Source: Nannocystis bainbridge (GTDB lineage: Bacteria; Myxococcota_A; Polyangia; Nannocystales; Nannocystaceae). From it: a stretch of 64,000 bases of DNA. The stretch covers positions 576,001 through 640,000 of the forward strand of contig NZ_JAQNDL010000005.1 of the NCBI RefSeq assembly GCF_028368995.1, in the 5' to 3' direction. This document shows, one piece after another, positions 1-64,000 of this stretch; positions within the stretch are counted from its first letter, which is position 1, and each line of letters starts with the position of its first letter. A program made the position numbers and the translations under genes. The notes below the pieces were generated by a model, which saw only the letters and a list, made by a program, of their open reading frames with translations, did not search any database and was not told the DNA's origin.

Positions 1-136
1 CTCGAAGTGCCGACTCCGGCGACCGCGATCGCCGGGCACCATTCCTCTCCTTCTATTAATTCCGATCGACCACGCCATGTTCGGGGCTCGATCGCGCCGC
101 GCGACTCCGACCGCCGGCCGGTCTGCGGCGCGAACC

Positions 137-158
137 CACATGTCCCGAAGTTCATGTG
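137..158. repeat. 14-bp-period GACATGTC array (2 units)
   Basis: cacatgtc-ccgaag-ttcatgtg, about 155 bp upstream of the first CDS. Confidence 0.6.
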
Positions 159-312
159 GCCCCCGCGCTCCTCCGGCCGATCGATCGAATCGTCATCTCC
201 GCGGACTCATTCTCCGCGTTGACGCGTTCAGGTCGGCCCCGCGTTCGCGCCGCGCCTCGCGGTCGCGGCGTGGGTTGCTCGTATCCAATCGGTCGATCGG
301 AGTAGAAAACAG

Positions 313-2655
313 ATGGAGAAGATGAAAACCCTCGCGGCTCGTCGCGCGTACCCGTGTGCGCTTGCGACGGCCCTGTACCTCCTGGCCACCGGATGTGACG
401 GTGGCGTCGAAGTCTCGATCCACATTACCAGCCCTGCCCCCGAGCCTCCTTGTGGCGACGGCGAGATCGGGCCCGGCGAAGAATGCGACGAAGGGGCCGA
501 AAACGGCGACGACGCCGCCTGCAAGCTCGATTGCAGCCTCAACGTCTGCGGCGACGGCCACGTCGGTCCGGGCGAGGCCTGCGACGACGGCGACGACGAC
601 GACGACGACGAATGCAGCAACGCCTGCGCGTTCGGCCCGTCCTGCGGCGACGGCGTCGTCCAGCCTGGCGAGGCCTGCGACGACGGCAACGACATCGACG
701 ACGACGCCTGCAACAACGCCTGCGTCCTCGCCACCTGCGGCGACGGCATCGTCCAGATCGGCGAGGCCTGCGACGACGGCAACGCCGTCGACACCGACCT
801 CTGTACCAGCGCGTGCGCGCCCGCCAGCTGCGGCGACGGCTTCATCCAGCCTGGCGAGGGCTGCGACGACGGCGACGTCAACGGCGCGGGCGCAGCCTGT
901 CGCGCCGACTGCCAGCCCAACGTCTGCGGCGACGGCGACATCGGCCCTGGCGAGGCCTGCGACAACGGCCCGAGCAACGCCGACCACGCCGCCTGCAAGC
1001 TCGACTGCAGCCTCAATTTCTGCGGTGACGGCCACGTCGGCCCGATGGAGGGCTGCGACGACGGCAACGACATCGACGACGACGCCTGCAGCGACGCCTG
1101 CGTGGCCGCCGAGTGCGGCGACGGCGTCGTCCAGGCCACCGAGGCCTGCGACGACGGCAACGGCGACGACACCGACGCCTGCACCAGCGCCTGCACCGCG
1201 GCCGCCTGCGGCGACGGCTTCGTCCAGGCCGGCGAGGCCTGCGACGACGGCAATGACAACAGCGACGGCGGCGATTGCACGCTCGCCTGCGCCGTCGCCA
1301 CCTGCGGAGACGGCCTCGTCCACGATCAGGGGGGCGGCGGCGAGCAGTGCGACGACGGCCTCGCCAACGGCCCCGGCCACGCCTGCCTCGCCGGTTGCCA
1401 GGCCAACGTCTGCGGCGACGGCGACCTCGGACCCGGCGAGGCCTGCGACGACGGCAACCTCGTCGGCGGCGACGGCTGCGGCCCGATGTGCACCCACGAG
1501 GCCTGCGGCAACGAGATCGTCGACGCCCTCGAGCAGTGCGACGACGGCATGGACGGCGACCCGGACGACGGCTGCACCGACGCGTGCATGCTCCCGAGCT
1601 GCGGCGACGGCGTCCTGCAGATCAACGCCGGCGAGCAGTGCGACGACGGCCCCGGCAACAGCGACGCCGGCGAATGCACCGCTGGGTGCACCGTCGCCAC
1701 CTGCGGCGACGGCCACGTCCAGCTCGCGGTCGAGCAGTGCGACGACGGCCCCGGCAACGCCAACACCGGCGCCTGCAAGCTCGACTGCACCCTCGGCTAC
1801 TGCGGCGACGGCTACGTCGGCCCCGGCGAGGCCTGCGACGACGCCGACGCCATCGACAACGACACCTGCAACAACGCGTGCAAGCTGCAGACCTGCGGCG
1901 ACGGCCTCAAGCAGGGCACCGAGCCGTGCGACCTCGGCCCGCTCAACAGCAACACCGGCGCGTGCACCCTCGCCTGCACCCTCGCCGTCTGCGGCGACGG
2001 CTTCGCCCACGAGGGCGTCGAGCCGTGCGACGACGGCAACGCCAACAACACCGACGCCTGCCTGATCGGCTGCGTCGCGGCCACCTGCGGCGACGGCTTC
2101 CTGCGCGCCGGCGTCGAGGCCTGCGACGACGGCAACAACCTCGACGGCGACATGTGCAACGCCGACTGCACCCGGCCCAAGCGCGTGTTCATCACCAGCA
2201 CCACCTACAGCGGCGCCATGGGCAATTACCTCGGCACAAAGAGCAGGTGCCAGACGCGCGCCACCGCGGCCGGCCTGACCGGCACCTGGGACGCCTGGAT
2301 CAGCGTCGCCAGCAGCAGCCCTGTGCTCCGCTTCGTCAAGTCGACGACGCATTACGCCCGCCTCGACGGGACCGAGATCGCCCAGTCGTGGGCCGACCTC
2401 ACTGACGGCAGCATCGACGCGCCGATCAACCTCGACGAATTCGGCGTCCTCGTGCCGACCGCCGGTGTGTGGACCGGCACCTCGGCCACCGGCACCCCGC
2501 TGTCCGACAACTGCAACAGTTGGTCCAACAACTTCTCCAGCGGCAAGGGATACGACGGCCGCAACGACGCCACCGACTTCAACTGGACCGCCCGCTCGCT
2601 CGGCCTGTCGAGCAACTGCTCGATCCTCCAGCGGCTGTACTGCTTCGAGCAGTGA
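313..2655 (+). CDS. Myxococcus Cys-rich repeat (DUF4215) lipoprotein with C-terminal DUF1554/C-type-lectin-like domain, paralog 1
   Basis: Lipobox LATGC; 18 CGDG..E.CDDGN..C...C repeats; C-terminal RVFITS...WTG...RLYCFEQ head; strong GC3 bias. Confidence 0.9.
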   Translation: MEKMKTLAARRAYPCALATALYLLATGCDGGVEVSIHITSPAPEPPCGDGEIGPGEECDEGAENGDDAACKLDCSLNVCGDGHVGPGEACDDGDDDDDDECSNACAFGPSCGDGVVQPGEACDDGNDIDDDACNNACVLATCGDGIVQIGEACDDGNAVDTDLCTSACAPASCGDGFIQPGEGCDDGDVNGAGAACRADCQPNVCGDGDIGPGEACDNGPSNADHAACKLDCSLNFCGDGHVGPMEGCDDGNDIDDDACSDACVAAECGDGVVQATEACDDGNGDDTDACTSACTAAACGDGFVQAGEACDDGNDNSDGGDCTLACAVATCGDGLVHDQGGGGEQCDDGLANGPGHACLAGCQANVCGDGDLGPGEACDDGNLVGGDGCGPMCTHEACGNEIVDALEQCDDGMDGDPDDGCTDACMLPSCGDGVLQINAGEQCDDGPGNSDAGECTAGCTVATCGDGHVQLAVEQCDDGPGNANTGACKLDCTLGYCGDGYVGPGEACDDADAIDNDTCNNACKLQTCGDGLKQGTEPCDLGPLNSNTGACTLACTLAVCGDGFAHEGVEPCDDGNANNTDACLIGCVAATCGDGFLRAGVEACDDGNNLDGDMCNADCTRPKRVFITSTTYSGAMGNYLGTKSRCQTRATAAGLTGTWDAWISVASSSPVLRFVKSTTHYARLDGTEIAQSWADLTDGSIDAPINLDEFGVLVPTAGVWTGTSATGTPLSDNCNSWSNNFSSGKGYDGRNDATDFNWTARSLGLSSNCSILQRLYCFEQ

Positions 2656-2695
2656 CCCTACCCGCGCCATCGACGACTCTGGAGATTTCACAGTC

Positions 2696-4951
2696 ATGAC
2701 CATGAAGCTTCACTCCGTTCATTCCCTGCGCGCGGGCCTGCTCGCGGCCGGGCTGCTGCTCGCGGCCTCCGGCTGCGACAGCGCCCTCGACGTCGCCGTC
2801 GACATCAACGTCTCCTCCGGCGGCTCCGCCGGCAGCGCCTGCGGCGACGACCAAATCGGCCCCGGCGAGCAATGCGACGACGGCCCCGAGAACGGCCCCG
2901 GCAAGGCCTGCCTCGCCGATTGCCAGACCAACGTCTGCGGCGACGGCGACATCGGCCCCGGCGAGCTGTGCGACGACGGCGACGACAACGGCTTCGACGC
3001 CCCCTGCACCGATCAATGCCAGCCGGCCGCCTGCGGCGACGGCTTCGTCGGCCCTGGCGAGACTTGCGACGACGGCAACGCCATCGACACCGACCTCTGC
3101 ACCTCCGCCTGTCTGCCCGCCGCCTGCGGCGACGGCTTCCATCAATCCGCGGTCGGCGAGCAATGCGACGACGGCGGCGCCAACGGCCCCTCCGGCGCAT
3201 GTCGCAGCAATTGCACGACCAACGTCTGCGGCGACGGCGACATCGGCCCCGGCGAATCATGCGACAACGGCCCGAGCAACGCCAATAACGCCGCCTGCAA
3301 GCTCGACTGCGCCCTCGGCGTGTGCGGCGACGGCCACGTCGGCCCGATGGAGGGCTGCGACGACGGCAACGCCATCGACCTCGACGCCTGCAGCAACACC
3401 TGCGTCGCCGCCACCTGCGGCGACGGCCTGGTCCAGGCCACCGAGGCCTGTGACGACGGCAACGCCAGCGACACCGACCTGTGCACCACCGCCTGCACCC
3501 CCGCCGCCTGCGGCGACGGCCACCTGCAGCCCGGCGAGGCCTGCGACGACGGCAATGACAACAGCAACGGCGGCGACTGCACCCTCGCCTGCGCGCTCGC
3601 GGCCTGCGGCGACGGCCTCCTCCACGCCCAGGGCGGCGGCGGCGAAGAATGCGACGAGGGCCTCGCCAATGGCCCCGGCCACGCCTGCCTCGCCGACTGT
3701 CAGCTCAACGTCTGCGGCGACGGCGACCTCGGCCCCGGCGAGGCCTGCGACGACGGCAACCTCACCGCCGGCGACGGCTGCAGCCCCGTATGCGCCCTCG
3801 AGGGCTGCGGCAACGGCGTCGTCGATCCGGGCGAGCCGTGCGACGACGGAGCCGACGGCGATCAGAACGACGGCTGCACCGACGCCTGCACCCTGCCGGT
3901 GTGCGGCGACGGCCTCGTCCAGCCGAGCATCGGCGAGCAGTGCGACGCCGGCCCGGGCAACAGCAACAGCGGCGCCTGCACCCTGACCTGCAAGCACGCC
4001 ACCTGCGGCGACGGCCACGTGCGGCTCGCGGTCGAACAGTGCGACCAGGGCGCGGCCAACGGCAACGACAAGCCGTGCAAGCTCGACTGCACCGGCGCCG
4101 TGTGTGGCGACGGCGTGGTCGGCCCCGGCGAGGCCTGCGACGACGCCGACGAGGACGACGACGACGAGTGCACCAGCGCGTGCAAGGCCATGACCTGCGG
4201 CGACGGCGAGGTCCAGGTCGGCGAGCAGTGCGACGACGGCCCCGCCAACGACAACCTCGGCGCCTGCACCCTGTTCTGCCTCGAGGCCAGCTGCGGCGAC
4301 GGCTTCCTCCAGACCGGCGAGGCCTGCGACGACGGTGACGGCGACGACGGCGACGCCTGCCGCACCAACTGCGAGGCCGCCACCTGCGGCGACGGCGTGG
4401 TGTGGGTCGGCCACGAGCAGTGCGACGACGCCAACGACGACGACACCGACGCTTGCAAGTCCGACTGCACCGTGCCGAAGCGCGTGTTCGTCACCGCCGT
4501 CACCTACAACGGCAACCTCGGCGGCCTCGTCGGCGGCAAGGCCAAGTGCCAGGCCCGCGCCGACGCGGCCGACCTCGGCGGCACCTGGGACGCGTGGTTC
4601 GGCGTCACCAACAGCTCTCCGGCGACGCGCTTCGTCAAGGCGGCCGGCGGCTATCGTCGCCTCGACGGCGTGGTCGTGGCCGACAATTGGGCCGACCTGA
4701 TCGACGGCAGCCTCGACGCGCCCATCAACGTCAACGAGTTCGGCGGCCTCGCCGGCGCCCAGGGCGTGTGGACCGGCACCCTGCAGACCGGCGTGGTGAC
4801 CGGCTCCCGCTGCAACGACTGGACCTACGGCGCGGCCGAGCTGTGGGGCGCGTACGAGGGTCGCACCAACCTCGTCGACGTCGGCTGGACCTACCTCGGG
4901 GCGCAGGTCCTTTGCAACCAGCAGCGCCGCCTCTACTGCTTCGAACAATGA
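2696..4951 (+). CDS. DUF4215 repeat lipoprotein with lectin-like head, paralog 2
   Basis: GGAG at 2681, ATG 2696 (alternative 2702); lipobox AASGC; 17 repeats; RVFVT...RLYCFEQ head. Confidence 0.9.
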
Positions 4952-4983
4952 CCCGCGCGACCCAGAATCACAGGAGAATCGAC

Positions 4984-7341
4984 ATGACCCACTCTTTCAT
5001 TCGTACTACTGGTATTCGCGCGGGCCTGTTCACCGGCGCCCTGCTGCTCGCGGCCGCCGGCTGCGACGCCGACGTCGGCGTCAACCTCGACGTCGAGCCC
5101 CCGAACCTCACCGGCGGCGGCAGCGGCGGCGGCAACCTCAGCGTGTGCGGCGACGGCCAGCTCGGCTACGGCGAGGAGTGCGACCTCGGCGTCGCCAACG
5201 GCCCCGGCAGCGCGTGTCGCACCAATTGCCTGCTCAACGTCTGCGGCGACCACGAGGTCGGCGCCTACGAGGAGTGCGACCTCGGCCAGGCCAACGGCGA
5301 CGACAAGGCCTGCACCGCCGAGTGTCTGCTCGCCACCTGCGGCGACGGCCTGCTCGGCCCCGGCGAGCCGTGCGACGACGGCAACGGCGTCGACGGCGAC
5401 GCCTGCACCAACGCCTGCACCCTGCCCGACTGCGGCGACGGCATCATCCAGGTGCTCGAGGCCTGCGACGACGGCAACACCGTCGACGACGACGCCTGCA
5501 GCAACGTCTGCGTCGCGGCCGTGTGCGGCGACGGCGACCTGCAGCCCGGCGCCGGCGAGCAGTGCGACAACGGCCCGGCCAACGGCCCCGCCGCCGCCTG
5601 TCGCGCCAATTGTCTGCTCAACACCTGCGGTGACGGCAACCTCGGCCCCGGCGAGGCCTGCGACAACGGGGTCAACAACGCCGACCACGCCGCCTGCAAG
5701 CTCGATTGCACGATCGGCGTGTGCGGCGACGGCCACGTCGGGCCGATGGAGGGCTGCGACGACGGCAACGCCGTCAACAACGACGCCTGCTCCAACGCGT
5801 GCAAGCTCCCGACCTGCGGCGACGCCATCGTCCAGGCCACCGAGGCCTGCGACGACGGCAACAAGTCCAACACCGACAACTGCACCAACACCTGCACGGC
5901 CAAGGCCTGCGGCGACGGCTACTCCCAGCCCGGCGAGAGCTGCGACCTGGGCGCCAACAACAGCAACGGCAACATCTGCACGCTCAGCTGCAAGTACGCG
6001 ACCTGCGGCGACGGCCTCCTCTACAACCAGGGCAGCGGCACCGAGCAGTGCGACAACGGCCCCAACAACGGCGCCAACAAGGCCTGCCTCGCCAACTGCA
6101 AGATCAATATCTGCGGCAACGGCGATCGCGGCCCCGGCGAGGCCTGCGACGACGGCAACCTCGTCAGCGGCGACGGCTGCAGCTCGCTGTGCGCGATCGA
6201 GGCCTGCGGCAATGGCATCGTCGATCAGGGCGAGCAGTGCGACGACGGCATGGATCACGATCAGGACGACGGGTGCACCGACCTGTGCCGCTTCCCCGCG
6301 TGCGGCGACGGCTTCACCCAGGCGAGCCTCGGCGAGACCTGCGACGCCGCCAATGTCAACAGCGACAGCGGCGCGTGCACGCTGAGCTGCAAGCTCGCGA
6401 CCTGCGGCGACGGCCACCTGCAGCTCGGCGTCGAGCAGTGCGACGGCGGCGACGACAACGGCGAGGACCAGCCCTGCAAGCCCGACTGCACCGGCGGCAT
6501 CTGCGGCGACGGCTTCGTCTCACCGACCGAGCCGTGCGACGACGCCAACCTCGTCAACGAGGACGGCTGCACCAACGTCTGCAAGCTGCCGACCTGCGGC
6601 GACGGCTTCCTGCAGGCCGGCGAGCCGTGCGACGAGGGCGAGGCCAACGACAACGGCGGCACCTGCACCCTCGCGTGCACCCTGCCCGCCTGCGGCGACG
6701 GCTTCCTTCAGGCCGGCGAGGCCTGCGACGACGGCAACCTCGTGCAGACCGACGACTGCCTCAACAACTGCCAGCTGCCGGTGTGCGGCGACGGCTTCGT
6801 GTGGGCCGGCCACGAGACCTGCGAGGACCTCAACACCGCCGAGGCCGACGGCTGCTTCGCCTGCACCGCCGCCCGGCGCGTGTTCGTCACCAGCACCTTC
6901 TACGACGGCAACCTCGGCGGCCTCGCCGGCGCCGCCGCGAAGTGCCAGGAGCGCGCCCTCGCGGCCGGCCTCGGCGGCACCTGGGACGTCTGGCTCAGCA
7001 CCGACGAGAGCACCCCGCTGGCCCGCCTGGTGCCGTCCCTCGCCGGCTACCGGCGGCGCGACAGCGTCATCGTCGCCAACACGTTCGCCGACCTGACCGA
7101 CGGCACCGTCGACATCGCCATCAACGTGACCGAGACCCTGTCCTCGGTCGCGGCCTCGGACGTGTGGACCGGCACCACCTCCGCCGGCCTCCTGGCGACC
7201 CACCACTGCTCCAACTGGACGAGCAACAACGCCGCCCTGTCGGGCCGGATCGGCCGCACCAGCCTGACCAACCTCGGTTGGACCGACTCGACGGTCGGCG
7301 CCTGCAACACCGCCCGTCGCCTGTACTGCGTCGAGCTCTGA
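4984..7341 (+). CDS. DUF4215 repeat lipoprotein with lectin-like head, paralog 3
   Basis: AGGAG before ATG 4984 (an in-frame ATG at 4948 overlaps the upstream stop); lipobox AAAGC; 18 repeats; RVFVTS...RLYCVEL head. Confidence 0.9.
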   Translation: MTHSFIRTTGIRAGLFTGALLLAAAGCDADVGVNLDVEPPNLTGGGSGGGNLSVCGDGQLGYGEECDLGVANGPGSACRTNCLLNVCGDHEVGAYEECDLGQANGDDKACTAECLLATCGDGLLGPGEPCDDGNGVDGDACTNACTLPDCGDGIIQVLEACDDGNTVDDDACSNVCVAAVCGDGDLQPGAGEQCDNGPANGPAAACRANCLLNTCGDGNLGPGEACDNGVNNADHAACKLDCTIGVCGDGHVGPMEGCDDGNAVNNDACSNACKLPTCGDAIVQATEACDDGNKSNTDNCTNTCTAKACGDGYSQPGESCDLGANNSNGNICTLSCKYATCGDGLLYNQGSGTEQCDNGPNNGANKACLANCKINICGNGDRGPGEACDDGNLVSGDGCSSLCAIEACGNGIVDQGEQCDDGMDHDQDDGCTDLCRFPACGDGFTQASLGETCDAANVNSDSGACTLSCKLATCGDGHLQLGVEQCDGGDDNGEDQPCKPDCTGGICGDGFVSPTEPCDDANLVNEDGCTNVCKLPTCGDGFLQAGEPCDEGEANDNGGTCTLACTLPACGDGFLQAGEACDDGNLVQTDDCLNNCQLPVCGDGFVWAGHETCEDLNTAEADGCFACTAARRVFVTSTFYDGNLGGLAGAAAKCQERALAAGLGGTWDVWLSTDESTPLARLVPSLAGYRRRDSVIVANTFADLTDGTVDIAINVTETLSSVAASDVWTGTTSAGLLATHHCSNWTSNNAALSGRIGRTSLTNLGWTDSTVGACNTARRLYCVEL

Positions 7342-7764
7342 GCGCCGCGCCCGCGCGAGGCGACTGCCGGCACTCTCGGGTGACCGGCAGTTCGTCTTTC
7401 GCCGGCCGCCGGGACCGCGAAGATCATCCTCTACACGATCGACCTGCGGAGCGCCGCGAGAGCGCGCGGAGGAGCGCCTCGTCCGACGGCTGCAGACCGC
7501 TCGCGCGCTGTCGTCGCGCCCGGTGTGCCCGGATCTCGCCGAGGCTCGCGCACTCGCGGTCGAAGTCTCCGCCCTTCGTGTGTGGCGAAGGCCCGACGCG
7601 CGGGTTCGACGGCATGGGAACCCCTCGATCGATCGCCCCTGGACTTCACCTTGCCGCGCGCGTCCGCATCGCCCCGGTCCCCGAATGGTCGACCTCGCGC
7701 CTCGGCGCGACCTCTCGCCGCGAAATCACGGAGCCCGTCGGGACGATGGTGTTAGTATCCGCCG

Positions 7765-9357
7765 ATGCTCTGTTCGCGTGCCTTGGTGGTCCTCTCATCG
7801 TTCGTCCTCTCTTCCCTCGTCGTCGCGTGTGGCGACTCCAGCTCCGGACCTACCAGTCAGGCATCCGCGAGCGAGTCCGGCGCCACGGACCCGAGCACCG
7901 GCAGCACCGCCAATCTCCCGACCAGCACCAGCAACGGCACCGACCCGACCACCGACGGTACCAACGGCAACAGCAACAGCGACGGCACCACCACCAGCAC
8001 CAGCACCAGCACCACGACGACTTCGACGACCACCGTCGACCCGTCGACCACCTCGACCGAGACGACGATGGGCGTCGACACGACGACCACCACCGGCGGC
8101 TTCAAGTTCGACCTCGGCCAGCAGGCCGACGTCGACGTCGTCATGCCGGGCAAGGGCTCGTGTCGGCCGTCCGAGACCTACGGCGCCGCTGGCGGCTTCC
8201 CGAAGTACACGGACCCGGCGTTCGCCCCGTTCCTCGAGAAGTCGATCGCCATCGTCACCCACACCGTGCACAACCCGGCGCCGAACGACTTCGCGCTGAC
8301 GATCGTCGACATCTCGGGCGACGCGCCGCCGCCCAACACCAACTACCTCGCGCCGCTCTACCACCACTCGAGCTGGACCTCGGCCAACCTCGGGCGGATC
8401 TTCGGCGTGACGCTCGACTCCGACGGCAACATCTACGTCGCCGCGACGACCGCCTACGGCGCCAACCCGACGCCCGCGGTGATCAAGCGCATCGACAGCG
8501 TCACCGGCGTGATCTCGACCTTCGCCACCCTGCCGAACAACGGCCCCGCGTTCGGCAACCTCAACTATGACTGCGTCAGCGAGACGATCTACGTCAGCAA
8601 CTTCGAGGACGGCCGCATCTACCAGGTCGACCTGAACGGCCAGGTCGTCAGCACCTTCCACCACGCCAGCAAGACGGTGTCGATGGGCCTGCCCAACGAT
8701 CCGGGCGAGCCCAACGGCGCCTACGCCCCGCTCGGCGAGCGCCCGTGGGCCGTGCAGTCCAACGCCGGCCGGCTCTACTACAGCCTGTGGGTCGAGCACA
8801 GCAACATGCCCAACCCGAACCGCGAGAACGAGGTCTGGTCGGTCGGCTACGTCGACGAGACCGGCGTCATCGACCCCAGCACCGCCAAGCTGGAGTTCTC
8901 GCTGCCGACCATCGGCGGCGGCCAGGGCTCGAGCCCGGTGTCCGACATCAGCTTCGCCCAGACCGGCTGGATGCTGGTGGCGCAGCGGACCATGATCCAG
9001 GACAACGTCACCTCGGCCCACCAGTCGACCACGTTCGAGTACGACTACCAGAACGGCCAGTGGGTGTTCCTCGGCACCACCTACGTCGTCGGCGAGCTGC
9101 TGCCCTACAGCGCCTGCGGCGGCGTCGACCACTCGTTCGAGGAGGACGGCTACGTGTGGATGACGGGCGACGCGCTCGACTTCTACACCCCCAACGTCGT
9201 CTACGGCCTGCAGGGCACGCCCTACGGCGGCGGCGGCATCGCCACCAGCACGATCATCGACCTCGACCACGAGATCGTGAACCAGGACAAGGGCATCTAC
9301 GGCGACGTCGAGATCCCGATCCCCGGCGACGCGACCCCGGTGCCCCCGCCGATGTGA
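7765..9357 (+). CDS. Lipoprotein with Thr/Ser-rich linker and probable beta-propeller domain
   Basis: LVVAC lipobox; TTSTST linker; blade-like strands (IFGVTLDSDGNIYVA, IYVSNFEDGRIYQVD); TAGTAT 6 nt upstream of ATG. Confidence 0.85.
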   Translation: MLCSRALVVLSSFVLSSLVVACGDSSSGPTSQASASESGATDPSTGSTANLPTSTSNGTDPTTDGTNGNSNSDGTTTSTSTSTTTTSTTTVDPSTTSTETTMGVDTTTTTGGFKFDLGQQADVDVVMPGKGSCRPSETYGAAGGFPKYTDPAFAPFLEKSIAIVTHTVHNPAPNDFALTIVDISGDAPPPNTNYLAPLYHHSSWTSANLGRIFGVTLDSDGNIYVAATTAYGANPTPAVIKRIDSVTGVISTFATLPNNGPAFGNLNYDCVSETIYVSNFEDGRIYQVDLNGQVVSTFHHASKTVSMGLPNDPGEPNGAYAPLGERPWAVQSNAGRLYYSLWVEHSNMPNPNRENEVWSVGYVDETGVIDPSTAKLEFSLPTIGGGQGSSPVSDISFAQTGWMLVAQRTMIQDNVTSAHQSTTFEYDYQNGQWVFLGTTYVVGELLPYSACGGVDHSFEEDGYVWMTGDALDFYTPNVVYGLQGTPYGGGGIATSTIIDLDHEIVNQDKGIYGDVEIPIPGDATPVPPPM

Positions 9358-9382
9358 TCGGCGCCCACGCGCCGTGAAAGAC

Positions 9383-9417
9383 CGAGGTCCCCTCGCCGCG
9401 CGGCGACGGGGACCTCG
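9383..9417. terminator. GC-rich inverted repeat between convergent genes
   Basis: cgaggtcccc-tcgccgc/gcggcga-c-ggggacctcg; no clear U-tract. Confidence 0.5.
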
Positions 9418-9533
9418 CTCGTTTCGTCGTCCCACCGCGCCCGACGGGTCACCGCGCTCGCGCGACGATGCGGTCCCGCTCGCCGCACGACGGGGACCTC
9501 GCACGAGTCACCGCCGCGCTCGCGCGAACGGCC

Positions 9534-11378
9534 TCACGGGATCGTGACGGGGACCTCGATCGTGTTGTTGTCGTACACGCGCTCGTTGAGCAGCGGCAGC
9601 GCCCACTCCGGGCGCGGCTGGTTGACCGAGATCTGCAGCGTGTACTCGCCGGGCGGGACGCCGGTGACGTCGACCCACTGGCACGGCAGGCCGGCCTCGT
9701 AGTGGTCGGTGAAGCCGCGGCTGATGCCCTGATTGGCGCAGTCGAACCGCGGCAGCGCCAGCGGCCACGCCCAGCTCACGGTGTCGAGCATGCAGAACGC
9801 CTGCTTGTGCCCGGTCGCCACCACCATGTCGCCTTCCTGGTCGCGCAGCTCGTAGCGCGCGAACTCGTCGAAGTGATAGTGGTCGTGGCAGCCGCTGTAG
9901 TGGAACAGCTCGGGGTGGTTGGCGGGGATGCCCATCACCAGGTCGGCCGAGCCGATGTTCGGCATCGCCGCCGTGAACAGCATCAGTCGCCGCATGCCGA
10001 GGTCGCCGAGGCAGCCCTCGGCGACCTCGCAGGTGTCCTTGGTGGCGAGGATCTCGGTGAACAGCGGACTTATCCACGTGCCGTCGACGATCAGGTCGGG
10101 CGCGTCGCAGCCGAGCGGCCCGTTGCCGGGCGCGTCCGGGGTCGCGGGCGGGCTTGCGAAATCGAGGCCGGCGACCGGCTCGGTGCAGCGATAGACGCCG
10201 GTGTTGAGCACGCCCTGCGAGCAGCACAGCAGCGCCTCGGGGCAGGCGGCAGGGCCCGCGCCCGGATCGCACAGCCCATCGAGGCCCGACGCGCAGATCG
10301 TCGGCTCGGCGTGGGCGCGCACGATCACCGAATCGATCGCCGCCTCGAGGATCCCCGCGCCCTCGTCGGTGGCGGTGAGGCGCAGCCGCGAGCCCGCGGC
10401 CATCGGCACCCCGCACGCCCCGTACTCGCGCGGGGTCCACAGGTTCGCCGGCGCCAGCGCGTGGTCGACATCGAGCCGCTCGAGCTCGTGCGCGACGGGA
10501 TTGCCCTGCGCGTCGGGCACCAGCAGCTCGACCTTCAACGCCGACAGCGCGCCGGGCTCCGACTTGTAGAAGAAGCGGTGGAGCTGCACGGTCGCGGTCG
10601 CGGCGCCCTCGAGGTCGAACTCGGGCGAGGTGACGATCGTGCTGCCGCCGGCGACGTCGGCCGCGTCGGCCAGCCCGCCCGGGTTGTGCCCGGTGAACAG
10701 GCAGTTCAGCCCCGTGGCGCACAGCTCCGGCTGCGACAGGTCGCCGGCGTGCGAGGTGCCCTCCGGGTTGCCGCGCACCCACGCGCCCGCGCCCGCGTCG
10801 CCCTCGATCTGCCACGCGAAATCGCCGTCGAACTCCTCCTCGAACACGATCCCGGTCAGGCCGTCGGACTTGGTGGTGAAGCTCCACGCCGGCCGCTTGA
10901 GCGAGACCCGCGTCGGATCGTCGGCCTCGAACGCCTGCACCTGCCACGAATAGGTGGTCTCGAAATTGAGGTCGAGCGGGCCGACGCACGGACCGGGGTA
11001 GCCGGGCTCCTCGCCGAGGATGCCGTGCGTCAGCTCGGTGTCGTCGACGAACACGCGGTAGCGCACCGCCTCGCCCTCCGGATCGACGACTGGCTCCCAG
11101 CACAGCAGGGCCGCGGTCGACACGTCGGTCGCGCCGTCGACCGGCGAGACGAGGAACGGCGGCAGCGGCAATTCGTCGACGCCGGGCGCCCCGGTGGTCG
11201 GCGGGCCCGTTCCGCTCGAGCCGGCCGAGGCCTCGCCGCTCGAGCTCTCGCCCCCGCTCGAGGAGGTCGATGCGGCCTGCGCGGTCGTCGTGTCGCCGCG
11301 GCCGCACGCGAGCAGCACGAGCGCGCCGCCCAGCGCCACGCGCCTGGAATTGCCTCGATCGCGCGAAACGCCGCTCAC
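9534..11378 (-). CDS. Lysyl oxidase family lipoprotein with FN3-like and jelly-roll N-terminal domains
   Basis: Cu-binding CHDHYH; GHKQAFCMLD (LTQ Lys); DHYEAGLPCQWVDVT (LTQ Tyr); lipobox LLAC; TACGAT 6 nt before GTG. Confidence 0.9.
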   Translation of the reverse strand: MSGVSRDRGNSRRVALGGALVLLACGRGDTTTAQAASTSSSGGESSSGEASAGSSGTGPPTTGAPGVDELPLPPFLVSPVDGATDVSTAALLCWEPVVDPEGEAVRYRVFVDDTELTHGILGEEPGYPGPCVGPLDLNFETTYSWQVQAFEADDPTRVSLKRPAWSFTTKSDGLTGIVFEEEFDGDFAWQIEGDAGAGAWVRGNPEGTSHAGDLSQPELCATGLNCLFTGHNPGGLADAADVAGGSTIVTSPEFDLEGAATATVQLHRFFYKSEPGALSALKVELLVPDAQGNPVAHELERLDVDHALAPANLWTPREYGACGVPMAAGSRLRLTATDEGAGILEAAIDSVIVRAHAEPTICASGLDGLCDPGAGPAACPEALLCCSQGVLNTGVYRCTEPVAGLDFASPPATPDAPGNGPLGCDAPDLIVDGTWISPLFTEILATKDTCEVAEGCLGDLGMRRLMLFTAAMPNIGSADLVMGIPANHPELFHYSGCHDHYHFDEFARYELRDQEGDMVVATGHKQAFCMLDTVSWAWPLALPRFDCANQGISRGFTDHYEAGLPCQWVDVTGVPPGEYTLQISVNQPRPEWALPLLNERVYDNNTIEVPVTIP

Positions 11379-11674
11379 GCCCGCATCGTAGCCCGTCGCG
11401 CGCGGGCCGTCACCGTGCGGGCGACGTCAGGGCGGCTTCGCCCAGGCCCCGCGGCCGCACAGCAGGACGGGCCTTTCGCGCGTCCCTCGTGCGCGGACCT
11501 GCCTGCGTGAGGGCCGCCGGGCTCTTCACGTCGCGGGCTTCGACCGCGCCATGCTTCGGGCCGCACGGGACGTCACTCGAGCGCGGAGTCCCCGAGGAAC
11601 TCGACGGCGGTGCGCGGGTCGACCATGGGCGCGGAGACCTGCCCGGTCATTCGCCAGATTGCGTCGACACCTGC

Positions 11675-11696
11675 GTATCGTCAATATGGACATACG
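11675..11696. repeat. Degenerate single TGTC-N6-GACA site
   Basis: cgtc-aatatg-gacatacg in the long divergent intergenic region. Confidence 0.35.
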
Positions 11697-12158
11697 AACA
11701 CCACGGCTGCGCCTGCTCGCATCGCCGATTCGCACCTCATCCGTCAGGCTTGCGAGTCGATCCTCATGACTCGAAGGGACACATCTTTAAGAAACAATCG
11801 CAGCACGCCCTGCGCGGCGACGGTCGGTTGCCCCGCGAGCGAGGAGTCAGGGAATTCGGAAACGACGATTCCGAGCCCCCGAGGAGAGCAGGACGTCAGG
11901 CCGGCGCGCGCCGACGCTGTTGCGATTGCTCATGCTCGAGCCTTGACGGATTCTCGCCTCTGCGGCAACCCATTCGGGCTTCCGAGCCGGGGAATTGCCG
12001 CCTTGGCGCCCCGGCAATTCGCACCGTCGGTACAGATCTTGGAAGCGATTTAAATAGAGTGACTTTAAAAACTCGCGGGCCTAAGCTCGGTGAAGCTTGG
12101 ATCTCGTTCGGCCGCGCTCCCCGCGTCGCCGGGGGTCCATGCATGGATTGGAGCTTGC

Positions 12159-14237
12159 GTGAACATCGAAACGTTCGTAGCGACCGCTCGTCGGGTGGTT
12201 CAGACCTCTTATTTGCCGATGGCCGGCGCCCTCGTGCTCGCATCGGTATACGCGACGCCGCGGATCGCCGAAGCCTACCCCGTCAAGCCGCCCTGGCGGG
12301 CGGATTCGCTGCCGGCGGACAACTTCATGATCACCAAGGGGCACGGCGGGTACAACTGCCCCGGCAATTGTGGCATCGACCTCAAGGTCTGGCGATTGGA
12401 CCCCACGAGCTCGGCCTGGACGTTCCTCAAGCCGGGATCCACGGCGACGCCGACGCCGCACGAAGATCATCTCGCGTGGGGCATGCCATTGTTCTCACCG
12501 GTCGATGGTGAGGTGGTCGCCTGCTGGTGGAACATGGAGGAGGACCTGCCTGGTGGTTCGGTGGGGCCTACCAACGGCGAGCCGCTGTCATGCTTCTCGA
12601 CCCCGGACGGCGGGTGTGTCGTCTCGGGCAATCACCTGATGATCCGCACCTTCGACGGTCACGTCGTCTATCTGGCGCATCTCCAGCGCGGCAGCATCCC
12701 GGCCGGGCTGTGCCCGATCCCCGGGACGGCCACGACCAACCTGACGCTGACGGCGTCGTCCGGAGAGGTGTGCAACAAGAGCGGTTGGGGGGGGATGTGG
12801 AACGGGGCGCGCCTCGATCTGCAGCCAGGATTCACCGCGTACCCTCAGGTCAAGAAGGGTGATTTCGTCGCCCGAATCGGGAGCAGCGGCGGATCGGATG
12901 CACCGCACCTCCACATGAGCGTGTACGAGTATTCGGAGGACTCAATCGTCACCAAAAACCCCTGCATTCGCGGGGAGCCGTGGGAATTCAGCGAGGCGTT
13001 CTCGCAGGAGGTCGTTTCGGGCGTCGAGCCCGACGTGAACGACTGGGACCGGCTCGAGGGCGAAGAGCTGCCGTTCGACGGCATCACCGGCTTCCACTTG
13101 TGGGGCGACCCGCTCGGGCCGCGCAACGACCACGTCTTCGTCGAGAACGGCACGATGCCCGCGGTGGCCGCCACTGCCTCCGGCGGCCTCATCGCCTACA
13201 AGAACTCCTCGAACATCCTCGAGGCGGCCGGCTTCACGATCGACCTCGCGGGCCAGATCGACCTCGGGCCCGAGGACGTGCGGTCCGGGGCCGTCGACTT
13301 CGACGTCGCGCGGATCAACCAGGTCGACCCGCACGCCGTGGTGGCGTACATCGACGGCACGACGACGCGACTGTCGCTCCTCCCGTACTTCGTCGAATCG
13401 GACGCCGACATCATCGCGGGCGGCTTGCACAGCGAGCTCAGCTCCGGCGCACAGTTGGTCCGCGCGACGGCGTCGCCGAACGACAACGGCATCGTCGTCG
13501 CCATCAAGAACAGCCTCGACGGCGTCTCGGTGGTCAACTACGAGACGACCCGGGTCGGCACCCACATCACCGTCTCGCGCGAGGCCAGCGATCTCACCTC
13601 GCCCGAGATCATCGACCTCGACGTCGCCACCATCGTGGCCGGGCGCGCGCGCAGCGAGACCACCGGCGCCTTCAAGGGCGTGGTGACGGCGGAGCGGCGC
13701 GACGACAATACGCTGTGGCTGCAGAGCTGGAAGCTCGACTCGACTGGGTCGAACCTCGACCAGATCGACGCGAAGCAGGTCACGACCCTCGTGGGCAACG
13801 TCGGCTTCGGGGTGAGCGAGGTCGACGTCACGGTGACCGGCAGCTTCGGCCGCGAGTACATCCTGGTGTCGTCGGCGCTCGACACTGGTTCGAGCAGCCT
13901 GCGGCTCCAGACCTGGGAAGTCTCGTCGCTCGGGATCCTCGGCAAGGTCGACCAGTTCGACGGCGGCGGGCCGATCTCGCACCTGTCCTCGACCCGCTCC
14001 GGCCTGCAGGACGCGCTCGTCGGCATGCGCCTCGGCACCTCCAGCCACACCCTGCTGTCGTTTCACGTGACCTCCGACGGGCTCATCCGCCGCGTCGGCA
14101 CGTGGGACGGCGAGAACATCCAGGCCCTGGCGCTGGCCGGGCGCAGCTCGCAGGAGGACGCGATCGCCCTGTTCCGCACCGCCTCCGGCATGCTCGACCT
14201 GGCCCGCTACGTCACCAATTATATGTGGTCCCTCTGA
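12159..14237 (+). CDS. Secreted M23-peptidase-like protein with long C-terminal beta-rich domain
   Basis: GIDL, YLAHLQRGS and VKKGD..ARIGSSGGSDAPHLH motifs; signal peptide ending AEA; GGAG before GTG 12159 (start uncertain). Confidence 0.75.
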   Translation: MNIETFVATARRVVQTSYLPMAGALVLASVYATPRIAEAYPVKPPWRADSLPADNFMITKGHGGYNCPGNCGIDLKVWRLDPTSSAWTFLKPGSTATPTPHEDHLAWGMPLFSPVDGEVVACWWNMEEDLPGGSVGPTNGEPLSCFSTPDGGCVVSGNHLMIRTFDGHVVYLAHLQRGSIPAGLCPIPGTATTNLTLTASSGEVCNKSGWGGMWNGARLDLQPGFTAYPQVKKGDFVARIGSSGGSDAPHLHMSVYEYSEDSIVTKNPCIRGEPWEFSEAFSQEVVSGVEPDVNDWDRLEGEELPFDGITGFHLWGDPLGPRNDHVFVENGTMPAVAATASGGLIAYKNSSNILEAAGFTIDLAGQIDLGPEDVRSGAVDFDVARINQVDPHAVVAYIDGTTTRLSLLPYFVESDADIIAGGLHSELSSGAQLVRATASPNDNGIVVAIKNSLDGVSVVNYETTRVGTHITVSREASDLTSPEIIDLDVATIVAGRARSETTGAFKGVVTAERRDDNTLWLQSWKLDSTGSNLDQIDAKQVTTLVGNVGFGVSEVDVTVTGSFGREYILVSSALDTGSSSLRLQTWEVSSLGILGKVDQFDGGGPISHLSSTRSGLQDALVGMRLGTSSHTLLSFHVTSDGLIRRVGTWDGENIQALALAGRSSQEDAIALFRTASGMLDLARYVTNYMWSL

Positions 14238-14245
14238 ATTACGAA

Positions 14246-14281
14246 CACATGTCCTCGAGGACATGTCGATGAAAACGTGAT
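14246..14281. repeat. 14-bp-period GACATGTC array (2-3 units)
   Basis: cacatgtc-ctcgag-gacatgtc-gatgaa-aacgtgat, starting 9 bp after the stop. Confidence 0.85.
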
Positions 14282-14286
14282 CCCAT

Positions 14287-14313
14287 TCCGGAGCTCGCCC
14301 GCCGAGCTCCGGA
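14287..14313 (+). terminator. Perfect 11-bp-stem hairpin
   Basis: tccggagctcg-cccgc-cgagctccgga with tttt shortly downstream. Confidence 0.5.
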
Positions 14314-14431
14314 CCGGTGCTTTTCGCTGACCTCGCGCCGAGGTGTGTCGATCCCGCCGCCATACGACCTGCGGCGCGCCCTCACCCGCCCTGCCCTCGA
14401 CCGCGCGTCCCGGCCCCGCTACCCTCGCCGG

Positions 14432-15508
14432 GTGGAGCTCCACGTCCCAGCCCGACCCGCGCCCTTCCGCTTCCGCCCCCGCGCCACCGCCCTGCTCGTG
14501 ATCGACATGCAGGGCGACTTCCTGCTCCCCGGCGGCTTCGGCGAGGCCCTCGGCAATGACGTGCGCGAGCTGCAGCGGACCATCGCCCCGACCCGCGCCC
14601 TCCTCGACGCCGCGCGCGCCGCCGGCCTGCTCGTCGTGCACACCCGCGAGGGCCACCGCCCCGACCTCAGTGACTGCCCGCCGGCCAAGCACGCGCAAGG
14701 CCGCGAGGGCCTGCGGATCGGCGATCCCGGCCCGCGCGGGCGGATCCTCGTGCGCGGCGAGTCCGGCTGGGACATCGTGCCCGAGCTGGCCCCGGCGCCT
14801 GGCGAGCCGCTGATCGACAAGCCCGGCAAGGGGGCCTTTCACGCCACCGACCTCGAGCTCATCCTGCGCAACCGCGGGATCGAGGCGTTGCTGGTCGTCG
14901 GCGTGACCACCGAGGTCTGCGTGCAGACCACCGTGCGCGAGGCCAACGACCGCGGCTTCCGCTGCCTCGTGCTCGCCGACTGCGTCGCCTCCTACTTCCC
15001 CGAGTTTCACCGCGTCACCCTCGACATGATCGCGGCCCAGGGCGGCATCGCCGGCTCGGTCGGTCAATCCGCCGACCTCATCGCCGCGCTCGCGGGCGCC
15101 CCCGAGGCGCTCGAGCGCACGGTGCTGCGCTTCTACGAGGAGGCGCTCAACGCCGGCCGCGACGACGCGTTCACCGAGCTGCTCGCGCCCGACGTCGCCT
15201 ACGACAACCCGGCGACCGGCGTCACCCGCGGGCCCGCGGGCGTGCTCGCGGCGATCCGGGGCCTGCGCGCCGCCTTCCCCGACCTGCGCTACACCGTCGA
15301 GGAGCTGCTCGTCGACGGCGACCGCGTCGCCGCGCGCTTCACCCTCCGCGGCACCCACCACGGCCCCTTCCGCGGGCGGGCTGCGACCGGCCGCAGCGTC
15401 GAGGTCGGCGGCAGCACCCACTACCGCGTCGCCGGCGGCCAGCTCACCGAGGTCCGCGTGTTCGCCGATTTCCTCGGCTTGCTGCGGCAGATCGGCGCCG
15501 AGATCTAG
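14432..15508 (+). CDS. Biuret-hydrolase-like cysteine hydrolase fused to a SnoaL/ester-cyclase domain
   Basis: [27 protein letters not shown] motifs; C-terminal [33 protein letters not shown]; TACCCT 6 nt before GTG. Confidence 0.85.
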
Positions 15509-15529
15509 ACCTGTCCTTCAGGGCAGGTG
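15508..15529. repeat. 14-bp-period array (2 units)
   Basis: gacctgtc-cttcag-ggcaggtg beginning on the last base of the TAG stop. Confidence 0.7.
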
Positions 15530-15988
15530 ATTGCCCGTGCGAACCTCGCCCTGGCCTGCGACGACTCGAGCCCGTCGCTCGCTCGCACGCGCGGATCGTG
15601 CAGGCGAAATTCGTCCGCGCCGAGACGGGCGAGGCCGGCCCACGCGCGACCACTTCGCGGACGACCTGAGCCGCGCACCCACGTATCGCCGCACGGCATC
15701 GAGCGCTCCGAATCCCCGCCGCGTCACGCCGCATTCTCGCGTGAAGTGCGCGAGGCGACCTGCAGATCGCCGGCCGCAGATCCACCGTCCAGCGCCCGCA
15801 AACACCCCTCCCCGGCTCCCTCGCGTCGCCTGCCCGCAGGGCGACGAGCGCTTCGCCTGCGGGTGCGACCCGAGCCGACTCGCGCCCGCGGCAGGCCGCG
15901 CGGCCTCTCCCCACGGCGCGGGCGTCCGCTCGCGCCGAACGATTTGCGGCCCTCTCCTTCCGCCGGGACGGTGTTACCCTCCCCGGCC

Positions 15989-16636
15989 ATGCGTACCACC
16001 TTGATCTTCGCCGGTCTCGTGGCGCTCTGCGTCAGCCCGGCGGCGGCTTGCAAGCGGAACAGTGATTCTCGCGGTCCCGGCGACTGCGGCGGCCTGTGCG
16101 GCAAGGGTACCCACTGCGAGGCCGGTGCGTGCGTCGTCGACGGCGAGACCGACCAGCCGGTCAAGCAAGAGGTCGAGACCAACGAGATTCCGATGCGGCC
16201 GCAGATCACGTCGTGGGGCGAGTGCACCATGGAGCGTGACGAGCTGCCGAAGAAGTTCGTCCCCGTCGACGACTCGGCCGTCCCGCAATTCGACATCGAG
16301 CGCCCGCGCGTGCTCGACTGGAGCGAGGGCGAGGAGCAGCTCAACGAGCAAGTGCTCAGCGCCCACATGCGCGAGGTCGAGTACGGCATCAACGAGTGTC
16401 TGGCCGTCGCCGCCTGTTACAAGGGCGGCAGCCTCCGCGGCGGTCGCCTCGACATGGTCATCAGCCTGGTCGGAAAGACAGGCAAGGTCGACGCCGTGAC
16501 CGTCACCGCCTCGAAGGACCTGCAGGTCTTCGGCATCGTCCCGTGCGTCCGCAAGGTCCTCGCCGACCACCAGTTCCCGCGCTACAACGGCCCGTCGATG
16601 ACGGTGAAGTACAACATCGAGATCGGCGAAGAGTAG
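15989..16636 (+). CDS. Lipoprotein of unknown function (C-terminus loosely TonB-C/AgmX-like)
   Basis: Signal/lipobox AAAC; Cys knuckle; C-terminal CVRKVL...FP...VKYNI; GC3 bias. Confidence 0.75.
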   Translation: MRTTLIFAGLVALCVSPAAACKRNSDSRGPGDCGGLCGKGTHCEAGACVVDGETDQPVKQEVETNEIPMRPQITSWGECTMERDELPKKFVPVDDSAVPQFDIERPRVLDWSEGEEQLNEQVLSAHMREVEYGINECLAVAACYKGGSLRGGRLDMVISLVGKTGKVDAVTVTASKDLQVFGIVPCVRKVLADHQFPRYNGPSMTVKYNIEIGEE

Positions 16637-16652
16637 CGCCGACCCGGGCCTG

Positions 16653-19196
16653 CTAGCCCTCGGCGGCGTCGCGGCGCCGCAGCATCCACGCCGTCAGCAG
16701 CAGGCACACCAGCGTGTAGCCCGCGAGCACCGCCCACACCAGCCCGATGTGCTCCGGCGTCGGGCTGTAGTTGACCGACGCGTAGACCTCGCAAGTCAGT
16801 GGGTCGCCCGGGAACTCGCAGCGGGTCATGTCGCGCGGCTCGAGCAGCGCCGCGATCGACCCCATCGACTCCATGCCCCAGCGCGCGCCGGTCAAGTACG
16901 ACAGCGGGGCCAGCACCGCCGGCAACGGCATCAGCGCCAGCGCGAACACCAATTGGGGGATCAGCGCCAGCGGCACCGTGCTCATCGCCTTGTCCGAGCT
17001 CGACACCCACGTCGAGATCAACAGCCCGAGGCCGACCCCCGACAGCGACGTCAAGAACACCGACACCAGCATCGCGCCCCACAGCCCGAGCGGCGGCTGG
17101 CGCGTCATGTCGATGAACCCGTACTCGGTCAGCGCCACATAGTCGGCCGCGAAGTCGACGCGCAGCAGCAGCAGCAGCATCAGCACCAGGCTCTGGACCG
17201 CGCACAGCCCCGCGAGCACGCCGAGCTTCGACAGCAGGTAGGCCGGGATCCGCAGGCTCGCCAGGCGCTCGCGGCGATAGATCTCCGACTCCTTGGTGAT
17301 CTCGCGGACCGAGTTGATCACGCCGAACCACACCGCCACCACGCTGAGCAAGAACAGCAACAGCCGCCCATTCGTCGACGGCGACGATTGCAGCGCCGTC
17401 GGCCGGGCCGCCAGCAGCAGCACCGCCCCGATCACCGGCGCTTGCAGCAGCAAGATCAGCAGGTTCTTGCGGTCGGCCGTGATAAGCCGCAGGTAGCGGT
17501 CCGCCAGCACGCGGGTCTGGAACAACCACGACGCGTCGTCGGTCGGCGGCGGGCGGACCGGCGTGCTGGTGGCCTTGACCGGCTCGTCGGCGATGCGGAA
17601 GTGGCCCGGCGCGACCGCCTGCAGCCGCACCCCCGACACCTCGCTCTCGGTCTGCCGCTCGTACACGTAGACCCGGTACTCGTCCGAGCGGCGGAACCGG
17701 ATCTCCCACAGCTCGGCCATCGTCGGCGCGCGCTTGGCCTGCGGGTTGTGCTCGTGCCACGAGCGGTACTCGGCCGCGAGCTCGCCCTGGCGCATCACCT
17801 CCGGCGGCCCGACCCGGCCCCCGAGCTTGGTGTAGATGTCGGCGAAATCGCCGCTGGTGACCCCGAACAGCGCCAGCGCCCCCGCGGGCGGCCCGTAATA
17901 GACCAGGCGTCCGCCGGCCATGAACGCCACCAGATCGCACTGCGTGATGTTGGCGGTCGCGTGGGTCACCAGCACCACCGTGCGGCCCGAGTCGGCGATG
18001 TACCGCAGCGTGTACATCATCTTCTTCTCGAGCCCCGGATCGAGCCCGCTGGTCGGCTCGTCGAGGAAGAACAGGTTGGGATCGGCGAGCAGCTCCGACG
18101 CGATCGAGACCCGCTTGCGCTGGCCGCCGGACAGCTCCGTGATCCGCTGCTGGCGCGCCTCGACCATCTCGACCTCCTCGAGCACGCGGACGATCCGCCC
18201 CTCGATCTCGGCCGCCGTCGTGTCGATCGACAGGCGCAGCCGCGCGGTGTAGCGCAGCGCCTCCTCCACCGTCAGGTTGCTGTGCAGGATGTCGTCCTGC
18301 GGCACGTAGCCGATCCCGCTGCGATAGCAGTGATAGTTCGAATACAGGTCGTCGTCGCCGACCCGCACCTGCCCGGCGTCCGGCCGGCGCACCCCGGCGA
18401 GCGCCGCCATCAGCGAGCTCTTGCCCGCGCCCGAGGCCCCGACCAGCGCCACGAACTCGCGCGGCTCGATCACCAGCGACACGTGGTCGAGGATCGCCTT
18501 GCCCGTCGAAGTCACCCGCACCAGCTCGCGGGCGTCGATCCGCATCGCCCCCTTCTGCTCGAATTGGTCGAGCGACTTGCCGGTGTAGATCAGCTTGAAC
18601 GGGCCGATCTGCAGCACGTCGCCCTGCTTGAGCTCGTGCACGTGGACCCGCACCCCGTTGACGAAGGTCCCGTTGGCGCTGCCGTGATCGGTGAGCTCGT
18701 GGCCGCGGTCGAACGCGCGGAGGGTCGCGTGCCGGCGCGACACCTGCAGGCTCGGCAGCACCAGGTCGCAGGCCTCGCGGCCGATCGTCACCTGCGGCTT
18801 GTCGAGCGCGCACCGCTGCACCGGCGACGTCGGCTGGGCCTGCGCCCGCTTGCCGATGTCCTGATACGTCAAGCTGACGAAGTTGCCGGTCACCGGATCG
18901 CCGATCCGGATCACGTCGCCGTCGTTGAACGCGTGCGAGCCGACGCGCCGCCCGCGGTAGAGCAGGCCGTTGCCGCCGCCGAGATCGACGATCCGGTGGC
19001 CCTGGCGATCGGGCTCGACGCGCGCGTGGTAGAGCGCGACCCAGGCCGACTGGATCACCACCTCGTTGTCCTGCCTGCGGCCGATCCGCAGCGGACGCGC
19101 GCCCAGGCGGACATCCTGCAGTTTGCGGCCCGCCGCCTCGATCGTCAGGTAGGTCGTCGCCGAGCGGATGACGACCGTATCCTCGGGCTCGTGCAC
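16653..19196 (-). CDS. FHA-FHA-ABC transporter (ATPase plus ABC-2 permease, Rv1747-like architecture)
   Basis: Two FHA domains (IGR..H..NG); Walker A GASGAGKS, LSGGQ, LDEPTSGLD; C-terminal TM helices; TACGAT 6 nt before GTG. Confidence 0.9.
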   Translation of the reverse strand: MHEPEDTVVIRSATTYLTIEAAGRKLQDVRLGARPLRIGRRQDNEVVIQSAWVALYHARVEPDRQGHRIVDLGGGNGLLYRGRRVGSHAFNDGDVIRIGDPVTGNFVSLTYQDIGKRAQAQPTSPVQRCALDKPQVTIGREACDLVLPSLQVSRRHATLRAFDRGHELTDHGSANGTFVNGVRVHVHELKQGDVLQIGPFKLIYTGKSLDQFEQKGAMRIDARELVRVTSTGKAILDHVSLVIEPREFVALVGASGAGKSSLMAALAGVRRPDAGQVRVGDDDLYSNYHCYRSGIGYVPQDDILHSNLTVEEALRYTARLRLSIDTTAAEIEGRIVRVLEEVEMVEARQQRITELSGGQRKRVSIASELLADPNLFFLDEPTSGLDPGLEKKMMYTLRYIADSGRTVVLVTHATANITQCDLVAFMAGGRLVYYGPPAGALALFGVTSGDFADIYTKLGGRVGPPEVMRQGELAAEYRSWHEHNPQAKRAPTMAELWEIRFRRSDEYRVYVYERQTESEVSGVRLQAVAPGHFRIADEPVKATSTPVRPPPTDDASWLFQTRVLADRYLRLITADRKNLLILLLQAPVIGAVLLLAARPTALQSSPSTNGRLLLFLLSVVAVWFGVINSVREITKESEIYRRERLASLRIPAYLLSKLGVLAGLCAVQSLVLMLLLLLRVDFAADYVALTEYGFIDMTRQPPLGLWGAMLVSVFLTSLSGVGLGLLISTWVSSSDKAMSTVPLALIPQLVFALALMPLPAVLAPLSYLTGARWGMESMGSIAALLEPRDMTRCEFPGDPLTCEVYASVNYSPTPEHIGLVWAVLAGYTLVCLLLTAWMLRRRDAAEG

Positions 19197-19372
19197 GCCG
19201 GCATCGTACCCAATGGCGCCGGCCGCAGCGCATTCCGTCGCCGCTTCGGACCGGAAAGGCGCGTCCGCCGAGCGCGAGCCGCGCGAGCGATGCCTGCTCA
19301 AGCGGACAGGTCGCGTCCTCGCCCGCCGCGCGCGATCCCGAGGTGCGGCGATCGTGTTACGCTCGGCAGCCG

Positions 19373-19906
19373 ATGACACTGGCCACCCCGCGCCCCACTT
19401 CTCCCGGCCTCCTGCGCCGCGTGCACCTGACCGGGATGCTGGCCCTGACCCTCGCCAGCGCCGCCTGCGACGTCGACGAGATCGAGGTGTCGAGCGACAA
19501 GTCGGGCGCCTACAAGTCGGAATCGGGCGGCCGCGGCACCAAGGTCCTCACCGCCGCCGACGGCTCGACGGTGACGATCCAGCGCGACGGCACGGTCACC
19601 AAGCCTGACGGCACCAAGGTCCAGGTCAAGAAGGACGGCACGATCGTCATGTCCGACGGCAAGCGCGTGCGCGTGTTCCCCGACGGCTCACGCTCGACGC
19701 TGTCGGTCGAGCGCACCGAGTTCACCGCCGACGGCTCGATGGTCGTGGTCGCCGACGACGGCTCGCGCACGACGATCGCCCCCAACGGCACCGTCACCCG
19801 CGAGCTCCCCGGCGGCGCCCGCTCGTCGCTGACGATCGAGAAGCCCACGCCCCCCTCGGCCGCCCCGGCCCCGACCCCCGCCCCGACCCAGACCGCCACG
19901 CCCTGA
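19373..19906 (+). CDS. Lipoprotein with xDG(S/T) beta-hairpin repeats
   Basis: Lipobox SAAC; repeated DGST/DGTV/DGTK/DGTI/DGKR; Pro-Thr tail. Confidence 0.75.
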   Translation: MTLATPRPTSPGLLRRVHLTGMLALTLASAACDVDEIEVSSDKSGAYKSESGGRGTKVLTAADGSTVTIQRDGTVTKPDGTKVQVKKDGTIVMSDGKRVRVFPDGSRSTLSVERTEFTADGSMVVVADDGSRTTIAPNGTVTRELPGGARSSLTIEKPTPPSAAPAPTPAPTQTATP

Positions 19907-20014
19907 GCCCCGCGCCGGGCCGGCTCGCGGGCCGCGCTCGGGGGGATGCCGCGAACTCAGCTTCACGATCTGCGAGGCGCCGCGCGACGGCCGCGAGATC
20001 GCTCGCTCCCGGAA

Positions 20015-20092
20015 AAGATGGCCACAAGGACATGTCCTTGTGGCCATTTCTCTTCGCACATGTCCTCGTAGGCATGTCCCACGGGCCATCTA
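20015..20092. repeat. 14-bp-period GACATGTC array (6 units)
   Basis: aagatggc-cacaag-gacatgtc-cttgtg-gccatttc-tcttcg-cacatgtc-ctcgta-ggcatgtc-ccacgg-gccatcta; includes a perfect 30-bp palindrome 20018-20047; between convergent genes. Confidence 0.9.
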
Positions 20093-20219
20093 CCCTCAAT
20101 CCATCCAGCGGGACCCGGACCGGGCCAGCCGCGGCGAGGCGTTCGCCGGAGGTCGTCGGAGAACCCGCTGAAATCGACGACCTCGAGCACGCAGCTCCGC
20201 CCGCGCAGCTCGCCCGCGC

Positions 20220-21284
20220 TCAGCGACCGCCCGTGCGCGCCTGGTCGATGCAATACACCAGCCCGTCGCGCAGGCTGGCGCGGGTCGTCAGCTTGGACAG
20301 GTCGATCCCGATCGACACCATCGTCTGCGCGATCGAGGGGCGGATGCCGGTGATGATGCAGCGCGCGCCCAGCAGCTCGGCCGCCATCACCAGCCGCAGC
20401 AGGTGCTCGGCCGTCGCGGTGTCGATGAACTCGACCCCCGTCAGATCGATGATCGTGTGGCGCGCCTTCTTCTGGATGATCGCCTCGAGCAGGCGACCCA
20501 TCGTATCGGCCGCGCGTCGGCCGTCGACCGCCCCGATCAGCGGCAGGCTGAGCACGCCCTCCCAGACCTCGATGATCGGGGTCGCCAGCGCGCGGATGGC
20601 CTCCTCTTGCTGCGCGATCAGGCTCAGCTTCTCCAGCAGCTGCCTCTCCGTCTCGGCCCGCTCGTCGACCTCCTTGCGCACCCGCTCGAGCGCGACCGCG
20701 AGGTCGGCCCGGGTCGCGTCGTCGGTCGCCAGCATGTGCTCGATCCGGTCCTCCAGGCTCGCCTCCGAGGGCGTGACCACGAACTCGTCGTACGCGTCGC
20801 CGCTCGTGACCGACGCGACCTGCTCTGCCCAGCACTGCGACACCTCGAAGTGGCGCTGGAAGATGCCGGCGAACTTGCCGCCGAGGTAGCTCGCGCCCCA
20901 GCTGACCCCGAGCACCTTCTGGATGTTCGTCTCCCAGTGATGGTGCACGCGCAGCACGGCGCGGCGGGCCTTGCGATCGAGCGAGACCAGCTCCCAGCGG
21001 CCCCACCCGAACGTCGCGGCGACCTCGACCAGCGCGGCGAAGCCCGCCTCGAAGCTGGGGAACTGCGAGATGTACGCCCAATCGCCCTCGACCCCGTCGC
21101 GTCCGCCGCCGTGCAGCGCGAGGCGGAAGCGATCCGTGCCGACCATGCGCTGCAGCCCGCTGATCAGGCCCGTCAGCGTGCTCTCGGTCCAGATGAAGAT
21201 CGCCGGGTTACCCGCCATGCGGATGTTGCCGCGTTCGGTGTCGTACTCAAACTCGAGTCCCCCCAGAGTCGCGCGCTCGATCAT
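20220..21284 (-). CDS. V4R-like sensor plus RsbR-type STAS domain protein
   Basis: FGWGRWE V4R-like motif; C-terminal LATPIIEVWEGVLSLPLIG...IIDLTGV..IDT...GIRPSIAQT. Confidence 0.88.
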   Translation of the reverse strand: MIERATLGGLEFEYDTERGNIRMAGNPAIFIWTESTLTGLISGLQRMVGTDRFRLALHGGGRDGVEGDWAYISQFPSFEAGFAALVEVAATFGWGRWELVSLDRKARRAVLRVHHHWETNIQKVLGVSWGASYLGGKFAGIFQRHFEVSQCWAEQVASVTSGDAYDEFVVTPSEASLEDRIEHMLATDDATRADLAVALERVRKEVDERAETERQLLEKLSLIAQQEEAIRALATPIIEVWEGVLSLPLIGAVDGRRAADTMGRLLEAIIQKKARHTIIDLTGVEFIDTATAEHLLRLVMAAELLGARCIITGIRPSIAQTMVSIGIDLSKLTTRASLRDGLVYCIDQARTGGR

Positions 21285-21777
21285 GTCGTCGCAGCGACTG
21301 AAACACTTTCCTGGCGCCGGCACCACGGAGAACTTCGACTTCGTCGCGGGCGACGAACGGCGTCTGGGCCGCGATTGCGCCCGCTTCGTCGCGCCGCCGA
21401 TCGACGGCGAGCCCGGCGCCTCGTGGCGAAGCCGATACTACATTGTGGTCGGACCTCACCGTCGGAATGTGTCCATGACGATCGCGCCGCGTCACGGTCA
21501 CGAGACGGCCTGATGCCAATGGTGGCGACCGCACCGCACGTGAGACCCCACGCGGCGCCGCGAGCGAACGCGTCGATACGACGACTGCCATCCGCGCCGG
21601 CCCTGCCCATCCGCGCAGCATGGCGGAGCGGACAATCGTCCGCCAACCATTCACAGCACCTGCCATCCCGGCGCTTCCATGACTCCGAGCGGCGCGAATA
21701 TCGCGACCCGCCGCCGGCGCCGTCAGCGACTGCCGACCCACACGAGGCGCGAAGGCGAGCCCCACGACGGGGCGCGG

Positions 21778-22836
21778 CTAGTCCTGGCCCTTCGGACAGC
21801 TACGGAGCGACGACGCGGCGCCCCGGCGGGCCGGCCAGTGGAACCACGCCACGAAGTGATCGCGGATCAAGCGGGCCCCGAGATAGCGCTGGACCAGCGC
21901 CTCGCGGGCGGAGTCGAGGCCGTAGCCGTGGCTGACGATGTCGCTGCAGATCTGCAGGCCGATGCCGTGACCGTCGGTCGTGTAGCGGGTGGCGAAGATC
22001 CGGCTGAAGTCGTCGCCAAGATCGGCGAGCAGGCGGGCGCGGTGCTCCGGCGTGACCTGATTGCTGACCACCACCCGCAGGTCGGTCTCCTGCGCCTCGC
22101 CGAGCGGGAAGATGTCGACGTGCACCACCGCGTCGGAGGCGAACCGCGCCGCGTTGTTGATCAGGTTGTACATCACGCGATCGAGCGCCGCGAACTCCAT
22201 GCAGCACTCCGAGACCGCCCCGTGGAACTCGCAATCCAGGTCGACCCGCACGCGCCCGGCGTCGGCGGCCCCGTAGGCGATCCCCGCCCACTTCTCGACC
22301 AGCAGCGACGCGTCGTGATCGACCGGCGCCAGGTCGACCGCGTAGCCGCTCGGGTCGAGGTCGGGCAGCGCGTTGCGCATGATCTTGAGGTGGTCGCGGA
22401 CCAGGAAGAACACGCGCTCGAAGTCCTCCACCTCGGCCTCGCCGGCCTCGCACAGGTCGAGGTGCATGAGCAGCCCGCTGAGGCTGCCGCCGCGCACGTC
22501 GTGATAGACCTTGCGCACCGCCAGCGGCGTGTCCTCGGCCACCAGAGCCGCGCCCAGCCCGCGGATCTGCTCGCACAGGGTCGGGTAGTCCTGCCGCTTC
22601 AGCTCCTCGCGCACGCGGGCGAGCCCCTGCTCCGGCTCGTCGAGGCCGCCGACCAGCGCGTACAACCCCCGCAGGAAGTCGTAGATCCGCCGCACCACCG
22701 CGGCGTCGCCGGGCGCCAGGTCTTGGATCGAGGCCACGACCGTGTCTCCGACATAACGACGCGCACGCGGGCGAATATTGGCAGGGGGCGCGAGCGCGAC
22801 CAGTTCCGGGCGGGTGAGCGGTGAGGCGGTTTCCAT
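21778..22836 (-). CDS. Atypical histidine kinase / HATPase_c protein
   Basis: YHDVRGG H-box-like; YNLINNAARF N-box; GHGIGLQIC G2 box; GAGGAG RBS. Confidence 0.8.
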   Translation of the reverse strand: METASPLTRPELVALAPPANIRPRARRYVGDTVVASIQDLAPGDAAVVRRIYDFLRGLYALVGGLDEPEQGLARVREELKRQDYPTLCEQIRGLGAALVAEDTPLAVRKVYHDVRGGSLSGLLMHLDLCEAGEAEVEDFERVFFLVRDHLKIMRNALPDLDPSGYAVDLAPVDHDASLLVEKWAGIAYGAADAGRVRVDLDCEFHGAVSECCMEFAALDRVMYNLINNAARFASDAVVHVDIFPLGEAQETDLRVVVSNQVTPEHRARLLADLGDDFSRIFATRYTTDGHGIGLQICSDIVSHGYGLDSAREALVQRYLGARLIRDHFVAWFHWPARRGAASSLRSCPKGQD

Positions 22837-23354
22837 GGCCGTCTCCTCGAGACTGCTCCCCATTCCGCACGGATGCAAGGTGACGCCGAATGAGAGGACC
22901 GTCTCGTACGCGGGGTCGCGCCTCACGTGCGAGGCATGATTTCGACCTCGGGGTAAACCGCGCCAACGCCACGGCCGAGGCCGCTTGGCGGCCGTTCAGC
23001 AACCTTGGACAGATACTACGAACCTTATCTACGGCTATCACCGAATCATGCGATGATCCGCATCCGAATCACCACATGCGCAGTGCCATCATCGCAGCGG
23101 GGGCCGTCGGACCCGCGCTGCGCGCCCGTTCACGCGCCGCCGGGCCTGTCGAACCTTCGCCTCCTGTGTTCAAGGTCGGGTCGGGCTCCGCATGAGCCCG
23201 ACGTGCTCCCTATATGGTGTCCGCGCCGACTTGACGCCTCGCCGGGCTGCATCCATGGTCGTAGGACCGCGGCGAAGCTGATCTCGTCGCGCCCCACGCG
23301 GAGGCTCGACCGAGCAGAGCGAGCGAAGCGCCACCCTTGAACCAGAGCCTAATC

Positions 23355-23957
23355 ATGCAGAGAGCCGCCACCCCCTATTCGCTCCGCCTGACCTTGCGCT
23401 GCCCGCTCGTCGCGCTGGGCCAGGGGCCCCAGCGAGCATTCGACACGTTCCGCGGCGAGCTCGTGCGCGACGATGTCGTGTGCGCCGCCGCGGACGTGTA
23501 CGCGGTGCGGCTCGACAGCCGCGACGCCGCCTATGCCCGGGCCGCGGCGAGCCTCGGCAGCGAATACCTGACGCGGGTGTGCGGCGAGGCGCTGACGGGC
23601 GAGGGTTACGTCCAGGACCAGATCGCCGATTGCTTCTGGCACCCGGTGACCGACGTCTACGTCATCGACGGCATCACCACCAGCTTCGCCGCCGCCGAGC
23701 GCCCGGTCCTGCTCGGGCTGTTCGTGCAGACGATCTGGGCCGCGCTCGCGCGCGACGGCGGCCTACTGTTCCTCGACGTCCCCGCGACCGAGCTGCCGTT
23801 CTGGCGCTACCTGATGGGCGCCGATCTGCAGTCCGGCTTCGTCGTCGCGGCCAGCGAATACCTGCTGCGGAGCGACGACAGCCCGCGCCCCGCCCAGCTC
23901 ACCGAGCCCACCGCGCGGCCGGCGTCGCAGTGGCGAGCCGCCGCCAGCCGCAACTGA
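23355..23957 (+). CDS. Hypothetical protein
   Basis: Globular composition and GC3 bias; no motif recognised. Confidence 0.7.
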   Translation: MQRAATPYSLRLTLRCPLVALGQGPQRAFDTFRGELVRDDVVCAAADVYAVRLDSRDAAYARAAASLGSEYLTRVCGEALTGEGYVQDQIADCFWHPVTDVYVIDGITTSFAAAERPVLLGLFVQTIWAALARDGGLLFLDVPATELPFWRYLMGADLQSGFVVAASEYLLRSDDSPRPAQLTEPTARPASQWRAAASRN

Positions 23958-23959
23958 GG

Positions 23960-24334
23960 TCAGCCGCGCGGGCTCGCCGGCGGCCCGCAGTAGCTCCGCA
24001 CCAAGTTCAGGAGCACGTCGAATTCGATCGGCTTGCGCACGAATGCGGCGACCCCCGGCGGCGCGGTCCTGGGATTCTCGGCCGACAGGATCACGACCGG
24101 CAGCGCGAGGATGCGGTCCTGATCGCGCAGGACGTCGATGACCTCCCAGTCGCCGAGGATCGGCATCATGAGGTCGACGAGGATCAGGCACGGATCGCGG
24201 TCCGACCGGCGCAAGAACGTCTGCGCCTCTTCGCCGCTCGCGGCCTCCTCGACGACGTAGCCCTCGCGTCGCAGCAGGACGGCCGAGACTCCACGAATTT
24301 CGGAGTCGTCTTCGATGATGAGAATCGTGGGCAT
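23960..24334 (-). CDS. Single-domain response regulator
   Basis: ILIIEDD, LVDLMMP, ILSA and RKP receiver motifs. Confidence 0.9.
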   Translation of the reverse strand: MPTILIIEDDSEIRGVSAVLLRREGYVVEEAASGEEAQTFLRRSDRDPCLILVDLMMPILGDWEVIDVLRDQDRILALPVVILSAENPRTAPPGVAAFVRKPIEFDVLLNLVRSYCGPPASPRG

Positions 24335-24509
24335 GAGGGCCGGGAACCTAGCAGACCCGCCACGCGCGAGGACTACGGCGCCGTCGGCGCAGCCACCATG
24401 GGTCCGCGTCCTCGTCACGACCGGGGCGCGAGCCCCGCGACGCATCGACCTTGCGTCTGCGACATCTGCCAGCAAATCCGCCGCAGCATGCTAGGCTGAA
24501 CGCGGATCG

Positions 24510-25229
24510 ATGAGCGACCTCGGGCCCGAATTTTCCCCTGATGCTCGTGCCCGCCTCGCCGCGATCGTCGACGACGCCCACGACGCGATCCTGAGCCGCT
24601 CGCTCGACGGCACCATTTTGTCGTGGAACCGCGGCGCAGAGCGCCTGTTCGGCTACCTGGCGCACGAGGTGATCGGCCGCCCGGTGAGCATGCTCGTGCC
24701 GGCCGACCGCGCCGACGAGGAGGCCCAGGTGACGGCGCGGATCGGCACGGGCGAGCCGCTGCCGCCGTTCGACACCGAGCGGCGCCGCAAGGACGGCCAG
24801 CTCGCCGCCGTGGCCCTCGCCGTCTCCCCGCTCAAGGACGAAGGCGGCCGGGTCATCGGCTCCTCGATCGTCGCCCGCGAGCGCAATGATCACACCCACC
24901 GCGAGTACGACGCCGCCGCGCCGTTCAGCGGCCTGCACCACGCCAACCCCGACATGGCCGCGCTGCTGTCCGCGCTGGAGGACGAGCTGCGCAACCGCCT
25001 CCACGTCGTCACGATCTCCGCCCACCTGCTCGCCCGCAGCCCCCGCGGCGACGCATCCGCCGCCACCGCCCGCGAGCTGCTGGCCCGGCAGGCGAACGAG
25101 CTCCCGCGCCTGATCCAGCTGTTCACCGAGACCGCCGCCGGGCTCGAAGACTCGGCCCGGGGCCCCGCAGAGCCGCCCCTGGGCGCCGCCGACCTCACCG
25201 CCCCGGCCCAGCCCGAAAGCTCGCCCTAG
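24510..25229 (+). CDS. PAS domain protein with degenerate HisKA helix and no kinase domain
   Basis: DGTILSWNRGAERLFGY...RRRKDG PAS/PAC; LEDELRNRL resembles SHELRNPL. Confidence 0.8.
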   Translation: MSDLGPEFSPDARARLAAIVDDAHDAILSRSLDGTILSWNRGAERLFGYLAHEVIGRPVSMLVPADRADEEAQVTARIGTGEPLPPFDTERRRKDGQLAAVALAVSPLKDEGGRVIGSSIVARERNDHTHREYDAAAPFSGLHHANPDMAALLSALEDELRNRLHVVTISAHLLARSPRGDASAATARELLARQANELPRLIQLFTETAAGLEDSARGPAEPPLGAADLTAPAQPESSP

Positions 25230-25233
25230 TCCA

Positions 25234-25269
25234 GCCCTGGCCCTCGGGACATGTCCCCGGGGACATGTC
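25234..25269. repeat. 14-bp-period GACATGTC array (2-3 units)
   Basis: gccctggc-cctcgg-gacatgtc-cccggg-gacatgtc just after the stop at 25229. Confidence 0.9.
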
Positions 25270-25601
25270 ACTGCATTCGCAGACGCCGGCGGCCGCCGCC
25301 TCCGGACAGTGTCACCACCGGACGGCGAGGCCGGACACCTGTCGTGGGCCGGACACCCCGCCGCGGCCGACGTAACCCACGAGCGAGCGGCGCTCGCAAG
25401 TGACCGGGCGTGCACGGCCTGCGCCTCGCCCACCTCCCGACAATGGCGGCACCTGCGGCGATCCGGCGCCGACGAATGGTACGAGCACACGCGGGGGTCG
25501 GGCGCCCACGGGCGCCCACGGGCGCCCACCGGGCCGCCGGCTGCGATTGGTCAATGTTCACCTCGTGGGACGGCGCCGGGGATTCGGCTACGATGCCGCG
25601 C

Positions 25602-26234
25602 ATGCAAGTATCTCGTTCGGTCGCCTTGCTCGACGTACCTTTTCGGGTGCTCGGGCCCACGCCGCTGGCCCCGTATCGGCTCGGCGCGCGGCTCCGGTCC
25701 GCCGGTCTCCACGTGCGCGTGCAAGATCTGAAGCCCATATTGGTCGCCAAGATCGGTCGCGGCGCCTATCGCGAGCTGAGCGAGAACCACGAGGTCGGCA
25801 AATTCGGCGAGTGGTTGTTCTCTTCTTATGTGTATGGCGACGGCGCGAGCACGCGTGACGACGCCTTCTTCGACACCTACGCGTCCGACCTCGCCCCCCT
25901 GCACGTCGTCGGCGACCCGCGGCGCTGGTTGCGACGGATCCGCGACCAGATCGTCCCCGAGTTCCTGCAGGACGCCTGCACCTGCATCGAGGCCGCGGGC
26001 GTGCCCGCGGCGATCGGGTTCGCCTGCGAATCGTTCCAGACCAACGCCGCCCTCGCTCTCGGGCGCCGGCTCAAGCGCCGTCACCCGCAGCTCAAGCTGG
26101 TCCTCGGCGGCGTCGCAGTCCCCGAGGACGCGCGCTCCGGCCCGTCCTCGTCGACGCCGTGGATCGACGCCATCGCCCTCTCGAGCGAGGGCGAGCTGCT
26201 GGTCCCGCTGTTCCAGCGCCTCGTCGCCGGCTGA
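25602..26234 (+). CDS. Stand-alone cobalamin-binding-like N-terminal module of RiPP-type radical SAM methyltransferases
   Basis: GEWLFS, IGF..SFQTNAALALGRRLK..P..KLVLGG, WIDA...EGE; ends before any CxxxCxxC; TACGAT 7 nt before ATG. Confidence 0.65.
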   Translation: MQVSRSVALLDVPFRVLGPTPLAPYRLGARLRSAGLHVRVQDLKPILVAKIGRGAYRELSENHEVGKFGEWLFSSYVYGDGASTRDDAFFDTYASDLAPLHVVGDPRRWLRRIRDQIVPEFLQDACTCIEAAGVPAAIGFACESFQTNAALALGRRLKRRHPQLKLVLGGVAVPEDARSGPSSSTPWIDAIALSSEGELLVPLFQRLVAG

Positions 26235-26267
26235 GCGCGCCGCCGCGGCCCGCGAGCCGGGCGCATC

Positions 26268-26289
26268 GACATGTCTCATGAGACAGCTT
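26268..26289. repeat. 14-bp-period array (2 units)
   Basis: gacatgtc-tcatga-gacagctt, 34 bp after the stop. Confidence 0.8.
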
Positions 26290-26333
26290 TGCGTAGCTTC
26301 CCCCGCTCGCCCCGATCGGGCACGATGATCGCC

Positions 26334-27866
26334 GTGCGGAAGTCCAGTCGATGGCGATTTTTCGGCCTCGCGCTGCCCTCGCTGGCCGCCTGCCCCGCGC
26401 CGGGCGGCGACCCGAGCCCCTCGTCCGCGACGAGCCCGCTGCTCCCCACGACCACCACGACCTCCACCACGACCACGACCGGCAGCGACTCGCCCGAGCC
26501 CGCTCCGACCACCTCCACGACCTCGTCGACCTCGACGACCACCAGCGAGACCAGCGACGCGACCACGAGCGACGCGGGCCTCGTCGCACTGCAGATCGAT
26601 CCGCCGCAGCACCTCGTCACCGTCGCCAGCGGCTGGTCGTTTCCGGCGTCCTACAGCGTCGTCGGGCTCGACGGTCGCGGTCACATCGTCCCGGTCACCG
26701 CCGCCTGGAGCCTCGACGATCCGTCGCTCGGCACGCTCACGCGCCACGGCGGCACCTTCCAGGCCAGCAACACAGCCGCGGGGGTCGCCACGATCACCGC
26801 CAGCGCCGCCGGTCTGCAGGCCAGCGCCGAGGTCGTCGTCGAGCTCGTCGACGACCTGCCGAGCTGTCCGCCGCGTCCACCGCTGACTGACGGCGAGCCG
26901 GCGCCCGGCGCCTTCGTCAAGGTCGTCGCGCCCGAATATCAGGGCACCGGCGTCTACCACGGCCTCTATCTCCCGCCGGACTGGCAGCCCGGGCGGCGCT
27001 ACCCCATGATCGTCGAATCGCCGTGCAACGAGTACGGTGATTTCACCGGCAAGGTCGACGACGCCATCCTCGGCTACCACCTCGCGGGCTGCCAGCAATT
27101 CGTCTGGTTGGTCCTGCCCTACCTCGAGAGCGGCGCCAACCTCGATTTCGGCTGGGGCGACGTACCGGCGACCGTCGCCTACTGGCAGACCAACCTCGCC
27201 CGCACCATCGACGCCTGGGGCATCGATCCGGGCGCCGTGGTCGTGTCCGGCTTCTCGCGCGGCGCCATCGGCACCAGCTTCGTCGGCCTCCACGACGACG
27301 GCATCGCCGACGCCTGGCTCGGCTTCGTCATGCACAGCCACGCCGACGTCGTCACCCCGCTCACCCCCGACGGCGGCGCCGGCTCGGCGTCGCGAATGCA
27401 GCGCGTGCGCGGCCGGGCCGCCTGGCTGTCATGGGGCGCCGCGGGCGACGGCGGTCAGCCCAACAGCCTCAAGGGCGTCGAGCTGCTGGCGTCCTTCGGC
27501 TACCCGATCACCACGCTCGCGGTCCCTGGCGTCGGCCACACCGATGCCTGGCTCGCCGACGATGTCGCCTCACGGCAGGTGGCCCAGCAATGGCTGTTCG
27601 CCACCATCGCCGCCCGCCCCGGCACGCACGCCCTCCGCGGCCGCGTGGTCGACAGCGGCGGCCACGGCGTCGCCGACGCCCAGATCGCCTCCGGCGCGCA
27701 CGTCACCCGCACCGACGCCCACGGCTATTATTCGTTGCTCGGGCTGCTCCCCGGGCCGCGTGACGTCGCCTGCACGCACGCGAGCCTCACCTGCTCCGCG
27801 GATAAGTCCGTCGACATCACCGCCGCCGACGCGAGCGACATCGATTTCATCGCCGAGCGCCCCTGA
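26334..27866 (+). CDS. Lipoprotein: Ig-like domain, alpha/beta-hydrolase and carboxypeptidase-regulatory-like domain
   Basis: LAAC lipobox; YLPPDW, GFSRGA nucleophile elbow, GVGH; C-terminal GRVVD...TRTDAHGYY; start 26325 or 26334. Confidence 0.82.
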   Translation: MRKSSRWRFFGLALPSLAACPAPGGDPSPSSATSPLLPTTTTTSTTTTTGSDSPEPAPTTSTTSSTSTTTSETSDATTSDAGLVALQIDPPQHLVTVASGWSFPASYSVVGLDGRGHIVPVTAAWSLDDPSLGTLTRHGGTFQASNTAAGVATITASAAGLQASAEVVVELVDDLPSCPPRPPLTDGEPAPGAFVKVVAPEYQGTGVYHGLYLPPDWQPGRRYPMIVESPCNEYGDFTGKVDDAILGYHLAGCQQFVWLVLPYLESGANLDFGWGDVPATVAYWQTNLARTIDAWGIDPGAVVVSGFSRGAIGTSFVGLHDDGIADAWLGFVMHSHADVVTPLTPDGGAGSASRMQRVRGRAAWLSWGAAGDGGQPNSLKGVELLASFGYPITTLAVPGVGHTDAWLADDVASRQVAQQWLFATIAARPGTHALRGRVVDSGGHGVADAQIASGAHVTRTDAHGYYSLLGLLPGPRDVACTHASLTCSADKSVDITAADASDIDFIAERP

Positions 27867-27879
27867 CGACCCGCGGGTT

Positions 27880-28776
27880 TCAGCCGGACGGATCGCTGCG
27901 CAGCACCTCGATCACCGCGCGCAGCGCCGGCGTCACGTGGCGACCGCTCGGCCAATAAAGGAAGCTGCCCGGGAACGGCGGGCACCAATCCTCCAGCACC
28001 CGGACCAGCCGGCCCGCCGCCACGTGGGCCGCCACGTGGCTCTCGAGCGCGTAGGCCAGGCCGACCCCCGCGAGCGCCGCCTCGACCAGCAGCAGCGGCT
28101 CGTTGGTGACCAGCGCCGAGTCCATCGCCACCGCCAGCGCGCGGCCGTCCTGCTCGAGCTCCCATTTGAAAAGCGCCCCCGACGTCTGACGATAGTTGAT
28201 CGCGCGGTGCTGACGGAGCTCCTGCGGCGATTGCGGCGGCGGGTGGCGGCGCAGATATTCGGGCGACCCGACGATCGTCGCGCGGTCGTCGGGCCCGATG
28301 CGGACCGACACCATGTCTCGGTCGACCATGTAGCCGAGGCGCACCCCCGCGTCGAAGCGCTCGGCCACGATGTCGGCCAGCTTGTCGTCGGCCACGATCT
28401 CGAGCACCACCCGCGGATACCTGCGCGCCAGCTCCGGCAGGCGCGGCGCCAGCAGCCGCATCACCGCGTCGCGGTGGACCGTCAGGCGCACCGGCCCGGC
28501 CGGCTCGTCGCGCAGCTCGGCGAGCCCCGCCACGGCCGCGGCCACCCCGTCCATCGCCGGCACCAGCGTCGCCAGCAGCTGCTCGCCCGCCGCCGTCGGC
28601 GCCACGCTGCGAGTCGTGCGGTGGAGCAGTCGCAGGCCCAGCCGCTCCTCGAGCCCCGTCATCGCGTGGCTGATCGCCGACGTCGAGAGGCCCAGCCGCG
28701 ACGCCGCCCGCGTGAAGCTGCGCGCCTCAGCCACCGCCACGAACACCGCCAGGTCCGGCCAGTCCTCGCGCCTCAT
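27880..28776 (-). CDS. LysR family transcriptional regulator (CrgA-like)
   Basis: SFTRAA..LG...LEERLGLRLLHRTTRSV HTH; FDAGVRLG. Confidence 0.95.
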   Translation of the reverse strand: MRREDWPDLAVFVAVAEARSFTRAASRLGLSTSAISHAMTGLEERLGLRLLHRTTRSVAPTAAGEQLLATLVPAMDGVAAAVAGLAELRDEPAGPVRLTVHRDAVMRLLAPRLPELARRYPRVVLEIVADDKLADIVAERFDAGVRLGYMVDRDMVSVRIGPDDRATIVGSPEYLRRHPPPQSPQELRQHRAINYRQTSGALFKWELEQDGRALAVAMDSALVTNEPLLLVEAALAGVGLAYALESHVAAHVAAGRLVRVLEDWCPPFPGSFLYWPSGRHVTPALRAVIEVLRSDPSG

Positions 28777-28862
28777 TGTTGAGCCTCGTTCATCGACCCT
28801 TCCAGCTCCGGCTATCTACTCGACCGCGCCGGCGATGCCTAGCCTGCGGGTCCAGGAGCCTC

Positions 28863-29921
28863 ATGCCCGAAATCCGAGCCTACGCCGCGCAATCGCCGAC
28901 CAGCGGCCTCGCGCCGACCACCATCGTCCGCCGCGACCCGCGCCCCGATGACGTCGTCATCGAAGTCGCCTACTGCGGGATCTGCCACACCGACCTGTCC
29001 CAGACCCGCGACGAGTGGGGCGGCGCCACCTACCCGATGGTGCCTGGCCACGAGATCACCGGCATCGTGCGCGCCGTCGGCAGCGCCGTCACCGACCTCC
29101 CCGTCGGCGCCCGCGTCGGCGTCGGCTGCTTCGTCGACGGCGGCTGCTCCCGCGGCCACGGCGACCGCGAGCACGAGCACCAGGACCTCGACAACCTCGT
29201 GCTCACCTACAACGGCCGCGAGCACGACGGCGCCCCGACCTACGGCGGCTACGCCCAGACCATCGTGGTGAAGCGCGCCTACGTGCTCGAGATCCCCGAC
29301 GCCTTGCCGCTCGACGCCGCCGCCCCGCTGCTGTGCGCCGGCATCACCCTCTACTCCCCGCTCGTCCACTGGCGGGCCGGACCGGGCCGCAAGGTCGCCA
29401 TCGTCGGCCTCGGCGGCCTCGGCCACCTCGGCGTCAAGCTGGCGCGCGCCTTCGGGGCCGAGGTCACCGTCCTCAGCCGCGGCGAGGGCAAGCGGGCCGA
29501 CGCCCTCGCGCTCGGCGCCCACGACTACCACGCCACCTCCGACCCGCAGACCTTCGCCCGCCTCGCCGGCCGGTTCGACCTCGTCATCATCACCGTCGGC
29601 GCCACGCTCGACTGGAACGCCTACCTGCGGCTCGTGCGACGCGAGGGCGCCCTCGTCCTGGTCGGCATGCCCGACGCGCCCGGCGAGGTCAGCGGCTTCG
29701 AGCTGCTGTCGCAGCGCCGCTCGCTGGCCGGCTCCGGCATCGGCGGCATCCCCGAGACCGCGCGCATGCTCGAGTTCTGCGCCCGCCACGGCATCACCGC
29801 CGACATCGAGACCGTCGCCATCCAGGACGTCGCCGCCGCCTACGCCCGCGTCGACCGCAGCGACGTCCGCTACCGCTTCGTCATCGACATGAAGACGCTG
29901 AGCCGCGACCCCGGCGTTTGA
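28863..29921 (+). CDS. NAD(P)-dependent Zn alcohol dehydrogenase (CAD/AdhC type)
   Basis: CGICHTD, GHE, LLCAGIT, GLGGLG, YRFVID; AGGAG RBS; divergent from LysR. Confidence 0.93.
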   Translation: MPEIRAYAAQSPTSGLAPTTIVRRDPRPDDVVIEVAYCGICHTDLSQTRDEWGGATYPMVPGHEITGIVRAVGSAVTDLPVGARVGVGCFVDGGCSRGHGDREHEHQDLDNLVLTYNGREHDGAPTYGGYAQTIVVKRAYVLEIPDALPLDAAAPLLCAGITLYSPLVHWRAGPGRKVAIVGLGGLGHLGVKLARAFGAEVTVLSRGEGKRADALALGAHDYHATSDPQTFARLAGRFDLVIITVGATLDWNAYLRLVRREGALVLVGMPDAPGEVSGFELLSQRRSLAGSGIGGIPETARMLEFCARHGITADIETVAIQDVAAAYARVDRSDVRYRFVIDMKTLSRDPGV

Positions 29922-29998
29922 ACCTGCGCGAACGGACATGCCCTTTCAGGCATGTCCGTTCCATCATGTCCGTTCGGACCTGTCCTTGCGGACTATCG
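29921..29998. repeat. 14-bp-period GACATGTC array (6 units)
   Basis: aacctgcg-cgaacg-gacatgcc-ctttca-ggcatgtc-cgttcc-atcatgtc-cgttcg-gacctgtc-cttgcg-gactatcg; fills the convergent intergenic gap. Confidence 0.9.
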
Positions 29999-30012
29999 CC
30001 GGTCGTCCGCAC

Positions 30013-31710
30013 TCACGGCGTGAAGGCGACCTCGAGCTTGCCGCCCAGCGCCACCGCCGCGTCGACCAGCCCGTCCTTGACGCTGAAGTTCTCGACCTCG
30101 ATCGCCGTGACCTCCGCGTCCACCTGCAGGCGGCCGGCCACGGCCCCGCCGAGCGCCTTCGACACCGCGTCGCTGAGCGCGGCCGCCCGCGTGTCCAGCT
30201 TCCAGCGGGCCTTGTCGGCCACCAGCTTGCGCAGCGCCGCGTACTGCGACTCCGACAGCTTCTTCAGCGCCGCGTTGTCGGTGTCGACCGTGTAGTCGAA
30301 GTTCTCGATCGCCAGCTCACGCGCCCGCGCGTCCCACTCGAGGTCGCCCTGCAGCTTGAGCTCGCCGCGGATCGCCCCGCCGACGCCGACCGCGAAGGTC
30401 AGGCGGTGCGGGTGCCGGCCCTCGAACGCGTCGACCAGCTTCACGTAGGTGATGACGATGTCGGGCGTGTTGCGGCCGTCGAGCTTGACGTTGCCGAGCC
30501 GCTTGCTCAGCTCCTCGTTCAGCTGGCTGATCGGCAGGCGCAGGCGCGACTTGAACGCGAAGCCCGGCGGGTCGGTCACCGGCTGCAGCTTCGGCAGCGG
30601 CACCGGCTTGACCGCCGGCTTGGCGCCGAGCGTCACCACCAGCTGACCGGCCAGCCCGAGGTCGACGCGCAGGGAGCCGCCGTCCATCCGCGGCTGCGAC
30701 ACCCCGAGCGCCGTCGGCTTGGCCACCAGCCACGCCGGCGTCGAACAAATCGCCCCGGCCTCGGGCGGGCAGCGGCCCTGCGCGAACTGCTGCAGCGACT
30801 GCGGCTGCTGCAGCCCCGCCCACAGCGTCTGCGCCTGCTTCTTCAGGTTGAGCTGCTTCTCGAACTGCGCGTCGGCCTGCGCGAGCGCCTGCTGGATCTT
30901 CGGCACCAGCTGCTTCTGCAAGTTCTTGTTGACCATCGGCGCGACCGACTCCTTGGTGATGCACACCTTGGCCAGCGCCTTGACGCACACCTGCCCGCTC
31001 GGCGCCGGCCCGAAGTCGATGTCGTCGAGCGCCGGCGCGGCCGTCACCCGGAAATCGTTCTCGATCTTGAAGTCGGCGTGGAACTTGGCCGCCACCTTCT
31101 GCGGCTCGGCCTTGGTGCCCCACGTCTCGCCCTTCGTGATCCAGATCAGCCGCTTGCCGATCTTCGTCGACGCGCGCACGTCGGCCGCGTAGCGCACGTT
31201 CACGGCCACGTCGAGGCGACCGTCGTCGAACTTGGCCTTGATCGGATCGCGCCAGATCGTGTAGCGGACCTCGATCTTGGTGGCCGACTTCGGGTCGCTG
31301 ACCACCTGCCAGTCCTGCGTGATCGTCTTCTGGATCAGGCTGTCGACCTTGTTCACCGCGCCGTCGAAGTCGACGCGCAGCGGGACGACGATCTGGGTGC
31401 CGTCACGCACGCCCGGCGGCGGCTCTTCCGGCCGCGGATCGGGCCGCGGCGGCGGCTCTTGCGGCTTGGCCGGCTTGCCCGGCCCGGACGGCTTCGGCGT
31501 CGGCTTGGCGGGCTTCGGCGCCGGCTTCGGGGTCGGCTTCGGCTTCGGCTTCGAGCTCGACGGCTTCGGCTGCGGCTTCTTCGCGGGCTTCGGCTTGCCC
31601 GCCGTGCCCCTCGGCGGCGAGCTCGGCCCCGAATACGGCACGCGGACGATGGTGCAGCTGCAGAGAAATGCGAGCAGCGTCGCGAAGGTGAGCTTGGGTG
31701 TCGGGAGCAT
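30013..31710 (-). CDS. DUF4403-like lipoprotein with Pro-Lys linker
   Basis: LCSC lipobox, PKPKP linker, YTIWRDP and AWLVAKP motifs; GAGGA RBS. Confidence 0.75.
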   Translation of the reverse strand: MLPTPKLTFATLLAFLCSCTIVRVPYSGPSSPPRGTAGKPKPAKKPQPKPSSSKPKPKPTPKPAPKPAKPTPKPSGPGKPAKPQEPPPRPDPRPEEPPPGVRDGTQIVVPLRVDFDGAVNKVDSLIQKTITQDWQVVSDPKSATKIEVRYTIWRDPIKAKFDDGRLDVAVNVRYAADVRASTKIGKRLIWITKGETWGTKAEPQKVAAKFHADFKIENDFRVTAAPALDDIDFGPAPSGQVCVKALAKVCITKESVAPMVNKNLQKQLVPKIQQALAQADAQFEKQLNLKKQAQTLWAGLQQPQSLQQFAQGRCPPEAGAICSTPAWLVAKPTALGVSQPRMDGGSLRVDLGLAGQLVVTLGAKPAVKPVPLPKLQPVTDPPGFAFKSRLRLPISQLNEELSKRLGNVKLDGRNTPDIVITYVKLVDAFEGRHPHRLTFAVGVGGAIRGELKLQGDLEWDARARELAIENFDYTVDTDNAALKKLSESQYAALRKLVADKARWKLDTRAAALSDAVSKALGGAVAGRLQVDAEVTAIEVENFSVKDGLVDAAVALGGKLEVAFTP

Positions 31711-32134
31711 CGCGTCCTCAGACTCCGAAATCCCGGCGCGCTTCACCTCGCGCGACCCCGGACCACGGGCCGGGCGAGCATCGCCGGCGCGGCCGCGACA
31801 GGGAAGCCGGCTCGCTCCGGCGCGCGATCGCCCGCCTCTCGCGCATGCGCCCGCGCCCTCGCGCGCGACCTCGCCGGACCCCTCGGCTCGCAAATGCGAG
31901 CAGGCCCCACAAAGCCGGGCCCCGGGCCGTTCGCGCAGCCTACGCCGAGCTCGACCGCAGCGCTCGCGGGCCTCGCCTGCGGCCGATACGCGGGCGCCCA
32001 CGCCTCGCAGCGCGCCAACGACCTGAGCGTGCTCACGAGGCTCTCCCGGCGCGCCGCTGCGCAGCGGAGCGATCTGCCGGCGAGTCCCCGACACCCCGCT
32101 CATCCCCGCCACCGACCCTTCGACCCTGTCTCGC

Positions 32135-32192
32135 GACCTGACTCATCGGCCATGCCGCGCTCGCACGCTCGACCTGTCCTGTGGGCCATGTG
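32135..32192. repeat. Two degenerate 14-bp-period pairs
   Basis: gacctgac-tcatcg-gccatgcc (32135-32156) and gacctgtc-ctgtgg-gccatgtg (32171-32192). Confidence 0.55.
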
Positions 32193-32553
32193 CGATCGAG
32201 CCTGGGGTTCTTCGCCGGCATCGTCGGCATGGGCATCATTCGCGACAAACAGCGCGAGCCCTGCGATCCTGGCGATTCATCGCAAATCGCGGCACTCGTA
32301 CGAAGATCCCCGAGACGGCGCCCGCGCCGGTCCGATCGGCCCCTCGCGCTCGCGCTCGCTGCATGTGCATCGACATCCCACGCGCGTGCTTTGCGCTCAC
32401 GCCATTGTCTACACCCGACGCTGCGCGGACGCGCCCTCGCCGGCCCGCGTGCGATCGTCGATATCTCCGCGCCACGCGGCGAAAGGGCCGCTCGCAACGA
32501 TTTCCGCTCGCTTTTTGCGTGGCCGATGGCGCCGGCCGGGTCACGGAAGAGAC

Positions 32554-33075
32554 ATGCGTACCAAGCACAAACACCTCGCCTGGATCGCGCTCACGCTTGC
32601 CTTCGGCTTCGCTTGCGATCATGACTCCACCGAACCGCGCAAGGCGGACGCCGACGCGCTGATCCCCTGCGCCGGACCTGTCGGCCTGCAGTGCCCCGAG
32701 GGCCTCGCCTGTCGCTACGACGGCGCCGACGACTGCGACCCTGACCAGGGCGACGTCGACTGCGAGGGCCACTGCCAGGCCGAAGAGCCGGTCTCCTGCG
32801 GCGGCGTCGCCGGCTTCGACTGCCCCGGCGACCGCCCCTGCGTCGACGATCCGAGCGACGGCTGCGACCCCGACGACGGCGGCGCCGATTGCCTCGGCAT
32901 CTGCGTCATGCCCCCGATCGCCCATTGCGGCGGCCCTCTCGGCGACGTCTGCCCGCTCGGCCAGCTCTGCGTCGACGATCCGAACGACGACTGCGACCCG
33001 GCCGCTGGCGGCATCGAATGCATCGGTCTTTGCGAGGACATGGAGATCCTCGAGAAGGCGCCCGCCGAGCGCTGA
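32554..33075 (+). CDS. Small lipoprotein with three CGG..G..CP....CVDDP.D.CDP..GG.DC.G.C repeats
   Basis: FGFAC lipobox; three Cys/Asp-rich repeats. Confidence 0.85.
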   Translation: MRTKHKHLAWIALTLAFGFACDHDSTEPRKADADALIPCAGPVGLQCPEGLACRYDGADDCDPDQGDVDCEGHCQAEEPVSCGGVAGFDCPGDRPCVDDPSDGCDPDDGGADCLGICVMPPIAHCGGPLGDVCPLGQLCVDDPNDDCDPAAGGIECIGLCEDMEILEKAPAER

Positions 33076-33330
33076 TCGGGCCCGCGCCGACTTCAATGTC
33101 GGGTCCCACCAATCCATCGGGCCGGGTCCTCGCAATCGCAGGGGACAATCAGCGCACCTTTGCTGACCCTCGGTTACCGACCGATCCCGGCGCCGGGCGG
33201 GCGTGAGCCAGCCCCGTGCAGCGGCACACGCGGCCTCCCGCCGGCCTCTGCCGCCCCGGGACGCCGCCATCGCCGCGTGACGCCCGGTCCGCGGGCGCGG
33301 GCGCGCCCGCGTTCTGGTACGCTGGCTCCG

Positions 33331-34578
33331 ATGAACCTGCGTCGCCTGACCCCGAGTGTCTGTCTATTGGCCCTGCTCGCGGCGTGCAGCGAACCGCAGG
33401 CCGAGAGCGCCGGCACTGGCACCACCGACGGCACCGGCGGGCCTGACAGCACCGGCACCGACCCGACGACCGGCACCTCGAGCGACGTCACCGGCCCCGA
33501 GCCCACCACCAGCACCACCGACCCCGGCACCACCGGCGACCCCGAGCCGCCGCCCGAGCCCGAGGCCTTCTCCGTGCTGCAGGACATCGTGTTTTACGAC
33601 GGCTACGCCGGCACCGTCGACGAGCCCATCCCCGAGGGCGTCATTCGTCACCGCAACGACCTCGTCGCCACGCGCTTCGGCGACGACATGCTGGCCAAGA
33701 TCCAGACCACCCTCACTCTCGGCGTCATCGTCGGCGCCCTGTGCGACAACTACGATCGCATCGGCGCCGTCCATCTGGCGCTGGTCCCCAAGGGCGCCCA
33801 GACCTACGATCCCGCCGAGGTCGACCGCCTCGAGGTGGCGCGCTTCATCACCCCGTTCATGGACATGAACAAGCACCCGATGACGGTGCCCTACGAGTGG
33901 CAGGCCAGCAATCTGGTGCCGATCCTCAAGGACCCGGAGCTGCTCGCCGAATACGACTTCTGGTTCGAGCTGATGATCTTCGGCGTGCCGTACGCCGCCA
34001 ACGAGGAGGTCGCCGGCTGCGCTGGTCGCAACGACACCCAGCTCGGCACCCTGCTGCTCTACACCGACAGCAAGCAGCCCGCCCCGCAGTTCGACACCCT
34101 CGTCCCGGTCGCCATCGGCCAGGAGTTTAACAATTATGCCGAGGGCGCCAGCGACGAGCTCGGCACCACCCGCAAGACCGTCACCTTCGAGCTCCCGGCC
34201 GACACCGCCAACGCCCAGCTCGTGCTCATCACCTCCAACCACGGCGCCAACGCCGGCGGCGAGGAGTACATCCGCCGCGACCACTTCGTCTACCTCGACG
34301 GCAAGCTGTTGCACGTGTACAAGCCCGGCCGCCCGACCTGCGAGCCGTTCCGCGTCTACAACACCCAGCCCAACGGCATTTACGGCCCCTACAAGCAGTC
34401 CGACGAGGCGTGGCAGTCCTTCAGCAACTGGTGCCCCGGCGACGTGATCGACACTCGCATCCTCCCCTGGGGCAGCGCCAAGGCCGGCCCGCACGAGTTC
34501 GTCATCGAAGTCCCCGACGCCACCTTCGCCGACAACCAGGGCAACTTCCCGTTCTCGCTCTACGTGCAGGCCGAGTAG
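33331..34578 (+). CDS. Peptide-N-glycosidase F (PNGase F)-family lipoprotein
   Basis: DNYDR, EVARFITPF, NHG...GEEY, NWCPG; LAAC lipobox; TACGCT 7 nt before ATG. Confidence 0.85.
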   Translation: MNLRRLTPSVCLLALLAACSEPQAESAGTGTTDGTGGPDSTGTDPTTGTSSDVTGPEPTTSTTDPGTTGDPEPPPEPEAFSVLQDIVFYDGYAGTVDEPIPEGVIRHRNDLVATRFGDDMLAKIQTTLTLGVIVGALCDNYDRIGAVHLALVPKGAQTYDPAEVDRLEVARFITPFMDMNKHPMTVPYEWQASNLVPILKDPELLAEYDFWFELMIFGVPYAANEEVAGCAGRNDTQLGTLLLYTDSKQPAPQFDTLVPVAIGQEFNNYAEGASDELGTTRKTVTFELPADTANAQLVLITSNHGANAGGEEYIRRDHFVYLDGKLLHVYKPGRPTCEPFRVYNTQPNGIYGPYKQSDEAWQSFSNWCPGDVIDTRILPWGSAKAGPHEFVIEVPDATFADNQGNFPFSLYVQAE

Positions 34579-34594
34579 CCCTTCTCCGCCGAGC

Positions 34595-34616
34595 AACCTG
34601 TCCTTCAGGACAAATC
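34595..34616. repeat. 14-bp-period array (2 units)
   Basis: aacctgtc-cttcag-gacaaatc, 17 bp after the stop. Confidence 0.75.
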
Positions 34617-34803
34617 GCAGCGCGGGCTCGCGGGCCCGGCCCCCCACGCCCCGGTGACCCGCAATCTGCGGCCAAGCGCCCGCAGGCCCGCGCCACGAGG
34701 CCCCGCCGTGGCGACGAGCATGTGCGGATGCGCCCGGCCTCGCATCGCCGATTCGCGTGTTTCGTCGCCGACCGCGAGACGCCGGCTGCCATCCTTCGCT
34801 ACC

Positions 34804-37137
34804 ATGGCCAACGTGCGCCCTCTCTACCTCGTACCGCTCACCTTCGCTGCGCTGACGGCTTGCACCTCCGACCCTGTGGCGAACGACGAGGCCGGCGACA
34901 CGCAGAATACCACCAGCGGCACCGACACCACCGGTGGCACCGTGCCGACCACCAGCCTCCCTGGCACCACCAGCGACACCGGCGACACCACCGGCGAGCC
35001 GCCCACGCTCGACACCTACAAGTTCGCCGGTGGTTGCTACGCCCTGCGCAGCGGCGACCAGTACCTCGCCGCCGGCGACCCCACCACCTTCGCCTTTGCG
35101 GCCGACAAGGCCGGCGCCGCGCGCTTCACCATGCGCGCCGCCGACCTCGGCACCTACCTCTTTTACGATCAGGACGGCGGCTACCTCGTCGCCGACGACG
35201 GCCCGCTCGTGCGCCAGACCGTGCTCGAGTCCGACGTCACCCGCATCGACGACGCCTACGTGTCCGGCGCCGAATGGACGCTCGAGACCTCGCTCGCCGA
35301 CTGGACGCAATACCAGCTGCGCAACCGCCGGAACGACCGCCTGCTCGGCGCCGGCGCCCTCGCCGACGACGGCCTCCCCGTCACCTTCGAGCCCGCCGAG
35401 GGTTGCAAGCCTTACCCTGAGCTCAGCCTCGACGCCACCGGCCAGATCGCCCGCACCATGTTCGACGACGGCGACCTCTACGGCATCGTCGACACCCACT
35501 CGCACATCCACTCCAACTACGCCTTCGGCGGCGGCGGCCTGTTCCACGGCGGCGCCTATCACCGCCTCGGCGTCGAGCATGCATTGCCCGATTGCTCGAT
35601 CTCCCACGGCGACATGGGCCGCAAGGACTTCTTCGGCTACATCTTCGACAACTCCGGCAACGAAGAGGCCGACCTCGCCAGCCTCTTGCCCGACCTCGTC
35701 GCCAAGCAGCTCGCCGAGGACAATCACGCCACCGCCGGCTGGCCCGAGTTCACCGAATGGCCTGACGGTCCGCGGCGCTCGACCCACCAGACCCAGTACT
35801 GGATGTGGCTGCAGCGGGCCTACCTCGCCGGCCTGCGCCTGGTCGTCCAGCACGCCACCACCAACGCCATCATCTGCGACTTCATGATCGGCGAGGGCAT
35901 CCAGGCCAGCCGCTACGGCTGCGACGACATGACCGCCGTCGACCGCATCATCGACGAGACCTACGCCATGGAGCGCTACATCGACGCCCAGGCGGGCGGC
36001 CCCGGGCTCGGGTGGTTCCGCGTCGTCCACACCCCCGCCGAGGCGCGCGAGGTCATCGCCGGCGGCAAGCTGGCTGTCATCCTCGGCATCGAGACCTCCA
36101 ACCTGTTCGACTGCAGGATCTCCCCGCTGGCCGGCGATCCTGCCTGCGACGAGGCCTACGTCGAGGCCCAGCTCGACCATTACTACGACCTCGGCGTGCG
36201 GGCCGTCTTCCCCGTCCACAAGTACGACAACAAGTTCTCGCCCGGCGACGGCGACCGCGCCTTCATCGAGCTCGGCAACTTCGCCAACAGCGGCCACTGG
36301 TCCAACTTCACCCTCGAATGTCCTGACCCGCAGGTCGGCGGGTTCGACAGCGGCAACGTCAATTTCGGCGGCCTCAACATGCCGCGCGACGTCTATGATT
36401 CGCCCGCCCCCAATGACAACAGCAATTTCCCCGGCGCCCCGCTGACCACCACCACCAAGTACCTCGGCCAGATCCTCGAACCTGCGCTCGAGGGCCCCTA
36501 CTGTCAGAACGCCAGCCTCACCCCGCTGGGCGAGCACATGATCGGTCAGATGATGGCGCGCGGCATGATCATCGAGGTCGACCACCTCCCGCAGTGGTCC
36601 TACGTCCGCGCCTACGAGCTGCTGCAGGCCGCCAGCTACCCCGCCTCCGGCAGCCACGGGCGCAACAACGGCGGCCTCCTCTACGAGCTCGGCGGCGTCT
36701 CGGCCGGCGGCTTCGGCACCTGTCGCGGCGACGCCCCCGGCACCACCGTGCAGGGCTTCAAGGACAAGATCCAGCTCATCATGGACAACGGCGGCTACCC
36801 GGCCGAGGGCTTCGGCTTCGACCTCAACGGGTTCGCCGGCGCCCGCCGCCCGCGCTTCGGCGACGGCGCCTGCCCGACCCCGCAGGCCGACCCCGTCACC
36901 TACCCCTTCAACTCGTTCGCCGGCGACATCGAGTTCACCCCGCCGGTCGTCGGCAACCGCGAGCTCGACTTCAACACCGAGGGCCTCACCCACATCGGCC
37001 TCTTGCCCGAGCTCATCGAGGACGCCCGCCGCGACGCCGTCGACGAGGCCGACCTCGAGCCGCTGTTCCGCTCGGCCGAGGGCTACATTCGCATGTGGGA
37101 GCTCGCCGAGGCCCGCGCCGCCGCCCTCGGGCGCTGA
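34804..37137 (+). CDS. Membrane-dipeptidase-type amidohydrolase lipoprotein with N-terminal beta-trefoil-like domain
   Basis: DTHSH, LAVILGIE, FPVH, IEVDH, SH, GFDLNG, GLTHIGLLPELIED, LFRSAEGY; start 34804 or GTG 34813. Confidence 0.85.
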   Translation: MANVRPLYLVPLTFAALTACTSDPVANDEAGDTQNTTSGTDTTGGTVPTTSLPGTTSDTGDTTGEPPTLDTYKFAGGCYALRSGDQYLAAGDPTTFAFAADKAGAARFTMRAADLGTYLFYDQDGGYLVADDGPLVRQTVLESDVTRIDDAYVSGAEWTLETSLADWTQYQLRNRRNDRLLGAGALADDGLPVTFEPAEGCKPYPELSLDATGQIARTMFDDGDLYGIVDTHSHIHSNYAFGGGGLFHGGAYHRLGVEHALPDCSISHGDMGRKDFFGYIFDNSGNEEADLASLLPDLVAKQLAEDNHATAGWPEFTEWPDGPRRSTHQTQYWMWLQRAYLAGLRLVVQHATTNAIICDFMIGEGIQASRYGCDDMTAVDRIIDETYAMERYIDAQAGGPGLGWFRVVHTPAEAREVIAGGKLAVILGIETSNLFDCRISPLAGDPACDEAYVEAQLDHYYDLGVRAVFPVHKYDNKFSPGDGDRAFIELGNFANSGHWSNFTLECPDPQVGGFDSGNVNFGGLNMPRDVYDSPAPNDNSNFPGAPLTTTTKYLGQILEPALEGPYCQNASLTPLGEHMIGQMMARGMIIEVDHLPQWSYVRAYELLQAASYPASGSHGRNNGGLLYELGGVSAGGFGTCRGDAPGTTVQGFKDKIQLIMDNGGYPAEGFGFDLNGFAGARRPRFGDGACPTPQADPVTYPFNSFAGDIEFTPPVVGNRELDFNTEGLTHIGLLPELIEDARRDAVDEADLEPLFRSAEGYIRMWELAEARAAALGR

Positions 37138-37161
37138 CGCCTCGCCCGCGACCCGCCGTCG

Positions 37162-37572
37162 TCACACGTCGGCTTCGTCGCGCGACTTGACCTCGAACAC
37201 GACGCTGCCGACATACACGCGATCGCCCGCGTGCAGCCCCGCGCGCGTGATCTTGCGATCGTTCACGACCACCCCGCAGGCGCTGTCGAGGTCGGTGACG
37301 ATGCAATGGCCCTCGCTGTCGAACGAGAGCGAGCAAGTCCGCCGCGACAGCGTCGGATCGTGAATGACGAGGTCGCAGCCGGGCGCGCGCCCGATGACGG
37401 TGACGGCCCGCTCGAGCGCGACCGCCTCGCCGGCGAGCACCAGCCACGCGTGCTTCGGCCGGCCGTCCTGGTCCAGCGCGAAGCGCAGCGCCGGCCCGGT
37501 CTCGCCCCCCTCGCGCCCGCCCACCCCGGCCAGGTGAGCACACGCCCCGCAGCACGACGGCTCGTCAGCCAC
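37162..37572 (-). CDS. FHA domain protein
   Basis: IGR...D..LSR..C...DLDS..GVVVN; TACGCT 6 nt before GTG. Confidence 0.85.
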   Translation of the reverse strand: MADEPSCCGACAHLAGVGGREGGETGPALRFALDQDGRPKHAWLVLAGEAVALERAVTVIGRAPGCDLVIHDPTLSRRTCSLSFDSEGHCIVTDLDSACGVVVNDRKITRAGLHAGDRVYVGSVVFEVKSRDEADV

Positions 37573-37718
37573 CGCTCCAGCGTAGCGAGCGCCCCGGCGC
37601 GCCGCCAGGCCGCAACATCACACAGTCCTCGAAGCCCCGCGCCACGCTCGCGGGACGCCCCGTCCCCACCTCGCGCGTCCGCGCCCCGCGCCCTCGCGCC
37701 TCGTGGTAGACGACCGCC

Positions 37719-38831
37719 GTGGAGCCCCGAGCACACTGTCCGCGCTGCCGACGGCCCCGGCGAGTGTGTTGGTGCGAGGCCCTCGTGCCGGTGCCCAGCA
37801 GCACCCGCGTCGTGTTCCTGCAGCACCCGCGCGAGACCAGGGTCGGCGTCAGCACCTGCCGCATGGCCCACCTTTCGCTGCCCGGCTCGCAGCTGCACGT
37901 CACCCTCGACCCCGACCGTCAGCCCGCGCTCGCCGAGCTGCTCGCCGCGCCCGACACCCACCTGCTGTTCCCCTCCGCCGACGCGGTCGACGTCGACGCC
38001 CTCGCCAGTCCACCGCGCACCCTCGTGGTCGTCGACGGCACCTGGGCCAACGCGCGCAAGCTGGTCGGCCGCAGCGCCCTGCTGCGCGCGCTCCCGCGGC
38101 TGTTCTTCCGCCCCGAGTTCACCAGCAACTATCGCATCCGCCGCGAGCCCGAGGGTCACTGCCTGTCGACCATCGAGGCCACCGCCCACGTGCTCGAGCG
38201 GCTCGAGCGGGCCCCCGGCCGCTACACGCCGATGCTGTCGGCCTTCGAGCGCATGGTCGCGATGCAGCTCGAATACGTCGCCTCCGGCGCGGGCGCGGCC
38301 CGCCACACCCGCCACAAACCGCCCCGCGCGCCCAAGCCCGCGTTCGACCACTGCGCCCCGCTGCGGGCCGCCCACGACCGATTGGTCCTGCTGCACGTCG
38401 AGCCCAACGCGTGGCCGTACCGCAGCGCCGACGCGCCGCCCGTCGAGGCCATCGAGCTGCGGGCCGTGCGGGTCGCCACCGGCGAACGCTTCACGACCCT
38501 GCTGGCCCCGCGTCAGCCCCTGTCACCGCGCGTCGCCTCCAACCTCGACCTGCCCGAGGCCACCATCCTCGCCGGCGCCCCGCTCGAGGCCACGCAGGCC
38601 GCCTGGCGCGCCTTCCTCGGCCCCGACGCGGTGCTCGGCATCTGGGGCTATCACGCCCTCTCGCTGCTGCGCATGGAGCCCGGCTGGACCCTCGCCCCCG
38701 AGCTCGACCTGCGCGCCCTGTGGCAGCGATCGATCGGCCGCGCCTCCAACCTCCCCGACGGCCAGGGCCGCGCCCCTCGCCGCCTCGCGGCGATCGAGCA
38801 GTCGCTGGCCACGCTGCTCACGAGCCCCTGA
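37719..38831 (+). CDS. DTW-domain tRNA-uridine aminocarboxypropyltransferase (TapT-like) with C-terminal extension
   Basis: CPRC...CWC, QHPRE, DGTW, YRIRREP...LSTIEA. Confidence 0.88.
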   Translation: MEPRAHCPRCRRPRRVCWCEALVPVPSSTRVVFLQHPRETRVGVSTCRMAHLSLPGSQLHVTLDPDRQPALAELLAAPDTHLLFPSADAVDVDALASPPRTLVVVDGTWANARKLVGRSALLRALPRLFFRPEFTSNYRIRREPEGHCLSTIEATAHVLERLERAPGRYTPMLSAFERMVAMQLEYVASGAGAARHTRHKPPRAPKPAFDHCAPLRAAHDRLVLLHVEPNAWPYRSADAPPVEAIELRAVRVATGERFTTLLAPRQPLSPRVASNLDLPEATILAGAPLEATQAAWRAFLGPDAVLGIWGYHALSLLRMEPGWTLAPELDLRALWQRSIGRASNLPDGQGRAPRRLAAIEQSLATLLTSP

Positions 38832-38849
38832 CGCCAGGCGCTCGGCCCC

Positions 38850-39461
38850 TCACGGCTTGGGGATGTGCAGCGTCTTGCTGATCATCAACGAACCCGACAG
38901 CGCGAACATCAGCACCAGCGGGTGCAGCTGCCAGCCGAGGTCGATCGACCCGAACCACAGCGCGTCGCCGATGCGGTCGTTCCAGGTCGCCAGCGCCAGC
39001 ACCACCACCAGCACCAGGCTGGTCGGGATCGGCGTGCCCTCGAAGTAGCGGACCTTGCCGTCGTCGCCGGACATCGACTCGGCCGTGACGTTGTAGCGGG
39101 CCAGGCGGCTGACGCCGCAGCACACGAAGTACGACAGCACGACCCAGTCCCACCCGCCCTGCATGCCGCACGCGTACGCCAACGCCGCCGGGGCCACGCC
39201 GAACGAGATCACGTCGGCGAGCGAGTCGAGCTCGCGGCCCAGCGACGACGACTTGCGGCGCCAGCGGGCGATCCGCCCATCCAGCGCGTCGAACAGGAAC
39301 GCCAGCGGGATCAGGGCCATGCCGCGCAGCAGCTGGTGCGACTGCCCGTCCTGCAGGAAGCGCATGGCGGCGAACACCGCCCCGGTGCCGCAGAAGGCGT
39401 TGGCCAGGGTGAACCAGTCGGCCAGGTGAAACTCGCGGATCATGGAGAAGTGGCGCTTCAT
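38850..39461 (-). CDS. pssA: CDP-alcohol phosphatidyltransferase (phosphatidylserine synthase type)
   Basis: DALDGRIAR...GRELDSLADVISFGVAPA, RLARYN, FEGTPIP. Confidence 0.85.
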   Translation of the reverse strand: MKRHFSMIREFHLADWFTLANAFCGTGAVFAAMRFLQDGQSHQLLRGMALIPLAFLFDALDGRIARWRRKSSSLGRELDSLADVISFGVAPAALAYACGMQGGWDWVVLSYFVCCGVSRLARYNVTAESMSGDDGKVRYFEGTPIPTSLVLVVVLALATWNDRIGDALWFGSIDLGWQLHPLVLMFALSGSLMISKTLHIPKP

Positions 39462-39632
39462 CGTCGTGTCTCTCGCGGTGCCGGATCAGGGTGCCCGATG
39501 TGGGCCTGAATTGCAGACCACCGCCGCGCCAGCGAGCTCGTGCGCGAAAGACCGCGAGCCGCCGGCCACAGCGGCGCCGGCCGGCCCTCCGCGTCGCCGC
39601 GCGAGCCCCGCGATGGAAGCCTGCCTGCCGCG

Positions 39633-39668
39633 CATATGCATCTCGGGACATGTCTATTGGAACATGTC
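39633..39668. repeat. 14-bp-period GACATGTC array (3 units)
   Basis: catatgca-tctcgg-gacatgtc-tattgg-aacatgtc; 12-bp inverted arms; about 22 bp downstream of the minus-strand stop at 39690. Confidence 0.9.
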
Positions 39669-39689
39669 CCGAGCGCCTCCGCGCACCGC

Positions 39690-41108
39690 TCACGCGGCCG
39701 AGGCCGGCGCGTGGCGGGCCAGCAGCGCCCGCCCGGCCGGCCCGATCACCGCGGTCATCGCCCGCCGGGCCACCGCCATCCGCCCGGCCGCGCCCAGGCG
39801 CCCGTGCGCGAGCATCCTTTCGGACATGTCCTTTTCGACATGTCCCAGCGACCTCCCGACGCCCACCTCCGCGGCCGCCAGCGCCGCCGCGCAGGCCGCG
39901 TAAACCGCCGGACCGCCGCGCTCCAGCGCCCACGCCACGAACCGCCAGGCCAGCTCCGCGTGGCGCAGCTCGTCGGCGGCGATCCGGGCCAGCGCCGCGC
40001 GCACTGCTGGATCCTCCGCCCGCGCCAGCGCGGCCTCGGCCTGCAGGGCGGCGAACGTCTCGCCGATGCAGCCCTCGCGCAGCGTCGCCACCGTCACCGT
40101 CACCAGGTCGTCCGCGCCCGTCAGCGCCCCCGCCAGCGGCAGCGGCGACGGCCCCCGCGGCTCGCCGCCGTACGCCCCCGCCAACCCGAAGCACAGCCGC
40201 GCGTGCGCGACCTCGTCGGCCATCGCCTGCTGCGCCGCCTCGACCAGGCTCGCCGGGGCCCCGAGCGCCAGCAGCTGCAGCGCGAAGCGGGCGAACGCGG
40301 CCACCGACGCGTGCTCGGCCAGCCCGTCCTCGAGCCACCCGGCCGCCAGCGCCGCCCGCTCGCCCGCCGACAGCCCGGCCAGCGCCGGCGCCACCGCCGA
40401 GCCCCAGTCGTCGCGCGCCAGCGGCCGCGCCGTGCGAGCTGTCTCTTCGACCAGGAAGGGCCGCCCGCAGCAGCTCGACTGCCACGAGACATTCACGCAG
40501 CACTGCCCGCGCTGCTCGAACGGCGGCGAGATCGAGGCCGGCCACAGACCGCAGTCTTCGAAGACCGGGACCTCGACCCCCGCGCACGCCCCGCTGTCGC
40601 CCATCGTGTCGCCCGTCGTGTCCCCCGTCGTCGAGTCCGCGCCGGTCGTGCCGGTCGTGTCCCCCGTCGTCGTGTCCCCGGTCGTCTCGCCCGTCGTCTC
40701 GCCCGGCAGCTCGGTGCATTCGACGGTGTCGAAGTGGTCGATCGGGCAATCCGGCGTCTCCGACGTATCGCTCGACTGCGACGTCGCCACGGTCGGATCG
40801 GTCGGATCGGTCGCCGACTCGGAGGTCTCCGGCTCCGGCGCCGTCGTCGGCTCCGTCTCCGTGATCGTCCCCGGCAGCGGCTCCGTGCTCGTCCCCGGCC
40901 CCGGGGCCGTGCTCGTCGTCGTCCCGTCGCCGGTGCTCGCCGTCGTCCCGTCGCCCGTGCTCGTCATGCCCGACGCCGAGCCCTCGGTCGCGGCGACCGG
41001 GCGCTCCGTGCACGCGCCCGCCAGCACCAGCGGCGCCATTCCGGCGGCCCGCAGCAGCACCGCCAACACCTCGGCCTCACGCAGCTTGAGAAAATCGAAG
41101 TTAGTCAT
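39690..41108 (-). CDS. Ferritin-like (di-iron) domain lipoprotein
   Basis: LAGAC lipobox, Thr-rich linker, CCGRPF, EHASVAAF, DEVAH, EGCIGET, DELRH. Confidence 0.85.
   Translation of the reverse strand: MTNFDFLKLREAEVLAVLLRAAGMAPLVLAGACTERPVAATEGSASGMTSTGDGTTASTGDGTTTSTAPGPGTSTEPLPGTITETEPTTAPEPETSESATDPTDPTVATSQSSDTSETPDCPIDHFDTVECTELPGETTGETTGDTTTGDTTGTTGADSTTGDTTGDTMGDSGACAGVEVPVFEDCGLWPASISPPFEQRGQCCVNVSWQSSCCGRPFLVEETARTARPLARDDWGSAVAPALAGLSAGERAALAAGWLEDGLAEHASVAAFARFALQLLALGAPASLVEAAQQAMADEVAHARLCFGLAGAYGGEPRGPSPLPLAGALTGADDLVTVTVATLREGCIGETFAALQAEAALARAEDPAVRAALARIAADELRHAELAWRFVAWALERGGPAVYAACAAALAAAEVGVGRSLGHVEKDMSERMLAHGRLGAAGRMAVARRAMTAVIGPAGRALLARHAPASAA
39823..39844. repeat. Intragenic GACATGTC array (2 perfect units)
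   Basis: gacatgtc-cttttc-gacatgtc inside the ferritin-like CDS. Confidence 0.85.
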
Positions 41109-41168
41109 TTCGCCTGCATACCACGGTGCCTCCCGGTGAGACAGACCCCGGCCGACGGGCGCTCTCGC

Positions 41169-41190
41169 CATATGTCCATGAAGACATGTC
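41169..41190. repeat. 14-bp-period array (2 units)
   Basis: catatgtc-catgaa-gacatgtc. Confidence 0.85.
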
Positions 41191-41445
41191 CCATCGACCA
41201 CTTTGCGTCATGCCCTGGGGGCCATCGTCCCCTCTGCACCTGCGCACCCGGCCGTGATCTCGCAGGACACGAACCTCGACCCGGAGGCGATCGCTCCGCG
41301 CAAGGTCGTGGCTCCGGTCGAGTCGATCGACCACGACGGACGCCACCCCCACCGCACCGACGACGGGCGCGGCTCAAAGCTGACCACCGACGCCACCATC
41401 GCGGCAGCGGCAGCATACACCGCGTCGCCGCACCTGGCTCAACGA

Positions 41446-41490
41446 TAAATGACCGAAGGGACATGTTCTCTCGAACATGTCCCTTCGGTC
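41446..41490. repeat. 14-bp-period array forming a perfect 18-bp inverted repeat
   Basis: gaccgaagggacatgttc-tctc-gaacatgtcccttcggtc (41451-41490), 33 bp downstream of the minus-strand stop at 41523. Confidence 0.9.
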
Positions 41491-41522
41491 CACTCACGAC
41501 ACGCGCCGTTCGGCGCGTCGGC

Positions 41523-43280
<1,758 letters not shown>

Positions 43281-43759
43281 GTCGGCAGCGCGCTCGGGTG
43301 GTGCACACGATCGCGCGTCGAAATCGCACCGTACCGCACAGGATCTGCGGGGGTCTCTGCCCCCGGGAGACGAGACTCACGACGACACCGGCCCCGCGGG
43401 CCGTGACGATTCGCGTGATCGCGCAGGGAGTGGGTCGACGGATTCCGCGGCAGGTGGCCGCCCTTCGCCCCCCACGCGGCGAACGACGGCCTGGTCTCCT
43501 GCCCCTGATTCCATACGATCATGGAAACCCTGAATCACACTACCGGCGCCCGACCCGCGTCGGCGTCCGGATCTGCCATGTGAGAATTTTCGGCCCCAGC
43601 GACCAATCGCGCGATCCCCGTCGGTCACGGCCCCGCGAAAGCGAGCCGACGCTCGCGCGGCAGCGAGCTCGGATGCCGCGCGAGGCTCGCTCGCGGTGTG
43701 ATCATTCCGGTCGCTGGCGACGAGCGACGATTCGCCGCCTCATCGCGCGAGCGACGGGC

Positions 43760-44287
43760 CTACGGCGTCTGGCACAGGTTCCACTCGGTGTTGACGCACA
43801 GCTTGCCGCCGTTCATCCCGGGGTTGGTCGCCTGCACGTCCTGGCACACCCAGTTGCTGCCCTCGATGCAGGCCTCGCCGACCTGCTTCTCGCCGCTCGA
43901 GCAGGCGGCGATGCAGATGCACTCCCCGGTGCCGAAGGTGATCGCCGTGCCGTCGGCGCAGTTCTTGGGCACGTTGGGATCGTCGCAGGCCTGGCCGAGC
44001 GTGGGGTCGCCGCTGAAGGGCGTCGAGCTGATCGAGAAATCGCCGTAGCAGGCCTCGCCGCCGGTCGACGTCGGCGTCCCGCCGCTGGGGTCGTTGGTGG
44101 CGCCGGTCGTGTCGCCGGTCGGATTCCCGCTCGGATCGCCGCTGGGATTGCCGCTCGGGCCCCCGCCGGTCTCGCTGTCCTCGCTGGTGGCGGTGGTCGA
44201 GTCGTCCGGTTCACCGCAGGCGGGCGCGAGCAGCAGCGCGGCGAGGGTCGTGAGGCGGAGGACGTTGGAGCTGTAGATCGTGGACAT
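43760..44287 (-). CDS. Small Cys-rich lipoprotein
   Basis: APAC lipobox, GNPS/GDPS linker repeats, Cys-rich C-terminus. Confidence 0.8.
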   Translation of the reverse strand: MSTIYSSNVLRLTTLAALLLAPACGEPDDSTTATSEDSETGGGPSGNPSGDPSGNPTGDTTGATNDPSGGTPTSTGGEACYGDFSISSTPFSGDPTLGQACDDPNVPKNCADGTAITFGTGECICIAACSSGEKQVGEACIEGSNWVCQDVQATNPGMNGGKLCVNTEWNLCQTP

Positions 44288-44616
44288 GGGTCGGTCTCGC
44301 TTCCGAGATGCCGGCCGAATCGCGCTGTCGCAGCCGTCGCACGACTTCGACGTTGCGCCAGCTCACATGCCCGCCCGAGCGCTCGCGCGCTGCCAACGGG
44401 AGCGAAGCGCAGCCCATGCGGCCGAAGCTGGCCCTCTGCGATCCACGGTGAACCCGGCGTCGATCGATCGCCGCATCGACCTCGACAGGCTCCCACGCCC
44501 GCCGCGCCAGCGAGGCCGCGCGCAAACTTGCCCCGCACGCATGCAGAAGTGCCCCCCGGTGCGTCCCGGCGCCGCACCCCGGCTCTTCCCCAGAGGCCCG
44601 TGCTACCGTCCTCCGC

Positions 44617-44928
44617 ATGGCCGCCCCGCCCTGCATGCACTGCACCCGCTGCGAGCGCGACGTGGCGGTCGAGTACCAGAACTCCGCCACCGCGCGGCGC
44701 TGGTGGCGGCTCTACTTCCTGATCCCCATCTTCTTGCTGCCCGCCTCGCCGATGCTCGCCTCCGACTTCGTCGTCTGCTTGCCGCTGATGATGTCGTACA
44801 TGGTCGGCATGGGCCCCGTGCTGGCCATCGTGCGCGAGGTGCCCACCTGCGCCGAATGTGGCGCGCTGATCCTGGCCGCGGAACAGAGCCACACCGCCGC
44901 GCGTACACGCGCGCCATGCGTGCCCTGA
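44617..44928 (+). CDS. Small membrane protein with split Zn-ribbon (LITAF-like layout)
   Basis: CTRC, hydrophobic hairpin, CAECG; TACCGT 7 nt before ATG. Confidence 0.65.
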   Translation: MAAPPCMHCTRCERDVAVEYQNSATARRWWRLYFLIPIFLLPASPMLASDFVVCLPLMMSYMVGMGPVLAIVREVPTCAECGALILAAEQSHTAARTRAPCVP

Positions 44929-45788
44929 TCTTCGTCCTCGCGCTCGTCGCCTGCCGCGGCGGCCACGACACACGCGCCGCGTCCGCACCCGATCGCCCGC
45001 GAGACGCCATCGCCCTCACCTACCTCGGCGTCGCCGGCTGGCAGCTCGACGCCGGGCCCGTCACGCTCCTCGTCGACCCTTACTATTCGCGGCCCGACCT
45101 CGACGGCCCGATCGTCCCCGACCCCGCGGCCATCGCCGCCCACGCGCCCCCGCGCGCCGACGCGATCGTCATCGGCCACTCGCACGTCGATCACGTCCTC
45201 GACGCCCCGGCCGTCGCCGCTGCCACCGGCGCCCGGCTGATCGGCAGCGAGAGCACCGCCCGCCTCGCGCGCGCCAGCGGCCTGCCTGCCACCCAGATCG
45301 TCGCCGTCCGCGGCCGCGAGCGGATCGCCGGCGACGGCTGGTCGGTGCAGGTCCTGCCGAGCCTCCACTCGAAGATCGGCGACGAGCACCTCGGCGGCCA
45401 GATCGCCGCCGAGCCGCAGCTGCCCATGCGATTCGCCGAATACGCCGAGGGCGGCACCTTCGCCTATCTGGTCGAGGTCGCCGGCCGCCGCGTGCTGTTC
45501 CTCGGCACCGCCAACTTCATCGAGGCCGAGCTCACCGGCCTGCGCCCCGACATCGCAGTCATCGCCACCGGCCTGCGCGAGAAGGTCGACGATTACACCT
45601 GTCGCCTGCTGCGCGCCCTGGGCCGCCCGCCCCTCGTCTACACCAATCACTTCGACGACTGGCGCGGCCCGCCCGTCGACGCCCCGCTCGACGAAGACCT
45701 CTCGGCCTTCGTCGCCGAGGTCGAGCGCTGCGCACCCGGCACCCGCGTGGTCGTCCCGCGCCATTTCGAGCGCATAGAATCGCCGTGA
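44916..45788 (+). CDS. MBL-fold metallo-hydrolase lipoprotein
   Basis: LVAC lipobox, LVDPY, HSHVDH, NHFDD. Confidence 0.88.
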   Translation: MRALIFVLALVACRGGHDTRAASAPDRPRDAIALTYLGVAGWQLDAGPVTLLVDPYYSRPDLDGPIVPDPAAIAAHAPPRADAIVIGHSHVDHVLDAPAVAAATGARLIGSESTARLARASGLPATQIVAVRGRERIAGDGWSVQVLPSLHSKIGDEHLGGQIAAEPQLPMRFAEYAEGGTFAYLVEVAGRRVLFLGTANFIEAELTGLRPDIAVIATGLREKVDDYTCRLLRALGRPPLVYTNHFDDWRGPPVDAPLDEDLSAFVAEVERCAPGTRVVVPRHFERIESP

Positions 45789-45874
45789 CGTCCCCGCCCG
45801 ATGGTCGGTCGGTGTCGACCTTCTTCGCCATCTGCCGCACCCCACCCGAGTCGCGCACGTCGTACCATTCGACC

Positions 45875-46510
45875 GTGGCGACGCTCAAGACCCTCCAGCA
45901 TCTCACCATCGCCGCGGGGTTGCTGACAGGCTGCGGCGAGCGAAGCGGCTCGACGACGGACGCGGGTGATGCGATGTCATCGGCGAGCGCGACAGCGATG
46001 GAGGCCAGCACGACGACGACGACCGGTATGCTCCCGGACACCACCGCGGGGGTCACCACGACCGCTGTCACTGGGTCCGAGGACGGCTGCCTCGGCGACG
46101 CCGATTGCGCCCCCGATCAGTGTGTCGGGCCGACCGACGAGGTGTGCCCTCAGTGCCTTCCCACGGCGCTGCAGTGCGCCCATGACCTCGATTGCGCGCC
46201 CGGTGACGTGTGCATCGAGTTCCCGGAGCCGTGCTCATGTGACACCCCGTTCACCACGATATGCTCTCCCCCCTGCAACACGTCAGCCGACTGCGAAGCT
46301 GGCGGCGTGTGCGATCTCGGGAGCAAGCACTGCCTGTACGACCCCTGCGTCGGCGATGAGGACTGCCCTCCCCTGTTTGCCTGCGTCCCTGGGCTCGGCG
46401 GCGATGCCTGCCGCCGCCGCCGCTGTGACTCCGACGCCGACTGCGGGGACGCCATCTGCATCGACGGGCTCTGCCACGCCGCGCCGGGCACGTGCATCCC
46501 GGAGGTTTGA
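45875..46510 (+). CDS. Cys-rich repeat lipoprotein (C..D.DC repeats)
   Basis: LTGC lipobox; repeated CxxDxDC..G..C; TACCAT 6 nt before GTG. Confidence 0.75.
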   Translation: MATLKTLQHLTIAAGLLTGCGERSGSTTDAGDAMSSASATAMEASTTTTTGMLPDTTAGVTTTAVTGSEDGCLGDADCAPDQCVGPTDEVCPQCLPTALQCAHDLDCAPGDVCIEFPEPCSCDTPFTTICSPPCNTSADCEAGGVCDLGSKHCLYDPCVGDEDCPPLFACVPGLGGDACRRRRCDSDADCGDAICIDGLCHAAPGTCIPEV

Positions 46511-46657
46511 CGACCGCGGGCGAGCTCCCGGGCCTGAACGTGGTGCTCCGCGCCGTCCAGGGCTCGTCGCTGCACAGCCTGCCGCGGGATCCTTCACGGA
46601 GGACGGGACGCGTCGACTTCCAGGTCGCCCCTCGACCGAGAGGGAGCCTGTGCCGGG

Positions 46658-47617
46658 CTAGATCTTGGAGGCGTCCTTGCGGGACAGCAGGGTTCCGTGG
46701 AGGAGCATGTGCCGGATGAACTCTGCCTCGCGAAGCTGGGTGTTTGCCTTCTCGGCAAATCGGTTCCGGAGCTCACCGGGTCCGCTCGCGCTGAGTCGGC
46801 TGCTGAGCGCCGCGCTCTCCTCAAGTGCTCGGACCGCCGCCCACAGCGCTCGCTCCATCTCTTCGCTTTGTTGCTGGACGAGGCCCTCGAGCGAGAATGT
46901 GTGGCCGACGTGGCACCGGAAGTGCTGGAACACCTCTGTCCGGGCCTCGGTGAGCACTCCCTGGCAGAGTGGGCAGGCGAGCTCGGCCGGGGCACCGGGC
47001 TCCGTGCCCTCGAGCTGCCTGACGAACTTCCCGGGAAGGTCCTCCGATGCCGCCGGCGTGGCCGCCAGACGTGTCAGAAGATCCGCCAGCTCAGGTGGAG
47101 TCGCCACGTGATCGATCTGGACCTTGCGGATGACGCTGCTCGGCATGTCGGCGGCTTTGGCGGTCTCGGGGGCCTGAACCACGCTCAGACCGCCGCGCGC
47201 CTTGATCGACATCATCCCGGCCGTCCCGCAGTCCAGGTAACCCGAGAGCACGACACCGATGACGCGAGACCCGTAGGCCGTGGACGCTGTGCGGAAGAGG
47301 GCATCGACGGCCGGTCGGTGGTTATTCTCTTTGGGCCCACGCACGACCTCCATGGAGCCGTGTCGTACGAGCAGATGATTGTCGGGTGGCGCGACGTAGA
47401 TGCGCGCAGGTACGATTCGCTCGTTGTGCTCGGGGTGTCTCGCCGAAAGCCGACCACGATTATTCAGGAGCTCGGGTAGTACGCTCTTTTGGTCGGGTTG
47501 CGTGTGGATAGCGACAAAGATCGATGCCGGGAGGTCGGCCGGCAATCCGGCGACAAGGCCCATGAGAACGTCCAGGGAGCCAGCGGAGCCTCCGATCACG
47601 ATGACATCATGGTTCAC
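46658..47617 (-). CDS. Stand-alone CheB methylesterase-domain protein with C-terminal Cys/His domain
   Basis: IGGSAG, IH, RPAVDALFR, DMP; C-terminal CPLCQG...FRCHVGH; no receiver domain. Confidence 0.88.
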   Translation of the reverse strand: MNHDVIVIGGSAGSLDVLMGLVAGLPADLPASIFVAIHTQPDQKSVLPELLNNRGRLSARHPEHNERIVPARIYVAPPDNHLLVRHGSMEVVRGPKENNHRPAVDALFRTASTAYGSRVIGVVLSGYLDCGTAGMMSIKARGGLSVVQAPETAKAADMPSSVIRKVQIDHVATPPELADLLTRLAATPAASEDLPGKFVRQLEGTEPGAPAELACPLCQGVLTEARTEVFQHFRCHVGHTFSLEGLVQQQSEEMERALWAAVRALEESAALSSRLSASGPGELRNRFAEKANTQLREAEFIRHMLLHGTLLSRKDASKI

Positions 47618-48008
47618 CGGGCCAGTATGGATCTCGACCCGGGAACAGCCAGCCGCCGTCACCGGTGCACGGAAATGCGCATTTTGCGCCACCTGTCGTT
47701 CCATCGCGGCGTCGGGCGGGCAAGCGGCGCCGATCATCAGCCTCGCCCGCCTGAGGGCAGAGCGCGTGCATCGCGGCGACGCCGCACCGTGAACGGAGAT
47801 TGCCCCGAAAAGTGGATACCTTGCTCAGGCCGCTCGAGTCCGCGCCTGATGCGCGTAGAGGCTCTCCTCGTGGGCGATCGGGGTCGAGCCGGGACGGCTG
47901 TTCAGCCGAGCCCGCCGCATGGAATCGGGCGACCGCCGCGGGCATGCTGGCCGCATGTCGTGGATCTGCCGTCTGCATATTGACTGCGAGCGTGAAGCCA
48001 GCCGGGCG

Positions 48009-48245
48009 TCAGATGTAAGGGTCGAGATCGAAGTACTCGTGGTCTTCGTTCGAGCCGCCCTCGCCTTCGCCCAGGGTCTTCTCGGAAGCGACGAGCTCGA
48101 TGCGCTCGATCCACTTGACCATCTTGAAACCCAGCTGATTCTCGGCGCGAAGCCGCAGCGGTGCGCCATAGACTGCAGACAAGGGTTCACCGATCGCGTC
48201 TTCGATGGTCTGCGTGTCGTAGTACGTCCCGCCGGCCCCGCCGCT
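48009..48245 (-). pseudogene. C-terminal remnant of a molybdopterin-dependent (sulfite-oxidase/MsrP-like) oxidoreductase
   Basis: YYD...GEPL...YGAPLRLRAENQLGFKMVKWIERIE...GG.NEDHEYF; N-terminus absent; overlaps the 3' end of the S41 gene. Confidence 0.7.
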
Positions 48246-49872
48246 CCAGCCCATCCAGATACGCATAAGCCCGCTCGAGCAGCACCCCATGGTAATGCTC
48301 ATAGTTCCCCGCCGTCAGCGGCACCCGCTCGGCGACCTGCGCCGGGTTCCCCTCGAGCACCTCTCCGTTCGGGCGGATCGTCTGCCCGATCGACCACATG
48401 AACTCCACCAGCGGCTGGTCCGTGCCTGGCATCGTCAGCACCTCCGACCACTCCCACGTATTGCTGAACCCGCCTGTCGGCATCCCGATCGTGTGGCCCA
48501 GCGCGTTGTCGACGATCGTCGCCGCGAACTGGTCCAGGTGTGAGCCGCCGCCCGGGCCGAACAGGCACACCAGCGGCCCCGAGAAATGCACCGGCGCCGG
48601 CTGCAGCAGCCCGTCCGAATCGGCGGGCAGGTGCGCCAGCTTGAACGGTACCGCCTCGCTGAAGCTGCGGCCCGCCTGCAGCGCCGGGATCACCGAGCCC
48701 TCGAGCCACGCCAGCAGTCGGACCCCGCCGTCTTCGCTCTCGAACACCCCTGCGTCGCTCGGCCCACCTGCGACCACCTCCGCCCGCTTCTGCGCCACGA
48801 ATGGCACCACCACATCGCTCAGGCGCAGGTTGCCCAGCGTCGTCTTGAACGGTCGGCTCGTCATCCGCTGGATCGCGTAGCCTCCGAGCGAGCCCCCGCG
48901 CGAGCCGGTCGCGTCGACCACCAGCGCGTGCCCCAGCAGCCGCTCCGCCTGCGCGTAGGCCATCAGCCGCTCGACATCTGCCACCAGCGTGCGGCGGAAC
49001 CCCAGCCAGCGCAGCAGCACCAGCTTGCGCCCGTCCGTCGGTCGCAGCAGCTCGTACGTCTCGGTCGCGAACTCGAGCCGCATGCCCGGGTACTCCGGCC
49101 GCTGCGGCCTCTCCCAGCGTATCTCCTCCGGGGGTAGCCACGGCAGCGTCACCTCGTAGACCGCCCCGTCGGCCGCCTGCAGCCCGTACCGCACCTGCGC
49201 CGCGAAATGCTCGGGCGGCAGCAGCCCGCTGCGCACGTGCAGCTGCGCCGACACGTGCCACCAAAAATTCTCGCGCGTCGAATAGGGGTAGTACGGCTCG
49301 ACCCCCGCCACGTACTCCACCAGCGGCCGCCCGTCGATCGCCACCACCCGGTCGCCGCGCCGTGGCGCCCGCAGCTCCGCGTGCGCCGCGAAGAACGAAG
49401 CGTCGAGGTCGGCCACGAACACCGACAATTCGGACCCCCCATAATCGGTAGCGAACCGCAGCGGCGCCTCGGCCTTCGCCTCCCAGCCTGGCACTCGCAA
49501 CCCGCCCTCGACCGGACGGACCTTGAGGTGACGGTCCTTGCGCGCGTTGCTGATCTTCACCAGCGCGTAGAACAGCTCGACCTCCGTCCTCGCCGCCAGC
49601 AGCGCCGGCGCGAACGCCTCCATGTTCGCCCGCACGTCGAGCTCGAGCCGCTCGTTCTTGACCGGCGAGAACGCCTCGCGCCGGGCCGTCTTGTCCCAGA
49701 TCTCGGCGAACAGGCGCGCCCGCTGCTCCGCGGTCCCGAGCGGCGCCGTCGCGGCCGTGGGCGCGCTCGCGAGCGCAGGCGCTGTCGGCGTCACGGTCGC
49801 GGTCCTGTCAGGCTTGCACGCCGGCGTCACGAGGCCGAGGACGATCGCCGCGGCGGCAGGAAATCGCGTCAT
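48187..49872 (-). CDS. S41-family peptidase-like lipoprotein with PDZ domain
   Basis: TPAC lipobox; GDRVVAIDG PDZ; DATGSRGG, GSHLDQF, IGMPTGG. Confidence 0.78.
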   Translation of the reverse strand: MTRFPAAAAIVLGLVTPACKPDRTATVTPTAPALASAPTAATAPLGTAEQRARLFAEIWDKTARREAFSPVKNERLELDVRANMEAFAPALLAARTEVELFYALVKISNARKDRHLKVRPVEGGLRVPGWEAKAEAPLRFATDYGGSELSVFVADLDASFFAAHAELRAPRRGDRVVAIDGRPLVEYVAGVEPYYPYSTRENFWWHVSAQLHVRSGLLPPEHFAAQVRYGLQAADGAVYEVTLPWLPPEEIRWERPQRPEYPGMRLEFATETYELLRPTDGRKLVLLRWLGFRRTLVADVERLMAYAQAERLLGHALVVDATGSRGGSLGGYAIQRMTSRPFKTTLGNLRLSDVVVPFVAQKRAEVVAGGPSDAGVFESEDGGVRLLAWLEGSVIPALQAGRSFSEAVPFKLAHLPADSDGLLQPAPVHFSGPLVCLFGPGGGSHLDQFAATIVDNALGHTIGMPTGGFSNTWEWSEVLTMPGTDQPLVEFMWSIGQTIRPNGEVLEGNPAQVAERVPLTAGNYEHYHGVLLERAYAYLDGLERRGRRDVLRHADHRRRDR

Positions 49873-50261
49873 GGCGCGGGCGAGGATAAGCCGAACGAGC
49901 GGCCGACCGCGCGCCCGCGCAACATCCGCCATGCACACCAATGTCCGCAATCCTGGCCCAGCCCGATCCACCGGCGGCCCGGCCGCCGCCTCTTGCTGCC
50001 CGCAGACACAATATCATGAGTGCAGCCGCCGGCGTCGCATTCGCGCCCCCGTGTCGCCCCACGAGCGAGATCTCGCCACCCTGCGCAGCCCGTCGAAGCA
50101 CCGCGACTTCGATCGCGCGATTCACCTTCGAAGCAACCCCGACACCCCCCCCAGCGATTCACCCACTCGCAGCCCACTGGCACCACACGACCCCTCCACC
50201 CACCAAAGCATCAGCCGTATCTCCATCGGCTTCCGCCACCCGGCGTGATACCGTCTCACCC

Positions 50262-50840
50262 GTGACCGACCCGACCGACGGCCCTGGCATCCTCCTCGTC
50301 CCTCGCGCCGCCCAGCCGCGCGTGCGCTGGAAGAACGACGGCGGCTGGACCACCGAGCTGGCCGTGCGGCCCGAGGGCGCCGGTGAATTCGACTGGCGCG
50401 TCAGCATCGCCGAGGTCGACGCCGACTGCCGCTTCTCGCACTTTCCTGGCATCGACCGCAGCATCCTCGTGCTCGCCGGCCCCGGCTTCGATCTCCGCGT
50501 CGACGGCGAGCCTCTCGCGCAGCTGCGCCTCGGCGACCCCGCCCACCCCTTCTCCGGCGATCGCGGGGCCGCCTGCGACCTCGTCGGCGGCCCCACCCGC
50601 GACTTCAACGTCATGACCCGCCGCGGCCGCGTCCGTCACACGCTCACCCGCACCCGCGCTGCCACCCTCGAGCATCGCCCCGGCCTGACCTGGCTCGTTT
50701 ACGTCGAAGGCGGCGACACCCTCGTCGCCGGCGTCCGGGCGACCGCCGGCGACTGCGTAATCTTGGAACATGTCCCCGAGGACACCTTCCCCGTCACCCT
50801 CGCCGGCGACCTCGTCCTCGTCCGCCTCGAGTATCTATGA
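50262..50840 (+). CDS. HutD/Ves family protein
   Basis: WKNDGGWTTE, FDWRVSIA, FSHFPGIDR, DFNVMTRR; TACCGT 7 nt before GTG. Confidence 0.9.
   Translation: MTDPTDGPGILLVPRAAQPRVRWKNDGGWTTELAVRPEGAGEFDWRVSIAEVDADCRFSHFPGIDRSILVLAGPGFDLRVDGEPLAQLRLGDPAHPFSGDRGAACDLVGGPTRDFNVMTRRGRVRHTLTRTRAATLEHRPGLTWLVYVEGGDTLVAGVRATAGDCVILEHVPEDTFPVTLAGDLVLVRLEYL
50767..50788. repeat. Intragenic 14-bp-period site
   Basis: aacatgtc-cccgag-gacacctt near the 3' end of the HutD CDS, preceded by AT-rich codons (gta atc ttg gaa cat). Confidence 0.7.
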
Positions 50841-50934
50841 TCGGTCACACCATCACTCCGCGTGTCCTGCCGCGTCGACGGCGATGCGTGGAGCCCCGAT
50901 GGTGAACACCTCACCGCCGTGCGACACGCATCGT

Positions 50935-51432
50935 GTGCGTGCCACACCGCTCCTCGCAATGATCGCTCTCGCGCTCGCCTGCTCCGCGCCCGCCCAGGAC
51001 GCGAGCTCGCGCCCCGCCCCGACGCCCGCCGCACCGGCGCCTGCGCCCGCGCCCGAGCCTGCCGCGCAGCCCCCCGCCGAGGCCGCCGCGGTGCCCGTCC
51101 TGCCCGAGCTGCGCGAGACCAGCAATGCCTTCATGGAGGCTCTGCTCGCCGGCACGCTGATCGAGCAGTCCGGCTGCCTGCGCGTCAGCCCTGACGGCAA
51201 GGATCCCGGTCACCTGCTGATCTGGCAGCCGGGCTACACCCCGCGCCGCGCCGAGGGCCGCCTGGAGATCGTCGACAGCACCGGCAAGGTGGTCGCCCGC
51301 GTCGGTGAGCCGCTGCGCACCGGCGGCGGCCAGGCCTCCCTGACCGACTCGCTGCGCGCCCAGCTGAAGGCCCCGCTCGACCCCGCGTGCGTCGGCCCTT
51401 ACTGGCTCATGGGCCAGCTGCAAGCCCCCTGA
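50935..51432 (+). CDS. Lipoprotein of unknown function
   Basis: ALAC lipobox, Pro-Ala linker, GCLRV...IWQPG domain. Confidence 0.75.
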   Translation: MRATPLLAMIALALACSAPAQDASSRPAPTPAAPAPAPAPEPAAQPPAEAAAVPVLPELRETSNAFMEALLAGTLIEQSGCLRVSPDGKDPGHLLIWQPGYTPRRAEGRLEIVDSTGKVVARVGEPLRTGGGQASLTDSLRAQLKAPLDPACVGPYWLMGQLQAP

Positions 51433-51500
51433 GAGCGCGCCGCCTCGGCGTGCCGCGAACATACGCCCTCGCAACTACGGCCCGGCGTATGCTCGCGCCC

Positions 51501-52265
51501 ATGCGCGCCCCTCTCCTCGTCCTCACGCTCGCGGCTTGCGGCGCCTCGTCGACCCCCGGCGGCGCTGCACCCGACCCGAAGCCCGCGCCCGTCGATGCGC
51601 CCGCGCCCACGAGCGTCGATGTCCTGACCACCAGCGCCGGCCCCTTCGAGATCCACCCGGTGCATCACGGCACCGTGCGATTCGCCATCGGTGACAAGGT
51701 CGTGTGGGTCGACCCGTGGTCCAAGGCCGATCTGCGCGGCCCCAAAGCCGACCTCGTGCTCGTCACCGACATCCACCCCGACCACTTCGACGCCGCCGCG
51801 ATCGCCAGCGTGCGCAAGGACGACGCCATCGTCGTCGCGCCCGCCGTGGTCGCCGAGCAGCTCGCCGGCGCGGTCGTGCTCGCCAACGGCGAATCGCGCG
51901 ACCTCGGGTTCCTCCGCGTCGAGGCGGTGCCGATGTACAACCTCGTGCGCGGCCCCGAGCCGGGCAAGCTCTATCACGACAAGGGCCGCGGCAACGGCTA
52001 CGTGCTGACGGTCGGCGACCGCCGGATCTACCTCTCGGGCGACACCGAGTGCACGCTCGAGATGCAGGCCCTGCGCGACATCGATGTCGCCTTCGTGTGC
52101 ATGAACCTGCCCTACACGATGACCCCGACCGAGGCCGCCGGGTGCGTCGCCGCCTTCAAGCCGAAGGTCCTCTACCCCTATCACTACCGCGACTCCGACC
52201 TCGACGCGCTCGACGGCGCCCTGGCCGGCAGCGGCGTCGAGGTCCGCCGCCGCGCCTGGTATTGA
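51501..52265 (+). CDS. MBL-fold metallo-hydrolase lipoprotein
   Basis: LAAC lipobox, DIHPDH, SGDT, PYHY; TATGCT 7 nt before ATG. Confidence 0.9.
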   Translation: MRAPLLVLTLAACGASSTPGGAAPDPKPAPVDAPAPTSVDVLTTSAGPFEIHPVHHGTVRFAIGDKVVWVDPWSKADLRGPKADLVLVTDIHPDHFDAAAIASVRKDDAIVVAPAVVAEQLAGAVVLANGESRDLGFLRVEAVPMYNLVRGPEPGKLYHDKGRGNGYVLTVGDRRIYLSGDTECTLEMQALRDIDVAFVCMNLPYTMTPTEAAGCVAAFKPKVLYPYHYRDSDLDALDGALAGSGVEVRRRAWY

Positions 52266-52317
52266 TGTCCTTCAGAACATGCTCTTCGAGACATGCCCCA
52301 TGAGACATGTCCCGAAG
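52262..52317. repeat. 14-bp-period GACATGTC array (4 units)
   Basis: ttgatgtc-cttcag-aacatgct-cttcga-gacatgcc-ccatga-gacatgtc-ccgaag; overlaps the TGA and fills the convergent gap. Confidence 0.9.
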
Positions 52318-52326
52318 ATTTTGCGA

Positions 52327-53211
52327 TCATTCACACACCACGCCGTCACCGTCGGCGTCGCGGTAATACGCATACTCCGGATCGCGGCCGCGGCGGTACG
52401 GCCCGGCGCCGCGGGCCTTCGCCTCCTTGCAGCTGCCGTAGTTCGGGTCGCCGCCGCTGGTCCGGGGCGCCGTCTTTTTGTCCTGCGAAACCACCGCCGG
52501 TACCTCGATCGGCCCGCCGTCGGGCGCGACCTCGTCCGGGCAGCCGCGCAGGACGTCCTGCATCGCCTCGCGCTCGTCCTCGGTGATCCACAGCCCGTAC
52601 TTGGCCTTGACGGCGATCTGGCGGGCCACGTAGGCGCAGCGGTAGTCGTGGTTCGGCGGCAGCCACAGGGCAGCGTTGCTGCCGCCCTTGGCGCGATTGG
52701 CCGAGGCGTCGACCGCCAGCAGGTTGAGCGGATCGTTGGCCAGCGCGATCCGCCGCGCCGGCTGCCACGCCGCCGCGCCGGTGGCCCACGCGTCGCCGAG
52801 CGCGACCACGTGATCGATGTCGACCGCCGGCCCGCCGCCGCGCTCGAAGGCGATGTCTGCCGCGGTGTACGGATCGGCCAGCTTGCCGGCCGTGACCACG
52901 CAGGGGCGCTTGCTCGGCGCGAGTCGGACCTCGCGGAGGTCACGGCGCAGGATGTCGTCGCGCGTGTCGCAGCCGTTGTGGTCGATGTCGAGCCACGCGC
53001 GCCCGAACTGGTCGCGCGCGTAGTCGCGGCCGTCGCGCGGACGCACCGGCAGCGTCGCCAGCAGCGGCGCCGCCAGCCGCCCCGCGTCGCCAGCGTCATC
53101 CGCGACGATCGCGGCCGGCACCGCGCCGTGGCCCGCCGATCCGCCGGGATCGCAGCCGAGGCCCAGCAGAACGGCGAATACGGCGAAACGGAGGCGCGGG
53201 CGGGCGATCAC
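52327..53211 (-). CDS. Secreted HNH (DUF1524) nuclease with Excalibur Ca-binding domain
   Basis: GCDTRDDIL, IDHVV, ANDPLNLLAV..SANRAKG; C-terminal DADGDGVVCE; start uncertain. Confidence 0.9.
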   Translation of the reverse strand: MIARPRLRFAVFAVLLGLGCDPGGSAGHGAVPAAIVADDAGDAGRLAAPLLATLPVRPRDGRDYARDQFGRAWLDIDHNGCDTRDDILRRDLREVRLAPSKRPCVVTAGKLADPYTAADIAFERGGGPAVDIDHVVALGDAWATGAAAWQPARRIALANDPLNLLAVDASANRAKGGSNAALWLPPNHDYRCAYVARQIAVKAKYGLWITEDEREAMQDVLRGCPDEVAPDGGPIEVPAVVSQDKKTAPRTSGGDPNYGSCKEAKARGAGPYRRGRDPEYAYYRDADGDGVVCE

Positions 53212-53423
53212 CGCGGCGAATCTCGCCGAGCCGCGATCGGCCGTCCAATTTTCGGCCGAGGCCGTCGCGTCCGATATCGCCGCGCGAATCATCGCACCAC
53301 GCGGCGAGCCCAATCGTGCCACCCTCGCGACGAATGCTGCGTGTCGCCGGGCGCCAGCCGCCGCGCCGCCGCGCGCCTGCAACCGCATCGCGCGCTGGCG
53401 GTGGTTGCGTTAGACTCCGCGGC

Positions 53424-54473
53424 GTGATTCGGCTCGTCGCGCCCCTCGCGCTGGGGCTGGCCCCGGCCGCGCCGGACGAGCTCGTGCACTGGCAGGCGCC
53501 CGCCGCCTGTCCCTCACGCGAGGCGCTGATCCGCGCCGTCGCGGCCGACCTCGGGCGCCCGCTCACGCCCGCGGACGCCGAGGCCGTGACCGCCCACGCG
53601 ACCGCGCAGCGCCGGCCCGATCGCCGCTGGCAGCTCGAGCTCACGCTGACCCCGCGCGACGCCCCCGCGGTCGCGCGCACCGTCGTCGGCGAGCGCTGCG
53701 AATTACTCGTCGAGGCCGCCGCGCTGATGATCGCGGTGGCGATCGATCCGGAGCTGCTCGCCGCGCTGCCGCGAACCGCCCCGGGTGACCGCGAACTCGG
53801 CGACATCCCGCTCGAAGTCCCCGTCGTCCGCGACGCACCTGCCCCCGCCAGCTCGTCCACCCCCGCGAACACGCCCACGCTCGCCCCTGCGCCCGCGATC
53901 GCGCCCATCCTCGCCCCTGCGCCCGCGAACTCGCCTCCGCCCTTCCGCCGGCCCACGCCCGCGCTTCGTGGCACCCTCGCCGTCGCCGCCGGCCTCGACG
54001 TCGGCGCCCTGCCTGGGCCTGCGCCCGGCTTCATGGTCCGCCTCGGCCTCCTCGCCCGGCGCGTGCGCGCCGAGGTCGGCGCCGTGCACTGGCTCGAGCA
54101 ATCGGCCCGCCTCGCCGGCACGGCCAGCGGCGGCGACCTGCGCCTTACCGCCGCCCAATTGCTCGCCTGCCCGCGGCTGGCGCTGCGGCGCTTCGAATTC
54201 CCGGTGTGCGCCGGCCTCGAGCTCGGGGCCATGCGCGGCCGCGGCGTCGGCGTGACGGTCCCGACGAGCGATCGCGTCGTCTGGCTGGCCCTCCTCGCCG
54301 ACGCGCGCGTGCAGTACCTGCCCGTCCCCCGGCTCGCGCTCGGCCTCCAGCTCGGCCTCGCCGCCCCGCTGCTGGCCGCGCGGTTTCGCCTGCGCGACCA
54401 GGACCAGGACCTCCACCGGGCCGCGCCGGTCGCCTTTCGCGCGGTCTTTGCGATCGAGCTGCGTTTTCCCTGA
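53424..54473 (+). CDS. Secreted protein with probable C-terminal outer-membrane beta-barrel, upstream of ECF sigma
   Basis: Signal peptide; WQAPAACP...C N-terminal domain; Pro linker; amphipathic strands ending ELRFP; TAGACT 7 nt before GTG. Confidence 0.75.
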   Translation: MIRLVAPLALGLAPAAPDELVHWQAPAACPSREALIRAVAADLGRPLTPADAEAVTAHATAQRRPDRRWQLELTLTPRDAPAVARTVVGERCELLVEAAALMIAVAIDPELLAALPRTAPGDRELGDIPLEVPVVRDAPAPASSSTPANTPTLAPAPAIAPILAPAPANSPPPFRRPTPALRGTLAVAAGLDVGALPGPAPGFMVRLGLLARRVRAEVGAVHWLEQSARLAGTASGGDLRLTAAQLLACPRLALRRFEFPVCAGLELGAMRGRGVGVTVPTSDRVVWLALLADARVQYLPVPRLALGLQLGLAAPLLAARFRLRDQDQDLHRAAPVAFRAVFAIELRFP

Positions 54474-54490
54474 CAGATCGCGGCGCCTCG

Positions 54491-55090
54491 TTGCATGACG
54501 GGGACATCCCTCCGGTCCTCGCCCCACCGGCCGCCCTCGGCGACCCCGCCTCGCGCGCCCACGACGGCTCCCACGCCGCCGCCCTGCCGGCTGTGGCCGA
54601 GCTGTTCCGCGACCACTACGAGTTCGTGTGGCGCCTGACCGGCCGCCTCGGCGTGCCCGCGGCCGTGGTCGACGACGCCGTCCAGGACGTGTTCGTCGTC
54701 CTCCACCAGCGCCGCCACGAGTTCGCCGTGCACGGCTCGGTGCGCGCGCTCCTCTACGGCATCACCCGCCGCGTCGCCCGGCGCTACCGCGAGCGCGCCG
54801 CCCGGCACGTCGAGTTGGTCGCGGAGCCCGAGCCCGCCGGTCCCGGCCTCGACGAGGAGCTCGCGCGCCGCCAGGCCGCCGCCGTCCTGCGCGACGCCCT
54901 CGCCGGCATCGACGAGGACAAGCGCATGGCCTTCGTGCTCGCCGACATCGAGGGCATGGCGATGCCCGAGGTCGCCGAATGCCTCGAGATCAACCTCAAC
55001 ACCGCCTATTCGCGGGTGCGCGTGGCCAGGCAGCTGCTGCAGCGAGCGATCGCCCGCCACCACGCGCGCGACAGTCGGAGGACCCCGTGA
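54491..55090 (+). CDS. ECF RNA polymerase sigma factor
   Basis: DDAVQDVF region 2; EVAECLEINLNTAYSRVR region 4; start uncertain. Confidence 0.9.
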   Translation: MHDGDIPPVLAPPAALGDPASRAHDGSHAAALPAVAELFRDHYEFVWRLTGRLGVPAAVVDDAVQDVFVVLHQRRHEFAVHGSVRALLYGITRRVARRYRERAARHVELVAEPEPAGPGLDEELARRQAAAVLRDALAGIDEDKRMAFVLADIEGMAMPEVAECLEINLNTAYSRVRVARQLLQRAIARHHARDSRRTP

Positions 55091-55956
55091 ACGAACCACT
55101 CGACGACGAGCTGCGGCGCTACGTCGCCGCCCTGCGCGAGGTCGACCGCCCCGGCGACGGCGCCCGCGCTGCCACCTGGGCCGGCATCGATGCCCGCATC
55201 GCCGAGGATCTCGCGCCGCCTCGCCCCGCCTGGCGCACCTGGCCGCTGGCCGCCCTCGCCGCCGCGGTCGTGCTCGGCGTCGGATTGGCCGCAGCCACGG
55301 CCTGGCGCGTGCGCGCCGAGGCCAACGTCGAGGCCGCCCATCAGCGCATCGACGCGCCCACCCTGCGCTCCCTCGAGAAATCCTCGCGCGAATCACCGCA
55401 GTCCGCCTCGCGGGGCCAATCACCGCACCCCGAACCGCCGGCCTCGACCTCCGGAAAACCCGAGCATTCGCCGATCGGGGCCGCGTCCGCCTCCGAATCA
55501 TCCGCGGCCACCACCCCCTCCGACCCGTCCACCGCGCCGAGCGTCGGGCCCGCCGGTGATTCGCAGGACCTCGGCGCCAGCGATCCGGCAGCCGTCGAAA
55601 AAACACCCCATGCGCGATCGCCCTCCGCCGAATCGTCCGGCAATGCCCGCCCCTCCGCAGCGCGCCGCCCCGCGGACAGCCCCTCGCTGCGGCCCGAGGA
55701 GGTAGCATCCTTCCAGCGCGCCCAGGCCGCCCTCGCCGCCGGCCGCTACGACGACGCCTTGAGCGCCCTCGACGCTCACGGCCGCCGCTTCGAGCGTGGC
55801 GTGTTCGAGGAGGAGCGCCAGGTCTCGCGGGCCACCGCGCTGTGCAAGCTCGGCCGCCTGGACGACGCCGCCGACGCCCGGCGTCGCTTCTTGCGCGAGC
55901 GCCCGGGTTCGCACCTGGCCGAGCGCATGCGCCAGATCTGCCGCGACGACGAATAA
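55087..55956 (+). CDS. Putative anti-sigma factor (one TM helix, disordered linker, C-terminal TPR-like domain)
   Basis: GTGA overlap with the sigma stop; TM helix; AQAALAAGRYDDAL...FERG.F.EER...ALCKLGR. Confidence 0.8.
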   Translation: MNEPLDDELRRYVAALREVDRPGDGARAATWAGIDARIAEDLAPPRPAWRTWPLAALAAAVVLGVGLAAATAWRVRAEANVEAAHQRIDAPTLRSLEKSSRESPQSASRGQSPHPEPPASTSGKPEHSPIGAASASESSAATTPSDPSTAPSVGPAGDSQDLGASDPAAVEKTPHARSPSAESSGNARPSAARRPADSPSLRPEEVASFQRAQAALAAGRYDDALSALDAHGRRFERGVFEEERQVSRATALCKLGRLDDAADARRRFLRERPGSHLAERMRQICRDDE

Positions 55957-55997
55957 CATCACAGAATCATCCGCGTCCCTGCATCTCGAGGAGTGAC

Positions 55998-57254
55998 ATG
56001 ACCCTTTCCCGAACGCGCCTGTCCTCCCACCTCTTCCTCTCGACCTTGATCGCCTTCGTGCTCGGCGCCTGCGACCAGAAGCCCGGCGACCTCGGGCAGA
56101 TGACCGACGGCGACGACGCGCTGTGCGGCGACGGCATCGTCGCTCCCGGTCTCGAGCAGTGCGACGACGGCAACGCCCAGGACGGCGACGGCTGCACCGC
56201 CAATTGCACCCTCGAGGACTCGCCCGCCTGCGGCGACGGCATCGTCCAGCCCGGTCTCGAGCAGTGCGACGACGGCAACGCCCAGGACGGCGACGGCTGC
56301 ACCGCCAATTGCACCCTCGAGGGCCAACCCGTCTGCGGCGACGGCATCGTCGATCCCGGCGAGCAGTGCGACGACGGCAACAACGCCGACGACGACGGCT
56401 GCTCTCTCACTTGCACCCTCCAGGCGAGCGTCTGCGGCGACGGCGTCCTCGCCGGTCTCGAGCAGTGCGACGACGGCAACTTCGTCGACGGCGACGGCTG
56501 CACCGCCAATTGCACCCTCGAGGGCCAGGCCGTGTGCGGTGACGGCATCGTCCAGCCGCAGAACGGCGAGCAGTGCGACGACGGCAACGCCGTCGACGGC
56601 GACGGCTGCAACAACGATTGCACCCACGATGGCAGCCTGTGCGGCGACGGCGTGATCGCTCCCGGCCTCGAGCAGTGCGACGACGGCAACAACCTCGACG
56701 GTGACGGCTGCTCCTCCATCTGCCAGCTCGAGGGCCAGTCCCCCTGCGGTGACGGCGTCCTCCAGCCCGGCGAGCAGTGCGACGACGGCAACGCCATCGA
56801 CGGCGACGGCTGCACCGCCAATTGCACCCTCGAGGGCCAGGGCCTGTGCGGCGACGGCATCGTCCAGCCCGGTCTCGAGCAGTGCGACGACGGCAACGCC
56901 CAGGACGGCGACGGCTGCAACAACGATTGCACCTTCGGCGGCATCCTGTGCGGCGACGGCCTGCTCGATCCGGGCGAGCAGTGCGACGACGGCAACAACA
57001 CCAGCAACGACGGCTGCTCCGCCGCCTGCCTGCTCGAGGGCCAGTCCCCCTGCGGTGACGGCGTCCTCCAGCCCGGCGAGCAGTGCGACGACGGCAACTT
57101 CGTCGACGGCGACGGCTGCACCGCCAACTGCACCCTCGAGGGCCCGCTGTCCTGCGGCGACGGCGTCGTCCAGCCGCAGAACGGCGAGCAGTGCGACGAC
57201 GGCAACGTCCAGAGCGGCGACGGCTGCACCTCCACCTGCCAGCTCGAGGCCTGA
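55998..57254 (+). CDS. DUF4215 repeat-only lipoprotein (11 repeats)
   Basis: GAGGAG RBS; LGAC lipobox; 11 CGDG..EQCDDGN..DGDGC...C.LE repeats, no head domain. Confidence 0.9.
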   Translation: MTLSRTRLSSHLFLSTLIAFVLGACDQKPGDLGQMTDGDDALCGDGIVAPGLEQCDDGNAQDGDGCTANCTLEDSPACGDGIVQPGLEQCDDGNAQDGDGCTANCTLEGQPVCGDGIVDPGEQCDDGNNADDDGCSLTCTLQASVCGDGVLAGLEQCDDGNFVDGDGCTANCTLEGQAVCGDGIVQPQNGEQCDDGNAVDGDGCNNDCTHDGSLCGDGVIAPGLEQCDDGNNLDGDGCSSICQLEGQSPCGDGVLQPGEQCDDGNAIDGDGCTANCTLEGQGLCGDGIVQPGLEQCDDGNAQDGDGCNNDCTFGGILCGDGLLDPGEQCDDGNNTSNDGCSAACLLEGQSPCGDGVLQPGEQCDDGNFVDGDGCTANCTLEGPLSCGDGVVQPQNGEQCDDGNVQSGDGCTSTCQLEA

Positions 57255-57596
57255 CCGCCGCCCGCCGATCCGTCGATCGCTGTCCAGTTAAGACGTCCCC
57301 AGAATCGCCGGCCGCGCGCGCTCGCCCGCGAGCCTCGCGGCCGATGAACCGCGCTTCAGCGGCGCCCCGCCCGGCGCCGTGTCACCTCGATGCGCACGAG
57401 GTCGCGTCCACTGCCGCATTATCATGACCCGGCGCCCTGCTTCGCGCCGTGAAATCGCCGCACGCTGACGCAGCGACAGGCGCTCGGCGATTCGCGCCGC
57501 GGCGCCTACATTGTCGGCAGTCCGGGTGCGACACCTCGTCCGCGGCTCACTTCGAAGACTGCAGACAATCGCCGGGCGGCGTGCTTCACTCCCGCC

Positions 57597-58715
57597 ATGA
57601 GCACGTCCGGCGAGGATGGTGGGACGGCAGACGCGCACCGCGTGCCGTTCGTGCGCGTCGAGTTCGACCGCGAGCTGCGGGTCGTCGGGTGGAACGAGCG
57701 CGCCGAGCAGCAGTTCGGTCGCAGCGCCGCCGAGGCGCGCGGCCGCAGCGTCGCCGACCTCCTGCCGCTGACCGGCGGCGGCGACTGGCGCGACCTGTGG
57801 ACCGAGCGCGACGACGCCGGCTCGACCCGCCTCGACCACGCGGACGGGCGCGCCTGGGAGTGGACCGCCGCCCCGGTGCGCCGGGGCGCGGAGGTCGTCG
57901 GCGTCGCCTGCTACGGCGTCGACATCACCGCGCGGATCGCCCTCGCCCGCGAGGCCGAGCTCGAGCACGTCATGCTGCGCGTCCTCGTCGACAACCTGCC
58001 GGTGGTCGTCTGTTCCTACGCGGCCGACGGCACCTACCTCTACGTCGCCGGTCAGGGCCTCGCCAACACCTCGCTGCGGCCGGAGCAGATGATCGGCCAG
58101 AACCCATTGACGATGTTCGCCGACGACGACGACGCGGTGGAGTTCATCCGCCGTGGCCTCGAGGGCACGCCGTCGCGCATGACCATCCACTCGCAGGACC
58201 GCTGGTGGGACAGCTGGCACATCCCCGCGCCGCCTGACAACCGCGCCGCGCTCGTCAGCATGTCGCTCGACGTCACCGAGGCCCACGCGCAGGAGCTCGA
58301 GCTGCGAGCCAGGCTCGATCTCATCGATCGCCAGCAACGGGTGATCCGCGAGCTCTCGACCCCGATCATCGAGGTGTGGGAGGGCGTGGTCGTCATGCCG
58401 ATCATCGGCCTCGTCGACAGCATGCGCACCTCCGAGATCATGGACAGCCTGCTGCAGAGCGTCGGCCGCATGCGGGCCAGGGTCGCCATCCTCGATCTCA
58501 CCGGCATCGAGGTCGTCGACACCGCGACCGCCAATCACCTGCTGGCGATGATCCGCGCGGTCCGCCTGCTCGGCGCCGAGGGCATCCTCACCGGCATCCA
58601 CCCCAGCATCGCTCAGACGATCGTCACCCTCGGCGTCGACCTCACGGGCTTCCTCGTCCACGCCACCCTGCGCCAGGCGCTGAAGCACTGCCTGGCCACC
58701 GGCAAGCGCGCGTGA
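57597..58715 (+). CDS. PAS-PAS-STAS (RsbR-like) protein
   Basis: WNERAEQQFG PAS; LSTPIIEVWEGV...ILDLTGIEVVDT...GIHPSIAQT STAS. Confidence 0.9.
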   Translation: MSTSGEDGGTADAHRVPFVRVEFDRELRVVGWNERAEQQFGRSAAEARGRSVADLLPLTGGGDWRDLWTERDDAGSTRLDHADGRAWEWTAAPVRRGAEVVGVACYGVDITARIALAREAELEHVMLRVLVDNLPVVVCSYAADGTYLYVAGQGLANTSLRPEQMIGQNPLTMFADDDDAVEFIRRGLEGTPSRMTIHSQDRWWDSWHIPAPPDNRAALVSMSLDVTEAHAQELELRARLDLIDRQQRVIRELSTPIIEVWEGVVVMPIIGLVDSMRTSEIMDSLLQSVGRMRARVAILDLTGIEVVDTATANHLLAMIRAVRLLGAEGILTGIHPSIAQTIVTLGVDLTGFLVHATLRQALKHCLATGKRA

Positions 58716-58769
58716 CGGAGGCACTGACGCGCGCCCGCAACCACCGTCGCAGCGCGCCGAGCCGCTGCT

Positions 58770-59462
58770 TCACCCACGCGCTTGCGACCGTCGTCGTCGC
58801 AGCGCCACCAGCCCGAGCAGCGCGAGCCAATCCGGCGTCCGGCCCGTGAGTGAACAAGAGCAGCCGCCGCCGCCCTCGCTGCCGGGCGAGGTCGCGCTCG
58901 CACCGCTCGCACCGCTGCTGCTCGAGCTCGAGCTCGCGCCCGTCGAGGCCTCACCGCTCGTCGGCGCCGCCGCACCCGAGCTGGATCCGCTCGTCGCGGC
59001 CGACGTGCCAGAGGTCGTATCGCCGCTCGTCGTCGTCCCGCTGCTCGTCGTCGTCCCGCTGCTCGTCGTCGTCCCGCTGCTCGTCCCCGTCGTCGTCTCA
59101 CCGCCGGTCGAATCCTCGCCGAACGACAGGCACAGCTTGCGCGTCTGGCACAGCAGATCTTCGCCGCTGCACGTGTCCCCGCGCAGGCACGGCCCGCCGT
59201 GCTCGGTCCGGGGCGGTACGTACCACTCGATCTCCCTGAAGCAGCCCTCGACCGGCTCGCAGTCCCCGCCCTTGCAGTCGGCGTCGGTCTCGCACACGAA
59301 CGCGCGGCAGAACGCCGCCCCGCAGGAATACTCGACCTCGCTGCCGGGCGGGCACGCATCGGGCAGCGGCGGGACCACGTCGGCGCGGGCCACCGCCGGC
59401 GCAGCCCCGACCATCACCACCACGAGCGAGCACCAGACGACAGGCCCAAGGTTCACCCGCAT
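58770..59462 (-). CDS. MYXO-CTERM sorted Cys-rich surface protein
   Basis: Signal peptide ending ARA; TTTSSG linker repeats; GGGGCSC...LALLGLVALRRRR tail. Confidence 0.88.
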   Translation of the reverse strand: MRVNLGPVVWCSLVVVMVGAAPAVARADVVPPLPDACPPGSEVEYSCGAAFCRAFVCETDADCKGGDCEPVEGCFREIEWYVPPRTEHGGPCLRGDTCSGEDLLCQTRKLCLSFGEDSTGGETTTGTSSGTTTSSGTTTSSGTTTSGDTTSGTSAATSGSSSGAAAPTSGEASTGASSSSSSSGASGASATSPGSEGGGGCSCSLTGRTPDWLALLGLVALRRRRSQARG

Positions 59463-59499
59463 CGACACCTCGCATTCACGCTATCATCCGTGGCGCCGC

Positions 59500-60063
59500 A
59501 TGCAAAGTCGCTCGCTCGCCGCCCTGCTGCTCGCCGGGGACCTCGCGTGTGGCCCTCCCGCCCCCGAGTGTCCGCCGGCCACCGCCGTCGATCCTGCGCG
59601 CGCCCAGGCGGTCCTCGCCACGGCCCGCAGCACGCGACCCGGCCATGGGCTCGACGGCGGCGCGACGATCTGCTTCGGCGGGCACGACCGCGGCTCGGTC
59701 CTCGCCAGCGGGGCCGTCGTCATCGCCGACTCGCTCGATCGCCCGGCCGCCGCGGCCCGGCTGATCCACCTGCGCCTGCACGTCGCCGACGGCCTGCACC
59801 GATTCCCGACCCCCGGCGTCGCCTGCGAGGCGCAGATGGAAGCGGCGAGGGCCGCCGAGGCGCGGGCCATCACCGCCGAGATCGAGGCCTGCGACGAGCT
59901 CGGCTGCGCCGAGCCTCCGTACAGCTTCGCCGCCGCGGTGCTGGCCGCCGCCCCCGAGGCGCGCATCGACCTCGTGCTCGCGCGCCTGCGCGACGAGCCT
60001 GCGGCCGACGGCCTCGGCCTCATGCTCCGCAACTACCGCGCCCGCTGCGAAGCCGCGCGCTGA
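59500..60063 (+). CDS. Hypothetical secreted/lipoprotein
   Basis: LAC near N-terminus; HLRLH motif; GC3 bias. Confidence 0.65.
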   Translation: MQSRSLAALLLAGDLACGPPAPECPPATAVDPARAQAVLATARSTRPGHGLDGGATICFGGHDRGSVLASGAVVIADSLDRPAAAARLIHLRLHVADGLHRFPTPGVACEAQMEAARAAEARAITAEIEACDELGCAEPPYSFAAAVLAAAPEARIDLVLARLRDEPAADGLGLMLRNYRARCEAAR

Positions 60064-60087
60064 GCCCTGGTTCAGCGCGACGTCCTG

Positions 60088-60477
60088 CTAACAATCGCAG
60101 GTGTACGCCGAGATCTTGTCGTTCCACCACTCGCCGACGAACGGCACCGACCCCTGAAACGAATTCTGCGCCCCGGCGAAATCGGCGTGCTCGAACACGT
60201 TGAGCACGCAGCCCGAGCGCACCTTCACCGACGACACCACGTCGTTCCACAGGTTACCGATGAACGACACGTACGCCCCGGCCTCGACCCGCTTGGCCTC
60301 ACCTTCGAAGTGCCAGTGCTCGTACATCGTCGCGCATTCGCCCCCGCGGCCGCTGACCTCGTCGAACGGCGCCACCTCCGCCACCTCCGTCTCGTCCTCG
60401 CCCGCGAGCTCCTCCGCCTCGTCGCATCCCATCAAAAAAACAATCGCACCCACCGCGCTGATGATCGCCCTTCGCAT
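60088..60477 (-). CDS. Beta/gamma-crystallin-like (syncollin-like) lipoprotein
   Basis: GGAGGA RBS; LMGC lipobox; YEH..FEG...WNDVVSS and FEH..FAG...WNDKIS Greek-key motifs. Confidence 0.82.
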   Translation of the reverse strand: MRRAIISAVGAIVFLMGCDEAEELAGEDETEVAEVAPFDEVSGRGGECATMYEHWHFEGEAKRVEAGAYVSFIGNLWNDVVSSVKVRSGCVLNVFEHADFAGAQNSFQGSVPFVGEWWNDKISAYTCDC

Positions 60478-60586
60478 CGCTCCTCCGATCGCCGATCTCA
60501 TGCCGCAGCGCCTCACCCCGGCAACCGCCCGGCAGGAGTTCTTATGACCGCTTGACGGCGACCGCCCGCGCGCGAGATCGCGGCAT

Positions 60587-60653
60587 CGCATGTCCCCAAG
60601 GCCATGTGACTGCATTCACGGGCATTCGGCCGACATGTCTTTCAAGACAGCCT
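60587..60653. repeat. Two 14-bp-period pairs
   Basis: cgcatgtc-cccaag-gccatgtg (60587-60608) and gacatgtc-tttcaa-gacagcct (60632-60653, 3 bp from the stop at 60656). Confidence 0.85.
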
Positions 60654-60655
60654 CG

Positions 60656-61564
60656 CTAGTCCGCCCCGACCACCACCGGCCCGCGCGCCGCCAGCTCGGC
60701 CGCCAGCTCGGCCGACACCCCCGTCCCGCTCAGCTCCAGCCGCCTCAACCGCCCGAGCCACGGCGCTTGCAGCAGCCCCTCCAGCGCCCCGCCGAGCCCC
60801 GGCGCGTGGGTGATCGCCAGCGCCTGCAGCTCGAGCGTTTGCCCGCCCAGCGCCTCCAGCAGCGCCGGCGACTCGAGCCCGCGCAGCGCCAGCTCGCGCA
60901 GCCCCGGCAGCTTCGCGCTCGACAGCGCCGCCGCCAGCTCCTCCGCTTCGCCCGCGTCCTCCGCGAGCGCCTCCGGCCCGAGCCACAGATCGACCCGCTC
61001 CAGCGCCGGAAACGGCGCCGCGATCAGGTTCGCCAGCGAATCGTCGCCCAGCTCGCCGACGTGCATCACCAGCGTACGCAGCCGCGGGTGCCCCTTCGCC
61101 GGGATAAGCGCCCACCCGCTCGCGCCGTGCAGATCGAGGCGCGTCAGCGCGGGCAGCTTCGTCAGCGCCGGCCCGACCCCCTGGCACACCCCTTCCGCCG
61201 GCGGCAGCGCGGCCGGGAACGGGCCGATGTACAGCCGCTCGAGCCCCGCCAGCCGGCTCGCGTGGCGCGTCATCAGCGGCAGCGGATCGCCCTCCTCGTA
61301 CGGCGTGTCGTAAAGGTCGGCCTGCCCGGACCAATCGTCGAGGATCAGCGTGCGCAGCCGCGGCGCCGCGGGGTCGCGCAGCAGCGACTGCAGCAGCCCC
61401 GACCATCGCGCACCCACGTCCTCGACGTCCTCACCGGCGTCGCCCCGGCCGGCCACCGACACCGCCCACGCGATCCGGTCGGGCAGCGACAGCCCGTGCG
61501 CCGGGTCGTAACCATCGACCACCTGGTCGTCGAGAACTCGCAGCCCCGCGCGCGGATCGGCCAT
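60656..61564 (-). CDS. STM4015-like leucine-rich-repeat protein
   Basis: LRTLIL, LERLYIG, LTRLDL, LERVDLWLG, LRELALR, LRRLELS repeats. Confidence 0.78.
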   Translation of the reverse strand: MADPRAGLRVLDDQVVDGYDPAHGLSLPDRIAWAVSVAGRGDAGEDVEDVGARWSGLLQSLLRDPAAPRLRTLILDDWSGQADLYDTPYEEGDPLPLMTRHASRLAGLERLYIGPFPAALPPAEGVCQGVGPALTKLPALTRLDLHGASGWALIPAKGHPRLRTLVMHVGELGDDSLANLIAAPFPALERVDLWLGPEALAEDAGEAEELAAALSSAKLPGLRELALRGLESPALLEALGGQTLELQALAITHAPGLGGALEGLLQAPWLGRLRRLELSGTGVSAELAAELAARGPVVVGAD

Positions 61565-61766
61565 CCTTAAAATCTATCGCGCCCCGCGGCCCCGGCGCAA
61601 TCCTCGACGACATCGAAGCGGAGCGCGGTGGGCCTGCCAATGACACGCGAACTCGGCCCCAGCGGCCTCGCGAGGCATCGCCCGCGCGCAATCCAATTGA
61701 AGCGTCGTCGACGCTCACTACGCCAGACGAGGCCCGGTCGTCCCGGGCAGAGGTCGTCGATTCGCC

Positions 61767-62522
61767 ATGCTGATCGAGCTCGAAGCACAGGATTACCCGC
61801 GGGTCCGGCCGCTGTTCCGCGCCTCGTATCCCAACCTCGCCTTCGTGCATGCCGTGCTCGAGCGAGCCATCCCCGGGTGCGTATGGGCCGGGTCCGGCGA
61901 GCGTGAATTCGCGGTCGCCCTGGTCGCCACCGAGGCGCCGTTCTGCTTCGCCGCCGGCGCGGTGACCCCGGCCCTGCTCGATGAAATGCGGGCGCTGCTC
62001 GCCGACAGGCCGCCGATCAAGCTCGTGCATCCACGCGGGCTCGCCTCGGCCGCGCCGCAGCTCGGCTTCGTGGCCGCCGAGCGGGCCCAGTTCGGCCCTG
62101 GCCCCGGCGGCTACGCGCCGCGGGACCTGCGAGCGCCGCCCGGCTTCGAGCTGGCCGCCGTCGACGGCCACCTGTTCTCGCGCTTGAACTGGCGCGACCC
62201 CGTGCTCGCCATCTTCGGCTCCGTCGCCAACTACCTGCGCCACGGCTTCGGGGTCTGCCTGCTCCACGACGACCAGTTGGTCGCGGAGATCCACGGCGTG
62301 GTCGGCGGAGGGCTGTGCGAGTTCGGCTGCCACACGCGCGCCGACTATCGGCGGCGGGGCCTCTCCAGCCTCGTCCTCGGCGCCGCCTGCAAGCACGCGG
62401 TCGCGCTCGGGCTCGCCCCGTTCACGACCTTCGACGCCGGCAAGATCGAGTCCGAGGCCCTCTCGCGCAGCGCTGGCCTCCATTACGAATTTCATTACCC
62501 CATCTCTCAACGGATCTGCTGA
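61767..62522 (+). CDS. GNAT family acetyltransferase
   Basis: GFGVCL...EFGCHTRADYRRRGL acetyl-CoA motif A. Confidence 0.8.
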   Translation: MLIELEAQDYPRVRPLFRASYPNLAFVHAVLERAIPGCVWAGSGEREFAVALVATEAPFCFAAGAVTPALLDEMRALLADRPPIKLVHPRGLASAAPQLGFVAAERAQFGPGPGGYAPRDLRAPPGFELAAVDGHLFSRLNWRDPVLAIFGSVANYLRHGFGVCLLHDDQLVAEIHGVVGGGLCEFGCHTRADYRRRGLSSLVLGAACKHAVALGLAPFTTFDAGKIESEALSRSAGLHYEFHYPISQRIC

Positions 62523-62523
62523 C

Positions 62524-63549
62524 ATGCTCCTCGATACATTAACGATCTCGCTCGACAATACGCGGCGGGTCGCCCGGCTCATCGCCCCGCACGTGCGGCG
62601 CACCCCGCTGATCCGCTCCGACGCCGCGGCCAGGCTCGGCGCCGGCGACATCTTCGTGAAGTGCGAGAATCGCCAGCACACCGGCTCCTTCAAGCTGCGG
62701 GGGGCGATGAGCGCCCTCCACGGCTACCCGCTCGCGCTGCCCGACGCCTGGGCCCACATGCGGCGCCGCGGCGTGGTCACCTGCAGCTCCGGCAACTTCG
62801 CCCGGGGCCTGGCCCACGCCACCGCCCAGCTCGGCCTCGATTGCACGATCGTCGTCCCGCGATCGATCTCGGCCTTCAAATGGGGCCGGATCCTGCGCCA
62901 GAACCCCGCCGCCAGGGTGCATCGCGTCGACCACGACGCCTGGCGGCGCATGATGATCGCCGCCGAATGTCCCGAGCTCCCGGGCTACTTCCTGTCGTCC
63001 GAGAGCGACAGCCACGTCAGCCTCGGCAACGCGACCATCGCCCTCGAGATCCTCGAGGACCTGCCCGACGTCGACGCCGTCTTCGTCCCCTTCGGCGGCG
63101 GCAACCTGGCGTTCAGCGTCGCCTCCTTGCTGGCCCGCGCTCGCCCCGAGGTCAAGGTCTACGCGGTCGAGGTCTCCACCGGCGCGCCGCTGTCCGCCTC
63201 GCTGCGCGCCGACAGGCCCGTAGCCGTCGAGCACAGCCAGACCTTCGTCGACGGCATCGGCGCCAGCTTCGTCATCCCCTGGCAATTTCACCGCCTGCGC
63301 GACCTGCTCGCCGGCGTGCTCATCGTGACCCCGCGCGAGATCTCGGTCGCTATCGCCGGCCTCGCCTGTTTCGACGATCTGCGGCTCGAGGGAGCCGGCG
63401 CCGCCGCATTCGCAGCAGCGCGAAAGTATGCCCATGTCCACGGCTTTCGCCGCCCGTGCGCCGTCGCCACCGGCGGGTCCATCGCCCCCGACGTGCTGCG
63501 GACCATCCTACGAACCGTCTCGCCCGACGAGACCCTGAAGTGCGCCTAG
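62524..63549 (+). CDS. PLP-dependent threonine/serine dehydratase-racemase family enzyme
   Basis: RTPL, TGSFKLRGA (PLP Lys), SSGN, PFGGGNL, EGAGA. Confidence 0.9.
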   Translation: MLLDTLTISLDNTRRVARLIAPHVRRTPLIRSDAAARLGAGDIFVKCENRQHTGSFKLRGAMSALHGYPLALPDAWAHMRRRGVVTCSSGNFARGLAHATAQLGLDCTIVVPRSISAFKWGRILRQNPAARVHRVDHDAWRRMMIAAECPELPGYFLSSESDSHVSLGNATIALEILEDLPDVDAVFVPFGGGNLAFSVASLLARARPEVKVYAVEVSTGAPLSASLRADRPVAVEHSQTFVDGIGASFVIPWQFHRLRDLLAGVLIVTPREISVAIAGLACFDDLRLEGAGAAAFAAARKYAHVHGFRRPCAVATGGSIAPDVLRTILRTVSPDETLKCA

Positions 63550-63556
63550 GTGAGCC

Positions 63557-64000
63557 ATGACGACCGAAACTCTCCCCACCATCGAACCGATCAGCCTCGC
63601 CCTCGGCGCCGCCGTCACCCGCGTCGATCTCTCGCGCGACCTCTCCGACGAAGCATTCAAGGTCATCGAGCGCGCGTTCCACCAGTACAGCGTGCTCGTC
63701 TTCCCCGGGCAAGACATCACCATCACCGACCAGATGCGCTTCGCTCGCCGCTTCGGCGAATTGGTGGTCCAGGATCACGTCTTGCCGATGACCGTCGAGG
63801 GCCACCCCGAGTGCATGGCCCTCCACAACAACGCGCAAAAGCCCCCCGGTCTCAACAGCTGGCACACCGACAACAGCGGCTGGCTCCGGCCCCCGCTCGG
63901 CACCATGCTGTACGCCAAGATCACGCCCGACCTCGGCGGCGACACCCTGTTCTCCAACATGTACACCGCCTACGAGGCGCTGTCGCGGCCGATGCAGGAG
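63557..64000 (+). CDS. TauD/TfdA Fe(II)/2-oxoglutarate dioxygenase (runs off the window)
   Basis: My translation: MTTETLPTIEPISLALGAAVTRVDL...VLVFPGQ...WHTD...GGDTLFSNMYTAYEALS; absent from the ORF track because it has no stop in the window. Confidence 0.9.
   Translation, partial: MTTETLPTIEPISLALGAAVTRVDLSRDLSDEAFKVIERAFHQYSVLVFPGQDITITDQMRFARRFGELVVQDHVLPMTVEGHPECMALHNNAQKPPGLNSWHTDNSGWLRPPLGTMLYAKITPDLGGDTLFSNMYTAYEALSRPMQE

Follow-up and report, generated by a model that had tools for sequence, protein, structure and literature searches.

Arrays of a CATG palindrome, strictly phased and placed at Nannocystis gene ends, look like an undescribed relative of E. coli REP repeats

What purpose could a short palindrome serve when it recurs, at an exact period and at many places, in a bacterial chromosome? 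The question is raised by the window, that is, the whole 64-kb stretch of Nannocystis DNA analysed here. The initial annotation of this stretch saw about 17 loci, approximately one per 4 kb, carrying 2–6 copies of the unit TGTCY-N4-RGACA, and proposed a chromosome-wide DNA signal bound cooperatively by a dimeric protein.

The unit and its 14-bp period

In the window, GACATGTC is present in 11 copies compared with a mean of 0.94 (maximum 4) in 100 shuffles, and TGTCYNNNNRGACA in 7 copies compared with 0.18 (maximum 1). Across the 11.05-Mb Nannocystis genome to which the window belongs, GACATGTC reaches 2237 copies where approximately 74 are expected from base composition. Distances from one CATG to another peak genome-wide at 14, 28, 42, 56, and 70 bp (3736, 2073, 1586, 751, and 383 pairs, respectively, over a background of approximately 70–300), while distances of 10, 11, 13, 16, and 17 bp are represented by 66–83 pairs each and no excess was seen at 13, 15, or 16 bp. 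The peaks at 14, 28, and 42 bp that the initial annotation had predicted are present, with two further ones behind them, and its view of a strictly phased, genome-wide family with free spacers holds.

Pairs in 14-bp phase group into 2074 arrays of at least two units, in which the unit RGRCATGYCY is joined by a free 4-nt spacer. This corresponds to one array per 5.3 kb, of similar order to the density first estimated from the window and slightly lower, or to one per 10 kb for the 1071 arrays with at least three units. Array length in the genome ranges from 2 to 20 units, with 368, 279, 241, 133, and 37 arrays featuring 3, 4, 5, 6, and 7 units, respectively, and multiples of three are not preferred, contrary to the earlier suggestion that three units make four helical turns. 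The spacers have a symmetric Y..R bias, with A disfavoured on the 5′ side and T on the 3′ side, which matches the unit as first written. Complementary spacers are rare (2.4% vs. 1.1% background), near-identical neighbouring units within some arrays are a sign of recent slippage, and array copies share no sequence outside the 10-nt unit. Outside the arrays, arithmetic from the counts gives approximately 33,700 CATG where about 28,700 are expected from base composition; the tetranucleotide is thus neither avoided nor much enriched. A MITE was considered and rejected, as spacers differ among arrays (identity at all four positions in 1.2% of between-array pairs) and the number of units is variable (2 to 20).

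The unit GGACATGTCC agrees letter for letter with the p53 half-site consensus RRRCATGYYY. This match is a sequence coincidence; the genome gave no match to the p53 DNA-binding domain, a family for which the control genomes cannot respond. Papers retrieved by searching the literature for the motif deal with p53, apart from a few that are unrelated and non-bacterial. The arrays themselves are not described in the portions of the literature searched, including term look-ups in REP surveys, and Rfam 15 at gathering score gave no matches in the 64-kb window, in keeping with the initial annotation, which had considered the family possibly undescribed.

Position relative to genes

Gene coordinates were taken from a crude gene caller of our own rather than from curated annotation. 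Among the 1071 arrays with at least three units, 765 are fully and 191 partly intergenic, and 115 are inside called genes. Those with an intergenic midpoint (n = 944) are distributed over convergent (514), tandem (383), and divergent (47) spacers, and in tandem spacers the arrays lie a median of 21 nt past the preceding stop and 193 nt ahead of the next start. Arrays are present in 57–63% of convergent spacers of 60–400 bp vs. 0–3% of divergent spacers of 60–250 bp; approximately 54 good arrays are located in divergent spacers as well. Of the 7843 called genes, 1640 are followed by an array no more than 100 nt past their stop. The signal is therefore genome-wide, as first proposed, but it is not position-blind.

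Within the window nearly all arrays lie directly past a stop codon (Table 1), a point missed in the initial annotation, and the neighbouring genes are functionally unrelated according to Pfam, as had been stated there. Ten of the 19 positions listed at that time qualify as arrays, each having two or more CATG units at a distance of exactly 14 bp (137, 14246, 20015, 25234, 29921, 39633, 39823, 41446, 52262, and 60587). Lone 14-bp palindromes of 1–1.5 units account for 26268, 34595, 50767, and 60632, degenerate versions with CCTG/CAGG for 15508 and 32135/32171, and one good unit with a CATATG variant for 41169. Position 11675 makes no convincing array.

Table 1. Palindromic units and arrays in the 64-kb window (no strand is assigned; gene strands in parentheses).
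Coordinates	Feature	Context or basis	Folding and orthologous sites
134..161	2-unit array, ACATGTCC-CGAAGT-TCATGTGG	Two CATG 14 bp apart; window edge, upstream gene outside view	
14243..14270	2-unit array	6 nt past stop of gene 12219..14237(+)	8-bp hairpin, 4-nt loop
15504..15531	Degenerate 2-unit palindrome, CCTG/CAGG replacing CATG	At stop of gene 14432..15508(+)	
20012..20095	About 5–6 phased units	Between convergent 19421..19906(+) and 20220..21284(-); CATG chain 20026–20081, flanking units degenerate	RNA fold: + strand -35.5 kcal/mol (z -4.0), - strand -46.6 (z -7.3)
25245..25272	2-unit array	16 nt past stop of PAS-domain gene 24510..25229(+)	Phased units in four other species too
26264..26287	Single 14-bp palindrome TGTCTCATGAGACA, one full unit		
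29918..29987	5-unit array	Fills the spacer of a convergent pair: 28863..29921(+), a zinc alcohol dehydrogenase gene, and 30013..31746(-), DUF4403	-32.6 and -29.9 kcal/mol; kept in place in 6 species, CATG cores invariant
34595..34615	Single palindrome TGTCCTTCAGGACA	17 nt past stop of 33367..34578(+)	Missing at the orthologous site of 4 other species
39630..39671	2–3-unit array	19 nt past stop of gene 39690..41108(-)	Arrays after the orthologous stop in 3/3 species giving an anchor
39820..39847	2-unit array	Within coding sequence of 39690..41108(-), encodes GHVEKDMS; GC3 0.9–1.0 throughout array	Kept in G005
41165..41200	One good unit and CATATG variant	Approximately 60 nt ahead of called start of 39690..41108(-)	
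41446..41495	2-unit array, near-perfect 17-bp hairpin	About 40 nt past stop of 41523..43220(-)	-36.2 kcal/mol, z -8.2; in orthologues outer arms differ yet remain complementary
50762..50790	1.5 units, GAACATGTCC-CCGA-GGACAC		
52259..52314	4-unit array	Fills the spacer of a convergent pair: 51489..52265(+), with MBL fold, and 52327..53121(-), GmrSD_C	- strand -28.4 kcal/mol, + strand -16.4; 2-unit palindrome at same place in G001
60584..60651	2-unit array and separate 1.5-unit palindrome	Past stop of 60656..61522(-)	

The 40-kb ribosomal/rpoBC/tuf cluster contains no array and features hairpin-plus-U terminators instead, and an array is found downstream of only 5 of 102 tRNA genes. The arrays thus do not serve as the general terminator of this genome. 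Canonical terminator-like sites occur in 11.7% of array-holding convergent spacers vs. 31.8% of array-free ones, which is weak evidence because the former also hold half as much non-array sequence (72 vs. 145 nt).

Folding and strand polarity

The arrays have a mean fold of -23.4 kcal/mol vs. -12.8 kcal/mol for shuffles, with z-scores of -2.7 to -8.2 for those in the window. Pairing across the spacer is above expectation (0.484 vs. 0.432, and 0.59 vs. 0.52 in two-unit arrays), and pairing inside one unit shows no excess (0.402 vs. 0.442 expected). The spacers barely add stability (-0.57 ± 0.16 kcal/mol, the real array being the more stable one in no more than 186 of 400 cases), and a bias of the loops to stable tetraloops on the sense strand was looked for and not seen. 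Neither the strict 4-nt spacer nor the CATG core can be accounted for by thermodynamics alone.

For arrays in tandem spacers, sense RNA folds more stably than antisense RNA in 254 cases and less stably in 186; the excess beyond composition amounts to -1.28 ± 0.21 kcal/mol. At position +4, T/(T+C) is 0.778 vs. an A/(A+G) of 0.651 at the mirror position, and the share of G·U-type pairs at +4/+13 is 22.4% for the sense strand vs. 11.3% for the antisense strand; between convergent genes these pairs are symmetric (15.5% vs. 18.4%). Spacers and downstream flanks in tandem context were searched for a corresponding T/C vs. A/G skew, and none was seen. The motif is polar with respect to the gene upstream of it, and its G·U-type bias is missing at neutral positions, a pattern that points to selection acting on transcripts, or on single strands, rather than on duplex DNA alone; selection on single-stranded DNA could likewise produce the polarity.

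This bears directly on the explanation nearest to the original proposal, according to which the arrays would be duplex-DNA docking sites for an abundant, lineage-specific dimeric protein that binds cooperatively to TGTCY-N4-RGACA (or RGRCATGYCY) in a fixed 14-bp register and acts at gene ends as a bidirectional roadblock or supercoiling barrier. Such binding would suit the strict ruler, a core conserved beside saturated spacers, the small contribution of the spacers to folding, and the symmetric Y..R preference, as indirect readout would give, while the abundance in convergent spacers suits a roadblock or topological role and arrays in divergent spacers are accommodated too. The operators of ribbon-helix-helix repressors are built comparably, MetJ metboxes being 8-bp palindromes abutting in runs of 2–5, and the fixed period, free spacers, and short palindromic boxes placed head to tail in runs of 2 to 7 are the signature of cooperative dimer binding. 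In contrast to such operators, however, the Nannocystis arrays occupy thousands of gene 3′ ends rather than a few promoters, lack a known cognate protein, and are polar relative to transcription, where operator symmetry would be independent of the transcribed strand; the sense bias vanishes between convergent genes. Neither this polarity, with its sense-strand G·U bias, nor the surplus pairing across spacers is predicted by a dimer on duplex DNA, and the array lengths are without three-unit periodicity. Neither an mTERF match nor a candidate protein was found, the genes beside promoter-side arrays being unlike DNA-binding regulators (judged by eye, not by Pfam). Binding of this kind is an unlikely explanation, and the protein coat of the initial annotation is not favoured; what survives of it is a sequence-specific reader, implied by the ruler and by the CATG core beside saturated spacers.

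Conservation and relation to known elements

The arrays are abundant in Nannocystis only, as eight further genera of its family and 12 further families of its class yielded none. Within the genus, strict three-unit matches vary from 27 to 104 per genome among species, and 400 kb of G009, a distant member, yield 8 phased CATG pairs vs. 187 for G000. Arrays occupy the same gene 3′ ends in 4–6 species; 12 of 17 mapped arrays of G005 have a counterpart array in G000, and 3 of the 14 arrays that are genuine in G005 lack one there, indicating gain or loss between species. For 11 arrays (40 units) compared between species, identity is 0.88–0.95 in CATG, 0.33–0.50 in the spacers, and 0.59 in the outside flanks, and among species with 80–87% identical flanks the place, phase, and CATG core are kept while the spacers are randomised.

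The uneven distribution would be expected if the arrays were selfish or neutral repeats, a small palindrome spread by some mobilising activity or by slippage that persists without cell function wherever it is harmless, such as in spacers past gene ends. Massive expansion in one subclade only, variable density, gain and loss between species, and slippage among adjoining units are consistent with such an origin, as are the absence of arrays from core, highly expressed operons and the order convergent > tandem > divergent, which insertion tolerance would produce. Conservation of place, phase, and core beside randomised spacers is not, nor is the lack of out-of-phase indels despite spacer saturation, and the site-specific strand polarity is a mark of selection. 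The copies, moreover, are alike in the 10-nt unit only, and the hallmarks of REP mobilisation are missing: the RAYT (Y1 transposase, PF01797) search that responded in 6 of 14 control genomes gave no match in G000 (90.5% complete), in accordance with the initial annotation, which saw no transposase, GTAG/CTAC lies within 12 nt of the array end in 51 of 1071 arrays vs. 64 in a control 60 nt further out, and CGTC/GACG lies near the ends of 216 of 1071 vs. 369 in the same control. A selfish or neutral origin is quite improbable. A recognition tag for a DNA transaction, such as an uptake-type signal or clustered CATG methylation sites, is very improbable: CATG is a known methyltransferase target, and the DNA uptake sequences of Neisseria and Haemophilus accumulate as inverted pairs at terminator-like positions, much as this short, high-copy, genus-restricted motif forms palindromic pairs past genes, but strict tandem phasing up to seven or more units is foreign to uptake sequences, a unit that is its own reverse complement cannot carry orientation, and CATG outside the arrays is neither shunned nor strongly enriched.

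The closest resemblance is to the REP/BIME elements, from which the initial annotation had set the family apart. In both cases, high-copy palindromes, mainly extragenic and in regularly spaced clusters, are located after stop codons and between convergent genes, form hairpins in RNA, and have a species-specific sequence. REPs are imperfect palindromes of 20–40 nt with alternating orientation and defined linkers. In the arrays, two neighbouring units and their spacer make a 24–28-nt hairpin; the repeating element itself is a perfect palindrome of only 10 nt, which recurs strictly every 14 nt and leaves 4-nt spacers of free sequence. A RAYT gene and GTAG or CGTC tags belong to REPs, and the Nannocystis arrays are without either. 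Thus, the distinction holds for family membership, whereas distribution and likely role resemble REP/BIME. The study that defines these tags mentions neither Nannocystis nor four other myxobacterial names (PMC3733652), and E. coli REP325 is described in a 2026 preprint as both a partial terminator and an mRNA stabiliser (10.64898/2026.03.23.713779). With intrinsic terminators, the arrays share a stable G+C-rich hairpin tens of nucleotides past the stop, which, being symmetric, is usable from both strands between convergent genes. They differ in the conserved core, the tandem and phased units, and the absence of a U-tract (TTTT within 15 nt downstream in only 1.6% of 442 oriented arrays; downstream T 13–17%), and the core operons of the genome use ordinary hairpin-plus-U terminators instead.

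Taken together, these observations favour, with a probability of roughly one half, a Nannocystis-specific REP/BIME-like family of hairpin arrays in 3′ untranslated regions, probably read by a candidate sequence-specific factor. Each array would be transcribed as a tandem, strictly 14-nt-phased run of self-complementary RGRCAUGYCY, in which any two units, or the half-units flanking a spacer, could pair, so that RNA from either strand would always form at least one stable hairpin, with loops of 4 nt. These hairpins may serve as U-tract-independent transcript-end elements. E. coli REPs block 3′-to-5′ exonucleases and limit read-through, and by analogy the arrays might protect transcripts from such degradation and reduce transcription running on into the adjacent gene, which is often convergent. 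They lengthen and shorten in 14-bp steps, by slippage. A reader is implied because the CATG core is invariant and spacings of 13 or 15 nt are not tolerated; this candidate protein, specific for sequence and geometry, would act on the hairpin RNA or on DNA. More tentatively, and rather doubtful as yet, the arrays may constitute a dedicated, hitherto undescribed Nannocystis gene-end code, in which a lineage-specific protein reads CAUG/CATG palindromes at a 14-nt register on nascent hairpin RNA or on DNA, and in which runs of 2–7 end or protect transcripts at about one fifth of genes and most convergent pairs, parallel to hairpin-plus-U terminators.

The function of REP-type repeats has been disputed for forty years, in part because those of E. 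coli are heterogeneous. The Nannocystis arrays are unusually clean: the unit measures 10 nt, the period is exactly 14 nt, the spacers are free, copies number 2–7, and approximately 60% of convergent gene ends have an array, without a confounding transposase and with an almost array-free sister lineage in the same genus. The number of units, their spacing, and the core can therefore each be varied in reporters, which allows a direct test of how sequence and geometry relate to function. From the strict ruler a specific reader is predicted, and pull-down could isolate it. Ultimately, as Nannocystis is a producer of natural products, gene-end signals of this kind would aid the annotation of its genomes and the design of expression constructs.

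A phased palindrome family at gene ends

The palindrome GACATGTC occurs 11 times in the window as against 0.94 in shuffled sequence, and TGTCYNNNNRGACA 7 times as against 0.18. The window belongs to an 11.05-Mb genome, G000, with 71.5% G+C and five contigs (C5:576001-640000), and the genome as a whole carries 2237 copies of GACATGTC versus approximately 74 expected by composition. CATG-CATG spacings in G000 peak at 14, 28, 42, 56, and 70 bp (3736, 2073, 1586, 751, and 383 pairs) over a background of about 70-120 pairs (about 260-300 where the spacing is divisible by three), and 13, 15, and 16 bp show no excess. The initial annotation proposed such a family of palindromic arrays with a 14-bp period and expected autocorrelation peaks at 14, 28, and 42 bp; the genome-wide enrichment and the spacing peaks establish both. 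Among the 19 positions that it lists, ten hold arrays with two or more CATG units and the others single or degenerate units, and the one at 11675 is unconvincing.

Chaining CATGs in 14-bp register across G000 yielded a catalogue of 2074 arrays comprising 6213 units and 92.6 kb summed, each unit consisting of the consensus RGRCATGYCY and then four almost unconstrained bases. Two-unit arrays number 1003, of which about 70-120 are possibly due to chance, judging from neighbouring-spacing counts. There are 368, 279, 241, 133, and 37 arrays with 3, 4, 5, 6, and 7 units, respectively, and thirteen with more than 7, the longest having 20. This distribution is non-geometric, being almost flat from 3 to 5 units and collapsing past 6 (133, 37, 7), which suggests an upper size limit of approximately 85-100 bp. 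Some arrays display a 42-bp super-period, either as two good units and then a 14-nt non-unit stretch or as a repeated 3-unit block.

Features of the window and of G000 (coordinates without a contig refer to the window)
Location	Strand	Feature	Detail
313..2655, 2696..4951, 4984..7341	+	Three large ORFs	Composed of 93-99-bp tandem repeats with abundant TGC/GAC codons (Tandem Repeats Finder)
23042-23083		CATG pair caught by chaining rule	Rejected as chance
29918-29987		Array	Beside the same gene in six species
39820-39847		2-unit array within CDS	Gene 39690..41108(-); encodes GHVEKDMS; GC3 0.9-1.0 throughout array
41165-41200		Array	Not after a stop codon
41490-41520	-	Separate G+C-rich hairpin (GACGCGCCGAACGGCGCGTGTC)	Between stop of 41523..43220(-) and array
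C1:638593-638733		Array	42-bp super-period
C4:430269 onward		Array	42-bp super-period
C2:2556665-2559233	one strand	23 tRNA genes within 2.6 kb (aragorn)	No adjoining array

Positions were counted against genes called by a simple codon-statistics caller (7843 genes, 81% coding), and all positional counts are approximate. Among the 1071 arrays of at least three units, 765 are wholly intergenic, 191 partly so, and 115 within called genes; the 944 with an intergenic midpoint divide into 514 convergent, 383 tandem, and 47 divergent, from spacer totals of 1427, 4319, and 1451, respectively. Of convergent spacers 60-400 bp long, 57-63% contain an array, which occupies 13-36% of their bases; the proportion is 8-29% for tandem spacers of 60-800 bp and 0-3% for divergent spacers of 60-250 bp. 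In tandem spacers, the median distance from the upstream stop to the array is 21 nt and from the array to the next start 193 nt, and the longest arrays entirely fill the space between two stop codons. An array follows the stop by no more than 100 nt in 1640 of the 7843 called genes, and in the window all good arrays but two (see table) follow a stop codon. What had been described as a scattered chromosome-wide signal is thus placed at gene ends by this mapping, and array density is even along all five contigs (24-67 per full 250-kb bin) with no obvious trend with position.

The window genes beside arrays match unrelated domains (a weak M23 match, STAS, PAS, zinc dehydrogenase, DUF4403, DUF4215, MBL fold, and GmrSD_C), in agreement with the functionally unrelated neighbours reported earlier. 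Autoregulation by the 54 good arrays in divergent spacers was considered and dropped, as ten small neighbour proteins do not, by eye, resemble DNA-binding regulators. The separate hairpin listed in the table has counterparts at the equivalent place in two other Nannocystis species (G005 and G007). The DUF4215 match belongs to gene 41523..43220. The three repeat-built ORFs of 313-7341 look like myxobacterial cysteine-rich repeat proteins.

Conservation in place and phylogenetic range

In the array shared by six species, conservation covers the two central CATG cores and their outer arms; the central spacer varies freely, and what is left of the spacer is unalignable. At four other arrays of the window, phased units occur at the orthologous 3' end in almost every anchorable species, with one array missing in one species. 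At the spacer orthologous to that following window gene 24510..25229, CAGG/CCTG replaces CATG in one species, G001, which retains three phased units (GGACAGGTCC-GAAA-GGACAGGTCC-TTCC-GGTCCTGTC), indicating that the register can outlast the CATG core. A 472-kb sample of G005 contained 49 arrays, 17 of which had both flanks mapped to G000; there, 12 correspond to an array of at least two units, 4 to an isolated CATG, and 1 to neither, and three of the 17 are chance intragenic pairs. The coding-sequence array of the window is also kept in G005, with spacer changes. Across 11 genuine arrays (40 units), identity between the two genomes is 0.88-0.95 for CATG, 0.53-0.80 for the three positions on either side, 0.33-0.50 for spacers, and 0.59 for outside flanks; since any two periodic arrays align CATG on CATG, these values show that place, phase, and core have been kept, without implying that individual units are ancient.

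A strict 3-unit pattern matches 104 times in G000, 27-68 times in each of five large congeneric genomes, and 0-4 times in five others of the genus, which are smaller or more distant. No match came from 8 further genera of the same family, 12 further families of its class, or viral contigs, and a reversed control pattern gave zero matches in every genome so searched. A prokaryote scan with one genome per species returned at least 84 stretches; among the matches listed, 79 are from Nannocystis/Nannocystaceae and 5 are single hits elsewhere. In 400 kb of a distant genus member (G009) there are 8 phased CATG pairs, versus 187 in G000, along with a few genuine arrays, and 200 kb from another genus (G011) shows CATG spacing at background. 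These counts indicate that the family is expanded approximately twenty-fold in one subclade. Spacing scans for arrays of other motifs found none among palindromic 4-mers in small samples of two other genera (G011, 200 kb; G013, 41 kb), and a scan of all 4-mers in the small 400-kb sample of G009 found only a trace of the CATG-14 signal.

Strand polarity and the question of a reader

Pairing across the spacer exceeds expectation (0.484 vs 0.432 overall; 0.59 vs 0.52 in 2-unit arrays, reaching outward about 12 positions), and pairing of two positions within one unit falls below it (0.402 vs 0.442), so the relevant symmetry is that of a hairpin whose loop is the spacer. In tandem context, the mean fold of the sense RNA is -23.4 kcal/mol versus -21.6 for the antisense, with sense stronger in 254 arrays and antisense in 186 and an excess over composition of -1.28 +/- 0.21. 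The polarity is site-specific: T/(T+C) at position +4 is 0.778 versus 0.651 for A/(A+G) at the mirror position, while skews in spacers and downstream flanks are 0.02-0.04. Pairs of the G·U type at +4/+13 make up 22.4% in sense and 11.3% in antisense, a bias that is gone between convergent genes (15.5% vs 18.4%); there, Watson-Crick pairs are a little more frequent (58.3% vs 55.3%). Together, the pairing, fold, and polarity results suggest that selection acts on one strand, the transcript being the simplest candidate. The cooperative dimeric protein on duplex DNA envisaged in the initial annotation predicts neither the cross-spacer pairing, nor the sense-fold excess, nor the site-specific polarity with its G·U bias.

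Stability of the hairpin has its limits as an explanation. Spacers add almost nothing to folding stability in a spacer-swap test and complementary spacers are rare, on which grounds long-range hairpins are rejected as a general selected feature. The spacing never departs from 14 bp despite substitution-saturated spacers, the CATG core is kept, and sense-strand loops show no bias toward stable tetraloops. Taken with the small effect and rare complementarity of the spacers, these features suggest that the arrays are read by something with a fixed geometry and a preference for sequence. As to candidates, G000 has no match to mTERF (PF02536) and none to the p53 domain (PF00870), for which the control was silent everywhere. 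A single CsrA is encoded, and each unit contains GGA, but within predicted stems. A modest but reasonable probability is given to the arrays having behind them both a dedicated reader and a true gene-end code.

Comparison with known elements

Canonical terminators are ruled out: no U-tract follows the arrays, an array lies downstream of only 5 of 102 tRNA genes, and the 40-kb ribosomal/rpoBC/tuf cluster is free of them, its operon ends bearing ordinary hairpin-plus-U terminators. With arrays masked, canonical terminator sites are fewer in array-bearing spacers, a comparison confounded by spacer length; the unmasked exclusion test is confounded by T-rich spacers within the arrays. A RAYT-driven REP is likewise ruled out by the lack of any match to the RAYT transposase (PF01797) in G000 and of a GTAG/CGTC tag at the arrays. 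A MITE is excluded, as array copies share nothing but the unit.

No Rfam family matches within the window at gathering score. Literature searches, covering titles and abstract openings, found no published description, and term look-ups in the main text of two REP surveys (PMC12306157 and PMC3733652) turned up neither the genus name nor any of the other terms. Because the unit is identical to the consensus of the p53 half-site, an identity taken to be coincidence, searching for the motif brought up mostly p53 papers and none on bacteria. The arrays are a real, abundant, and genus-restricted family with no description found in the literature so searched.

The arrays resemble REP/BIME in position and likely action, although they lack the transposase and tag of REP-RAYT systems and have an unusual architecture, in which perfect palindromes of 10 nt recur at exactly 14 nt with free spacers between them. 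In E. coli, REP325 is reported to have a dual role, limiting read-through and shielding mRNA (10.64898/2026.03.23.713779). The favoured reading, at about even odds, is that the Nannocystis arrays act in a REP/BIME-like manner, as putative 3'-UTR hairpin elements that would limit read-through and/or shield mRNA.
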